Notes: a model not told the origin generated them from the letters alone. DNA of 64,000 nt from an uncultured Chlamydiae bacterium (GCA_963754655.1 CAVWGN010000001.1:2432001-2496000); one strand, 5' to 3'; shown: positions 1 to 64,000, numbered from the stretch's first letter. Made by a program: numbers and translations.

Positions 1-161
1 TTTTCAATATGCACTCTAATATGCCATTCCCATTTCCTTTTGAATTTAATGCTTCATCATCAGAAACACATGATTCTGAACTGCACAATCTCGCGTTTAA
101 AATGACGTTATTGAAAATGATGGCAGATCTTAAAGAGCAACATAAGCAAAGCAATCAGTAG
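1..161 (+). CDS. 3' end of a gene entering from upstream of the window (hypothetical)
   Basis: Frame 3 is open from the window start to TAG at 159-161 (...ADLKEQHKQSNQ*). No recognisable motif. Confidence 0.4.
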   Translation, partial: FNMHSNMPFPFPFEFNASSSETHDSELHNLAFKMTLLKMMADLKEQHKQSNQ

Positions 162-444
162 GCATTTTCATCATTTTATCCACTTTATTCAATTCAAATC
201 TTTTCAACAGAAATGAAAGAATAAAGATAAAAACCAAATTTAGTGTTCTCTAATTTGCGCTCGATTAAAGTGCAATTAGAGAACATCTTCTAAAGATCAT
301 AAGATACATATTCCAATTTTTTATAAGGATGAATATCTTAAATTCTTGAAACATCATCCCGTAAAATATGATGAAAAGATTTGTATGGGATCACCTTTAC
401 TGTCCTTAACGCTGCTCCGTAGCTTAATGATCTTTTTGGATACT

Positions 445-500
445 CCCCCACATTCCGCTTCAGGCCTACCGGAATTACGCTGCATGCGGGGCTTCCCACT
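445..500. repeat. Degenerate solo REP-like unit related to the arms of the 30408-30727 element
   Basis: ccccacattccgct...cgctgcatgcggggcttcccact resembles ccccgcattccgct...cgcttcatacgggcttcccact at ~30609-30652. Confidence 0.55.
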
Positions 501-997
501 TTTATCGCTCCGCGATATAGCAAGAAATTAAAGTTTTTATCATCTTTTAATTAACGTATAGATATTTATTTTATGTCTGAACATTGTTTTAAAAAGCCGT
601 CAACTTGACCGCGGTGTGTATCATATTGGACCCACTTATACCGCTTTAATATAAAAAAACTCATGTGACAGATTACTAGCAGAACTTATCGAGAAATACG
701 GAAAAGAACCCGAAGATAAGGAATAAGTGATCAATACCAATCAATTCCAACTGTTTAAAGTGCTAGCATTTCGGACACTCCCTAAGGATTGAACTCTCTA
801 AATCTATTTTAGACAGAAAAAAATTGAATGCCATTTGCAAGATTGACTAATAATTGATTGGACCTGAAGAGTGAGTGAAGTCTTATTAGAATTTCCCTTC
901 CAACTAGACTTTTTTTCCACTCAAGTTTATACACAAGTTTTAATTGACGGTATAGGTATGTCCAAACAAGACAGGTAATATTAATCTAAGGTAAAAT

Positions 998-2527
998 ATG
1001 CAATTTACTCACTATCTATGGCTTATTACATTGATATGCGCAATTGCTAGCATCAAAATAGCAAATCTTTCCTTCTTACATGCCACTATTTTCCCTCGGG
1101 ATTTTATGGACTTGCCTAAAGAAGATAGAGCCCTCTTGCGCGATCTCATTCTACTCAATTATCCCTCCGACGATTGGCGAAAAGAGAGTCATCACAAACC
1201 CAATCCTGATCCTATCTATGATGTGGCAATCATTGGTGCAGGCATGGCGGGATTAACTGCAGGAGCCGCTCTTTTCAAAGAAGGAATCTATCATATTAAA
1301 TTATTCGATCAAAATCCGCAAGGTTCGGAAGGTCCATGGACAACCTATGCGCGCATGAAAACACTGCGAACAGGAAAAGATATTATGGGACCCGCCTTGG
1401 GAATTCCTCATTTAACTTTTCATGCCTGGTTTGAAGCTGTATTTGGAGCAGAGGCATGGAAGCGGCTGGTAAAAATCCCCAATGGTCTATGGATGGACTA
1501 CCTTAAGTGGTACCGGCAAGCCATGCAGCTTCCAGTAGAAAATCATTGCATTTTACTGTCCCTCATTCCTAAAGAAGATGGTTTTGAACTAGAATTTCAG
1601 CAATTTGGTCAAACTCTCTTAGTCAAGGCTCGCAAAGTTGTTCTGGCAACTGGACGAGCAGGTTTTGGGGGACCTGTTATTCCCGAATTTGCTCAACACC
1701 TGCCTAAATCTGTCTATGCACACACAACGGAACCTATTCAATTTGAAACTTTGCAAAATCGCCGCATTGGAATTATTGGCGTCGGTGCCTCTTCCTTTGA
1801 TGCAGCTGCTGTTGCTTTAGAAACAGGTGCCAAAAGCGTCGATCTTATCATGAGACGCGCCCGTTTGCCTAATGTCAATAAATTTGCCAGCCTCCCCTAT
1901 AAAGGCTTCAGTCACGGCTATTTCCAATTAAGTGATGAAAAGCGTTGGCAATTTATTTCTGCAGCTTTGGACGCCGCAATTCCTCCTCCTATAGAAGCAT
2001 TAAAGCGGGTAGAAGGAAATCCCAATCTGCGCATTTTATCTGGTACGGCGATTTTGCGGATGAGCTATGATGGCTCGCAAATCAATATAGAAACCAACCA
2101 TGGCATTTATTCTTATGATTTTTTAATTTTAGGAACAGGATTTCATATTGATGGCTATCAACAACCTGAACTGCAACATGTGATTGATCACATTGCTCTT
2201 TGGAAAGATCGCTTGCCTGCCGAGATCATCAAGACACATTCAAAAATGGGAGATTTTCCTTACTTAGGCCCTTCTTTTGAATTCATGCCCAAAAAGCCAG
2301 GGACAGCTCCTTATTTAAAAAACCTCTACTGTTATAACTATGGAGCTACATTAAGCCATGGAATACTGAGTAGCGATATTCCTGCCATTAGTATTGGAGC
2401 GACGCGCTTAGCACAAGGTATTGCAGCCGATTTTTTTGTTCAGGAGAGTGATTGGTTTTTGCAGTGTTTAAAAAATTATCAGCAAAAAGACTTTGAGCAA
2501 GAGGACTATGAACTCATCATTGAATGA
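998..2527 (+). CDS. FAD/NAD(P)-dependent flavoprotein monooxygenase (possibly HpyO-like urate hydroxylase family)
   Basis: Two Rossmann motifs (DVAIIGAGMAG, IGIIGVGASSFD), plus VVLATG, ILGTGF and GPWTTYARM motifs. Confidence 0.8.
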   Translation: MQFTHYLWLITLICAIASIKIANLSFLHATIFPRDFMDLPKEDRALLRDLILLNYPSDDWRKESHHKPNPDPIYDVAIIGAGMAGLTAGAALFKEGIYHIKLFDQNPQGSEGPWTTYARMKTLRTGKDIMGPALGIPHLTFHAWFEAVFGAEAWKRLVKIPNGLWMDYLKWYRQAMQLPVENHCILLSLIPKEDGFELEFQQFGQTLLVKARKVVLATGRAGFGGPVIPEFAQHLPKSVYAHTTEPIQFETLQNRRIGIIGVGASSFDAAAVALETGAKSVDLIMRRARLPNVNKFASLPYKGFSHGYFQLSDEKRWQFISAALDAAIPPPIEALKRVEGNPNLRILSGTAILRMSYDGSQINIETNHGIYSYDFLILGTGFHIDGYQQPELQHVIDHIALWKDRLPAEIIKTHSKMGDFPYLGPSFEFMPKKPGTAPYLKNLYCYNYGATLSHGILSSDIPAISIGATRLAQGIAADFFVQESDWFLQCLKNYQQKDFEQEDYELIIE

Positions 2528-2735
2528 TTTGATCTAAATTGACCTTATTCCCTTCCTATTTGTTTTTATAAAGCATAATCCAATATTAATTTTTTTAATT
2601 TATTAAAAATTAAAAAACAGCCTTAATTTATAATTAGTTATAATAATATATAAAAATAACATAAAATTGTAAATTAACTTTTAATGTTATATAATAAAAA
2701 TAGTAGTTTTATTAAATAATTTCAAGAGTTTATAT

Positions 2736-5700
2736 ATGAATAATTCTTTATTTGATGGCGCCTACTACTTAAATCATTTAGATAAAGTACTTTCCTCTAT
2801 CAGCAATTCTTCAGTAGAGGGTGGGAAAGCGAAAATCAAACAGGCGGCGAAGGGTGTTGGGACATTTATCTCGCGCAATTTGAACTATGTGGCAGGCGAT
2901 AAACATTGGTATGACAATACAATCGCGCATCAAGTTATCCAGTATTACCTTTGGGAAGCCAAGTTTGATCCCGCTAAGAATGCTCAGATTTTGGCAATCT
3001 GTCAAGAGCTTGAGAAAGTAAAAGACTTGCCCCTAATAGACAAAATTCAATTAGATCTTGCAAAAAAAGCGTGTCGTCCCCTTCCTGATGTATCAGAAAA
3101 AGTTCTCTTTCATATTCATGGTGATGAATTTGGACTTGGCAGTGAGCTTGAAGGGGCCCATTTATCCGACCTCCTCGAATATCTCGAAAAATTTCTCACT
3201 ACACGTAAAGAAAGTAACCTTGACCTCTATCAAATTGATGATGAACTTTTAGAAGAAATTCGCTCTGCCATGCTTCTTTCATTCGCATTTGATGCAGAAC
3301 GTGCCACAGAAAAAGTACAGGAAAAAAGAAAGAATATGACTCTAACCTATATTCGAGAACTTCCTCTCGAATTTTTAGTAAAAGCTAAAGAAAAATTGAG
3401 CAAAGCCTTTGAAACAGAAAAACCTATTCTTCTACCGGGAGGGTGGATTGGAAAACCCAGCGGACATAGCATGTATTATGAGGTTATTCCTCAAAAAGGG
3501 GGCAAGAGAGCAAACTTGCGGATTTACAACCTTGGAGCAGGCTCAAATTATCATCAGACAGCTGTTGTAAAAGGGAAACTCAAGATAGCGCCTTATACAG
3601 AATGGACAGGAATTGATAAAGAAAAGTTTTTAAGCGATCCCTTTCTTAAAGGAATGTATGAAACGCGAAAATTGAGTGAAGATCAAGGAGTATCCACTGA
3701 ATATAATGCTTCAGATATTTATCAAGCCCTTCGTGAATTTTTAAATCCTAAGAGTATTTTGGAAGAAAAGGATGAATTAAAATTAATGACTGGGCAAAGA
3801 GCTGGCACATGTAGTTATCGTTCCTTATTAGCCTTTTTAGCGACTCGTATGAAACGTGAGGATTTCAAACGCCTGACATTGGATATTCAATTTCATTCAC
3901 TTATCAATCGAGTCAACAAAGCTTCAGCACCTAGTCAAAGAGAGCTAAGGCTCATCAAAAAATCTCATCAAAAATTGAGCCGTAAGACTCAGAAAGCCTA
4001 TCATCAACACATTATTAATAAAAATGACCTTAAATTGTACACCGAAGAACTTTCCAATCTGAAAACGCATGTTGAAGATCTTCAAGTTCATCAGAAAGCC
4101 TCTACAGCTTCTTCTTCTAAATTTTTGCATGATTACCAACAACCTCAAGAAACCATTTTAACATCCTTAGTTGGTCAAGAAAAGTTGATTTTGGACGAGC
4201 AAGTCAAAAAAGGAGTTGAGAAACCTATTCCTCAACATGAAGTAAAATATTATTTACAACTTAAGGAGTTATTAAAAAATGATAAAAGGTCGTTACAAGA
4301 ACGGTTTGATAAAGCTAGCGAAATCTGTAAGGAAGCCTTTGCTCAGGGTGCCTTTCAAGCATCGACACTTGCGATGAATTTGTTAGTTCAATTGGATGAG
4401 TTAAAACGGGTAGGGAGTCAAGATTTAAATCAAATCAAACTAGAAGTTGAGACACCTATTCCTCAACCTGAAGTAAAATATTATTTACAACTTAAAGAGT
4501 TAAAGAATGAAAAAATAGCGTTAAAGGAGCGGTTAGAGAAAGCTGAAAAAATCTGTCAGGAAGCCCTTGCTCACAATGCCTATCACGCATTGGAACTTGG
4601 AATGGTTGAATTGGCACTCTCTCTTCCCAGTCGTTTGGATGAGTTAAGAAAGGTAGGAGGTCAAGATTTAAATCAAATGAAAAACGCCATTTCAACGTTG
4701 GGCCGGATTTCGCAATCCTTTTTCAACAATTGTTTTTGGATGCCGGAATCTGAAAACGTTCATCCAAGGCGACTTTATGTGCTTATAAAGCTTTTTTGGA
4801 TGCAGATGTCCTTAGCTCATCAAGTTGAGCCAAAATGGAAGGTATGTGCTTATAACCTACCTAGTCAAGACCTCTTATTTAACTTTTGCGATTTCCGGTT
4901 CGAAAAGGACTTCCATCAATTAAAATTTGATAGTTATAATGATAATCTTCAATACATTCTTAATTTTCAATATCAATCTGACAAGGATGAACCTATTGGT
5001 GAAAATGCGGCATTGGTATTTGAGCAGAAAAAACAAAATTATCATCAGACGATGGATGCTGCCTATCTTTTTCCTGAGCTATTCCCGGACATTGCCAAAG
5101 AATTTTCCAAACTTGCCCCGCATGAACAAATAGCACATCTCTATGCTAGCGATCAATTACCTGATTGGATAAAAGCCATTCGGAATACTCATCTTGCTCT
5201 TATCTATTTAAAACAAGAGCCAATCGCTAAGCCTCCAAGTACAAATGCGCCTCTCAATTTTGAATTCAATGTTCAAGATCAACGTGACAAAAGTCAAGTA
5301 TGGATCAGCGTGAACGGAATTGACGGAAATCTACAAGAGCTTTACCCAGAAATTAAAAAAATGCGTCAAAACCCACAGGACCGCTTTGCAGGACTTTATC
5401 TCCCTTTTTCCTCTTCTCAAAGTAAAATGTTATTTAAAGCCATGCAAAAATATGATTGGAGTATGACCTATTGTGAGAAAGATGTTGTTTGCGATCAATC
5501 CGCTCTGTACCAACTTAATTTACCCGACGAGGAATTTAAGGAATTGATGCATATCATAACGGGAAAGACAACAGGAAAACAAGAAGCATTGGCATTTTTT
5601 CAAAATCATCCTGAGAAACTGAAGGATCCTGATTATCAGATATTTTTTAAGATTTTCTTTCTGCATACAAATTTCAAGTCTCTTATCGATGAAATAAAAA

Positions 5701-8700
5701 TAAATGATACCTTTTCGGATAACTTAGCCACATTTATTGAAAATACCTATAAACATTATCGTGCTCAAAATGAACTGCAAACTTGTGTTTTTCTTTTGCA
5801 AATGGCCCATGAATTTTCAGGCTATTCACCCGAAAAAACATTTTACAAGACTACCCTCACAGAATTGCGTCAACTGTTATCAAAAGTCGCTTTAGAAATA
5901 GAAGAAAAGAGTCTTCTTTATGCTGAACTTATCGCACAAATTTCAAGAAAGGAAGAGCTCAGTGAAGAGGAAGTGAAAGAATTACTCATCGGAACAGTTT
6001 ACTTAAGGCAAAATCCTGTTATCCCGAAATGGTTAGATCCCCTCACAAATATGGCCGTTCGCGATTCCGTCATTATCCACTCTGAAAGGATTTTAAAGGC
6101 ATTAAAAACAGAGAAAGGGGCAAATCAAGTTCTTCTCAACGAAATTCTCCATTCGATTTTCCCTTCAGCAAAAGAACAACAATGGAACATCAACCAAGTC
6201 GGGGATCAAGTTGAATTTATCTCACTCAATGGACGTTACCGATATATGCCTTTAAGCAGACAATTCCAGGAAATAGATCAAGAAACCCCTCTTCCTCTGC
6301 AAGTGCGAGAACATCCTTATTTTCGCAAGTTTTTTCCAACTATTCGTCAAGGCATGACTTATCAGGGTAACATCTATCGTTTTACCGATAGCAAAGGACA
6401 AGAAACACTTGTCAAACTAACAGAAAATCAACTCATTATCGAGCAAAAACGAGATGGAAAATGGCTTAGATTTGTCCCATCCGATCAAATGGTTCAAAAA
6501 GTGGACGACATCCTGCATTCATGCCTAATTAGCCGTCACTTGGTTCATCACTTTACGCATTGGCAAGATCCTGTCGATCCAACTCAAATAATCATGATAG
6601 ATCCCCTCACTCATCTTACAGCCTATACAGCTAAAGTAGAAGGAAATCAAATCGTTGAAATCCGCCGCGAAAAAGATGGTGCTCGTTTAGGGAAATCATC
6701 ACACGTCCTCAATCACTTTGAAGATGATGCATATGTCCAAGAATGGTTTAATGATGCTGGAAAATTGATTGAAATTGAACTTCCTCGCTTTGATTTAAAT
6801 TTTAAATTTGATTCAACACATCAACACTTCATATGCGAACAAAAAAAAGGATATTTTCTTGATTTCACTCGGGTAGAAACTCTCGGGGTCTTTAACCATT
6901 ATCTTTCATTGAAAAATGATCAAGATAAAGAGCTTGTTCTAATTCCAAAACAGGAATTCCAAGCACCCTCTAAAAAAGAAGTTTTAGAACCAAGGTATAA
7001 AATTAATACTCAAGTAGCTCTAGAAAATCGTGAAAAACAAAATTTTTTCACCTATGAAATCAATGGAAAGAAACAAATTGTGAGCCCTACTATTGAATCG
7101 AGTTTATATCTCTCTCAAGTGCTGACTTTGGTTCAAGAATACGACACTGCTGCAGCCACTCTGTTAAAAGGAGGAGTCAAACTTAGTCCTTATACAGAAA
7201 ATGAAAGGAAAATTCTGGAAGATCTCATTGCTTTGCATGAAGTCAATGGTGATGAGTCAGGCAATGCATTAGCCATTCGCAGCTTTGCCAGCTATTGCCT
7301 TGTTCACAATTCTATCACACATCAAAAAGAACTATCTCAACAGACTTTGAAACTCGTAAATGTAAACTACCATAAATACCTCGAGCATTTTTCCCATGCG
7401 ACTGCTCTTCATTTAGAAAAAGCAGAAGAAATTTTTCTTCTGAAACTTCTTCTCAATCAGCAGTTTGATCCCGTGTTATTTGTGAGATTAAAGCAGTTAG
7501 ATCCCGAGTATGCTCAAACCCTCACCTTTAAAATTGAAGAGAATCTTACACCTGGAAAAAAAGAGGAAGAATTCAATCCATTTCAAGGCGTCAATTTAGA
7601 ATTCAATCACAATAATTCACAACCCCCAAACAAAGAAAACATTTTAGTCACCCGCCCTGGAAAGATCATTTCAAAACGGCTCGGCTATTTTTTCCCCCTT
7701 GCATTGCAGGGAACAGAGGAAGAAAAAGAAACTCTTCGCAACTACTTGCCCTTTCTCAAATATGAATCTTCAGGCAAGTATTTAGGATTAGCTCTTTTCC
7801 TAGAAATAGTTCTTAATTATCCACAAGACTTTTCCCTTCCTCCTAAAAATATAGGTTTTTTAAATGAGGATTTTGAAGAATGGCAAAAAACAACCTTGAA
7901 ACAAGCCCACACTCATCGTCAGGATTTAGTTTTTTCTGAATTAAAAGAAAAAGACATCTCCCTTCCTAAACAGGAAATCGCAGAGAATCCCCAAATCGTA
8001 AATAAATTCAAGCAGCAAAAAATGGATTTTGCACTTAATTTAACGCCTGTGCCCCTTTTTGCGAAAGAATCGGAGCCTTACTTTACCAAGGCTGAGCCAG
8101 AAGAACAGCAGATTTCTTCCGCAAAAGAAATGCAAAAGATAGTCAAATTGACTTTAAGTGAACTTCCTAAAGATATCGAACCTTTAGAAAAAGCGGAATG
8201 GGAGCGAATCGAGAAGGATTTAAACGACTATGCATCCCAACAACAAGTGTCTACCTATTTTCCTAAGGATAAAAACTCTTTTCAACAGCTTTCGGATAAG
8301 ATTAATGATAAAAAAAGTGAAATCGATTCATTATTAGAAACGAAAGAAGTAGATATTCTTGCATTAGCCAATCACATGCCTATAGGAAAAACTGAACAAG
8401 AGTTAAGCAAACTCGAAATCTGGGGAAAAACAAGAAAAGTTGTGACTTTGGAAGACCTTATTCTTTGTTTTGGAAGAAAAGATTTAGAAGCAATCCTTAA
8501 GGGCAACCCTGCTCTCACCCTTGATGAGGCGAAATTGTTAATGTCTCAAATCGGAGACTATCTTTTACAAGCTACGCTCGGCCAGCAACTAGAAAGATCA
8601 AGGGAAATTCTCAATGAATTATTACAATTGTCCGATACCGAAAGTGAAAAATTAAAAAATCTCATTCAGAAGTTAGCTGCTGTTCTTCCAGAGGCTCAAC

Positions 8701-11700
8701 GAAAATATGATCCAGCGCAACATCCTGCTTATCTCGTTTTTGAATATGCGTCTGATATTCTCCTTTTCCCTAAGCAGATTGAAATTCTGGAAGCATTCCT
8801 AAATGGAAAAGACAAAAATCTCGTCATGGAAATGATCATGGGTTCGGGAAAATCAAAAGTTCTTCTTCCCCTCTTGGGATTGTTGCGAGCTAATGAAAAA
8901 GATCTCTCGATGTTGATTGTTCCACAATTCATCTTTGAAGATGTCGCTTCAGGGACTCAAAAGATATTAGGAGAGGCCTTTGCCCAAAAAATGAAAACTC
9001 TTCATTTTGATCGTCATACAACATCCGATATTTTAAAACTGCAGCTTATTCTCGATGAATTGCTTATTGTTAAAAAAGAGCAACAATGTTTAATCATGAC
9101 AAGCCAAAGTGTCCTATGTTTGATCTTGAAATACATTGAAAAATGTGAAGCACATTTTAAAAAAGAAGATCATACCAAGCCTTTTTCTGAAGAATTAATT
9201 CTACTAAGAAAAATTCTCAATGTTCTCTCTTCATCTGGTTATCCCATCCTCGATGAAGCTGATACTCTTCTTAATATTCTTCATGAGAAAAGTTTCAGTA
9301 TTGGGGAAGGTCGAACACCCAATAAAGATGAAGTCCAACTCATTTCCGAATTGTATTCTTTAATCTACTTTGATCCTGATATCACAAACTTGGCAAAAAC
9401 AGAAAGTGATCCTAAATTGAATCCAAATACCTCTCCATTAACAGAACAGATATTCTTCCAAAAATGTCAACATCTCCTGGCTGAAAAATTTTTAGATAGG
9501 TTCTCTTCCATCGAATTTGAGACAAAATTGATCAAAGAAAAAGTCTCTTCTTTTGTTAGCTCTCTAACATCTGAACAAAAAAAGTTGATTTTAGATTATC
9601 TGTGTCGAAATGAAAAAAATGTTAAAAAATCCCAAGCCTACTACGATAAGCTCGATCCCGATATTCAAAATCTATTAGCTCTAGTCAGTGAAGAGTTATG
9701 CCATCTTCTTCCTTATACATTATTAAAAAACAGTGATGAAAAGTATGGCCTTGATGAAGAGAAAGGAGGCATTATTGCTATTCCCTTTTCAGCAGCCAAA
9801 ACACCAAGCCGAGGCTCTCAATTTGCAAATGCTTTTATCACAATAAATTATACTTTCCAAATCTATGCCAAGAAGGGAATTAGCCGAGAGATTATAGAAA
9901 AAGAAATTAAGCGGCTTCAAGGGCAAGCCATGAAAGAATTACAAAAAGATGGACATCAAGGGCTTGAAGCAACCGATGCCTGGAAACTGTTTGCTTTATT
10001 TAGCAAAGGTTCAAAAATGTCCCTTTTCAACTACAAAGAACAAGAACTCGATGCTCTCGTGACTTCTATCAATAGTGAGAGTAAGAAAAAGCAAAATTTT
10101 ATTCAGCGCATCATTCTTCCCCAATTGGTGCTTTACGATGAAAAACTGAGCTGTAATCCTCTGAACCTCATAGCGGTATTAAATAAAGTCATTGGCTTTA
10201 CGGGAACTCTTTGGAATAGTAAGAGTATGCATAGAAAATTGAATCCACATCCTGCAAAAGGAACAGATGGAAAAACGCTCTCTTTACTTCAAAAACAAAG
10301 TTCTACACCTGTAATCTCCGTCAAGGCTAATACGACGGAAGAATTATTAACCGAACTCTATACTAAAAAAATTAAGTTCAATCTCATTGCCGATTCTGGA
10401 GGTTATTGCCGCGAATGGAGCAATGAAAGAATCGCCAAACATCTTGCTAAACAATGGAATGAGCCCATTGTCTATTACAATAAAACTGGACAGCAAGTCG
10501 AGACTGATGGGGAAAAAGTGATTCTTCTAACAGAATCTAAAACACCTACTGATAAACGCAAGACTTTTCTTGATCAAAGTCGTACGACTGGGGCTGATAT
10601 TCCACAGGCTTTAGATGCGATTGGCCTAGTGACAATTGGCGAAAACATGCTTCTTAGAGATTTGCTGCAAAGTGTATGGAGGTTAAGAGGATTGGATAAG
10701 GGACAGCGTATTCAATTTATCGTAACTGAAAAAGTAAAAGAAATGATCAATCAGGAACTTAAGAAAAAAGAGGGAGAAGAAATTAGCTATAAAGACATCT
10801 TAAAGTTTACCATTCACAATCAAGTTAAGCAGCAAGCCAAGGATAATTTTAAAACACTGAAAAAAGAACTTCAAAGTCTTCCACAAATGCTCCTATTACA
10901 GGTATTACTCCATCCTGACATTCCACTCGAAAAACAACGGCTTCTCTATCGTGAGTTAAGGTCTTCCTGGATACAGTCTACCGCCCAGAAGCCGAAAGAA
11001 TTATTTGGTAAAATTGCGATTGAACGTGATAGCAAATTGGTTGTTGAAGAGGAAGGAAAATTATGTACTTCTCACTTAAATTCTCTCTTTGATAAGTTTC
11101 CATGGTTGGAAGAAAAAGGATTCAAAAAGAGTGAACTTTTGGAAGATGTCGAATCCATTATTAAAAGAATGGAAAATGGTTTAGCTAGCAAGTTAATTTC
11201 TCCTCAAAGTGAAGATGATAATACTGTTGAAATAGAACAAGAATTAAAAACTGAAACAGAGATTGAAATTCAGATGGAATCTGAATTTCAAGAGGAGAAA
11301 AAACAACTAGGTTTTATTAAAAAACATAGTTTTAAACAAGTTACAGCTCTAAATGACGAGCTTTTCAACGAAACATCAAAAGATTTGCCTTATTTTTCGT
11401 TAAAACTCTACTTCCAGGAAAATCCGTTGTTTAAACCCTATGCCAATGCCTTTGATGGAATCGAACTCACTCTTAATGTCTTACAATGGCCTAAAAAAGA
11501 TTCAAAGGTCAAAGATCTACAGTTATTTGGGCCCAATCGAACACCCTTCCACTTTGTCAGCCTCCAAAATGGACATGCGCTCTTACTTAGTCAAATAGAC
11601 ACCGATCAAATGTTTCAGCAAATATTTCAGGCAGGGTTATATCACCTCAAAAATGGAATTTTGAAAAAAAAAGATCAATCTCTTGTCACTCCGGAAATGG

Positions 11701-11909
11701 CAAAAAAAATTGTGAAGATTAAGTTTCTCAATGGAGACTCACATTATTCAAAACAAGAATTAGATTTTCTTCGGGAATGGTTCAAACAAGAAGGCGCAGA
11801 AAAAATGAAAACACTTTACCACAAATATATCTTGGCAGGATTCCCACAAAAGGCCATCCACTCTCAGGGCAGCGCTTTGGATCATCTCTTTAAGGAGGTG
11901 TGTCAATAA
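2736..11909 (+). CDS. Giant 3057-aa protein: N-terminal putative Cys-protease module and C-terminal DUF3638-like / SF2-type P-loop ATPase region
   Basis: Uninterrupted 9.2-kb ORF. N-terminal motifs GHSMYY..IYNLG..QRAGTC. C-terminal motifs MIMGSGKS, ILDEAD, GFTGT, TTGADI, QSVWRLRG. Confidence 0.8.
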   Translation: MNNSLFDGAYYLNHLDKVLSSISNSSVEGGKAKIKQAAKGVGTFISRNLNYVAGDKHWYDNTIAHQVIQYYLWEAKFDPAKNAQILAICQELEKVKDLPLIDKIQLDLAKKACRPLPDVSEKVLFHIHGDEFGLGSELEGAHLSDLLEYLEKFLTTRKESNLDLYQIDDELLEEIRSAMLLSFAFDAERATEKVQEKRKNMTLTYIRELPLEFLVKAKEKLSKAFETEKPILLPGGWIGKPSGHSMYYEVIPQKGGKRANLRIYNLGAGSNYHQTAVVKGKLKIAPYTEWTGIDKEKFLSDPFLKGMYETRKLSEDQGVSTEYNASDIYQALREFLNPKSILEEKDELKLMTGQRAGTCSYRSLLAFLATRMKREDFKRLTLDIQFHSLINRVNKASAPSQRELRLIKKSHQKLSRKTQKAYHQHIINKNDLKLYTEELSNLKTHVEDLQVHQKASTASSSKFLHDYQQPQETILTSLVGQEKLILDEQVKKGVEKPIPQHEVKYYLQLKELLKNDKRSLQERFDKASEICKEAFAQGAFQASTLAMNLLVQLDELKRVGSQDLNQIKLEVETPIPQPEVKYYLQLKELKNEKIALKERLEKAEKICQEALAHNAYHALELGMVELALSLPSRLDELRKVGGQDLNQMKNAISTLGRISQSFFNNCFWMPESENVHPRRLYVLIKLFWMQMSLAHQVEPKWKVCAYNLPSQDLLFNFCDFRFEKDFHQLKFDSYNDNLQYILNFQYQSDKDEPIGENAALVFEQKKQNYHQTMDAAYLFPELFPDIAKEFSKLAPHEQIAHLYASDQLPDWIKAIRNTHLALIYLKQEPIAKPPSTNAPLNFEFNVQDQRDKSQVWISVNGIDGNLQELYPEIKKMRQNPQDRFAGLYLPFSSSQSKMLFKAMQKYDWSMTYCEKDVVCDQSALYQLNLPDEEFKELMHIITGKTTGKQEALAFFQNHPEKLKDPDYQIFFKIFFLHTNFKSLIDEIKINDTFSDNLATFIENTYKHYRAQNELQTCVFLLQMAHEFSGYSPEKTFYKTTLTELRQLLSKVALEIEEKSLLYAELIAQISRKEELSEEEVKELLIGTVYLRQNPVIPKWLDPLTNMAVRDSVIIHSERILKALKTEKGANQVLLNEILHSIFPSAKEQQWNINQVGDQVEFISLNGRYRYMPLSRQFQEIDQETPLPLQVREHPYFRKFFPTIRQGMTYQGNIYRFTDSKGQETLVKLTENQLIIEQKRDGKWLRFVPSDQMVQKVDDILHSCLISRHLVHHFTHWQDPVDPTQIIMIDPLTHLTAYTAKVEGNQIVEIRREKDGARLGKSSHVLNHFEDDAYVQEWFNDAGKLIEIELPRFDLNFKFDSTHQHFICEQKKGYFLDFTRVETLGVFNHYLSLKNDQDKELVLIPKQEFQAPSKKEVLEPRYKINTQVALENREKQNFFTYEINGKKQIVSPTIESSLYLSQVLTLVQEYDTAAATLLKGGVKLSPYTENERKILEDLIALHEVNGDESGNALAIRSFASYCLVHNSITHQKELSQQTLKLVNVNYHKYLEHFSHATALHLEKAEEIFLLKLLLNQQFDPVLFVRLKQLDPEYAQTLTFKIEENLTPGKKEEEFNPFQGVNLEFNHNNSQPPNKENILVTRPGKIISKRLGYFFPLALQGTEEEKETLRNYLPFLKYESSGKYLGLALFLEIVLNYPQDFSLPPKNIGFLNEDFEEWQKTTLKQAHTHRQDLVFSELKEKDISLPKQEIAENPQIVNKFKQQKMDFALNLTPVPLFAKESEPYFTKAEPEEQQISSAKEMQKIVKLTLSELPKDIEPLEKAEWERIEKDLNDYASQQQVSTYFPKDKNSFQQLSDKINDKKSEIDSLLETKEVDILALANHMPIGKTEQELSKLEIWGKTRKVVTLEDLILCFGRKDLEAILKGNPALTLDEAKLLMSQIGDYLLQATLGQQLERSREILNELLQLSDTESEKLKNLIQKLAAVLPEAQRKYDPAQHPAYLVFEYASDILLFPKQIEILEAFLNGKDKNLVMEMIMGSGKSKVLLPLLGLLRANEKDLSMLIVPQFIFEDVASGTQKILGEAFAQKMKTLHFDRHTTSDILKLQLILDELLIVKKEQQCLIMTSQSVLCLILKYIEKCEAHFKKEDHTKPFSEELILLRKILNVLSSSGYPILDEADTLLNILHEKSFSIGEGRTPNKDEVQLISELYSLIYFDPDITNLAKTESDPKLNPNTSPLTEQIFFQKCQHLLAEKFLDRFSSIEFETKLIKEKVSSFVSSLTSEQKKLILDYLCRNEKNVKKSQAYYDKLDPDIQNLLALVSEELCHLLPYTLLKNSDEKYGLDEEKGGIIAIPFSAAKTPSRGSQFANAFITINYTFQIYAKKGISREIIEKEIKRLQGQAMKELQKDGHQGLEATDAWKLFALFSKGSKMSLFNYKEQELDALVTSINSESKKKQNFIQRIILPQLVLYDEKLSCNPLNLIAVLNKVIGFTGTLWNSKSMHRKLNPHPAKGTDGKTLSLLQKQSSTPVISVKANTTEELLTELYTKKIKFNLIADSGGYCREWSNERIAKHLAKQWNEPIVYYNKTGQQVETDGEKVILLTESKTPTDKRKTFLDQSRTTGADIPQALDAIGLVTIGENMLLRDLLQSVWRLRGLDKGQRIQFIVTEKVKEMINQELKKKEGEEISYKDILKFTIHNQVKQQAKDNFKTLKKELQSLPQMLLLQVLLHPDIPLEKQRLLYRELRSSWIQSTAQKPKELFGKIAIERDSKLVVEEEGKLCTSHLNSLFDKFPWLEEKGFKKSELLEDVESIIKRMENGLASKLISPQSEDDNTVEIEQELKTETEIEIQMESEFQEEKKQLGFIKKHSFKQVTALNDELFNETSKDLPYFSLKLYFQENPLFKPYANAFDGIELTLNVLQWPKKDSKVKDLQLFGPNRTPFHFVSLQNGHALLLSQIDTDQMFQQIFQAGLYHLKNGILKKKDQSLVTPEMAKKIVKIKFLNGDSHYSKQELDFLREWFKQEGAEKMKTLYHKYILAGFPQKAIHSQGSALDHLFKEVCQ

Positions 11910-11995
11910 TTAATATCAACCATGGTCTAATATTGTAAGCTGAGATTCCCTGCATCAGCAGCCTGAAGGACTGTAAGTGCAATAGACCAGGACTA

Positions 11996-12689
11996 GGGTG
12001 TTCATTTTGTGCAAAAAATGAGCTTTATTTTTCACAATAATTGGCATAGTTGAATTGAAGGTCGCATGTTTATGCCGTCCTTTCAGGACTCGATGTCTTT
12101 TTGATAGAACCCAGGCCTCCGCTTCGCTGCGACCTGGGCTGTAACATGACGGCCCTTCAGGCCTTAACAAGAGTTGTTTAAGTCCCTCTTCTATAGTCCC
12201 TAAATCATCTTTTTGATAGAACTCAGGCCTCCGCTTCGCTGCGACCTGGGCTGTAACATGACGGCCCTTCAGGCCCTTAACAAGAGAGATTTAATTCTCT
12301 ATAGTCCATAAATAGTCCTTTTGTTAAGGCTTAAAGGGCCGGCCCTTCAAGCCTTAACAAGAGAGGTTTAAGTCCCTCTTCTATAGTCCCTAAATCATCT
12401 TTTTGTTAAGGCCTGAAGGGCCGTCATGTTACAGCCCAGGTCGCAGCGAAGCGGAGGCCTGGGTTCTATCAAAAAGATGATTTAGGGACTATAGAAGAGG
12501 GACTTAAACATCTCTTGTTAAGGCCTGAAGGGCCGTCATGTTACAGCCCAGGTCGCAGCGAAGCGGAGGCCTGGGTTCTATCAAAAAGACATCGAGTCCT
12601 GAAAGGACGGCATAAACATGCGACCTTCTATTCAACTATGCCAATTATTGTGAAAAATAAAGCTCATTTTTTGCACAAAATGAACACCC
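11996..12689. mobile_element. Fold-back MITE-like element built from REP-like modules (copy 1)
   Basis: Termini GGGTGTTCATTTTGTGC...GCACAAAATGAACACCC with TA on both sides. Arms ~11996-12283 and ~12403-12689 are near-perfect inverted repeats. Confidence 0.85.
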
Positions 12690-12906
12690 TAGACCAAGGC
12701 AACAGCCCATACGCATCAAGCTAAGAATGAGTGCTAGGCTAAGCGACGTCTTCAGTTATTTGGTGTTCTTTTTGAGAAGCAAGATATTTTTTTCTCCTTC
12801 TAGAGCTAATGTAGATAGAAAATCCTCCATTCTCTTGCGAAGCGAAATCACTCCTTTGAGTATGCCGTCCTTTCAGGACTCGATTCTTTTTTATTTTACC
12901 CAGGCC

Positions 12907-14752
12907 TGGGATGAGAAAACGAGGGCTAAAAACCGATTTTTACACAGCTAAAATCGCTAACGGTTCTGGTTCCAATTTATTTGATTTTATAGTAAGTTCA
13001 ATGACATCTGAATTTACTTTGCCCAAACTCAAAACTTCTTTTCGTTTTGCTAAATCCGTTTTGCCAATCCATGTTTCTTCCCATTCCTCCAACATTTCGA
13101 CTGACACCGTTTCTAAAGCCTCTTGTAAGATATCACAATTATTTTCCCCAACCATTCCTGCAAGACTTAGGATACTTTTAGTTATACTAGATGTCGCTTT
13201 GGTTCTCTCTACTATTATTTTCTGTCTTCCTATCAAAGACTCTATTCCTTCGCTGCTTCCCACTAACACCTGTCCCTTGGATAGCACTCTACCTTCCTGT
13301 TTCAAAAAATAAAAAATCTCTTTTGCCAAATGTAGTGCTTCTGGTTTCAAACTTCTAAAGTGAAGTCTTGCTTTAAGAAAAAAAGTCGCATAGCTTCGTC
13401 TATGAAGACCTTCAGTTCTTACTAAATGCCTTGCCAAACGAATGATTTCTATCATCTGAGCATATTTTTCAATGACTTCTTCGAAATCGACTATCCAACC
13501 AGCTTTATCTTTTAATCTATTTATATCTAAATGGGGAATCGTCTCTTGCATTTGAAGAAGGTTTAAAATATCTTGTAGCCAATCAATTAAAATATCAGCA
13601 TTCATGAATCGCGCTTTTTCTCTTTGTTTGGGAGGGCTCAAAAAAGCCTCTGGACTCTGTTTTGTCTTTTGTTTTGTATCTGTAATCAATTGAATTATGT
13701 GTTTCCAAGTATCATCTTTTTCCAGTTCCTTTTTTAATAGAATTGCTAGTTTATGGACCACATCATAGGTGTTTATTGTTTTTTCATGGTTTTGGCAATA
13801 TAGTCTTACACCTTTATTTACATCACTGCCATGATCTGCCACTATCTGCAGAAATGGGCCAATTTTTTCCGATATTTCTTCTAAAACATGCGCAACTTTT
13901 TCACCAGTTGATGAATTCATGGGTTGTAGCGCTAGTGGTTGGAAATCTTCATGATGAATATCAAAGCTGCCCCTTTTTTCAAACTTACTTTGTAATGTAC
14001 TTAATTGAACTCCAAGAACTATTAAGCACTTTTGGTAACCAGCTTGAACTTTAAAATCAACAAGGATAATCCAATCTGAAGCCTTTTCCTTAGCCTTTAT
14101 AAGCTTGTAAAGCCCATATCGTAAAAACCACAATTCGACGCTTTTCCATGAAGGCTGGAAATTGAAATATTTAAATATTGGAATGTTACAACTCTGCATG
14201 GAGATGAAAATTCGCTGAATCGCTCTAAATGCTATTGCAGCTAATGCAAGTGAAATCACAAAAAATATAAATAATATAGGATATTGATGTCGAGCGACCC
14301 TTCGATTGTTGCTAATTTCTTGCTCAATTATTGCACAAGCTTTTTTTTTAATTCATCAATTTGCTTGTCTTTGATTTTACTTTTCTCTTCCACCTCTTCT
14401 AATCTCGACTGAAGGCATTTTATCTGTTTGTTTAATGCCAAGATATTATCTTGTTCCTTTTGTAGCCTTTCTCCTAATCGTTTCTTATCAGTCATTAGAG
14501 CTTGAATCTTAGTTCTTTTTTCTGCGTTTCTTTGCTTCCATTCATCACGACTTTCCTGGTAATGCTTCACTTGTTTACGTATATCTGAAGGACGCTCATG
14601 CTTTTGAGTGCTTTTTGAATCCATTTTATGCCTCATCTAATTTTGAGCAATCAATTATAAAAGCCTCTTTTTAAAAAGCCAAGCGAATTTAAAATAGGAG
14701 GAAAAGCGTTCTAATAATTAGTTGTTAAATATTTTTTTGTTTTCTCATCCCA
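12907..14752 (-). mobile_element. Insertion sequence with an unclassified DDE transposase (Mutator/IS256-superfamily-like), inserted in a REP unit
   Basis: 14-bp TIRs TGGGATGAGAAAAC / GTTTTCTCATCCCA. 9-bp direct repeat ACCCAGGCC at 12898-12906 and 14753-14761. Confidence 0.9.
12940..14636 (-). CDS. Transposase in two overlapping ORFs (OrfA 14328-14636, coiled-coil; OrfB frame open 12940-14352), probably joined by a -1 frameshift
   Basis: Slippery TTA AAA AAA AAG at ~14340-14351. OrfB has LVDFKVQ, IVADHGSD, YDVVH and GSSEGIESLIG motifs. It lies between the TIRs. Confidence 0.75.
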
Positions 14753-14810
14753 ACCCAGGCCTCCGCTTCGCTGCGACCTGGGCTGTAACATGACGGCCCT
14801 TCAGGCCTAA
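14753..14810. repeat. Remainder of the REP-like unit interrupted by the IS (left part at ~12862-12906)
   Basis: acccaggcctccgcttcgctgcgacctgggctgtaacatgacggcccttcaggcct is identical to units in the 11996-12689 element. Confidence 0.9.
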
Positions 14811-14903
14811 CGACAGAGCTCTTATCTAATTCAAAAAACTTATCTTCCTGGTCTAGGAATGTGGGATTTATCTACTCTTCCCTTTCTTTTTTCTTTTGAT
14901 AGA

Positions 14904-14932
14904 TTGACAAATGTTTCGCTTTCGATTAGATA
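14904..14932 (+). promoter_or_regulatory. Putative sigma66 (sigma70-type) promoter
   Basis: TTGACA-N17-TAGATA upstream of the 14970 ORF, which has an AAGGAAG SD. Confidence 0.45.
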
Positions 14933-14969
14933 GGAATAAGATAAGAAATATTCACTAAAAGGAAGCATT

Positions 14970-15236
14970 ATGGATGAAAACATGCCCGGACCAGAAATAG
15001 GGACAACACAATCAGTGATCCTTATGCTTTTAGCTATTTTACTTACGATTATTCCGTTTTGGCGTATTTTTTCAAAAGCGGGTTATTCCGGCTGGTTTAG
15101 CATTTTGATGATTATTCCATTTGTTAATCTCATTGCTTTATATTTCTTGGCATTTGCTAACTGGCCGGTTTTAAGAGCGAAGGAAACTTTGCCAAGTATG
15201 ACAGACTCTAAATTTCCACCTTCTACAATGACATGA
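14970..15236 (+). CDS. Small membrane protein
   Basis: Two hydrophobic segments and an IFSKAGYSGWFSILMIIPFVN..F..WP motif common in small bacterial membrane proteins. SD present. Confidence 0.75.
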   Translation: MDENMPGPEIGTTQSVILMLLAILLTIIPFWRIFSKAGYSGWFSILMIIPFVNLIALYFLAFANWPVLRAKETLPSMTDSKFPPSTMT

Positions 15237-15522
15237 TTACAAGGAAGATTCGTTCTACCCAACATCTTTTTGGCTGTCTCTACCCAATTGTCTCCATGTT
15301 GATTTACAAGTTTTGTCAATTGCTCATCTTCTTCTTCCGTCCATTTTTCATGTTTGATAGCGGGGTTTAAAGTCCCTCTTATAGCGTTGACGACACTCTC
15401 AATGGCACATTTTCAGCATCTGTCCATTTTTTCTTGGACTTTCTCATAGAATGTATTTCCGCACTATGAATAGACGGTACGCTCACTTGTTCAGTATAAG
15501 AATTTGAAATGCCTATATTCAT
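15237..15522 (-). pseudogene. Decayed paralog of the Myb-repeat protein
   Basis: ATG at 15522 gives MNIGISNSYTEQVSVPSIHSAEIHSMRKSKKKWTDAE. Another frame then gives TLNPAIKHEKWTEEEDEQLTKLVNQHGDNWVETAKKMLGRT. Both match the 34266-35666 protein. Confidence 0.8.
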
Positions 15523-15698
15523 GCTACCTCTCTTAAAATTTCATACATGATTTATAAATAAAAATAAATTTCATTATTAATTAAACTCCAATATCAATTA
15601 AAATAAAAATCTTAAGTTTACTTTAATAATAAAATAAGGTATAATTTAGTTGTTTCTAATAATAAAGCTATAAATTAAAAAAAAGGAATAATAAAAAT

Positions 15699-16103
15699 AT
15701 GGAACTTTCTAAATTAGGTAATACTGTTAGTGCATCGATAAGTCTGAGCAATATAGCTATTAAAGCTGGAGTAGGTTATTTATCCGTATTGGCTTTTACA
15801 AATATCAATCCAGTGATTGGTGCTGTTTTTGGAGTCACCTATGGAATCGCAAGTGCTGGATTGGATCCTGTTTTTAATGCTAAACATTCGACTCCTGCAA
15901 GCCAACTTCTGGGGACCGCGCTCAAAATTGCAATTTCAGCCCAAGTGACGATGTTAATTTTAGGAACGACTCTAAGCCTTAAAACAACCTTAGCTGTTAG
16001 CCTCGCAGTTCTAGTGGTAGCTCCTGTAGTTGCAACAGCCCTTCTTGTGTTAGCAAGCGTAGTAGGCTGCGCTGCCGCGATTGCGTTAAGAAACCGTGCT
16101 TAA
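15699..16103 (+). CDS. Hydrophobic hypothetical membrane protein (Inc-like candidate)
   Basis: 134 aa with a long C-terminal hydrophobic stretch, AAGGA SD and an AT-rich upstream region. Confidence 0.7.
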   Translation: MELSKLGNTVSASISLSNIAIKAGVGYLSVLAFTNINPVIGAVFGVTYGIASAGLDPVFNAKHSTPASQLLGTALKIAISAQVTMLILGTTLSLKTTLAVSLAVLVVAPVVATALLVLASVVGCAAAIALRNRA

Positions 16104-16233
16104 TTAATTTCTAAGAGGAGGATTTCTCCTCCTTCTTTTTTTCTATACACTTAAAATAAAATAGGTTTGGCTGTCTTTGTTTTAAAACAAATCTTAATCT
16201 TTCCTCTTCTATAACGACAGAATGGGAAATAGA

Positions 16234-16311
16234 TTAAATATGTTTAGGAGGCCATTCCTGTTCTTTGTCTTGCGGTTTGCCGCACTCAGAGCAAGAATAA
16301 ATGTATTCCAT
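16234..16311 (-). CDS. Possible 25-aa small ORF with CxxC (MEYIYSCSECGKPQDKEQEWPPKHI)
   Basis: Translated by hand. AAGGAATAAC precedes the ATG. Below the ORF-track cutoff. Confidence 0.3.
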   Translation of the reverse strand: MEYIYSCSECGKPQDKEQEWPPKHI

Positions 16312-16322
16312 GTTATTCCTTT

Positions 16323-16359
16323 AAAAAAAAGCGCATAGACTGGTTAAAGATCTATGCGC
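16323..16359 (-). terminator. Intrinsic terminator after rpoC
   Basis: Stem GCGCATAGA/TCTATGCGC followed by a U8 tract on the minus strand. Confidence 0.75.
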
Positions 16360-16370
16360 GAGAAAAGAGT

Positions 16371-20569
<4,199 letters not shown>

Positions 20570-20692
20570 GTATGTCTCCTAAAAAATAAGTTTAAATTAT
20601 TAGACGATGTAATTTTTTCTTTCACAAGTCAGCAAGGAACCAACCTCCATTTGAGGCTGGTCCCTTTGTCGGTCGGCAAATCGTCTTTACTG

Positions 20693-24462
<3,770 letters not shown>

Positions 24463-25044
24463 TATGAAGGACTCCTACTATGGCTTTACTTGAGACGATA
24501 TAGATAAAAGACTCTCGATATTTTTCTTTAAATATCGTTTGCTCTACCCTTGCAATTCCTGTCTTAAAAAAAACAATGGATAAATGAAAGGCAAAGCTGC
24601 ATTTTTTTAAATCTTGAATTTTGAGAGATGGGCGACAAACTGCGTCCAGCTTTCAAAAGCCAACATTGCTCTTAAAATTAAAAAATCGATCCAAAAATAA
24701 ACGGAAAAAAATTGTGTTGCGCTAAATGAATGAGGGAAAAATGTGTACTCTATCGAGACCCTATTCGTCATTATTACAAAAAGCCTTTAAAAAATCAAGT
24801 AAAATTTTAACACAAGACTAAAGGGGTACAATCGAAAGTGTGAGCTAATAAGGAACATAAAAAAATAAAGAAACAACATCTTTTATGGCTATATGAGTTT
24901 TTGCGTATGTGGACTGCTTGAAAACTCATGTAAACGAGTACGAAATCTTTATATTCCTTATTAGCCAACACTATCGATTGCAACCCCACCAAAAATGGCA
25001 GAAGTTGATCTCCCTTTTTGGTTGAATGACTTAAAGAGCAGTGA

Positions 25045-25440
25045 TTAAAGTCCCTTTAATGTGACTTTTCCACCAGCAGTTTCGATTTTCTTTTTGATAT
25101 CTTCAGCTTCGGCCTTTGGAGCTGTTGCTTTAAGTTCTTTAGGTGCTGCTTCAACAAGTTCTTTGGCTTCTTTCAAACCAAGACCTGTAATTTCACGTAC
25201 CACCTTAATAATGCCGATTTTCTTGTCAGCTGGGGAGTCTGTCAAAGTGACTTGGAAATCGGTTGACTCAGCAGCAGCTGGAGCAGCAGCACCTGCAGCA
25301 GGTGCAGCGGCAGCCATCATAGTAGGAGCAGCAGCCTTAACACCCCATTTTTCTTCTAGAAGCGTCTTCAATTCGGCCATCTCTAAAACTGTCAATTCAC
25401 TCAATGAATTGACTAAGTCTTCTGTTTTCTTGTTACTCAC
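25045..25440 (-). CDS. rplL: 50S ribosomal protein L7/L12
   Basis: [24 protein letters not shown] and an Ala-rich hinge. Confidence 0.97.
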
Positions 25441-25499
25441 GGTATTACCTCTTAATTTCTAAAAACTTGTGTTAATAAATCTTGTGAATCGATTCCACC

Positions 25500-26021
25500 T
25501 TACTCGGCTTTTTCCTCTTTGCTTTTGTTGTCTAAGCAATAAGGAACGCTCGCCAATAAGGCTTCGATGACTGCCAATGTCTGAGAAAGTGGAGCTTCGA
25601 ATATGCTGAGTAATTGAGCTCGCATTTCGTTCTTTCCTGGCAAGTTCGATAAACGTTCAACGTCAGCGCCCGAGTACAGTTGACCATCAAAACGTCCGCC
25701 AATCACTCGAATCACTTTCTCGCGATTTTGACCGAACTTGATCACTGCTTTTGTTGATTCAATCGCATCTTGTCCCAGAAACACAATTCCAACGTGCCCA
25801 GGCAAAGAGGAAAGATCAAGCTGAACACCCGCATCTTCGGCTGCCTTCAATAAAACGCGCTTGCGAACCATTTCGACATCGCCACCTATCTTGCCCATTT
25901 CACGGCGAAAATCATTAGCCGTATTGGCACTTAAGCCAAAATGTTGCATGATGACGAATGACCCGAAACGTTCGAGTTTATCTTTAATTTCTTGTTTAAG
26001 GAGACTTTTTTCTGCTCTCAT
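25500..26021 (-). CDS. rplJ: 50S ribosomal protein L10
   Basis: Position between rplA and rplL. LPGKNEMRAQLL motif. Confidence 0.93.
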   Translation of the reverse strand: MRAEKSLLKQEIKDKLERFGSFVIMQHFGLSANTANDFRREMGKIGGDVEMVRKRVLLKAAEDAGVQLDLSSLPGHVGIVFLGQDAIESTKAVIKFGQNREKVIRVIGGRFDGQLYSGADVERLSNLPGKNEMRAQLLSIFEAPLSQTLAVIEALLASVPYCLDNKSKEEKAE

Positions 26022-26035
26022 AATTCATTTACTCC

Positions 26036-26734
26036 TTAAGCTAAATCTTGTTCGCGTAAATCGATTTTTAGACCAGGCCCCATGGTAGAAGAAATAACCA
26101 AGGATTTCAGATAATGACCTTTTGCAGAGGCTGGTTTGGCGCGCTGAATTGCAGTGAGAAACACTTGAATGTTTTGCACGAGCTTGTCGGCATCAAAAGA
26201 GAGTTTTCCCACTCCATTATTGATCACACCATGACGATCGAGTTTAAACTCAATTTTACCACCCTTTAATTCTTGAACAGCTTTGGCAATATCTGTTGTG
26301 ACCGTTCCAGCTTTAGGTGTTGGCATAAGACCCCGGGGTCCTAAAACTTTACCTAATTTACCTACATCGCGCATCATATCGGGTGTTGCAATGACAGCAT
26401 CAAAATCTGTCCAACCCCCGTTAACTTTCTCAAAAAGCTCTTCGTGACCCGCATAATCGGCCCCAGCGGCTAAGGCTTCTTTAACCTTATCCCCTTTCGC
26501 GAAAACGAGAATTTTCATCGTTTTACCTGTTCCATTCGGTAATGAAACAGTTCCGCGAACTCCTTGGTCCGATCGACGAGGATCTACGCCAAGCTTCAAA
26601 GAAACTTCCACTGTCTGATTAAACTTGACAGTTGGACATGTCTTGAGAATATCGATAGCTTCTTTAACGCTATATGTTTTTTGAACATCTAGCGTTTTGG
26701 CTATCTCCCGAATTCTTTTACTTGGACGACCCAT
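26036..26734 (-). CDS. rplA: 50S ribosomal protein L1
   Basis: [15 protein letters not shown] and ISSTMGPG. Start is likely MGRPSKR at 26734. Confidence 0.97.
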
Positions 26735-26744
26735 ATTGTTTTCT

Positions 26745-27173
26745 CTACTCGTTAATGAGTTCAATGCCCATTGAGCGAGCTGTTCCTAAGACGATGTTGG
26801 TTGCCATTTCCAGATCGGCGGCATTCATATCTTGCATCTTTTCTTCTGCAATCTTGCGTGCTTGTGAACGGGTAATTTTTGCAACTTTATCGCGGTTTGG
26901 AACAGCCGATCCCTTCGCTACACCTGTTGCTTTTTTCAACAGTTCAGCAACCGGAGGCTTTTTTGTTATAAAGGAAATGGTTTTATCGTGATAAACAGTA
27001 ATCACGGTAGGCAATACATCCCCCGCCATTCCTTGCGTTTTAGCGTTAAATTCCTTACAGAAAGCCATAATATTGACCCCGGCAGCACCAAGAGCTGGTC
27101 CAATTGGCGGTGCTGGATTGGCTTTGCCTGCAGGAATTTGCAATTTAATGATTTTGACAACTTTTTTCGACAT
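26745..27173 (-). CDS. rplK: 50S ribosomal protein L11
   Basis: [20 protein letters not shown]. Confidence 0.97.
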
Positions 27174-27389
27174 GTGAGTCCTCTACTTAACTGACCTGGC
27201 AATTGATTAAACACGTCGATAGAGGCACTCTAGTGTAATCTCTTTACAGGTTTTACTCTGTTTAAATACAAATAATTATAGGGAAGCCAAGTATACATGA
27301 AAAGAAAAGAAAACTCTACAGTTTTTTTTCTTTCTACTACTTTTCTACATTTGTTACCCTATTCTACTACTTCTTCACTTGAAGGAGTA

Positions 27390-27938
27390 TTACGCATTTT
27401 CATTTTCTTCAGTGATCTCTTCCACTTGCGCAAATTCCAGATCATCAACACGTGTGTCGCGGCCAAAAATAGAAACCAACACACTTAACCGGCCTTTATC
27501 ATGAAAAACTTCGGTCACGGTTCCAATAAAATTCACGAAAACACCATCTACAATCTTGACGCGATCTCCCATTTCAAATTTATGCTTTTGCGTCACTTTT
27601 TGCTTCTTATCTTCTAGATCTTTCAAAATTTCATTAACTTCTCGATCAGTCAACGGAGTCGGTTTTTCTCCGCCTAAAAAATCAATGACACCATTGGTAT
27701 TTTTGACATATTGCCAGGAGTCATCATTCAAATTCATTTTGACAAGGAGATAGCCAGGCCATAAGCGCTTTTCAACAATATGCTGTTGCCCTTTTTTAAC
27801 CTCGGAAACATTTTCAGTAGGCAACAAAATTTCCTCAATCTGATCGGCCATTCCCTTGAGCTCGAGGTGTTCTTCCAACGCTTTTTTGACTTTTTTCTCC
27901 TGCGTGGATAGCACTTGTACAACATACCACTTATGCAT
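27390..27938 (-). CDS. nusG: Transcription termination/antitermination factor NusG
   Basis: KWYVVQV, WPGYLLV, and KOW motif VKIVDGVF...VSIFGRDT. Confidence 0.97.
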   Translation of the reverse strand: MHKWYVVQVLSTQEKKVKKALEEHLELKGMADQIEEILLPTENVSEVKKGQQHIVEKRLWPGYLLVKMNLNDDSWQYVKNTNGVIDFLGGEKPTPLTDREVNEILKDLEDKKQKVTQKHKFEMGDRVKIVDGVFVNFIGTVTEVFHDKGRLSVLVSIFGRDTRVDDLEFAQVEEITEENENA

Positions 27939-28188
27939 GTGTTTCCCTTATCTTGGTCTCTAATATTTTGAACGGAACTCAACTTGTCTAAGGCATGTCT
28001 TAAAATGTTAATATGCTAGGTAGGAGCTCTTTTGTTCCTTAGCTGAGATTTCGATTTAAGGAATATTATTTAATATTCCCTTCAACACAAATCCAAGCAG
28101 AAAAAAACACTCGTAGCTAGAATGCTAACATCTTTAAGACCTACCCAATGCACTTCTTATTTTCAAGACACTTTTTAAAACAGCAACA

Positions 28189-28461
28189 TTAACCGGTGAT
28201 GAGGTGCAATAAGAAATTTAAACTTCCTAGGGTTGCCTGAATCAACAAATCCAATGTATAAATTGCCATCCCAAAAACAAAATTTGTTCCTACAACCACT
28301 TTGGTATAAAAAATTAATTCTTCCCGATTAGTCCAAGTGATTTTCTGAATTTCACTTTTGATATCTGTAACAAAATCTTGCATCCGTTTGGATGATAAGG
28401 TTTGTTCAGTGGTTGTTTGTTGGGGCTTTTTGATTTCCATCGATTTTACTTCTGCACCCAC
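28189..28461 (-). CDS. secE: Preprotein translocase subunit SecE
   Basis: EIQKITWTNREEL followed by one TM segment. Lies between tRNA-Trp and nusG. Start is GTG 28461 or ATG 28440. Confidence 0.9.
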   Translation of the reverse strand: MGAEVKSMEIKKPQQTTTEQTLSSKRMQDFVTDIKSEIQKITWTNREELIFYTKVVVGTNFVFGMAIYTLDLLIQATLGSLNFLLHLITG

Positions 28462-28496
28462 TTTTATACCTCTTTTACTCGTTCTGTCTAGGGCAT

Positions 28497-28569
28497 CGAG
28501 TGCGGAGGGATTCGAACCCCCGACCGACGGCTTTGGAGACCGTTGCTCTACCAACTGAGCTACACACCC
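28497..28569 (-). tRNA. tRNA-Trp (CCA)
   Basis: GGGTGTGTAGCTCAGTTGGTAGAGCAACGGTCTCCAAAGCCGTCGGTCGGGGGTTCGAATCCCTCCGCACTCG folds as a cloverleaf. Confidence 0.95.
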
Positions 28570-28639
28570 TCGTAACTGTTTGTCATCAAGAATGATAAAA
28601 AGGGCAGGCATTCGCCTACCCTTCATTTATCTCAATCCA

Positions 28640-29828
28640 TTACTTAATGATTTCGGAGACTGTTCCAGCACCAATTGTACGGCCACCTTCGCGAATCGCA
28701 AAACGCATCCCTTTTTCCATTGCGATTGGAGCAATCAATTTTACTGTAATTTCTACGTTATCACCAGGCATCACCATCTCAACACCAGCTGGAATTCAAT
28801 CGTTCCGGTAACGTCTGTTGTACGGAAATAGAGCTGAGGACGGTAACCAGTAGAAGAAAGGCTTATGACGGCCACCTTCTTCTTTTGTTAAGACGTAAAC
28901 AGGACCTTTGAATTCAGTGTGAGGAGTTGCAAGAACCAGGAGCAGCGAGAGCACATTCCGCGTTCAACATCTGTCTTGGTCAAACCTCTCAATAAAATCC
29001 CAACGTTTTCACCTGCACGAGCTTCATCTAACGTTTTGTTGAACATTTCAAGACCAGTCGCAACTGTCTCTCTTGTATCCCCTAAACCAACGAGTTGCAA
29101 TTTATCGTTAACTTTGACAACTCCACGCTCAACACGACCTGTCGCTACTGTACCACGACCGGAAATAGAGAACACATCTTCAACAGGCATTAAGAAAGGC
29201 TTGTCAACTTCACGCTCTGGTGTTGGAATTTGGTTCATCAACTGTTTTCATCAATTGCTTGATGGCCTCAACATACTTCGAATCTCCTTCAAGAGCCCTT
29301 AGAGCAGAACCTCTAACAATTGGAGAATTGTGGTAGCCTTTAGATTCAAGCAATTCATGGAGTTCCATTTCAACGAGATCGAGCAATTCTGCATCGCTTT
29401 CAGCCAAGCATATCGACTTTGTTGAGGAACACAACAATTGCTGGAACCTGCATCTGGCGAGCCAGTAGAATATGTTCGCGTGTTTGAGGCATCGCACCAT
29501 CTGTTGCAGCCACAACGAGAATGGCACCATCCATCTGAGCAGCACCCGTGATCATGTTCTTGACATAGTCAGCGTGGCCTGGGCAGTCAACGTGCGCATA
29601 GTGACGGCTTTCTGTTTCGTACTCGACGTGGGTAGAGTTAATCGTAATTCCACGTGCTTTTTCTTCAGGAGTATTATCGATAGAGGCATAATCTCTAAAT
29701 TTTGCTCCGCCGGCTTCGGCGAGAACTTTGGTAATAGCGGCTGTTAACGTCGTTTTACCATGGTCAACGTGACCAATGGTTCCAATATTGACGTGTGGCT
29801 TCTTCCGCTGAAACATTTCTTTAGCCAT
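28640..29828 (-). CDS. tuf: Elongation factor Tu (split by apparent sequencing indels)
   Basis: [21 protein letters not shown] and [16 protein letters not shown]. The span of 1189 nt is not a multiple of 3. Confidence 0.97.
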
Positions 29829-29896
29829 TTTACTTCCTCCGTTAAGTCCAGTAAAATATATATATATATTGTTTGTTTGTTATAGTTTTTAAAGTC

Positions 29897-29968
29897 TGCC
29901 CAGAATAGGAATTGAACCTACGACCTTTTGCTTACCATGCAAATGCTCTACCACTGAGCTATCTGGGC
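29897..29968 (-). tRNA. tRNA-Thr (GGT)
   Basis: GCCCAGATAGCTCAGTGGTAGAGCATTTGCATGGTAAGCAAAAGGTCGTAGGTTCAATTCCTATTCTGGGCA folds as a cloverleaf. Confidence 0.95.
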
Positions 29969-30058
29969 AAGCCAATCTTTGCAAGCGCTTTCCTTTTTCA
30001 TCAAAAGGTCTGTCAGTATAAAGTGTTAATAAAAAAAAATCAACACTCTTGCTATCCA

Positions 30059-30277
30059 TTAGCGCTGTCTAAAAATGATTCTTGCCTTGCTTAAATCATA
30101 GGGCGACATTTCTACAGTGACCACATCTCCGACTAAAACGCGAATATTCTTCATGCGCATTTTACCACAAAGATGGGCAATCACTTTTAATCCATTTTGA
30201 AGGGATACACGGAAATTCATATTAGGAAGAAGCTCTTCCACCGTGCCCTCAATTTTAATTGTATCTTCTTTGGCCAT
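30059..30277 (-). CDS. infA: Translation initiation factor IF-1
   Basis: [11 protein letters not shown]...[16 protein letters not shown]. Confidence 0.97.
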
Positions 30278-30407
30278 GTTGTTGCTTGTTAAAAACTCGG
30301 TTTTTCAAAGCAAACGCGTAAAGAAATGCGCTTCTTTGAATTAGTGACTAATAAGTTAACATTTTATAGATAAATGTCAAGAGAAAAGTTAGAAGATTGA
30401 AAAATTC

Positions 30408-30727
30408 GGGTGTGATTAAATCTGGGAGTTTATATTTTTTAGCAGATCAATACAAAATGGTAGGGCGGCGGTAGCCGCTTTCAGTGGGAAGCCCCGTATG
30501 AAGCGAGCTTGCGAGCGGAATGCGGGGTGGGCATCAATAAAATATAAACCGCGGAAGCGGTGTGAGTGATCTTACGCTGTTTCCGCAGCTCAATGCTATC
30601 TTGCTACACCCCGCATTCCGCTCGCAAGCTCGCTTCATACGGGCTTCCCACTGAAAGCGGCTACCGCCGCCCTACCATTTCGTATTAATCTGCTAAAAAA
30701 TATAAACTCCCAGATTTAATCACACCC
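30408..30727. mobile_element. 320-bp hairpin MITE/REPIN-like element (second family)
   Basis: ~122-bp inverted arms (GGGTGTGATTAAATCTGGGAG... / ...CTCCCAGATTTAATCACACCC). 9-bp direct repeat GAAAAATTC at 30399-30407 and 30728-30736. Confidence 0.85.
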
Positions 30728-31159
30728 GAAAAATTCTCTTCAATGCTTATTTCAAATCCAATTCTCTATTTAAATGCCATAAACCCAAACTGTTGCACAA
30801 AAAATTCTAGATTTTATAGCACATCTAGAATTTTATAAAAAACATTGATAAGAGCTTGGAAAAGATTAGAATTTTATCTCTTAAATCTTCTCAAGCGTAA
30901 GAGGTTTCTGATTGTGTCTATTGACCAATTTCTTTTTTCTAGGAACTTCCAAATGAAATTCCAATTAGTGAGAATCAAAAACGCTCCTTCTTTCATCAAA
31001 AGCGGCAGCTTTTGCTTTCTTCCTCTTCCTAATAAAGGGGAAATGATGGCTAAAGCCTGCAAAATAAATACAATAGAACGAAAAGCTGATCGAAACATAG
31101 TTTTATCTTTGTTAATACCCTCAATATTAAAAATATCATAAATCATCATTTCTTACTAT

Positions 31160-31849
31160 TTAATTAACAAGCGCCAATTCTATTTCATCTTTTTTAGAAA
31201 TTTCATCCTGATCATAAGTGATCAAACCTTCCAAACAGCCTGATAAAATATAAACAGTTATCTTATTGGCGATATAACCCACTGTAAAGAGACCCTTTAA
31301 TTCGGGATAAGCATCTCCTGCTACAGCAAATATGTTATTAAGTCCGTGGCCTAATATACTAGGGGCTAAGCTATGATACTTTTCATTTAGATAGCCATAG
31401 GCTGCTCCATCTATATACGTGCAAACAAATTGCATAAGAAGAACTCCTGGGCTGTAAGGATTCATTAAATGTATGGCCGCGAACAAGAAAGCTGAAAAGT
31501 GAATGCGAACAATTTGTTCTATTCTTTCTTCTTGGTCAGTCGGTTCACGTCTTAAAATAAAAAAGTGCACCCCCTTTTCCAACAAACGCACTCCATTTAA
31601 TAGAATTCCACGAAAAATCAACTCTTCTATCATAGGGGCTGTGACAACAATATGAACAATGGCAACTTGCCATTTCGTGCTATAAGTGAGTTTTTTTTGA
31701 ATCTGTTGATTGGCAAGGTCTAGAAATATTTTCACCGCTACGATTTTGACAACTTCTTTTACCATTTGAAAAGCAACTTGAGTCACAGGATGTGAAATAA
31801 TGGGTTCGACGTAATTTTCTATAAAACGAGAATGAATAACAGGTTGCAT
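31160..31849 (-). CDS. CPBP (CAAX/Abi) family intramembrane glutamic protease
   Basis: EELIFRG, FAAIH and HGLNN motifs. Confidence 0.85.
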   Translation of the reverse strand: MQPVIHSRFIENYVEPIISHPVTQVAFQMVKEVVKIVAVKIFLDLANQQIQKKLTYSTKWQVAIVHIVVTAPMIEELIFRGILLNGVRLLEKGVHFFILRREPTDQEERIEQIVRIHFSAFLFAAIHLMNPYSPGVLLMQFVCTYIDGAAYGYLNEKYHSLAPSILGHGLNNIFAVAGDAYPELKGLFTVGYIANKITVYILSGCLEGLITYDQDEISKKDEIELALVN

Positions 31850-32180
31850 AAATTAGCATCTCCAATTAATTAGCATTTTTAAAATTTATAATGACCGCTA
31901 ATTCTAACAAACAAATGTAAGTGAGTCAATTATTAATAAATAGAATAAGATTTTCAAAAATTTAATATCTAATTGATTTTTATGTTTTAAAAATCAATCA
32001 ATTTCTATATTAGACAGCTAAATTTTGAAATAGAACAGTTTAAAATTAATTAAATTATTTTATTAAATAATTATTTTAATAAATAAAAATAAATAATAGA
32101 CTGAAGACATCGCATTAACCCGTCCCGTTCTTAGTCTGAATTGGCTTGCTTGACTCAAGCGAGAATTTGAGGCCTTCGGC

Positions 32181-32678
32181 TCAATTAAAAGGAAAAGCCA
32201 AACACAAGGTTAAGGCATTTAATCCTGGATTTTTGTGTGATAAATGAGCATTAGAAAGATGAAAGATTTGAATCCCTATGCGCATTTGATTTTTCATTTC
32301 ATAGACAATTTCTAGAGCAGAGCGAAACTCTATAGGATATCCTAAATCTCTTCCATTGCCTTTCCAATAGATTCCAGGGGAAAAACTAGGAGTTAAGATA
32401 ATTTGCTTGGTTAAATAAAATTCCCAACCAACACCGATACCCATATATTTTGAATACCGTTTGGAAAAAAGAAAAGTAAGTTGAGGTTTTAAATGCTTCC
32501 AAAATTGCGGATATTGATATTCAAGTTGAAAGACGCCATCAGAATAATGAGTTGCATTTGCCCCTCCCACGCCAATCAATAAAAAAGAGGTAGGCCTGTT
32601 TTCTTTCGCAAATAAGGCAGCCTTGATGTTCACGATAAGAAATAGCACGATAATAAATAATACAATAAAAATTTTCAT
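32181..32678 (-). CDS. PagL-like lipid A 3-O-deacylase / acyloxyacyl hydrolase family outer-membrane protein
   Basis: Signal-like N-terminus. LGYPIEFRS and FHLSNA...NPGLN motifs. C-terminal Phe. Confidence 0.8.
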   Translation of the reverse strand: MKIFIVLFIIVLFLIVNIKAALFAKENRPTSFLLIGVGGANATHYSDGVFQLEYQYPQFWKHLKPQLTFLFSKRYSKYMGIGVGWEFYLTKQIILTPSFSPGIYWKGNGRDLGYPIEFRSALEIVYEMKNQMRIGIQIFHLSNAHLSHKNPGLNALTLCLAFPFN

Positions 32679-32762
32679 TTGATAGATGTATTTATCTTTT
32701 TCAATTTAAAATCTTTAATTGTTGATTTAATATAGTCGAGATACTCAAATTGATAAGATTTT

Positions 32763-33620
32763 CTAAGAATTGCCCCTTTCATTTATCTCTTGTCTTTCCT
32801 GTTGCATAGGTGAAGCTGGACTCTGCGTAGATTTTTTGTAGCTAAACCAAGGCAAAAAAGAGCTTGTACGAGATTGGTAGTCACGATAAGGATCCCCTTT
32901 TGTTTGCAAAGCATAAGCCTCTGTCAAAGGTATTCCCGAACCTTTCAAAAGCAAGTATAACATAAGAATAGGGGCCATAATACCCAGCCAGCCAAAGGGA
33001 GAGGAAAAAGTCATGATACCATAACCTAACCAGACAACCCATTCGAAAAAGTAATTCGGATGTCTAGAATATTTCCATAATCCTTGATCCAACACCTCTC
33101 CTGAATGGATGCGATTTTGTTTAAAATATCCCAGTTGATGATCTGCTATTGTCTCTCCTACAATTCCACCCATCCAAATTAAAAGACCAAAAACCTCATA
33201 GGCAGTAAAAAAGGGTTGATTGTTTTGGCACATTAAAACAAAAGGAAGAGATAAAAAAGTCACGAGAAGACCTTGAAAAGCAAAAAGGGTGAAGATTTGA
33301 ACTAAAGGATGCTGAGCGAAAGGCCATTTTTCCAATAAAAGTCGATAACGCGGATCATCACGCTCCGGTAAGAAGCGTTGAGCTAAATGACAAACTAAGC
33401 GCAAAGCCCAAATGGAAACAATGGTTAAAATAAGGATTTTGCGCCAAATCCATCCATCCCCTAGAATAAAATCGACTAAAACAGCTAAAATAAATCCAAT
33501 TCCCCATCCAATATCCACAATACTCACATTGCGACGTATCAAATAAAGCAACCAAAATACAAACATCAAAGTTTCCACGACAACTAGGCTGGTTCCTAGC
33601 ATAACAAAAAATTGAAACAT
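32763..33620 (-). CDS. DUF1295 family membrane protein (steroid 5-alpha-reductase-like)
   Basis: VDIGWG, DDPRY and GLWKYSRHPNYFFEW. Confidence 0.9.
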   Translation of the reverse strand: MFQFFVMLGTSLVVVETLMFVFWLLYLIRRNVSIVDIGWGIGFILAVLVDFILGDGWIWRKILILTIVSIWALRLVCHLAQRFLPERDDPRYRLLLEKWPFAQHPLVQIFTLFAFQGLLVTFLSLPFVLMCQNNQPFFTAYEVFGLLIWMGGIVGETIADHQLGYFKQNRIHSGEVLDQGLWKYSRHPNYFFEWVVWLGYGIMTFSSPFGWLGIMAPILMLYLLLKGSGIPLTEAYALQTKGDPYRDYQSRTSSFLPWFSYKKSTQSPASPMQQERQEINERGNS

Positions 33621-33756
33621 ACTTCTTCCTCATTGATTGATTCACATTTGTAAGGATTTCTGATTAAAAATCCAGAGAATGATTTTCATATCAAAGAAAA
33701 AAAAGATTGATTAAACTAAAATTAGAAAGTTTATTATCATTAATAATGAGTAACTT

Positions 33757-34203
33757 ATGTTCGATTCTTGTTTAAAAAAACAATTTGAAATCAAAGAATT
33801 CTTTTTAGCATGTCCGACTGAAGAAGCGAAATATGAAAAAATCATTGAAATGGGGCGTCAGCAAAATCCGCTTCCCCCTGCTTATAAAATTCCGGAGAAT
33901 TTGGTTAAGGGTTGTCAAAGCCAAATGTATTTACACGCTTACTGGTCGGGAGATAAGATCATTTTTGAATCCGAATCTGATGCCTTAATTTCTGCAGGCT
34001 TAGCCGCTTTATTGGTCCAAGTTTATAGTGGAGAACCACCTGAGGTCGTGCTTAAATGCCCTCCTACTTATTTGGACGAAATAGGAATTAATGCAAGCTT
34101 GACTCCCAATCGAGCTAGTGGCCTTTATAGCATGCATCTGCGCATGAAACAGGAGGCGCTTAAAATGCTTGTGGAACGTGAAAGTAAGCAAAAGAATCAA
34201 TAA
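33757..34203 (+). CDS. sufE: SufE family Fe-S sulfur acceptor
   Basis: VKGCQSQ, ESDALI and LTPNRASG. Confidence 0.9.
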   Translation: MFDSCLKKQFEIKEFFLACPTEEAKYEKIIEMGRQQNPLPPAYKIPENLVKGCQSQMYLHAYWSGDKIIFESESDALISAGLAALLVQVYSGEPPEVVLKCPPTYLDEIGINASLTPNRASGLYSMHLRMKQEALKMLVERESKQKNQ

Positions 34204-34265
34204 AATAAGATCTATTGATTCTCCATCAGCCTTCTTATATTAAAAACATCACTATTAGATGTCGT

Positions 34266-35666
34266 TTACTTAAAGGTTTCTTCTATCCAACAAGGGGAAA
34301 TTTCCTCTAATTGTTCAGGAATCCAATTCTGCTCCATAGGAAATGGATTCTCTTCGGACAAAAAGGATTCAGCAGGCAAAGATTGGTTAAAATCAGAATT
34401 CGAAAAAAGAACAGTTTGAGGTTGCTCCAATTGTGGAGAGATAAGTTCATCTGATGAAGTAGGCTGATGCTGATCTGATTGTGTAGAAGGCCTAGTTAAA
34501 GGAACCTCACTTTCATCAAGATCCCCCTCTTCCTCCACTACTTGAGGAGAATGCGTTTTTTTAATTTTTTTTAAAGGTCTTTCTTCAATAGAAAAATGTG
34601 TTTCGCTTCTCGGTTGTTTCTTATTAGAATGAGATGTTGGATTCAATATTTGCCAACGGCGTGCACATTGAATATTTGTTCTATTAGAGAAATCCTTTGC
34701 AATGAGGTCCCATTGACCTTCTCCGATGCGTTGAACAGTTTCTCTTAATTGATTATCCTCTTCTTCTGACCAAGCGTTTTGTTTGATAACTGAGCTTAAA
34801 GACTTGTTATAGTTATAGTGTTGCCTACACTGCAGATAAGTTCGACCTGGAATGTGTTTGGCTATTTCCGCCCAATTTTCTCCATACTGATCGATAAGAT
34901 CTTCCAATTGATCATTTTCCCGTGTCGTCCATCTTCCTTGTTTGATCGTTGGGTTTAAAGATAATTTATAGCGTTGCCAACAATGGTTATTCGTTCTACC
35001 TGGCATCTCTTTGGCTATTTCTACCCAATTTTCTCCATGCTGGTCGATCAGCTTTTTCAATCGGTCATCTTCTTCTTCTGTCCATTTTTTTCTTTTTGTT
35101 AGATCAGTTGAAAGACCTTTTTTGTTATTGATAGAAAAATTTAAAGATCTTTGATAGTGTGCCATACATTGAAGATCTGTCCTACCTGTAATCTGTTTGG
35201 CTATCTCAACGCATTTTGCTCCCTGCTTATCGACAAGGCCTTGTAATTGCTCCTCTTGTGTCCATTCTTTCTGTTTGATAGTCGGGCTTAAAGCTCGCCT
35301 ATAGTGTTGCCTACACTGTAGAGCAGTTCTACCTGGAATTTCTTGGGCTATTTTCGTCCATTTTTCTCCTTGCTGATCGATCAGTTTTTTCAATTTCTCA
35401 TTTTCCTCTTCCGACCACTTTCCGTGCTTAATCGTAGGATCCAATACACCTGTCCAATGAACCTCGCATTGCCTATGAGTTTTACCAGGCATATTCTCTG
35501 CAATTTTCTTCCAGTTCTCTCCATATTCTTTGATATAACCCTTCAATTGAGCATCTTCATCATCTGTCCATTTTTTCTTAGACTTTTTCATAGAACCTGT
35601 TTCTGCAACATCAATAAAAGGTGCCATGAATTGTTCAGTATAATTATTTGAAAATTCTATATTCAT
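34266..35666 (-). CDS. Eukaryote-like Myb/SANT repeat protein (6 repeats, acidic Pro/Ser/Gln tail)
   Basis: Repeats of W(T/S)xEEDxxL...GxxWxxIAxxxPGRTxxQC. Start set at ATG 35666 by homology with the 15522 paralog. Confidence 0.9.
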   Translation of the reverse strand: MNIEFSNNYTEQFMAPFIDVAETGSMKKSKKKWTDDEDAQLKGYIKEYGENWKKIAENMPGKTHRQCEVHWTGVLDPTIKHGKWSEEENEKLKKLIDQQGEKWTKIAQEIPGRTALQCRQHYRRALSPTIKQKEWTQEEQLQGLVDKQGAKCVEIAKQITGRTDLQCMAHYQRSLNFSINNKKGLSTDLTKRKKWTEEEDDRLKKLIDQHGENWVEIAKEMPGRTNNHCWQRYKLSLNPTIKQGRWTTRENDQLEDLIDQYGENWAEIAKHIPGRTYLQCRQHYNYNKSLSSVIKQNAWSEEEDNQLRETVQRIGEGQWDLIAKDFSNRTNIQCARRWQILNPTSHSNKKQPRSETHFSIEERPLKKIKKTHSPQVVEEEGDLDESEVPLTRPSTQSDQHQPTSSDELISPQLEQPQTVLFSNSDFNQSLPAESFLSEENPFPMEQNWIPEQLEEISPCWIEETFK

Positions 35667-35773
35667 AAAAAAAATCCATTTAAAATTTAATAAGTAATTT
35701 ATAAAACAAATAAAATAAACCATAATTAGTTTTAATACCACTAAAAAATTATATTAGCAATTAATTATTTTTT

Positions 35774-35802
35774 TTGACAAAATCCATTTGTTTCGATTAA
35801 CT
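35774..35802 (+). promoter_or_regulatory. Putative sigma66 promoter for the deaminase operon
   Basis: TTGACA-N17-TTAACT, with a GGGAG SD before ATG 35851. Confidence 0.4.
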
Positions 35803-35850
35803 CGCTTTTAGCATAGGAAGTATTTTGAACCTTTAAAATAGGGAGATAGG

Positions 35851-36378
35851 ATGACTGTTAAGACACAAGAAAATAAGAAGAATTTGGAAGATTATAAAAA
35901 AGAATTTAACCCTGCATTTATGCGTAGAGCGATTGAGCTTAGCAGACAGGGATCGATCGTAGAGAAATCTGGCGGTGTATTTGGAGCTGTCATCGTAAAG
36001 GATGGTAAGATCATTGCAGAAGGTTATAACCAAGTGAAGAAGCACAACGATCCGACTTGGCATGCAGAAATGCAAGCGATTAGAGAAGCATGTAAAAAAT
36101 TAGGATCGCCTCATCTTGAAGGATGCGTCCTTTACACGAGCGCTGAATGTTGTCCAATGTGCTTAGCAACAGCTTATTGGGCACACCTTGATCACATTTA
36201 CTATGGCGCAACCACCGCTGATGCATTGAAGTATGGGGAGTTTGCTGATATTGATATTCTTGATGAGATACGCAAAGATCCAAAAGATAGAAGAGTGAAG
36301 TGGTCCCAACAGATGCATACAGAAGCTGTCGAAGTATGGAAAGAATTTGCCAAAATGCCTGATCGTGCGCGCTACTAA
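35851..36378 (+). CDS. Nucleoside/guanine deaminase (CDA/TadA fold, GuaD-like)
   Basis: FGAVIV, NDPTWHAE and SAECCPMC zinc motifs. Confidence 0.88.
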   Translation: MTVKTQENKKNLEDYKKEFNPAFMRRAIELSRQGSIVEKSGGVFGAVIVKDGKIIAEGYNQVKKHNDPTWHAEMQAIREACKKLGSPHLEGCVLYTSAECCPMCLATAYWAHLDHIYYGATTADALKYGEFADIDILDEIRKDPKDRRVKWSQQMHTEAVEVWKEFAKMPDRARY

Positions 36379-37343
36379 TGCCTTTTAGGGACTCTATGGA
36401 TAGAGCAGAAAATGCTACCCTATTGACTAACAAGCTATTCATTAAACCTGAGTGCATCGTCGATTTTGCAGATTGGCAAGCTCAACTCAACGCTGCGATT
36501 GCTGCCTCTCCCGGTTTTGTCAGTTTGGAAATCTTGTCTCCTATTTACCCCTTGCAACCAGGATGGTTGCTTATCCAAAGATTTTATACTCATGAAAATA
36601 TGCTTGATTGGCATCATTCTGACACTCGCAAAAAACTTTTGGAAGAGCTCAATCCATATTTAGCAGGCTCTTATCAAGAGAGTGTGCAAGAGGCATTTTC
36701 AAGTAGTGGCGATATGCAAGGCGGAGTGACGGAAGTCTTTGTCACACAAATTACTCCTGAAAAAGAAAAGATTTATCGCGAATGGACAGCCAAAATTCAT
36801 CAAGCTGAAGCTAAATTTCCTGGGTTTAAACGTGTCTACATGCAATCCCCTCAAAAGGGTGGATTAAATTGGATGACTCTCTTGCAATTTGATACGCCTG
36901 AGAACTTGGATCGCTGGTTGCATTCATCAGAAAGACAAAAAGTATTGGATGAAGCAAAACCTTTGATTCTCTCACTTGAAAGCCATCGCATGATTTCGCC
37001 CTATGCTGGATGGTTTGCTCCTCTTGCTCAGCAAGCCGGAGAAGCACCGCCCGTCTGGAAGCAGACGATGATTGTATTGCTAGTCTTGTTTCCAATCGTG
37101 GCGTTGGAACTCAAATACCTTTCGCTATTGACAACAGGGTTGAATGTTTCTTTAGCCACATTTATTGGCAATGCCTTGAGTGTGACACTCATTGCGTGGC
37201 CGATGATGCCGATGACTCTCTTTTTTTTAGGTTGGTGGCTTATGCCTAAATCTGAAAAAAGGCGACAAGCCACGCTTGTCGGTACGCTGCTCATGATGAT
37301 TTTGTATCTGATCGAAATTGCGATCTTTTGGAATTTTCTCTAA
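36378..37343 (+). CDS. Tandem ABM-like (antibiotic biosynthesis monooxygenase fold) domain membrane protein
   Basis: Two repeats of (S/F)PGF...F...E.L..W..S..R, then PPVWKQ and three TM helices. TAATG stop/start overlap with the deaminase. Confidence 0.8.
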   Translation: MPFRDSMDRAENATLLTNKLFIKPECIVDFADWQAQLNAAIAASPGFVSLEILSPIYPLQPGWLLIQRFYTHENMLDWHHSDTRKKLLEELNPYLAGSYQESVQEAFSSSGDMQGGVTEVFVTQITPEKEKIYREWTAKIHQAEAKFPGFKRVYMQSPQKGGLNWMTLLQFDTPENLDRWLHSSERQKVLDEAKPLILSLESHRMISPYAGWFAPLAQQAGEAPPVWKQTMIVLLVLFPIVALELKYLSLLTTGLNVSLATFIGNALSVTLIAWPMMPMTLFFLGWWLMPKSEKRRQATLVGTLLMMILYLIEIAIFWNFL

Positions 37344-37457
37344 AATTTTAGAGAATTAAACTCGCCATTGCTCAAGATTAGGAAAATAGATATATGCAGA
37401 GGTATTATTATTATCACTTCTTTCCCAAGCAAGACAAAGCCATATAAATCATTTAGT

Positions 37458-39299
37458 TTAAGAAGCAACCGGGAGCGTTTTATCTTGCCGAATATCAAAT
37501 TCCAGCTTCCACTTACGTCCATCGGAAGCCACGCACCACAGTTCTAATACTCCCAATTCGGTTACCTTAGACTTCAATTTGACCCGCACGGTTTTGCCAT
37601 CGCCGTCGCCTTTATCTAAAAGCGTCTCGATGGGATGCAGCTCGGTGAGCTCTTGTTTCCAATTGCGGACCATCGCCCCTACACTTGGCTCCTGGCCATT
37701 TGATAATTTTGGCGTGGCATGACTGAAAAATCGGAAAGTGGATTGCTCGCCCAAGACAAGGGCAAACTCTTGATTGTCCAATTCGCGCTCTTCCCCTTCT
37801 TCTAATCCAAAGGGAACAATGCAAACAGCTCGTAAAGGAGGGCTGATTCCAGGCACTGCAGGAGCCGCTTCTTCAACGCCGACAAAATAGCTGCGGCTTG
37901 TTCCGCTGCGAATACGCACAGCATGTCCTTGACGAGCTAAACCATAATAAGCGGCTCCCCGGCTGACCGCATAGTCGTAATCAGCACCCGCTAATTCTTT
38001 CACAACCGGCTTTTTAAGCTTTTTGGCCCAGCCATTGAGAAGCGTCATCAGTTGTTTACGAATGGCGGCAGCTTTGAGGGTGCCTCCATTGAACAACACA
38101 GCGGTAGGCAACACAAATTGATCCATTCGGCCGTCATCTGACTCTCCTGTCATAGACAAGAATTTTGCCAATTGGCAAGAAATGCGCGCATCTTGGACAT
38201 AAGGTAAACCAATTTGTTGAATCCCCACACGCCGCTCTGTTGGTGAGCGCTCGTCAGGAGCCACCAGTGGAATGAAGCCATCGATGACAAAACGTCGTAC
38301 TTCTTCTTGTGTCAACTCTGCCTTAAGAGTATTGCCAATCAGACGACTTCCACGGCCCAATACAGTCACATCGACGCTTTTAGGAGACTCTTCTCCCATC
38401 AATTTCTCCTTCGCTTGCCGACATTGATGCACAAGCACTTGGAGCTGCCAATGATCTAAATTGTGTCCTTGATCTTCAAGCTTTTGTTTAACTAGGTAAG
38501 CAAGCCCTAAATCAATATTATCTCCTCCTAAAAGCAAATGGGCGCCTACTGCTTGACGCTTGAGTTGCAAATTCCCCTCTTCTTCTTCCACAGCAATCAG
38601 ACTAAAGTCGGTTGTTCCTCCCCCAATATCGATGACCAAAATGGAGTCGCCCACTTTCAACTGCTCGCGCCATTCATCGGCATGCGCATGTAACCAAGCA
38701 TAAAAGGCTGCTTGGGGCTCTTCTAAGAGCACGACTTCGGGATAGCCTGCTTGTTCTGCCGCTTCTTGTACGAGCTGCCGAGCGCTGGGATCGAAAGAGG
38801 CTGGCACAGTCACTAGCACCTTTTGACTTCCAAAAGGCGCATCGGGCATGGCGGCATCCCAAGCTTCGCGCAAATGACGCAAAATTTCGGCGCAAGCCTC
38901 CAAAGGACTCATTCGATTACCCCCTTCGTCGGTCTCTAAAGGTAAAAGTTTTTCGCGTCGATTAATTCCTGGATGACAAAGCCAAGACTTCGTAGAAGCG
39001 ATGAGATGAGTGGGAAGCTCAGCGCCACGATCTCTTGCATAGGTTCCAATGGCAAATGGGCGCTCTTGATTCCAGGGAAGCTCCGCAACTTTATTTTTAA
39101 GTTCTTCAGGCAAAGGATAATAGATAAAAGATGGCAATGAAAAAGAAGTCCCTAACATTTGCGCAGCCATAGTTTGAGCAATGGCAACTTGCTCCAAAGA
39201 AGGGCGTTGCTTATCTTCTACTTGCATGGGCGTATAAGCCATCGTGCAATTGGTGGTTCCCAAATCGATGCCTATAATATAAGAAGCGCTACTCATCAT
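37458..39299 (-). CDS. Non-canonical Hsp70 family protein
   Basis: IGIDLGTTN, TVPASF, LEEPQAA and DIGGGTTD. The C-terminus is unlike DnaK. Confidence 0.9.
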   Translation of the reverse strand: MMSSASYIIGIDLGTTNCTMAYTPMQVEDKQRPSLEQVAIAQTMAAQMLGTSFSLPSFIYYPLPEELKNKVAELPWNQERPFAIGTYARDRGAELPTHLIASTKSWLCHPGINRREKLLPLETDEGGNRMSPLEACAEILRHLREAWDAAMPDAPFGSQKVLVTVPASFDPSARQLVQEAAEQAGYPEVVLLEEPQAAFYAWLHAHADEWREQLKVGDSILVIDIGGGTTDFSLIAVEEEEGNLQLKRQAVGAHLLLGGDNIDLGLAYLVKQKLEDQGHNLDHWQLQVLVHQCRQAKEKLMGEESPKSVDVTVLGRGSRLIGNTLKAELTQEEVRRFVIDGFIPLVAPDERSPTERRVGIQQIGLPYVQDARISCQLAKFLSMTGESDDGRMDQFVLPTAVLFNGGTLKAAAIRKQLMTLLNGWAKKLKKPVVKELAGADYDYAVSRGAAYYGLARQGHAVRIRSGTSRSYFVGVEEAAPAVPGISPPLRAVCIVPFGLEEGEERELDNQEFALVLGEQSTFRFFSHATPKLSNGQEPSVGAMVRNWKQELTELHPIETLLDKGDGDGKTVRVKLKSKVTELGVLELWCVASDGRKWKLEFDIRQDKTLPVAS

Positions 39300-39304
39300 A
39301 TCCT

Positions 39305-39796
39305 CTAAGATTTAATTTCTACTTCTGCCGGACAGATGACGTCCGGTGTTTGCTCACCTGTTTTTTTAGGTAGCGAGCGCTTTTGAGCCCTCCATCCGCG
39401 ATGAACTAATGTTCCCGTGAAGGGAGGTTCGCCCTTGATTTTTCCCACCACTTTAATTTCAGCTGGATTATAACCTTTAGGAACTTGAACAGTCGATCCC
39501 TCTTGTTCGTCTCTCAAAGGGCGAATAGTCACAAGCTCTTCAATGGCTTGAGCACAATCTTGATGAATTTTCCGCACAGCAGCGCCCACTTGTGCATCAC
39601 TAAAGGCGCTAATCTCTTCTTTTAAAAAATCAATTAGACGACTTGATTGTTGAAGATAATGTAGCAAACGCAGATGCGATTGATCTACCCCTTCTATCTG
39701 TTTAGATGTGAATGCCTTTTCTTCCACAAATTGCTGCGCTTTTTCAGGCTCTTTAAAAGCCTTGATAAAAGCCTTAAATGCTAATCCTAATCCCAT
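39305..39796 (-). CDS. DUF2760 family protein
   Basis: LQQSSRLIDFL...DAQVGAAVR...GEPPFTGTLVHRGW. Adjacent to the atypical Hsp70. Confidence 0.85.
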   Translation of the reverse strand: MGLGLAFKAFIKAFKEPEKAQQFVEEKAFTSKQIEGVDQSHLRLLHYLQQSSRLIDFLKEEISAFSDAQVGAAVRKIHQDCAQAIEELVTIRPLRDEQEGSTVQVPKGYNPAEIKVVGKIKGEPPFTGTLVHRGWRAQKRSLPKKTGEQTPDVICPAEVEIKS

Positions 39797-39823
39797 GTTG
39801 TCATCCTTTATTCGCTAAAAATT

Positions 39824-41119
39824 TTAGAAGACTCCTTCTCCTCGCTCCTTAATAAACAACTGGCAAGCTTCGAAGATGGAGCACGTGTATCCTGTATGAA
39901 TTAAAGTTTCTAAGATAAGGGCAGAGACAAAAAAAGCAAGTACAACAATGAGTAAAGGTTTGCCTCCAGGAGTGCGATAATCATCGGGAAACTTAAGAAT
40001 ATAACGTCCCACCCATACCATTAATACAGGCATAATTCCATTTAAAATAGAATCTCCAAATCCTCCGGAGGTATCCAAAGCCAAAAGAAAGATACGCTCA
40101 AAATAAGCTGCAAAGATAAAAGTTGGAACAATAATGAGTAAACTGAGAAATATCTTTCCTTTGCCTTTGTTTGGAATTTTCAGTCCATCGGATAGGAAAT
40201 CAAAAAGCCCCAACGCCATTCCCAAAAAGGAGGTGACTAAAGCAAAGAAAGCAAAATATTCTGCAATCACGGAGACCCAGGGACTTTGAACATGTTCGCG
40301 CAAAAATTGAGTAATAGGCTCTCCCACTTCAAGCGCTTTGATTAAGCTATTGGGTCCTGAAACAGGAATAATTCCCAACACCAGCCATTGCCAAATCAAG
40401 TAAACGATAAATGTCAGGGTCGTTCCTCCAATGATTGCCCAACGCAAAGCCCACGCATTGCGTTTCAAATAAGGAGTTAAACTTGGCAGCATGGTTTGAA
40501 AACTGAAAGTTGTCAAAAGCAAAGGAACAGCTAGAAAAGAGGTTGGCCAATGCATATGCTCTAAAAATTCCCTTTTCACTTCGGAAATGCCTGTTGCAAC
40601 AAGAGCAAAATAGGCGACAATCATCGCAACAAAAAGAATGGTATTAACACGCCCTACAATGCGATTTCCGAGGTAAATAATTCCCCCAAAAAAAACAATA
40701 AATAATAAACATCCCCACTCTTTAGAAAGATGCAAATGAAAAAGGTTGTCGGCACCATTGATAACCAAGGACCCACCGGCAGCTGTATAAGCCACAATCG
40801 AGGCATAAGAAATGAAAAGATAGACACACCAACTGACAAATTTTCCTACAGGCCCTAAAATAGTCGAGGCCATGGTAATGACATGTGCTCCTTCTTTCAT
40901 CCAAAGATTCACTTCTAACAATAAAAGAGCTGAGGCTGTCATTGCAAGCCAGCAAAGAGTCATGATAAGAGTAGAAGGAATAAAACCACTAATTCCCGTT
41001 GCCACAGGCAGGGCCAGCATCCCCCCTCCAATACAAGTTCCAGCAATTAAAAAAACGGCAGAAATGAATCTTCCCCGTTGGACAGAATGTGCACTCTCTC
41101 CCACCTTTACTCCTTGCAT
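39824..41119 (-). CDS. Tyrosine/tryptophan aromatic amino acid permease (TyrP/Mtr family)
   Basis: LIAGTCIGGGMLALP, ALVTSFLG and ~11 TM segments. Confidence 0.9.
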   Translation of the reverse strand: MQGVKVGESAHSVQRGRFISAVFLIAGTCIGGGMLALPVATGISGFIPSTLIMTLCWLAMTASALLLLEVNLWMKEGAHVITMASTILGPVGKFVSWCVYLFISYASIVAYTAAGGSLVINGADNLFHLHLSKEWGCLLFIVFFGGIIYLGNRIVGRVNTILFVAMIVAYFALVATGISEVKREFLEHMHWPTSFLAVPLLLTTFSFQTMLPSLTPYLKRNAWALRWAIIGGTTLTFIVYLIWQWLVLGIIPVSGPNSLIKALEVGEPITQFLREHVQSPWVSVIAEYFAFFALVTSFLGMALGLFDFLSDGLKIPNKGKGKIFLSLLIIVPTFIFAAYFERIFLLALDTSGGFGDSILNGIMPVLMVWVGRYILKFPDDYRTPGGKPLLIVVLAFFVSALILETLIHTGYTCSIFEACQLFIKERGEGVF

Positions 41120-41317
41120 TAAGACTTTTACTTTGGTATCACTCTAAAAAACGTATAATTATAAACTTCCAAAGCTTATGAGAAAAGATGAATTTTGATA
41201 AAAAAAATTTTTAATCTAAATTGCACTGAAATAGCTATCTCTCCTATAATCAAGGCAGCATTAAAAAATTCACACTGGATATCAAAGAGATTAATTTTTA
41301 TTTTGATAGAAAGAGCT

Positions 41318-41491
41318 TTAAGGTTTTAAAGGAGTATCGACATAAGGAGTATTTTGATAAGATACTTGCCGCATTTGATTAAAAAGAGAAGGAGCAAAAA
41401 AGTAAATGCCTAGAAAAATGGCGAGAATAACAAGCCAAAAGGTAATGACTGTAGAGCGACGAATTCGAAATTGCAACCAATCATTGGGCAT
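41318..41491 (-). CDS. 57-aa single-pass membrane protein not in the ORF track
   Basis: Translated by hand: MPNDWLQFRIRRSTVITFWLVILAIFLGIYFFAPSLFNQMRQVSYQNTPYVDTPLKP. AAGGAG SD upstream. Confidence 0.65.
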   Translation of the reverse strand: MPNDWLQFRIRRSTVITFWLVILAIFLGIYFFAPSLFNQMRQVSYQNTPYVDTPLKP

Positions 41492-41675
41492 GATCGTCTC
41501 CTTGTTAATGATTCAAAATCTATGATACATAGTTGATTTTTGTTCTCAATAAAAAACCGATCTCTTTGTCAGAGGTGATTTTGCTTTAAACAAGTTTGAT
41601 TTAATCTTTATTTAAGATAGATGATAAAAGAATAAGATAGGAATAATTTTAAAATTTAACCGAAGGTAATAGACG

Positions 41676-42374
41676 ATGTTGACTCAATTAACGTACTTAT
41701 TGTGTTTTTTTCTTTTCATAGTTGGTGATTCTATTCCTTTACAAGCAACTCAAAAAAATCAAATCAAAGTCTTTGTATTTGATTTTGGAAGTGTCATTGC
41801 TAAAACAGATCGTCAAGAAGTCGCCCATTTTATTGCGCAATCGTTGAATATAACAGATAGCAAAGCTTTAGACGCTCTCAAGCAACTTAAAGAGGACATT
41901 CTTCAAGGCAAAAAAGAACAAGATTTTTGGCAAGATTACGCTAAAGCACAAGGAATCCAATTACCTGAGAACTGGATAGAAAAACTGGATGAAGCGCGAT
42001 TACAAGCCTTGCAGGAAATTCCAGGTATGGTTGCGCTTGTCAAGGATTTGCAACGACAAGGCTATCAAACAGCTCTGTTATCAAATGTCAGAAGATCCCA
42101 GGCTGATATCAAGCGCAAGTTAGGATACTATGATTTATTTAGCCCCCTTCTTTTATCATATGAAATTGGAGTGAGAAAACCCGATCCTAAAGCTTATGAA
42201 ATTTTACTAAACAAGTTAAAAGTTCCGGCACAATCCGTTGTATTTATTGATAACCAGCCACAGAATGTTGAAACAGCGAGATCTTTCGGTCTTGATGGCA
42301 TTCTATTTGTGAGCAGGGATCAATTAGTTCAGGAATTAAAGAAAAGGGGCATTGAAATTTCTGAAAGATATTAA
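41676..42374 (+). CDS. HAD family phosphatase with a signal-peptide-like N-terminus
   Basis: VFDFGSV, LLSN, KPDP and FIDN motifs. Confidence 0.9.
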   Translation: MLTQLTYLLCFFLFIVGDSIPLQATQKNQIKVFVFDFGSVIAKTDRQEVAHFIAQSLNITDSKALDALKQLKEDILQGKKEQDFWQDYAKAQGIQLPENWIEKLDEARLQALQEIPGMVALVKDLQRQGYQTALLSNVRRSQADIKRKLGYYDLFSPLLLSYEIGVRKPDPKAYEILLNKLKVPAQSVVFIDNQPQNVETARSFGLDGILFVSRDQLVQELKKRGIEISERY

Positions 42375-42448
42375 TAGTAGGACAAGAAAAGAAGGATTAG
42401 CATTTTCCGATCGAAAATTTGAAAGTTAAATATTTCAATTATATGCTT

Positions 42449-43645
42449 TTAAATCTGTAAACAAACTAACTCTTCTTGGATTCCTCCTGTAATGCGCATA
42501 TGACCTGCTAGATCTAAATAAATATCATATTCCAACCGCACGCCAAATTCATAAGGTAAATAAATGCCAGGCTCAACTGAAAAGCATGTCCCAGGCAAAA
42601 GTTGCCGATAGTCATGAGTTTCCAAATTATCCAAATTGGCTCCTGGACCATGAACTTCTTCGCCAATATTATGCCCTGTACGATGAATAAAGTAGTCTCC
42701 AAAACCTGCCTCTTGGATCACATTCCGGCAAGCTTGGTCAACTTGCCATCCTTCTAAAGGTCGCTGATTTTCATAATGTTCTTTAATCATTAAGGTTGCG
42801 ACATCACGCGCATGCTTCACGATATTGAAAATCTCTTTTTGCTTTTGAGTAGGCCGCTCAGCAGCAACTCCCACGCGCGTAATGTCGGCATAAACAGCCT
42901 GAGGAACTTTTTGTTTACACCACAAATCAAGTAAAATAAAATCCCCGACTAAAATCGGCAAAGCCTGCTCGGGCGCAGGGTGATAATGAGGATCTGCTGA
43001 GTGTGCATTAATTGCACAAGTTGGCCAGTTCGCCGTGTGGCATCCTTCTTCATCCATCGCACGCAGCATAAACTGCTGCACTTTGTATTCATCAAGAGGA
43101 TCACGCAGCTGTAAGGAACGTTCAATAAAAGCCCAAGTCCGGTCTACAATGGTTTCGAGCACTTGGGCAGCGGCTAAATGGCTTTGCAATTGCTTGGGAG
43201 TCCACACACTGGTGTAGCGCTGCAAAATATTGGCTGAGCTGACAACCTGAGACTTTGCCTTTCGAATAAGATCCAGTGTGCCTGCATCAACTTTTGAAAC
43301 ATTGGGCAGTGCATTGTATGGAGAATATTCCATTGCAATTTTACGATTTTCTACTGCAATTGAAAAAAGGAGATGCTCTAAATCTTGCCAACTCCGATAG
43401 GTCCACTTGAGCCCAGGCAAGTGATCTAAGGTGTAAGGCTCAATTAAGGGAACAATTTTGATAGGATCCCCTTTTTGCGGAATCCAATAAAAAAATCGGC
43501 GCGTCACCATAATATCAGGAGGAATTTCTAAAAAAGTATAAGCAAGAGAATTAGAGCAACGATAATCATATAACAGCCAGCCATCTATTTCTTGATCCAT
43601 TAAACTCGCTTTAACTTCTCGAAGCTTGGATTCAAAACTCATCAC
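42449..43645 (-). CDS. M24 family Xaa-Pro peptidase
   Basis: YADITR, HRTGHNIG, FSVEPGIY and GVRLE. Confidence 0.92.
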   Translation of the reverse strand: MMSFESKLREVKASLMDQEIDGWLLYDYRCSNSLAYTFLEIPPDIMVTRRFFYWIPQKGDPIKIVPLIEPYTLDHLPGLKWTYRSWQDLEHLLFSIAVENRKIAMEYSPYNALPNVSKVDAGTLDLIRKAKSQVVSSANILQRYTSVWTPKQLQSHLAAAQVLETIVDRTWAFIERSLQLRDPLDEYKVQQFMLRAMDEEGCHTANWPTCAINAHSADPHYHPAPEQALPILVGDFILLDLWCKQKVPQAVYADITRVGVAAERPTQKQKEIFNIVKHARDVATLMIKEHYENQRPLEGWQVDQACRNVIQEAGFGDYFIHRTGHNIGEEVHGPGANLDNLETHDYRQLLPGTCFSVEPGIYLPYEFGVRLEYDIYLDLAGHMRITGGIQEELVCLQI

Positions 43646-43663
43646 ATCATCCTTTTGATTGCA

Positions 43664-45397
43664 TTAATGGTTCAAACATTGAATAAGCGCCATAGCTGCA
43701 ATAAGGCGCAACGTTTGAGAATGTTCTTTAAATACTTTGAGCAGAAAGGGAATCGAGCGAATAGATCCAATTCTCCCGATTCCCTCTAGAATACGCGCTT
43801 TTTGTTCCCATTCACTATTAGGATATCCCTCTTCCAATGTTTGAATGGCACTTTCTTCCCGACTCCAGAGAGAAAGAATCAACGCCGCTTGCAACCGAAC
43901 ACGCGGTTGAGTATCCTGTAAAAGCTGCTGAACTATTTCAATAGCAGATTCATCCCCTTCCGTCAAAAGCAAAATTGCAGCAGTCGCTGAAATTTCCCAC
44001 GATCGTTCGCTCAAGTATTGACGAATGGCATGCTGAATATCCGGAGCTTTAAGGATAGCCAATAAATTTAACAATTCGAGACGAATGAGTTGATTTTCCA
44101 TTTCAGGTGTTGTCAACAGGTCATCTTCTTTCTTGGGAGATTGACTCATAATCGCACGGAAAAGGCCGACTTCCCATGTACTCCAGTTAGCTTTTTCGGT
44201 CATAAGGATTTGTCTGGTATAAGTGGCCGCTTCTTGGACTGCTTGGCGCTGTCCTAATAATGCAAGAGCCAAGTTCAAACGTACGTAGGGATCAGAATGA
44301 AGGCGAAATTGATCAAGTGTTAAAGTCATGCCATAACGCCCCGTTGCCCCTAGAGCTGCTGCTGCAAGAGCCCGCACCTCACGACGTCTATTATGAAGAA
44401 AACGTTCTAAAACTCGTTGCCCCTCCTCTGGGATGTAAAGAGTCAAGAGCCAAGCAGCGGATAAAGCCACTTTGTAATTGAGATCTTGAGAACTTTGACG
44501 AATAAGGGCTAAAATCTTTTCCAGTTTTCCATTTGGCCGCAACTGACCAATGGCTTGAAAAGCCTCTAGGCGCACATCGGGATGAGGATCTTCTGCCAAG
44601 GACAATAATTGATCCAGGTCTCGCAGTGATTGAAAATAAGCAATTGCCTTGCAAGCAAGCTGACGCAATCCCGCTCGATTGCTAGAAGCTAGCCGCTCGA
44701 TTTCTGTGCGATTAATGGTATCAAGCAACTCTAACAAAGCAGCAATAGCCAAAGCTTTTTCAGCGGCAAGACTTTCATTAGAAGCAATGACAGTCTCTAG
44801 CTCGACTCGCAAGTTGATAATCTCCATCTTACCTATGGCTTTCAACACTTGCTGCCGCACAGCCCAAACTTTTTCTTCCCTAAATAAGCGTTTAACCCCC
44901 TCAACTAATTGGTGATCACGAAAATGGCTAGCGAGCTTGACAGCAACAGTACGGACGGCATAATTAGAATCGCGCATGCCTTGATTTAAAATCGCAACGC
45001 CTTTAGCATCTTGACTGAAAAATGCTGCTAAAAGAGCCATCTCCCGCATAATAATAGAAGAAGAATGAGAAGCCTTCTGAAGAACACCCCAAGCCATCTC
45101 TTCGATTAGCTCACGATTCATTGCTTTATCGGGAAAACGTTGCACATAATTTTCCCAAGCTTGCACAAGCTTTTTCTCATTTCCCCCTTTCGCCAAAGCC
45201 CGAATATAACCCTCATAAAGAGAAACACACTGAGGATAATGAGTAATCGCTTGTTGCGCCTCTTCAATGGCAACTGAATAATCACGTACAGTCAAATGCG
45301 CTTGAATGCGTCTCGCCACACGCTCCTCATCAGAAGCAGCCTGTAACCTTCCTACTCCCAAAACAATAAAAGTTAAAAAAAGAAATCGGACCCTCAT
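43664..45397 (-). CDS. HEAT-repeat protein
   Basis: Repeated D...VR..A motifs. Start is likely MRVRFL at 45397. Confidence 0.85.
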   Translation of the reverse strand: MRVRFLFLTFIVLGVGRLQAASDEERVARRIQAHLTVRDYSVAIEEAQQAITHYPQCVSLYEGYIRALAKGGNEKKLVQAWENYVQRFPDKAMNRELIEEMAWGVLQKASHSSSIIMREMALLAAFFSQDAKGVAILNQGMRDSNYAVRTVAVKLASHFRDHQLVEGVKRLFREEKVWAVRQQVLKAIGKMEIINLRVELETVIASNESLAAEKALAIAALLELLDTINRTEIERLASSNRAGLRQLACKAIAYFQSLRDLDQLLSLAEDPHPDVRLEAFQAIGQLRPNGKLEKILALIRQSSQDLNYKVALSAAWLLTLYIPEEGQRVLERFLHNRRREVRALAAAALGATGRYGMTLTLDQFRLHSDPYVRLNLALALLGQRQAVQEAATYTRQILMTEKANWSTWEVGLFRAIMSQSPKKEDDLLTTPEMENQLIRLELLNLLAILKAPDIQHAIRQYLSERSWEISATAAILLLTEGDESAIEIVQQLLQDTQPRVRLQAALILSLWSREESAIQTLEEGYPNSEWEQKARILEGIGRIGSIRSIPFLLKVFKEHSQTLRLIAAMALIQCLNH

Positions 45398-45401
45398 GGA
45401 T

Positions 45402-45986
45402 TCATATGCCGCAACGTGTTTTAATAAGATCGCTAATAAGTTTAAATTGCGCATGTTTAGAATCTTTGAGTAATTCAAATAAGATTGTTTCAACACAACT
45501 CACCCGTGCTCCAGCATCTCGCATTTCCGCAACAGCTGTTGAGAAATCTTCAACGGAGCGAGAAGTCATTGCATCGTTGAGAACAGCAACTTGTTTGCCT
45601 GCTTTTAACAATCCCTTTACAGTTTGCAGAACACAAATATGTGCTTCAATGCCCACAATGACCCATTGCTGATAGGGAAGAGAAATCGCACAATTAAAAA
45701 AAGCTGGATCATCTAAGCAAGAAAAACTCGATTTAATCCAGGGCTGATAAGCTTGTCCGAGTAAAGCCTGTAAAGGAGCAACTGTTTGTCCTAAACCTTG
45801 TGGATATTGTTCCGATTGAAGGATAGGCAAATTGAGAATTTGAAAACCTTTGATGAGCTTGCACAAGGTATGCAAGACGTCGGGACCTCGATTCATTGAC
45901 GGAAAAAGCTTATCTTGCATATCGACAATGAGTAAAACAGTTTGGAGAGGCTGCAAAGTAAATGAAGGCATGCAAATTTTATCCAA
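45402..45986 (-). CDS. Isochorismatase family hydrolase
   Basis: LLIVDMQ, SEQYPQGLG and GIEAHICVLQT. Confidence 0.9.
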   Translation of the reverse strand: MDKICMPSFTLQPLQTVLLIVDMQDKLFPSMNRGPDVLHTLCKLIKGFQILNLPILQSEQYPQGLGQTVAPLQALLGQAYQPWIKSSFSCLDDPAFFNCAISLPYQQWVIVGIEAHICVLQTVKGLLKAGKQVAVLNDAMTSRSVEDFSTAVAEMRDAGARVSCVETILFELLKDSKHAQFKLISDLIKTRCGI

Positions 45987-46314
45987 TATGGCCTAAACGT
46001 CTTCCACCAATCAAATGAAAATGCAAGTGAAAAATGACCTGCCCGGCATCCGATCCATTATTCGTTAATAAACGATATCCCTTTTCAACGCCCAATTCCT
46101 TAGCCAATTGTTTAGCAACCGCACAGATTTCACTCAATAGAGGAAGATCTTCTGAAGTAACGGACTGAAGATCAGGAATTTCTTTCTTTGGCATAATTAA
46201 GATATGGACTGGAGCAACAGGATAAAGGTCTTTAATGGCAAGGATGCGCTCATTCTCGAAGACTTTTTCTGCTGGCAGCTCTCCTTTGATAATTTTTCCA
46301 AAAACTGTTGTCAT
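45979..46314 (-). CDS. HIT family (HINT) hydrolase
   Basis: AGQVIFHLHFHLIGG. Start is MTTVFGKII at 46314. Confidence 0.93.
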   Translation of the reverse strand: MTTVFGKIIKGELPAEKVFENERILAIKDLYPVAPVHILIMPKKEIPDLQSVTSEDLPLLSEICAVAKQLAKELGVEKGYRLLTNNGSDAGQVIFHLHFHLIGGRRLGHIG

Positions 46315-47203
46315 TTTCTGTCTCCTCAGCATGTTTAAGTGTATATTCAAGAGCCTTAAAAGCATCTTCTCGTGTTTCCCAAACCGAAATAAAACGTCCT
46401 TTGTGGCAAAACACAGCCCCAGGAATGCCAGAGACTTTCTTTAAATCGTCGTTAAGCAACCCAGCCCATTGCTTGGGCTGTGGCAAACGCACCTTCATAC
46501 GATCTTGATAAGTTGGCGGAATTCCACGTAATTTCCAATGATTACCTGAAGGCATAATCACAAAAAGAGCAGGATGATCAGCCCCCTCAAGCTCAAAAAA
46601 GATTTCAAGCCAGGGAAGACTTTGATCAAAAATTAAACATTCCTGCGACTTTTCCATGCAATCAGATACAATTTGTCGGCAAGATTGCGTATATTGAAAT
46701 CGCTTCCATAAACGTTGAAGATGCTCAAAAGCAAACTTAAGAGCTTGATGAAAGGCCTGATTTTGTTCTTCAGCCGAGCAATCGTAACGAATGGGAGTAA
46801 AATTTGAAATGATATGAGAAAATGAACAATAGCCAGGCAGAAGGGGGTCCCTCCCATTATCATGAGCATCTACTCCCATTACCAAAGAGTGATTAAAAAA
46901 ATCATACTCATTGAATTTCAGAATGTTCATTGATTGAAGGTAGCGTAGAACCATTCCAGCACTACTTAAAGGCCCTTGATAATCGACTTGATGATGATCG
47001 AATAATTTCTGATCGGGATCATAAATTCCCCCAACATCGCAGACATATTCGCAACTTGCCAACGTATTTAAATCACGCGTGCGAATAATTTTGTCCTCAT
47101 CAATTAAATTAAAAAGCATGAGCAGCGCACATGCTGTAATCTCATCAGCATGAAAGGTCCCATCATGGGTGCCACAAGTGCGTAAAATTTTTTGCATATT
47201 CAT
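46250..47203 (-). CDS. MYG1 family protein
   Basis: THDGTFHADE, DVGG, FDHHQ, LSSAG and FCHKGRF. Confidence 0.93.
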   Translation of the reverse strand: MNMQKILRTCGTHDGTFHADEITACALLMLFNLIDEDKIIRTRDLNTLASCEYVCDVGGIYDPDQKLFDHHQVDYQGPLSSAGMVLRYLQSMNILKFNEYDFFNHSLVMGVDAHDNGRDPLLPGYCSFSHIISNFTPIRYDCSAEEQNQAFHQALKFAFEHLQRLWKRFQYTQSCRQIVSDCMEKSQECLIFDQSLPWLEIFFELEGADHPALFVIMPSGNHWKLRGIPPTYQDRMKVRLPQPKQWAGLLNDDLKKVSGIPGAVFCHKGRFISVWETREDAFKALEYTLKHAEETENDNSFWKNYQRRAASRKSLRE

Positions 47204-47843
47204 GTCAATAAAGCGTTTATCCCCTTATGCATCTTCCGTTCAACTTGACTGGAAGGAGCATAAATCGTATAACCTAATAGTTTCAGGGCGAACTTTAAAA
47301 GTATAACGACTGCAAAAAACAAAATTAAAAGTCAATTATGACACAAAATTAATTTCAGAAAAAGATAAAATCTTTCCCAACTACTTTTTTGATTCATTTC
47401 AGAGCCTCTTATCAATTTTCACTTATCAACAATCTTGCCTTTGTCAAATAAAACTTTCTTAAAAAAAATTTCCTTTCAATACAAGGGAGTAAATATCATT
47501 CACTTTATTAATCTTCAGGCACTTAGTAAACTTATTTTTTTTTAAGCAGACTTTCCGTCCCTCTAATTTGAAGCCCTTGTCTCTTGCTCTCATTTCTCTA
47601 TAAACAACTTATTTTAAAAAAATCCACAATTTTGAGGGTTTATTGTTAAAGAAATCTAAAATTAGGCATAAAAAAGGCATACTTATTAAGAAAGAAAAAG
47701 AAGAGATAGAGAGAGAACTTCATTTTTTTGAATCAAGATTTCTATTGCAAATATAGGCGCAAAGGTTTCATCTTAAAGTTCTAAGAACAAAGGAAGAGGT
47801 TTTTAGCAAGTGGACTATCTGAAGGGAACGACCTCCTATTTTT

Positions 47844-49973
47844 ATGAGAATGCAAATGGAAGATTTTTTAGACCCGCATCAATACGATTTAGCAACACCT
47901 GATGGTTCTATTACAGATCTAAGTTATCTTAATGAACGTACAGCTCAAGCGACTATTTTCATTCAAAATATTTCTTCCAAATTTGTTGGATTCCAAATTG
48001 ATGTACAATCCATTTTTTTTAATATTAAAAGCACACTTGCTCAGCTCGGGATCACGGGAAAAGGCTTAGCCTATGAACTTGACTTAAAAAATCAATGCGC
48101 ACAGGTGCAAGTGCAGCTTGAAGCATTGGGACCTATTGCGATTGAGATGTTAAAGCTTTTACAAGTGGGCTCTGCCATTGGCAAACTATTTGCCGCTGAT
48201 GAGCGACGGAGAGTGCGCGATCCTGATTATATTGCCCGTATGTTTGGACGTTCGGACCGTTGGGGCAAGCCTCTTCTTTCTTTAGGGGGTCTACACGGAA
48301 GCAATGATTTAATTTTAGATCGGGTAGATGGCCGAGCAATTGCTTTTTTGACATTGCAAAATGGAAGAATTGATTACGATGCTTCAATTTATGGCTTTCT
48401 TCCTACTCTTGCTAAAGCACTAGTAGCGAATACAAAGATGCGCGATATTTTGCGGTTGCATCAAGAGTGGAAACCTCTCGTTCCACGCAATGTCAATGAA
48501 AATGAAATTCTTCTAGTCCGTACGCTACCTTTGCATATTCGCACAGTTTTTGCCCGCGTCGTGAATGAATTGCTTTCGCCGGGTTATTATCACACCACGG
48601 CCTCTATTTTGCAGCCTGATACTTGTGCTTCTGGAGATATCTATGAGCTTTTTGGTAAAAGCAAACGCGAAATTACAGACATTCCTTTAGAATTTTACAC
48701 CTTAGAACCTTATCGCGAATATGTTTTCTTTTCAGATCGAGATCAACTTCAAACCTGCCTTGAAGATAGCAAGGTACTTTTCGATGCTTTTGAGACCGCA
48801 CCAAAACCATTGGACCATCGAGCAGCGGTCTATATTGTAAAGGCGCACCAGCTCAAAAATCTGACGCCTGAGGACTGGATTGTGCGTGAACCACGTCTGC
48901 ATGAATTCCCAGGCCTTCTTCACAGCACGCGACAGGCCTTAATGGTAGAACGCTATATTGAACAGCAACCTTCATATCCCTTTTTAAAGAACATTGATAA
49001 TGGAACTATTACGAGTCAGGGAATTCTATTAACTCGTTATTTTCCCTCGCCTTTGATGAAACGTATGCTTTTGAGCGATCAAGTACAAAGATGTCTGAAA
49101 GGAATCTATTTTCTTTACCCTTCCTTTTCCAATCTTAACTTCTTTTCATCCGAGGATCGAGCACTCTTGCACGACTTAGACAAATTCGCTATTCCGGTTT
49201 ATTGGGTTGATAAGGCAAGTGAACAAATTTTGCAATATGCACAAAAACCCGAACGAGACTCGGGGCTTTTTGTTCCTGTTCATAACGTGGAAACTTTTCT
49301 AAAATCTACGGTTTTTGGCATTTACGGTTCTAATCTAATGGCTGGCCAATTTGAAAAGCAATTGCGGACGCTTTTTCAAGGGATTTTAGACATGCGTTCT
49401 CAAAGCCATCATCCTCTTCTTAATAAGAATACTCCCCTTTCTCTTGTAACGGGAGGAGGTCCCGGGGCGATGGAAATTGGCAATCAAGTGGCAAAAGAGC
49501 TGCATATTCTTTCCTGTGCAAACATTGTTGACTTCCGTGCCAAGGAGGGGGACCCAGTCATCAATGAACAATTGCAAAATCCTTATATCGAAGCTAAAAT
49601 GACCTATCGTTTGGATAAACTTGTCGAACGCCAAGCAGAGTTTAATTTAGATTTCCCCATTTTTCTGACTGGGGGAATTGGAACTGACTTTGAGTATGCT
49701 TTAGAAGAAGTGAGACGCAAAGTGGGATCGGTCATGATTACTCCCATTTTACTTTTTGGCGATGTCGCTTATTGGAAAGAAAAAATCACTAGCCGTTTCG
49801 AATGCAATTTGAGGACCGGAACAATTAAAGGATCAGAATGGGTAAGCAATTGTTTCTTTTGTATTCAGACGGCTGAACAAGGCCTTAAAGTTTACCGTGA
49901 ATATTTCCAAGGAACATTACCCATTGGAAAGAGTGGTCCGATCTACGAAGAGGGATTTGTTCAGGTGACTTAA
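47844..49973 (+). CDS. Conserved chlamydial protein with a C-terminal LOG-family domain
   Basis: TGGGPGAME and GGIGTDFE motifs. Lies next to MYG1/HIT as in other chlamydiae. Confidence 0.85.
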   Translation: MRMQMEDFLDPHQYDLATPDGSITDLSYLNERTAQATIFIQNISSKFVGFQIDVQSIFFNIKSTLAQLGITGKGLAYELDLKNQCAQVQVQLEALGPIAIEMLKLLQVGSAIGKLFAADERRRVRDPDYIARMFGRSDRWGKPLLSLGGLHGSNDLILDRVDGRAIAFLTLQNGRIDYDASIYGFLPTLAKALVANTKMRDILRLHQEWKPLVPRNVNENEILLVRTLPLHIRTVFARVVNELLSPGYYHTTASILQPDTCASGDIYELFGKSKREITDIPLEFYTLEPYREYVFFSDRDQLQTCLEDSKVLFDAFETAPKPLDHRAAVYIVKAHQLKNLTPEDWIVREPRLHEFPGLLHSTRQALMVERYIEQQPSYPFLKNIDNGTITSQGILLTRYFPSPLMKRMLLSDQVQRCLKGIYFLYPSFSNLNFFSSEDRALLHDLDKFAIPVYWVDKASEQILQYAQKPERDSGLFVPVHNVETFLKSTVFGIYGSNLMAGQFEKQLRTLFQGILDMRSQSHHPLLNKNTPLSLVTGGGPGAMEIGNQVAKELHILSCANIVDFRAKEGDPVINEQLQNPYIEAKMTYRLDKLVERQAEFNLDFPIFLTGGIGTDFEYALEEVRRKVGSVMITPILLFGDVAYWKEKITSRFECNLRTGTIKGSEWVSNCFFCIQTAEQGLKVYREYFQGTLPIGKSGPIYEEGFVQVT

Positions 49974-50459
49974 ATCAACCCAATCTTTCTGGGAAGAGCC
50001 ACCGTGAACTGCATCTAGTACTCAACCACACTAGTTTTGTGTATTTAGACTGCTTCAAAGCCCCAGGGTAGGGTGTTCATTTTGTGCAAAAAATGAGCTT
50101 TATTTTTCACAATAATTGGCATAGTTAAATTGAAGGTCGCATGTTTATGCCGTCCTTTCAGGACTCGATGTCTTGTTGATAGAACCCAGGCCTCCGCTTC
50201 GCTGCGACCTGGGCTGTAACATGACGGCCCTTCAGGCCTTAACAAAAAGACGATTTCGGGGCTATAAAAGAGGGACTTAAACATCTCTTGTTAAGGCCTG
50301 AAGGGCCGTCATGATAGAACCCAGGCCTCCGCTTCGCTGCGACCTGGGCTGTAACATGACGGCCCTTCAGGCCTTAACAAAAAGATGATTTAAGGGCTAT
50401 AAAAGAGGGACTTAAACATCTCTTGTTAAGGCCTGAAGGGCCGTCATGTTACAGCCCAG

Positions 50460-51299
50460 GGCGTGTTTGAAAAACATTACCAATGTGTGATATAAATTAT
50501 AATAAACGCAATTATAACCACTCCTCTAAATATTTTTCCTAACTTATCGTAACGAGTAGCAATTCGTCTAAAAGTTTTTAGTTTTTGGAAAAAATTCTCC
50601 ACAACCTTTCTTTTTTTATACAAACGCTTGCTATAGGGAATTTCATCAGTTCTCTTTGGGTGACTTGGAATGACAGCTCGTTCCTTTCTTTTCATTAAAT
50701 AGTATCTAATTTCATCTGTATCATAAGCTAGATCTGCTATAACATTTTTTGCTCGTTTCCCATTTAATAGAGATTTAGCAAATAAATTATCATTTCTATT
50801 TCCAGGAGCAATTTTTACTTTTAATGGTTGCCCTTCAGCATTAACTACAACATGAATTCTTGTTGACCAACCACCTTGTGTCTTTCCAATTCCATTAAAT
50901 GTTTTTCCTCCAAAACCTCCCATTGCATTTTGATGTACTTTAACACTTGTAGAATCAATAATATGTGATTCGTGGGATGCATTTTTTTTTCAAAACACTC
51001 CAAATTTTTGACCAAGTTCCATTTAAGGTCCAGTTATGCATTCTTGAATAGATCGTTTGCCAGTGGCCAAATTCAGGGGGCATATCTCTCCAAGGAGCTC
51101 CCGTTCTTATAGACCATAAAATCCCTTCTATTACCAACCGATCATTTTTTCTAGGTCTTCCCTGTTTACCTGTTTGCGAAGGTAATAATGGACTTAGCTT
51201 CTCCCAGTCCTTATCTTTTAAAAACATTCTAGTCATAAACACCTCCTATGGGTCCCTACAACTATTATTATATCATAAATAATCTTTTTAAAACACGCC
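50460..51299 (-). mobile_element. IS5-family (IS427-like) insertion sequence, ~840 bp
   Basis: TIRs GGCGTGTTTGAAAAA / TTTTTAAAACACGCC. CCAG is duplicated (or CA, if the TIR is taken 1 nt longer). Two ORFs. Confidence 0.9.
50477..51242 (-). CDS. IS5-family transposase split into two frames at an A9 run
   Basis: OrfA has GRPRKNDR...TGAPWRDMP. The OrfB frame has IIDSTSVKVHQ, IADLAYD and VENFFQKLKTFRRIATRYDK. Confidence 0.88.
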
Positions 51300-51748
51300 C
51301 CAGGTCGCAGCGAAGCGGAGGCCTGGGTTCTATCATGACGGCCCTTCAGGCCTTAACAAGAGATGTTTAAGTCCCTCTTTTATAGCCCCGAAATCGTCTT
51401 TTTGTTAAGGCCTGAAGGGCCGTCATGTTACAGCCCAGGTCGCAGCGAAGCGGAGGCCTGGGTTCTATCAAAAAGACATCGAGTCCTGAAAGGACGGCAT
51501 AAACATGCGACCTTCAATTCAACTATGCCAATTATTGTGAAAAATAAAGCTCATTTTTTGCACAAAATGAACACCCTAACCCAGACGATGCCCTGGGTTA
51601 GATTAGCCCTCATCATGTAGTCTGAAGGACTACATGAGAATCATCTCACCCCAACTCGGGCTTTGAAGCAGTCCAAATAAGCAAAATTAATGTGGTTGAG
51701 TAATAGATACGTTAAGCTAAGAGAGGTTCCCCGGAGGGAGGACCTCTC

Positions 51749-53689
51749 TTAGCTTATATTGATAGGGTCTTCTTGAGCAAGATGCGGATGATGCAACATT
51801 TCCCACATACGTCGAAAACCGGGACAATTTTTCAATAGCTCTTCTTTAGTTCCTTCTGCAATTTTTTCTCCCTTTTCCAAGTAGATGATTTTATCTGCAT
51901 CTTCAATGGTAGATAGGCGATGAGCAATAATAATTTGAGTGACTTTGCCATGCAATTCTCCTAATGCACGCTTAATATGATTTTCGCTAATTGCATCTAG
52001 TGACGAAGTGGCCTCATCCAAAATTAAAATAGGTGCTTTTTTCACAAGAGCTCGTGCAATAGCTAGACGTTGTTGTTGACCACCCGATAAATTTTTACCT
52101 GTTTCAAGCAAAACCGTCTGATATCCCTGAGGAAGATACTGGATGAATTCATCTGCATGTGATTGACGAGCCGCCTGTTGAATCTCTTCCAAAGAAAAGG
52201 AACGACCGAAGGCGATATTTTCTGAGATTGTATCTAAAAATAAAAATGGCTTTTGAGGGACAAAGGCAATATTTTCGCGTAGCGACTTTTGGGTATAAGA
52301 TTGCAATGGATATCCATCAATACGAATTTCTCCTTGTTGAACATCATAAAGGCGCGGCAGTAATTGGACAATGGTCGACTTGCCTGATCCAGTAGGACCT
52401 ACAATAGCCACCTTTTCCCCTCGACGCACCTTAAAACTGATTCCTCTTAAAACCCACTGGCTTTGATAGCGAAACCACACATTTTCAAATTCAATCGCAT
52501 CATGAAAGTTTTGAAGTGTCAGAGCTTCACTGCTATCTTTAATATCAGGTTGTAGATAAAGAACTTCTTGCATCCGTTCAGCAGCTGCAATCCCGCGCTG
52601 AATATGTGTATTCTCCTCCGCAAATTTTTTGATCGGTTCATAAAAGACATAAAGAAGCCCACAATAGACCAAAACTTCTGAGACATTCATTTGAAGAATA
52701 TAGAGTCCATACAAAAGAGCTGTTGCTAAGAAAAACATGCCGATTGTATGGACAATGGGGCGTGATGATAAATCATAGCGAGCACTTTTTTGTTCTAATG
52801 TCGCCATCTTATTATTTTGTTCACGATATTTTTTTAAAGAAAAGTCTTCCATGGCAAACACTTTGACAGTTTGAATTCCAGCTAGAAAATCAATAAGCAC
52901 AGAAGCAAATGTTTCCTGATTTTTTTGGATTTGCTTAGAAATACGCTTGACGCGACGCGCTAAGAAAATAATGGGACCAATAATGAGAGGAAAGCCCAAA
53001 AAAATGATTAAAGACAGGCGCCATGAAGTGTAAAAACATAAGGTTAAAGTCGAAATGACTGTAAAAGGAGTTTGCAGGTAATTAACTAAGCAAGCATTGA
53101 GTGCTTCAGCCACCAAAGCAGCATCTCCTACCACCCGGGATGAAAGAGTGCCCATATTATACTGGTGATAAAATTCCATGGGCAAAGCTTGAATATGTTC
53201 AAAATAGGCCTGGCGCAAATCTCGGCTGATCCGAATTGCTACAAGCCGTGAGGAAAAACGCTGACAAAACAAAGAAATCGCTTTAAAGAAAGCCACGATG
53301 ACAATAAATAAAGCTAAGGCTTGTAAACTAGTCCCAATGGGAATCCAATAATCCACTATATGAATCACTTTTTCAACAAGATCCGCCCCTTTATACTGCG
53401 TCAAAAATCGCCCTGTCTCTTCCCTTGTGACTTTGCCTTGCTGTTGTTGATCTATTTCTTGCCAACGTGTTTGGACATCACTCCAACTCACCTCTTGATT
53501 TTTTTGTAATTTCCCGTCTTGAATAGGAGCAAATAATTCAAAAAAATCAGGTCCCTTGCGCGTCATAATTCCTAGCGCGACGACTTCAAGCTGAGAAGCA
53601 AGCGTAAGAAGAATCATAGCAATAATGGAAAAAACAATGAGAAGTTGATTTTGCCGCGCTAAAAGAGCGGTTTGAAGTAAGCGTCGCAT
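51749..53689 (-). CDS. msbA: ABC transporter permease/ATPase, MsbA-like
   Basis: GPTGSGKS, LSGGQQQR and ILDEATS. Adjacent to accA as in chlamydiae. Confidence 0.85.
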   Translation of the reverse strand: MRRLLQTALLARQNQLLIVFSIIAMILLTLASQLEVVALGIMTRKGPDFFELFAPIQDGKLQKNQEVSWSDVQTRWQEIDQQQQGKVTREETGRFLTQYKGADLVEKVIHIVDYWIPIGTSLQALALFIVIVAFFKAISLFCQRFSSRLVAIRISRDLRQAYFEHIQALPMEFYHQYNMGTLSSRVVGDAALVAEALNACLVNYLQTPFTVISTLTLCFYTSWRLSLIIFLGFPLIIGPIIFLARRVKRISKQIQKNQETFASVLIDFLAGIQTVKVFAMEDFSLKKYREQNNKMATLEQKSARYDLSSRPIVHTIGMFFLATALLYGLYILQMNVSEVLVYCGLLYVFYEPIKKFAEENTHIQRGIAAAERMQEVLYLQPDIKDSSEALTLQNFHDAIEFENVWFRYQSQWVLRGISFKVRRGEKVAIVGPTGSGKSTIVQLLPRLYDVQQGEIRIDGYPLQSYTQKSLRENIAFVPQKPFLFLDTISENIAFGRSFSLEEIQQAARQSHADEFIQYLPQGYQTVLLETGKNLSGGQQQRLAIARALVKKAPILILDEATSSLDAISENHIKRALGELHGKVTQIIIAHRLSTIEDADKIIYLEKGEKIAEGTKEELLKNCPGFRRMWEMLHHPHLAQEDPINIS

Positions 53690-53690
53690 T

Positions 53691-54641
53691 TTAACTCTCT
53701 ACATATTGTCCCATCTGACGAAACTTAAGATAACGCTGCTCAAGAAGCAAAGGCAATGGAATGCGTCGGAGAATATTCCACTGCTCAAGAATAAAGTGCT
53801 TGACGTTTTGATAAGTTTGATGAGGATCATGATGCGCTCCTCCTAAAGGCTCTTGAATAATGGCATCAATAATCTTAAGCTCCAACAAGTTTTCGGCATT
53901 AAGCTTGAGACTGGAGGCTGCTTCAACGTTTTTAGAGGGATCTTTCCATAAAATGGACGCACATCCTTCGGGTGAAATAACCGAATAGTACGAATGTTCT
54001 AACATTCCAATGACATCGCCGACTCCCATTCCAAGCGCGCCACCTGAACATCCTTCTCCAATCACTATCACAATAATAGGCGTCTTAATGCGAGCCATTT
54101 CGCGTAAATTATGTGCAATAGCCCATCCCTGCCCCCTTTCTTCGGCTTCCAAACCTGGATAAGCACCCGGAGTATCGAGAAGAGAAATCACTGGAAGTTG
54201 GAATTTCTCAGCTAGTTTCATCAGACGCAAAGCTTTGCGAAACCCTTCTGGATTCAGCATACCAAAGTTGCGATAGACGCGGCTTTCTGTATCATGTCCT
54301 TTTTCTTGCCCAATCACAACACATTTGACTCCTCCAATAGTGGCAAAACCTCCTACCATGGAATGATCATCACTAAAAGTGCGATCTCCCGCCAATTCTA
54401 TAAACTTTTCACACATAGAGGTAAAGAAGTTGAGAGCGTGAGGCCGACCAGGATGTCGGCAAATGAGAACACGTTGCCAAGGAGTGAGTTCAGAGTACAC
54501 TTGTTGTTTGAGTTTTTCAAGTTTCTGCTCGAGCTTGCGAATCTCCGCCTTAAAAATGGGATTATCTTGACTCTGTTTTTTCAAATGTTCGATTGTTTTG
54601 ATATACTCCTGAATTTGCTTTTCATGGGGTAAAATATCCAA
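53691..54641 (-). CDS. accA: Acetyl-CoA carboxylase carboxyltransferase subunit alpha
   Basis: [16 protein letters not shown] and [13 protein letters not shown]. Confidence 0.97.
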
Positions 54642-54664
54642 TCCTCAACTCCTTTCTTATATTT

Positions 54665-55657
54665 TCAAGGATTTATATCCATTAGCGACGACTCGAAAAA
54701 ATCGCGCACAATTTCAATGGTCGTTGGTCTACTAATGATAATGGCAAATAATTCCTCTATATCCGGCGTAGCAAGGCGAATACATCCATCACTTTCATAT
54801 TTTCCTATACCGGTAGAACTATCCACTAACTCTCCTTGAGAGCTTTTCATCCAAGGGGTTCCGTGAATACCAAAACCTTTAGCAGGTAACGTACAGTTTC
54901 CCACTTCTTTTTCAAAAGGAATCCAACGGGTTCCAAAAACTGTGATCATTTCAGCCTTTTTGCCCTGATAATTCCCCATTGTCTTTGGTTTAAAGATTGC
55001 CACTCGGCTACCTAAGGCATATTTTCCCAAAGGAGTTAAAAGTCCTGAGGTTTTAGAGGAATCAAGCCTTCCTAGGCCAACCTGATAAGTTTTTAACAAC
55101 GTCTTTTGTTTAGTATCTAAATCAACATAATAAAACCACATGCGACAGCGCGAAGTATCGACAACAAGATGAAATTCAAAATTTTTGTCTGTCCGCAAAA
55201 TATTAAATTTATGCCCTTCTGCTAACTCTTGCTTTAAATAATCAGGTTTGCCATTCAAACTACGCGCAATAAAGTGGCGTGATGTGTGGTAATGATTGGC
55301 ATAATCTGATAGCCATGCAGGCCTCCCCTTTTGCCAAGGAACATGACTTTTATAGGTAATTGTCTCCACAATGGGGAGTTTTGGCCCACTTTTATTAAAT
55401 AATTCTTCAATTCGATTGGCATCGGGCAAATGACCTGAAACGACTGTTTGTCCTCTTTCTGAAAGGGCAACAAATGGATGAGGTGCAGTAGCAGCCGGCA
55501 TTACCGCTTGAATTTCTTGATCGAGCTCAACTTCTATAGGAACTTGAGGGAATGCAGAAGCGATAGACGTTGCTGGCTCTCGTTTAAAAAAAGCGACAAT
55601 TCCAATAATTCCAAATAATAAAAGCGATACGATGGCAACTAGTTTAGGTAAACTCAT
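54665..55657 (-). CDS. Membrane-anchored L,D-transpeptidase (YkuD-like) domain protein
   Basis: N-terminal TM. TPLG, FGTRWI and GIHGT...SDGCIRL catalytic motif. Confidence 0.85.
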   Translation of the reverse strand: MSLPKLVAIVSLLLFGIIGIVAFFKREPATSIASAFPQVPIEVELDQEIQAVMPAATAPHPFVALSERGQTVVSGHLPDANRIEELFNKSGPKLPIVETITYKSHVPWQKGRPAWLSDYANHYHTSRHFIARSLNGKPDYLKQELAEGHKFNILRTDKNFEFHLVVDTSRCRMWFYYVDLDTKQKTLLKTYQVGLGRLDSSKTSGLLTPLGKYALGSRVAIFKPKTMGNYQGKKAEMITVFGTRWIPFEKEVGNCTLPAKGFGIHGTPWMKSSQGELVDSSTGIGKYESDGCIRLATPDIEELFAIIISRPTTIEIVRDFFESSLMDINP

Positions 55658-55945
55658 AGCCTAAGTCCTTTATTCATTAAAATTAAAGAATGTAACAGAA
55701 ATTTGCTGAAGGTCGGCTATTATGATAAAAGGTTGTGGTGTTTTTGCCAAGTTACAAAGCAAGAAAGAAGAGATAGGATAAAAAATAATTTAAGGAGTCT
55801 CTTCTAAAGTACGTTGTACTTCAATAAGAGCATCGCACATTTGTTCTGATAACAAATTCTCACCTCCCTCCATCTCATTTAATCATTAGACCTGATTGAT
55901 TTAAAATAGTCTCTAGAAAAATTTTAACTATAAAAAAGGTTTAAT

Positions 55946-57481
55946 TTATCGAGGAGGCCCAATATGCCATTGATAATGGCAATGATCAGCGGTCATATGA
56001 TAAGCAACTAGAAAATCTGCTCCCCAGAAATTATCTCCACCCGCCAGTGGAATCACTTGCATTCTTCCTTTAATGGAAAGAAGGCTAAGCTCTAATTGAT
56101 TGTCATGACCTTCTAATAAAAGCGAGTGCGTTTCTCCATCATAACTTCCTAAAGTGCGAGGATACAAAACTTGAGATTGGATTTTGCATTGAGCTGCTTT
56201 GACAAAGAAACTAAAGGCCACGGAGTCCCATCCATCAAGTCCCAAAAAGGTTGTCTTTAAATGAAAATGCGGTTTTTTAAATTCTTGCACAACTTCCAAC
56301 CAAATTCCACGAAATTGCCCGACTTTAAAAGGCGAGGAAGAAGGCTGATCCACCATCCGAGTACACCCCTTTAAAACAAACGAGCCGCGCCGCCATTCAA
56401 TCATTGAACGTCTCATGCCATGATCACAGAGAGCATTTCCTTCGATGCCAAAACCTTGACATTCTCCTAAAGGCAAATACTGTGGGCCATAACTAATGAT
56501 TTCAATATCACCTTGCCGTAACATCCCTAATCCTGTATGCTCTCCATGCAAGGTGCATACAATATGGTAAGAAGAAGAGCGATATCCAGCTAAAGCTGTC
56601 GAAGGATCATAAATATGTTCTGATAACTCTAGAGAAGTATGAGATAAGATCTGATGATGATGCTCAAGCCATTTTTCAATCAATACCCATAGAGGATCCA
56701 TTTTTTCTCTCGTTTTCTCTACACGCTCTTGAATCCCTTTCATGACAATTTCGGCTATAGCAGCGAAGGGAGTCTCTTGGCTTAAAAGAGCCGCACTTCG
56801 AAAGAGTAAATAGCTTAAACAGCACTGTTGAAGTGTTTTTCCCTCTTTTTCACGTACAAAAAGCCCTGCTAATGGCTTTGCCTCAGTATCTAAGGTATTC
56901 AGCTGCCAATGTGCAATCCGCAACACTGTTTCTTGCAGATCTTGCCGTTTGGTCAATAAAGTCAATAGACAAAGAAAAATGCCAAATTCAAAATGATGAG
57001 GAGTATAGGGCAACGATAGCCAAGGACAATACTCATACAAATCGATAAGGGCAGCTCCACTTTCCAATAGATGCGGCCCTACTTCAGGGATGGGCATCTT
57101 GGCAAAAGCATGATTCAAAGCCACCAAAGATCTTAAATACTGCGAACTCTGATTCCAAGGGTGACGCTCAAAAAAACGCACCTTTACCGATAGCTCGGAT
57201 GGATGTAATTGAGCAAGATCGCACAAAATATTCACAGCTAAAAGCTGTTTCCAATTTTCAATGGCTTTCTCTTCTTCAAAAAGAGGTTCATGCCATAAAC
57301 ATTCTTCTACGACGTTCTGTGGAGGAATAATGCGAGACTCAAGAAACTGACGGACCATTTGATCAAAATAAGAGGAAGAATTTTCAATCTGAGTGAAATA
57401 AAGAGATTGAAGAGAACAAAGCTCCAACATGTTGATGTGATCCAATTTTTCTATGAACCTCTTGCATCCTAATAGGTTCAT
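55946..57481 (-). CDS. Hypothetical protein
   Basis: 511-aa intact ORF with no recognised motif. Confidence 0.8.
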   Translation of the reverse strand: MNLLGCKRFIEKLDHINMLELCSLQSLYFTQIENSSSYFDQMVRQFLESRIIPPQNVVEECLWHEPLFEEEKAIENWKQLLAVNILCDLAQLHPSELSVKVRFFERHPWNQSSQYLRSLVALNHAFAKMPIPEVGPHLLESGAALIDLYEYCPWLSLPYTPHHFEFGIFLCLLTLLTKRQDLQETVLRIAHWQLNTLDTEAKPLAGLFVREKEGKTLQQCCLSYLLFRSAALLSQETPFAAIAEIVMKGIQERVEKTREKMDPLWVLIEKWLEHHHQILSHTSLELSEHIYDPSTALAGYRSSSYHIVCTLHGEHTGLGMLRQGDIEIISYGPQYLPLGECQGFGIEGNALCDHGMRRSMIEWRRGSFVLKGCTRMVDQPSSSPFKVGQFRGIWLEVVQEFKKPHFHLKTTFLGLDGWDSVAFSFFVKAAQCKIQSQVLYPRTLGSYDGETHSLLLEGHDNQLELSLLSIKGRMQVIPLAGGDNFWGADFLVAYHMTADHCHYQWHIGPPR

Positions 57482-57591
57482 CCGCAGATAGTATTGAATA
57501 AAAGAATTAAACTTAAAAGAGCTGCTTCAAGCCTAAACGCTTGTCCCACTCTTTTAAGCGAATTCTTATTGAGTTGACTTTGGAGCAGGCT

Positions 57592-57939
57592 TTAAACGCC
57601 TACTTCTACGCCATTATGAGAATATTCGGGTTGTTCTGTCTCTACCACTTGCCGCATTTTTTTTCCAGGTGTAAACTTAACAGCAAGACGGGCAGGAATC
57701 ACAATAGGCACTGCTGCATTCTTGGGATTTCTCCCAATTTTTTGCTTTCTCTCGACAACCTCAAAAACACCGAATTCACGAAATTCCAATCTCTCTCCTT
57801 GCGATAAGCAATCTGTGATTTTATCCAAAAAAGCCTGTATCACATGACGGACATCATTTGGATGAATCCCCTTATCTTGTGAAATGGAATTAATGAGTTT
57901 TTTCTTTGTCATGGTGTTTTTCTTTGTACTGGTTGCCAT
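57592..57939 (-). CDS. HU/IHF family DNA-binding protein
   Basis: FREFGVF and GRNPK...IPAR..VKFTPGK. Start is likely MATSTKK at 57939. Confidence 0.93.
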   Translation of the reverse strand: MATSTKKNTMTKKKLINSISQDKGIHPNDVRHVIQAFLDKITDCLSQGERLEFREFGVFEVVERKQKIGRNPKNAAVPIVIPARLAVKFTPGKKMRQVVETEQPEYSHNGVEVGV

Positions 57940-58177
57940 AGGCTCTGCTCCTTCATTTTGCACTTTTTTCGTTAGATTTCTGAATTTCCGACATTGTCAT
58001 ATCCTTTTGATTTTCAAGCAAGTTCTTTTTAGTTCTTTTTGTTTTTTTCAAAACTATTGAACTCCTCCAAAACCAATTTTCTGCCAAAAACCCCTCTTTT
58101 TTCTAACACTTGGTAAATAAAGATTTTAGTGAATATTTCCTATAATAAGAAATACTGTTTTGAATTCAAGATTAATT

Positions 58178-59464
58178 TTAACTTCCGCTAATGCGCACAA
58201 GCATTTTATTCTTTTTCCCTACCGCTATAAGCATTAAGTTATTGTCTATTAACAACTTATGATTTATCACGCAATTTTCATCTTCTATTTTTTCATTATT
58301 GATGTAAACTCCGCCGTTGCGTAATAAACGTCTTGCTTCGCCTTTGCTACCCTGTAGGCCAATTTCTACTAAAAGATCAATCAATTTTATATTTAAAACT
58401 TTTTCCAATGGCAGCTGGCAACTGGGCATATCAGAAGCTACACTTTCGAGCATATTCGCATTCAATTGCGTTTGCATGCCGGGAGCGATTCCTTCTGTCA
58501 CGCGAATGGCGGTTTGCAATCCTTCCTTACCATGTACAAGACGGGTGATTTCCTCTGCTAAACGCTTTTGAGCGGTGCGTGGGACAGCATCAGCCTCTTG
58601 CATTTGCTTTTCATAATGACGAATTTCTGCCATGTCCATAAAAGTCAGCATACGCATCAATTTAATCACATCGGCATCTTCTACGCGGATAAGGTATTGA
58701 TAAAATTCATAAGAGGAAAGTTTCTCTGGAGAAAGCCAAATAGCTCCTTTTTCTGATTTGCCAAACTTTTGCCCATCGCTGCGAGTCAAGAGGGGAAAGG
58801 TAATGCCATAAGCAGATTTGCCATGAACTTTACGGATGAGATCGGTGCCGGCGGTAATATTTCCCCATTGATCACTTCCCCCAAGTTGAATGGTCACGCC
58901 ATAATGTTGATAAAGATGTAAAAAATCATATCCTTGCAAAATTTGATAGCTAAATTCGGTAAAGCTCATCCCCTCTTCTGATTGCAAGCGCAATTTTACG
59001 CTTTCTTTTGCCAACATGGGCCCTATACGGTAAAGAGAACCAATCTCACGTAAAAATTGAATAAAAGAGAAATCTTTGTACCAATCAAAGTTATTTAAGA
59101 TCAGGGGACGTGCGTCAGCATGTTGAAAATCTAAAATGATTTCTAAATTTTTTCTAATTCCTTTCAAATTGTTTTCCAGTGTTGCTTCATCAAGCAATTG
59201 ACGCTCCGCACTTTTGCCTGATGGATCCCCTATCATGCCAGTCGCTCCTCCAACAATTGCGACAGGCATATGTCCAAATCGTTGGAACCATGCGAGGCCC
59301 ATAATGGCGACTAAATTACCCAGATGCAAGCTGTCGGCAGTAGGATCAAAACCACAATAAATGCGAGTCGGCTGCTGAGTCAATTGGTGCAGCTCATCGC
59401 TTGTTAAAGCTTCAATAAATCCACGTTCTTTTAAAACATCAATAACAGTTGCCATGGTTTTCAT
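58178..59464 (-). CDS. tyrS: Tyrosine--tRNA ligase
   Basis: YCGFDPTADSLHLGN, GGSDQWGNI, KFGKSE and a C-terminal S4 domain. Confidence 0.97.
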   Translation of the reverse strand: MKTMATVIDVLKERGFIEALTSDELHQLTQQPTRIYCGFDPTADSLHLGNLVAIMGLAWFQRFGHMPVAIVGGATGMIGDPSGKSAERQLLDEATLENNLKGIRKNLEIILDFQHADARPLILNNFDWYKDFSFIQFLREIGSLYRIGPMLAKESVKLRLQSEEGMSFTEFSYQILQGYDFLHLYQHYGVTIQLGGSDQWGNITAGTDLIRKVHGKSAYGITFPLLTRSDGQKFGKSEKGAIWLSPEKLSSYEFYQYLIRVEDADVIKLMRMLTFMDMAEIRHYEKQMQEADAVPRTAQKRLAEEITRLVHGKEGLQTAIRVTEGIAPGMQTQLNANMLESVASDMPSCQLPLEKVLNIKLIDLLVEIGLQGSKGEARRLLRNGGVYINNEKIEDENCVINHKLLIDNNLMLIAVGKKNKMLVRISGS

Positions 59465-59496
59465 CCGGTTAAGAATTAGGCAGATTTGGTCTGAAC

Positions 59497-59525
59497 ATTG
59501 TCTAAATGTCTTGATTTTCTGTCAA
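59497..59525 (-). promoter_or_regulatory. Putative sigma66 promoter of tyrS
   Basis: TTGACA-N17-GACAAT on the minus strand, ~33 nt upstream of the start. Confidence 0.5.
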
Positions 59526-59945
59526 TGTCGATAATTGTTTTTCTCAAGGGGAAATTGCAGGATAAAAATGATTTTAAGCTAGCACTCCATTCGTATTAAT
59601 TTCACTTTAAGATAAGCAGGTGATTGAATGTTATCCCTTAAATAGAAAACAAGTAAAAAATCAAGCTATAAAAATATTATTTTATTTGTTATGATAAAAA
59701 TAAAGATTTATTTGCTCTTCAACTTTGAAAAGGTGTTTAAATTAAACCTAATATTTGCATAAAAGCGCAATGCAAAAGGCCCTAAACTTTTTGTTCACTT
59801 ATCATTTAGCTTATTGCATTAAAGGAACCGAAGATAGCGAAAAAAAATAAATAGCTTGATTTTTTTGCTATTTTTCTTATTCTCCAGATTGAAACAGGCA
59901 ACAACTTTAAGGGAACTCTATAAAACCTATGAGGAGAATTTAATC

Positions 59946-60317
59946 ATGAAAAAGCAACTTTTTCTTTTGTCTTCGCTATGTTTAGTGTTAAGTGCATGTG
60001 AAAATCAATCAAATCCCCCCAATGCAGATAACACGGGACGCAATGTTCGTGATCGTGGACCAACGATAACTCCTGGAGAACAGGGTGAAAGTGAAGCAGA
60101 TCGTACCATTACACAGAAAATTCGCCAATCTTTAATGAATGACGATTCTTTATCAACAAATGGAAAAAACGTTAAAATTATGACAAAGAATGGCACGGTG
60201 GTTTTGCGCGGTGCTGTGAATAGCGATAAAGAAAAGAATGACATTGGCCAAAAAGCACAATCTATTTCTGGTGTCAGTAATGTAGATAATCAATTGGAAA
60301 TTATTCGTAGCGAATAA
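59946..60317 (+). CDS. BON-domain lipoprotein (OsmY-like)
   Basis: GAGGAG SD, lipobox LSAC, and NGTVVLRG...GVSNVDNQL. Confidence 0.9.
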   Translation: MKKQLFLLSSLCLVLSACENQSNPPNADNTGRNVRDRGPTITPGEQGESEADRTITQKIRQSLMNDDSLSTNGKNVKIMTKNGTVVLRGAVNSDKEKNDIGQKAQSISGVSNVDNQLEIIRSE

Positions 60318-60385
60318 TGCGAGTGGTCGCTAGCGGTAATGCGATTCACTTGTGCATAGAGAGTCTTAAAATAAAGGAGATTTTT

Positions 60386-61066
60386 ATGGCTTTTCAAGCA
60401 ATTTATGGTATTGTTAGCAGTAGAGCTAACGCTGAGACAATCATTCAAGCTTTAGTAGATGCAGGTGTTAAACCCCAAGACATTTCTTTTCTCAGTTCGC
60501 AAGGAAAAGAATTTCATGAGCTTAGTCAAGAGGCTCTCCCCTCCAATCGCAATTGGAGAACAGAAGAGCGCGTCACAGATTTTCCTAATGGAAAACAAAT
60601 GCCAGAGCATGTAAGCGATACCACTCAAGCCTCTCGAGGAACTAGTTCGGGACACCAAGGTGGCTTAGGAACTGAAAAACACACTAAAGCTCCAGAAGGA
60701 GCAACAACTGGCGGTGTAACAGGAGGCATTATTGGGGGAACTCTTGGGCTACTGGCTGGAATTGGAGCACTTGCCATTCCAGGATTAGGACCCTTTGTTG
60801 CTGCAGGTCCTCTGATGGCAACATTAGCTGGACTTGGCGCTGGCGGTACAGTAGGAGGAATTGTGGGTAGTCTGGTTGGCGCAGGTATTCCAGAATACGA
60901 AGCGAAGCGATACGAAAATCGCTTGCAACAAGGAGGCATTCTTCTTTCTATTCGTGCCAATAGCGATAGCCTAGCGAAACGCGTCAAAGATATCATGCAA
61001 CAAAATGGCGCTGAAGATGTTTCTATTTCTTCTGAAGCTACAACTTCTAAGAACTATAATAAATAA
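60386..61066 (+). CDS. General-stress-type membrane protein with a Gly-rich hairpin
   Basis: AAGGAG SD and GLLAGIGALAIPGLGPFVAAGP...GIPEYEAKRYE. Confidence 0.85.
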   Translation: MAFQAIYGIVSSRANAETIIQALVDAGVKPQDISFLSSQGKEFHELSQEALPSNRNWRTEERVTDFPNGKQMPEHVSDTTQASRGTSSGHQGGLGTEKHTKAPEGATTGGVTGGIIGGTLGLLAGIGALAIPGLGPFVAAGPLMATLAGLGAGGTVGGIVGSLVGAGIPEYEAKRYENRLQQGGILLSIRANSDSLAKRVKDIMQQNGAEDVSISSEATTSKNYNK

Positions 61067-61087
61067 GTCATTCTTATTTTATTCTTA

Positions 61088-61118
61088 AAAATGGCTATGC
61101 TTTAAGCATAGCCATTTT
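61088..61118. terminator. Bidirectional terminator between convergent genes
   Basis: AAAATGGCTATGCT / AGCATAGCCATTTT. Confidence 0.75.
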
Positions 61119-61875
61119 AAAAGGGATTCACCAAATCTAAGAAATGACAGGGAAGACTTAATGCTTGCTCTAAATGGCTAGCCAACGCTATAGGGCCCAC
61201 TCTTTCAGTAGCAGAATGTCCCAAAGCATAGAAATTAATTTTCTCTTCCAGGGCTTGATGCCAAGTAGGCTCATCAAAACTCCCTGTAATATAAGCATCT
61301 ATTCCTTCTTTAGCTGCATCTAAAATTGTTTTATGAGCTCCTCCAGAAACAAGAGCGACAGTCTGAATAACTGGAGAACCACCCCAAGCACAGGTTGCTG
61401 GATGCTGATAATAAGTCTCTAATCGATTCTTAAATTCTTCTCTCGAACAGGGAGCAATTCTTCCCTTGACACCTACGGGGATTCGTTCCAAATAACCAAA
61501 AGGTTGTAAGTCAGACCATTCTAAATCTTTAGCCGCTTTCCAATTATTGCCAATCAGCGGATGCATATCCAAGGGTAGATGATAGGCAAATAATGAAATC
61601 CCATGTTCAAGCAGCAATTGAAGCTTTTTACGTTTAACGCCTTGAATGATATAGCTATCACGCTGCCAAAAAATTCCATGATGAACAATTAAGGCATCGA
61701 CCCCTTGTTTGACCGCTGCTTCAATAGTTGCTAAACTCGCTGAAACAGCTGTTGCCAACTTTACAATACGTGCTTTGCCTTCTACTTGCAATCCATTAGG
61801 AGCATAATCATTGACCCCTTGACTAGAAAGCAACTGATTTAAATAAATGCATAATTCTTCTAATGTCAACATCAT
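61117..61875 (-). CDS. Nif3-like dinuclear metal center protein
   Basis: DYAPNGLQVEG, IVHHG, YHLPLD and GHSATE. Start is near 61875. Confidence 0.93.
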   Translation of the reverse strand: MMLTLEELCIYLNQLLSSQGVNDYAPNGLQVEGKARIVKLATAVSASLATIEAAVKQGVDALIVHHGIFWQRDSYIIQGVKRKKLQLLLEHGISLFAYHLPLDMHPLIGNNWKAAKDLEWSDLQPFGYLERIPVGVKGRIAPCSREEFKNRLETYYQHPATCAWGGSPVIQTVALVSGGAHKTILDAAKEGIDAYITGSFDEPTWHQALEEKINFYALGHSATERVGPIALASHLEQALSLPCHFLDLVNPF

Positions 61876-61956
61876 TTCCTTAAAAAGTTTGAATTGATTT
61901 GTATGGGGATAATCACATTTACTCAGAGTGTTTTTACTAAAAATATTTGACACTGG

Positions 61957-62234
61957 CAGCCTTTCGAGGCTGACAGGAAATTGATAATTTCAGGCCTTAA
62001 ATAATTTTTGAAACCACCCACAATATACTCAAGACCAGTTAAAAATAAATTATATAAGTCCGAAATATCAATTTCCTGTCAGCCTCTTCAGGCTGATGCG
62101 CTGACTCTCAGATTTTACTTTAGACCCGCAGTCTAATATGGCAAGCTAAAATTCAGCGTATCAGCCTGAAGGGCTGTAAGGCATGGTACAAAAAGAGTAG
62201 ATTTTGGGTAACATGTTTATGCCGTCCTTTCAGG
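61957..62234. repeat. Nested inverted repeats and REP-like units upstream of nif3
   Basis: 21-bp IR at 61966-61986/62066-62086, IR at 62086-62104/62153-62171, and GCCTGAAGGGC motifs. Confidence 0.75.
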
Positions 62235-63692
62235 GACAATTGCAGAATAAACAATAAATTATTTTAATTTACCACTTTCAAAAAAAGGCTCCTTAATATA
62301 GTCTAGATGTAGAAAAACCGTCTTAAACTATACAAGGAACCGAAAAATGTTCAGAGAAAAATTATCGCAAATGTGGAATAACGTACAGTCTACTCTTTTT
62401 CCTGATTTAATCAAACGAACTCATGAACTCTGCCCTGAGTATAAAAAATTAGTATCAATTCTGGAACTTGTTCGTATTGAAAGTCATATTCCGCGATCCT
62501 TCAAATTAGGAAGGCCACCAAAAGATCGCATCGCAATGGCTAGAAGTTTTATCGCAAAAGTAGTCCTAAAACAACCTTACACTAAACAAATTATTCGCCT
62601 GCTAAACCAGGATGAACAATTGAGGATTATTTGTGGTTGGGAGGCAAATCATAAAATTCCTTCTGAATCTAAATTTTCTAGAGCTTTCAAAGAATTTAGC
62701 CAAATAACCCTTCCGGATAGGGTTCACCAAGCATTGGTTAAAGAATTTTACAAGGGAGAGATCATAGGACATGTGATAACAGATTCTACACCCTTAGAAG
62801 CACGTGAAAAATCATTAAAAAAACCATGTGCAAAAACACGTCGAAAAGAAAAAGACAAAGAAAGAAGAAGAATGAAAAGTGCTGGAGAACCAAATCTACG
62901 TCAACAGCAGTTGAATGAACCAGATCTTCGAAAAATGGTAGAACATCTTCCTATAGCATGTGACAAAGGCATGAAAAGAAATCCTCAGGGATTTCACATT
63001 TTTTGGAAAGGCTATAAGTTGCATACTAATGTTGATGATAATGGAGTCCCTTTGGCTGCAATTGTCACATCTGCATCGTGTAATGACTGTGAAGTTGCAA
63101 TTCCTTTATCTCTAAAAACAAGCAAGGTAGTAACTAATTTGTACGATTTAATGGATGCAGCTTACGATTATCCAGAAATCAAGGAATTTAGCCGATCCCT
63201 TAATCATATACCAATTATCGATCAGTGTTCGCGAAGTGCAGCTCAAAAAAAGGCAAAAATGGAAGAGAAAAAAAGAAAAACTCTTTTAAATTTTAAAACA
63301 GCTGAAGAAAAGAGGTACGCAGAGCGATTTCCCAAAGAATCCTTTAATGCATTCTTTAAGGACTATTGTGGAGGACATAGGATATATTACAGAGGATATC
63401 AGAAAGTCTCTTGCCATGCATTATTTGGAGTATTAACAGCGGCCGCTATGATGTTATTGAAATTCACTTCCTAAAGATCGATTAAATTTCAAAGATTGAC
63501 AGTATCTTCTTACGTTACCCCCTGCCAAAATTAGATCAATTTTTAAAAAAATTCAAAAAATTCGAATGTTTTGCATAAAAGTGTTTTTTTTTCATTAAAA
63601 CTTAGTCGTCTAGAATCGATTCTTTTCGATCTCAGGTACAATTGACAGAAAAAAAATCGCAGTATAACACGCTAAATAATTCTGCAATTGTC
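62235..63692 (+). mobile_element. Insertion sequence with a single DDE transposase (IS4/IS5-clan-like), inserted in a REP module
   Basis: TIRs GACAATTGCAGAAT / ATTCTGCAATTGTC. CCTTTCAGG is duplicated at 62226-62234 and 63693-63701. The boundary is ambiguous by 2 nt because the target is quasi-palindromic. Confidence 0.9.
62347..63474 (+). CDS. DDE transposase
   Basis: GRPP, PSESKFSR, TDSTPL, GYKLH and LMDAAYD motifs. Confidence 0.9.
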   Translation: MFREKLSQMWNNVQSTLFPDLIKRTHELCPEYKKLVSILELVRIESHIPRSFKLGRPPKDRIAMARSFIAKVVLKQPYTKQIIRLLNQDEQLRIICGWEANHKIPSESKFSRAFKEFSQITLPDRVHQALVKEFYKGEIIGHVITDSTPLEAREKSLKKPCAKTRRKEKDKERRRMKSAGEPNLRQQQLNEPDLRKMVEHLPIACDKGMKRNPQGFHIFWKGYKLHTNVDDNGVPLAAIVTSASCNDCEVAIPLSLKTSKVVTNLYDLMDAAYDYPEIKEFSRSLNHIPIIDQCSRSAAQKKAKMEEKKRKTLLNFKTAEEKRYAERFPKESFNAFFKDYCGGHRIYYRGYQKVSCHALFGVLTAAAMMLLKFTS

Positions 63693-64000
63693 CCTTTCAG
63701 GACTCGTTGTCTTTTTGATAGAACCCAGGCCTCCGCTTCGCTGCGACCTGGGCTGTAACATGACGACCCTTCAGGCCTTCAGGACTTAACAAGAGAGGTT
63801 TAAGCCCCTCTTCTATAGTCCCTAAATCATCTTTTTGTTAAGGCCTGAGGGGCGGCCCTTCGAGGCTGACAACCCCTCTTCTATAAGTCCCTAAATCATC
63901 TTTTTTTTAAGGCCTGAAGGGCCGTCATGTTACAGCCCAGGTCGCAGCGAAGCGGAGGCCTGGGTTCTATCAAAAAGACATCGAGTCCTGAAAGGACGGC
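63693..64000. repeat. REP-mosaic cluster (third locus), running off the window end
   Basis: Same REP and linker modules as 11996-12689, in both orientations. Confidence 0.9.

Follow-up and report, generated by a model that had tools for sequence, protein, structure and literature searches.

Insertion sequences at fixed positions in a dispersed Y1-gene-end repeat of a chlamydial genome

Several insertion sequence (IS) families sitting on REPs within one genome have already been published (Tobes 2006, PMC1525189). The available text of that study lists ISPsy8, ISPa11, ISPpu9/10, ISRm22 and ISRm19 as REP-targeting (type 1) and ISRm5, ISPsy7 and ISNm1106 as REP-associated (type 2), and ties three unrelated families of S. 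meliloti, IS4, IS110 and IS256, to REPs. According to summaries in PMC1525189 and PMC3184786, the transposase itself is credited with directing IS1397, ISKpn1 and IS621 to palindromic units, but these elements differ from the present ones in belonging to the IS3 and IS110 families and in using enterobacterial REPs. REP targeting is also described for an IS481-family element of Pseudomonas fluorescens SBW25 (Ngan et al. 2024, PMC11708052). Among the repeats themselves, TIRtrons (TIRYT) consist of a Y1 gene between long inverted repeats that are also dispersed as dimers and clusters (Di Nocera et al. 2013, PMC3733652), and TnpA-Y1 genes of subclass 1.2 occur mostly in Cyanobacteria and Bacteroidetes and generally lack terminal hairpins, which are tendencies rather than strict rules (Quentin et al. 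2018, PMC6006769). The available text on either group makes no mention of IS insertion into the TIRs.

The habit known from other bacteria is here extended to the ends of an IS200-like Y1 gene in a chlamydial genome. As in type 1 of Tobes, each of three elements (ISC, G and I) has all its copies at a single position of its own choice in the palindrome, whereas ISB (5/6) and ISA (1/10) do not place all copies in this way, and the IS256 found here resembles type 2, comparable to the IS256 member ISRm5 with its loose or adjacent positions (5/7). Unlike the cases in the available text of that study, the repeat (R1) here is the GTAG-less end of a Y1 gene in a chlamydial host, its 100-bp unit offers three addresses to four IS types, and neither ISC nor ISA passes the cut-off of any family model. 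Compared to the IS481 element as described for SBW25, the repeat is of another class, two elements only 34% identical share one site, and their relatives lie at varying distances from repeats of unrelated kinds. The host does look chlamydial, as Chlamydiota make up most of the nearest NusG cluster; the chlamydial OmcB profile had no match anywhere and thus says nothing on the host. A literature search, with most subscription papers outside its reach and hits judged by title or opening of the abstract, found no report of chlamydial palindromic repeats as IS targets, Parachlamydia and Neochlamydia included. Since a single 100-bp unit combines three addresses for four targeting elements with internal negative controls, the question of sequence versus shape for such transposases becomes testable with one small target library. 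ISC, at one nucleotide in 12/12 copies and with distant relatives at varied sites, offers a compact single-protein model for the gain of site specificity by a DDE enzyme.

Three insertions in one repeat

The window, i.e. the whole 64,000-nt stretch of DNA that was analysed, contains the following features (strand in brackets where one is assigned).

11994..12691: empty R1 array of head-to-head units inside a MITE-like shell with ends starting TAGGGTGTTC
12757..12906: gene-side part of an internally deleted Y1 unit, matching the L004 Y1 gene in its 3' part at 79%
12898..12906 (+) and 14753-14761: left and right copies of the 9-bp ISA duplication ACCCAGGCC
12907..14752 (-): ISA, unclassified IS, 1846 bp, 14-bp TIR, 10 full copies
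12940..14259 (-): ISA catalytic ORF (P0001, 439 aa)
14328..14636 (-): ISA upstream ORF, 102 aa
14753..14868: stem and GGCC hairpin that complete the R1 end of the deleted Y1 unit
50069..51578: shell-wrapped R1 array split by ISB
50456-50459 and 51300-51303: CCAG duplication around ISB
50460..51299 (-): ISB, IS5 family, 840 bp, two ORFs (51242-50955, 50923-50477)
62209..62234: left half of the R1 mini-hairpin split by ISC, without a shell end
62233..63694 (+): ISC, inferred ends; 62235-63692 (1458 bp) if all 9 bp are target
62347-63474: single ORF of ISC (P0002), DDE_Tnp_1 and DUF772
63693..64000: remainder of the R1 doublet past ISC

The initial annotation had placed three IS inside one repeat, and their ends, TIRs and duplications are confirmed at these positions. 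Excising each IS together with one copy of its duplication restores the R1 unit in all three cases. Exact copies in C1 of the central 30-mer of the empty site number 5 for ISA, 203 for ISB and 0 for ISC, the last because that R1 copy has a substitution. None of 11 catalogued multi-copy families was found elsewhere in the window, and the repeat indeed covers only a few percent of it: R1 makes up 2.3% of the IS-free window, 10.9% of the window's non-coding DNA and 6.2-6.4% of non-coding DNA genome-wide. Owing to these small shares of non-coding DNA, the chance of three out of three IS falling in R1 is low, by simple arithmetic ~1e-3 (window coverage) to 2e-4 (genome coverage). The description of the three as unrelated transposase types does not hold, since ISB and ISC both match DDE_Tnp_1 and are 29% identical over 110 aa (E 8e-5). 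The shell at 11994..12691 itself sits within R2, a second Y1-end repeat, and the deleted Y1 unit at 12757..12906, which ends in the mini-hairpin and first R1 stem arm, has 8 copies genome-wide.

R1, its Y1 gene and its shells

R1 is a repeat of ~100 bp with three hairpins per unit (mini-hairpin, stem and GGCC hairpin), present in ~280 copies genome-wide; 286 stems were counted, 14 of them within the ORF mask. It totals 139 clusters and 39.6 kb, and its singles, dimers and clusters mark it as a dispersed family, laid out in head-to-head doublets. The mini-hairpin has 261 sites and a sister hairpin in R1, CCCTTCAGG, has 311. Folding of the unit is only moderately better than that of shuffles (z -1.6 to -2.4), and no Rfam family matches it.

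Comparison between genomes shows R1 to be the inverted end of a predicted IS200-like Y1 transposase gene, an arrangement of the TIRtron type. R1 adjoins the Y1 gene of locus L004, and in 5 other genomes Y1 genes 65-86% identical have R1 inverted at both ends, with co-varying hairpins; the upstream R1 end of the Y1 unit in G000 is degenerate. The L004 protein scores 64.4 bits with the IS200/IS605 model (cut-off 55) and carries the motifs DHIH (HuH) and YLSSQKEHH (Y---Q--HH). The Y1 gene cognate to R1 is a single gene, with paralogues at most 49% identical, and both motifs and the low gene copy number recall subclass 1.2 in the available description (PMC6006769), although three hairpins per end and a chlamydial host are unlike that subclass. 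Compared to the accessible accounts of Y1 genes with dispersed inverted repeats (PMC3733652, PMC6006769), the TIRtron-like R1 here is mostly carried in a MITE-like shell. Its earlier designation as a REP was incorrect in the canonical sense. What R1 shares with REPs is the form of a high-copy palindrome outside genes. A GTAG REP with a RAYT is ruled out by the absence of the GTAG/GTGG guide from both strands of the unit and by the RAYT score of the L004 protein, which at 22.6 bits lies below the cut-off of 80 and excludes a class 2 RAYT. CGTC in the unit overlaps the feet of two small hairpins, not the foot of the main stem, and R1 differs from published CGTC-tagged REPs, which lack a cognate transposase, in having a cognate Y1 gene.

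Shells of ~400 bp contain 59% of R1 DNA, and all 77 shell TIR pairs have R1 inside. Their flanks lie within 2 mismatches of the ISA 9-mer in 134/179 cases versus 0.45% at random. Duplications appear only in the 9-bp register (4/77 exact, 17/77 with at most 1 mismatch), for which reason an IS5-type MITE with CTAG duplication was dropped; that assignment is also contradicted by relatives of ISA, which have the same end sequence (TAGGGTGTT or TGGGGTGT) and 9-bp duplications. A search for a coding element with shell ends, i.e. an autonomous partner, found none. From these ends and duplications we infer that the shells belong to ISA's family as non-autonomous members, and therefore a DDE enzyme would have helped to multiply the R1 targets.

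Element classes and target choice

Enrichment was assessed by comparing IS positions with random non-coding positions, 6.4% of which are expected in R1. Genome-wide mapping of the three IS types revealed separate R1 insertions of ISC and ISB at fixed, different nucleotides, and the proportional spread over intergenic DNA that would have spoken against the proposed enrichment did not occur. Found in R1 were ISC in 10/10 full copies (p 1e-12) and 2/2 partial ones, ISB in 5/6 copies (p 6e-6), and two IS481-like elements, G (5/5, p 1e-6) and I (3/3, p 3e-4), with ISC, G and I each keeping to a single R1 position in all copies. ISA, with 1/10 copies (p=0.48), is not supported as an R1 user. Because repeat seeds R2b, R2c and R4b derive from IS flanks, which makes them circular for families B, H and F, they were complemented by a seed-free test; a previous version of the repeat test, based on exact 16-mers, gave a weaker signal (F 4/8, p 0.05). 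The counts include three D copies that are nested in other IS, and a Fisher test of 'targeting' versus 'non-targeting' IS was set aside because the groups were defined by outcome.

The address of ISC is the loop of the GTCC/GGAC mini-hairpin, which it enters in both orientations (7 and 5), and it is absent from all 311 sites of the sister hairpin (p 8e-5 given 261 mini-hairpins). The 9-bp duplication first attributed to ISC stands in that both flanks read CCTTTCAGG, but 9 bp is a maximum and 5 bp is likely; as the target is a palindrome, 3, 5, 7 or 9 bp all fit. Relatives, which were found by an alignment-based search of genome contigs (a scan with P0002 alone found none there), have ends starting GAG, 6 nt ahead of an NTTGC core, and duplications of 4 bp in 39/84 and 5 bp in 4/84 cases. 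In L126, the nearest relative for which both ends are available (61%), the element starts with GAGACAATTGCA. In the register of these relatives, ISC likely spans 62233-63694 with a 5-bp TTTCA duplication. No family model reaches its cut-off with ISC (IS1182 73.8, cut-off 270; IS5 models at most 45.8).

ISB occupies the GCCCAGG arm of the R1 stem, the arm opposite to ISA's site in the same stem. Its sixth copy lies in a like arm of R2, and the opposite stem arm (276 sites) holds 0/7 (p 0.02). It has the traits of the IS5 family, namely the model (NF033580, 129.6 bits for the second ORF with a cut-off of 110, 103.6 for the first), a short TIR and a 2-4 bp duplication, which could be 2 bp (CA) rather than CCAG since a sister IS5 duplicates TA inside CTAG. 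G and I share the CATGT linker between two R1 hairpins. Outside R1 there are 108 sites of CCTTTCAGG, yet ISC is in R1 in 12/12 cases (p 0.017), and 377 non-coding sites of TCATGT, yet the IS481-like insertions are in R1 in 8/8 (p 8e-4). A short motif thus appears insufficient for ISC and the IS481-like pair, and either a longer sequence or a fold could account for their choice.

Of the clean ISA duplications, 8/9 differ from RCCCWGGGY at no more than 1 position, as do 0.18% of random 9-mers from non-coding DNA. The apparent target of ISA is thus a 9-bp palindrome of this kind found in several repeats, with R1 met once. P0001 has the invariant residues D68, D142, D166/H169 and E340, and an A9 run in the ORF overlap suggests that the upstream and catalytic ORFs are fused by a -1 frameshift; fused homologs of greater length occur (e.g. 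P0008, 570 aa), and homologs are annotated as hypothetical proteins. The structural model (pLDDT 88.7) predicts an RNase H-like DDE core with helical insertion, which in this predicted fold, together with C/DxxH and an 8-9 bp duplication, matches the traits of the IS256/Mutator-like superfamily. Hermes (hAT), ISCth4 (IS256/Mutator-like) and the P-element are similar in predicted fold (Z 15.3, 11.3 and 11.2), DxxH motif and 9-bp duplication, but only ~11-15% identical in sequence. ISA matched nothing in Pfam at E 0.001 or among NCBIfam transposase models at E 0.1, including those of IS256, ISKra4, ISH6 and ISLre2.

Competing readings of the clustering

Judged from the surviving insertions in genome sequence, it is probable that four IS types hold fixed R1 addresses because each transposase reads its own short palindrome in gene-free copies of the repeat. 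Each enzyme would independently read duplex sequence over about 9-13 bp. Insertion in R1 would harm no gene, with hundreds of gene-free copies on offer, and over time selection for harmless sites may have favoured these preferences. The initial annotation had proposed a structure-directed landing pad for diverse DDE elements; the repeat is a strong genome-wide hot spot, but a shape-based dock shared by the three window IS is not supported, as each keeps to a single sequence address and leaves hairpins or arms of equal abundance unused. Nor is a sink for all DDE elements supported, as a second IS5 is never in R1 (0/23 copies).

Random insertion with survival only in dispensable repeats is very unlikely. 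Only 4/83 full IS copies in C1 lie inside a restored ORF of at least 120 aa, and selection against gene disruption is accordingly strong; the IS256 pattern is also compatible with survival in repeats. Survival cannot, however, yield one nucleotide in 12/12, 5/5 and 3/3 copies and is refuted for ISC, ISB, G and I, and IS607 elements, which as serine-recombinase elements are non-DDE controls, are in Y1-end repeats in 0/14 and beside any multi-copy repeat in 2/14 cases, so that unique non-coding DNA tolerates insertion. Least credible of all is a single IS-in-repeat junction spread by shell copying or gene conversion, or junctions that are assembly artefacts. In its favour, R1 arrays hardly differ from one another and are likely mobile, IS copies too are nearly the same (2 distinct ISC sequences in 10), and the assembly has indel errors, with rpoB in 5 pieces and rpoC in 4. 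But the insertions have both orientations, differing array layouts and outer flanks, and pairwise flank identity that ends within 174 bp, as separate events do. The public run X1, perhaps the source sample or a near strain and thus placing the junctions in reads without being independent support, contains ISC at 0 differences, with its junctions to the mini-hairpin in either orientation, and also the junction of ISB with the R1 stem; run X2 had only short pieces in common.

It is possible, though we lean against it, that Y1-end repeats, R1 among them, serve as landing pads in general, where a hairpin or cruciform, ssDNA or a bound protein (e.g. the Y1 transposase) attracts DDE enzymes and the exact cut is secondary. 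IS256 lies in Y1-end repeats in 7/8 cases, spread over three such families, and beside multi-copy repeats in 8/8 (p 8e-5, seed-free test), and its 8 duplications are all unrelated and point to no common target sequence. Among IS481-like relatives (44-50% identity), those in G118 (313 pattern matches) and G302 (55) lie at GTAG REPs, and those in G460 lie in 4/4 copies at an unrelated hairpin repeat (149 matches), where the duplications AGAC, GATT and CTTC fall on either side of the hairpin. A hairpin of at most -6 kcal/mol, an ad hoc cut-off that ISC's own hairpin fails (0/10), lies within 40 nt of 9/18 scored IS481-like sites versus 18% of 405 control positions; the other 9/18 lack a strong hairpin, and only 6/13 genomes show one. 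The three ISC relatives with both ends visible at 55-61% identity lie on or close to the symmetry axis of a GC palindrome, but among distant ones, at varied sites, a stem of at least 4 bp flanks 2/43 duplications. ISPpu10 is reported, in the available text, to need a stem-loop (10.64898/2026.03.19.712850). Against such pads stand the equivalent hairpins and arms passed over by the three window elements, the 23-copy IS5 and both H copies, none of which is in R1, and IS256 relatives (63-67%) with no evident repeat in flanks inspected by eye.

Position-variable, hairpin-adjacent insertion is seen only for IS256 and the IS481 relatives of other genomes. A shape- or protein-directed choice is plausible for two groups absent from the window, IS256 and the IS481-like clade, with hairpin shape or bendability perhaps adding to it. 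More doubtful again is a self-reinforcing system in which an unclassified Mutator/hAT-like transposase family would multiply Y1-end hairpin doublets within its MITE shells, the doublets serving as a multi-address dock that at least IS256 and IS481-like enzymes find by hairpin shape or bound protein, the IS481-like clade doing so across unrelated repeats of Chlamydiota. At E 1e-100, no IS256 relatives were found in 72 family genomes, and a DDE/rve transposase search of five R1-rich relatives gave 19 loci on fragmented assemblies.

Within the present genome, two G copies share a rare R1 variant, and for such single pairs local gene conversion is possible.

Diverse transposases at one repeat family

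The three insertion sequences of the window, ISA (12907-14752), ISB of the IS5 family (50460-51299) and ISC (about 62235-63692), each break a unit of R1, a three-hairpin repeat of about 100 bp. Their positions, terminal repeats and duplications agree with the initial annotation, as do their location in a single repeat family and the lack of insertions elsewhere in the window (no further members of the 11 catalogued multi-copy IS families). R1 makes up 2.3% of the IS-free window, consistent with the few percent described before, and 10.9% of its non-coding DNA. The description as three unrelated transposase types does not hold, since DDE_Tnp_1 is matched by ISB as well as ISC, and their 29% identity over 110 aa makes them distant relatives.

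A census of contig C1 of the source genome G000 counted 83 full copies, which belong to 11 types of multi-copy IS; single-copy remnants of IS110, IS630 and DDE_Tnp_1 type are also present and stand outside the count. Its P-values assume independent copies. ISC (10/10 full copies and both partial copies), ISB (5/6) and two IS481-like types, G (5/5) and I (3/3), lie in R1 far more often than the 6.4% expected from its share of non-coding positions. These copies are separate insertions: their flanks cease to be identical within 174 bp, the layouts vary, and both orientations are seen for ISC (7 one way, 5 the other). The initial observation therefore stands, while its interpretation, a structure-directed landing pad or safe harbour for diverse DDE elements, does so only in part: R1 is favoured by ISC, ISB, G and I, and counts in it are low for ISA (1/10, with R1 at one side only of one further copy), a second IS5 (0/23), IS4 (0/2) and IS630 (0/2). 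IS256 was found in R1 in 2/8 cases and two IS607 types in 0/11 and 0/3. Insertions also occur at other repeats: IS4 sits in the loop of repeat R2 (2/2), IS256 in three families of Y1-end repeats (7/8), and the second IS5 adjoins another multi-copy repeat (16/23). Thus, nearly every DDE element in this genome prefers some repeat, not one common repeat.

The single-copy genes rpoB and rpoC (window 16371-24462) are broken up by frameshifts, rpoB into 5 pieces and rpoC into 4, a sign of indel errors left uncorrected in the assembly. Such errors inflate non-coding DNA, so that the true R1 share is somewhat above 6%, and leave the fixed-site results unaffected. The same IS-R1 junctions are contained in the public run X1, which may come from the source sample itself or from a closely related strain.

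Origin and carriers of R1

R1 comprises a mini-hairpin (GTCC/GGAC), a stem (CCCAGG...CCTGGG) and a further hairpin (GGCC/GGCC). Its 286 stems are grouped into 139 clusters, which add up to 39.6 kb. The genome (3.16 Mb, 2 contigs) has nine Y1_Tnp matches, and R1 flanks one of these genes:

C1:395753-396241, IS200-like Y1 transposase gene L004, with R1 complete downstream and degenerate upstream

Among the 13 loci listed for its relatives, five (protein identity 65-86%) carry R1-like units inverted at both ends, the hairpins of which co-vary, two have the downstream end only and one is cut off; relatives at 45-49% have other repeats or none. The L004 protein scores above the cut-off of the IS200/IS605 model and below that of the RAYT (REP-associated Y1) model, and carries Y---Q--HH, given as the motif of TnpA-Y1 subclass 1.2 by Quentin 2018 (PMC6006769). 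The GTAG guide is absent from R1, and the description of TIRtrons, Y1 genes flanked by long inverted repeats (Di Nocera, PMC3733652), fits it better than that of a classical REP. The stem pattern occurs in 14/72 other genomes of the family and in 0/3 other genomes of the genus. Five further IS200-like Y1 genes on C1 (L002, L003, L005, L006 and L007) have hairpin-rich ends of their own. With the four repeat families built from them, R2-R5, the share of Y1-end repeats in non-coding DNA reaches 13%.

R1 is present in every one of 77 paired shells, MITE-like carriers with a median of 396 bp that hold 59% of R1 bases. Since 134/179 shell flanks are within 2 mismatches of the ISA target and the shells share their end sequences with ISA relatives from other genomes, they probably represent MITEs that belong to ISA's family. 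Exact shell duplications are scarce (4/77), and a search for a coding partner found none. The carrier of the window's ISA is an internally deleted Y1 unit (8 copies) and not a shell.

Sequence, shape and selection at the target sites

For the three elements of the window, the evidence favours sequence over shape as the cue. ISC was never found in R1's sister hairpin (p 8e-5), of which R1 offers 311 copies, or in the 84 R2 hairpins sharing its 9-mer. ISB is absent from the opposite arm of the R1 stem (0/7, one partial copy included; p 0.02). The ratio of its copies in R1 to those in R2, 5:1, tracks the GCCCAGG supply of 288:90. ISA duplications fall within one base of RCCCWGGGY in 8/9 cases. 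A short motif is insufficient for ISC (p 0.017) and the IS481-like pair (p 8e-4), for which a longer sequence would fit the excess as well as a fold would. Support for shape comes from elements that the window lacks. The eight duplications of IS256 are unrelated to one another, yet every copy adjoins multi-copy DNA (p 8e-5); against this, its relatives at 63-67% showed no evident repeat. Among 27 loci of IS481-like relatives, a strong hairpin by an ad hoc cut-off lies within 40 nt of 9 of the 18 scored sites, against 18% of controls, leaving half without one; strong-hairpin sites occur in 6/13 genomes. Relatives in genomes G118 and G302 lie at GTAG REPs, and all four in G460 (L320, L322, L324 and L325) lie beside one hairpin repeat with differing offsets and duplications, which makes them the clearest example here in favour of targeting by shape. 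Insertion sites of distant ISC relatives vary (six listed copies in G077), while three relatives at 55-61% with both ends are at or near palindrome axes; this small sample suggests that the palindrome preference likely arose in ISC's sub-clade.

Only 4/83 full copies lie inside a restored ORF, so selection contributes to the pattern. Survival in harmless sites alone could nevertheless not fix a single nucleotide, and IS607 copies persist in unique DNA. A safe harbour is thus a likely reason for such preferences to evolve, rather than the immediate cause of the pattern.

Tobes and Pareja 2006 (PMC1525189) described REP targeting at fixed sites for IS elements from five families, of which S. meliloti has three, with a loose IS256-REP association among them. 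An IS481 element was reported at one REP position (Ngan 2024, PMC11708052) and RAYT cleavage was treated by Ton-Hoang 2012 (PMC3333891). The present case adds the class of the target and the phylum of the host, along with the number of elements that use a single unit and two IS clades that lack family models; literature searches found no paper on IS targeting of such repeats in chlamydiae.

ISC ends, ISA transposase and further features

The ISC target is a palindrome and is therefore compatible with a duplication of 3, 5, 7 or 9 bp. Both ends are visible in 84 of 160 loci of ISC relatives, where the element starts with GAG, six bases ahead of an NTTGC core, and duplications are 4 bp (39), 5 bp (4), 2 bp (6) or none (35). 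The closest relative with both ends (L126, 61%) begins GAGACAATTGCA, which would place ISC at 62233-63694, duplicating TTTCA.

ISA has no Pfam or NCBIfam match, and the named ones among its 45 homologs are hypothetical proteins. Its predicted structure (pLDDT 88.7, pTM 0.84) resembles Hermes (Z 15.3, rmsd 4.9, 319 aligned), ISCth4 (Z 11.3) and the P element (Z 11.2), and D68, D142, D166/H169 and E340 are invariant. By its fold, ISA is predicted to work like a Mutator/hAT-type DDE transposase. A second, diverged family member (C1:427095-428436, about 28% identity) has the same two-ORF layout, with ends that are not clear.

Other features of the window are:

2736-11909, + strand, ORF of 3057 aa containing internal repeats and a single match to DUF3638 (residues 1989-2194)
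30405-30730, palindrome with 90-bp arms made up of a different multi-copy repeat, present up to 61 times, no IS inside
34266-35741, - strand, protein of 491 aa in which Myb-like DNA-binding repeats (PF00249, E 3e-74) occur at least five times
37458-39299 and 43664-45496, - strand, divergent Hsp70-like protein and HEAT-repeat protein
61929-62086, short MITE-like remnant, multi-copy, that overlaps a DUF34/NIF3 gene in its start region and lies immediately upstream of the ISC array

A Myb-like repeat protein is unusual for a bacterium, and related repeat DNA, with no long ORF, is also present at 15186-15522.
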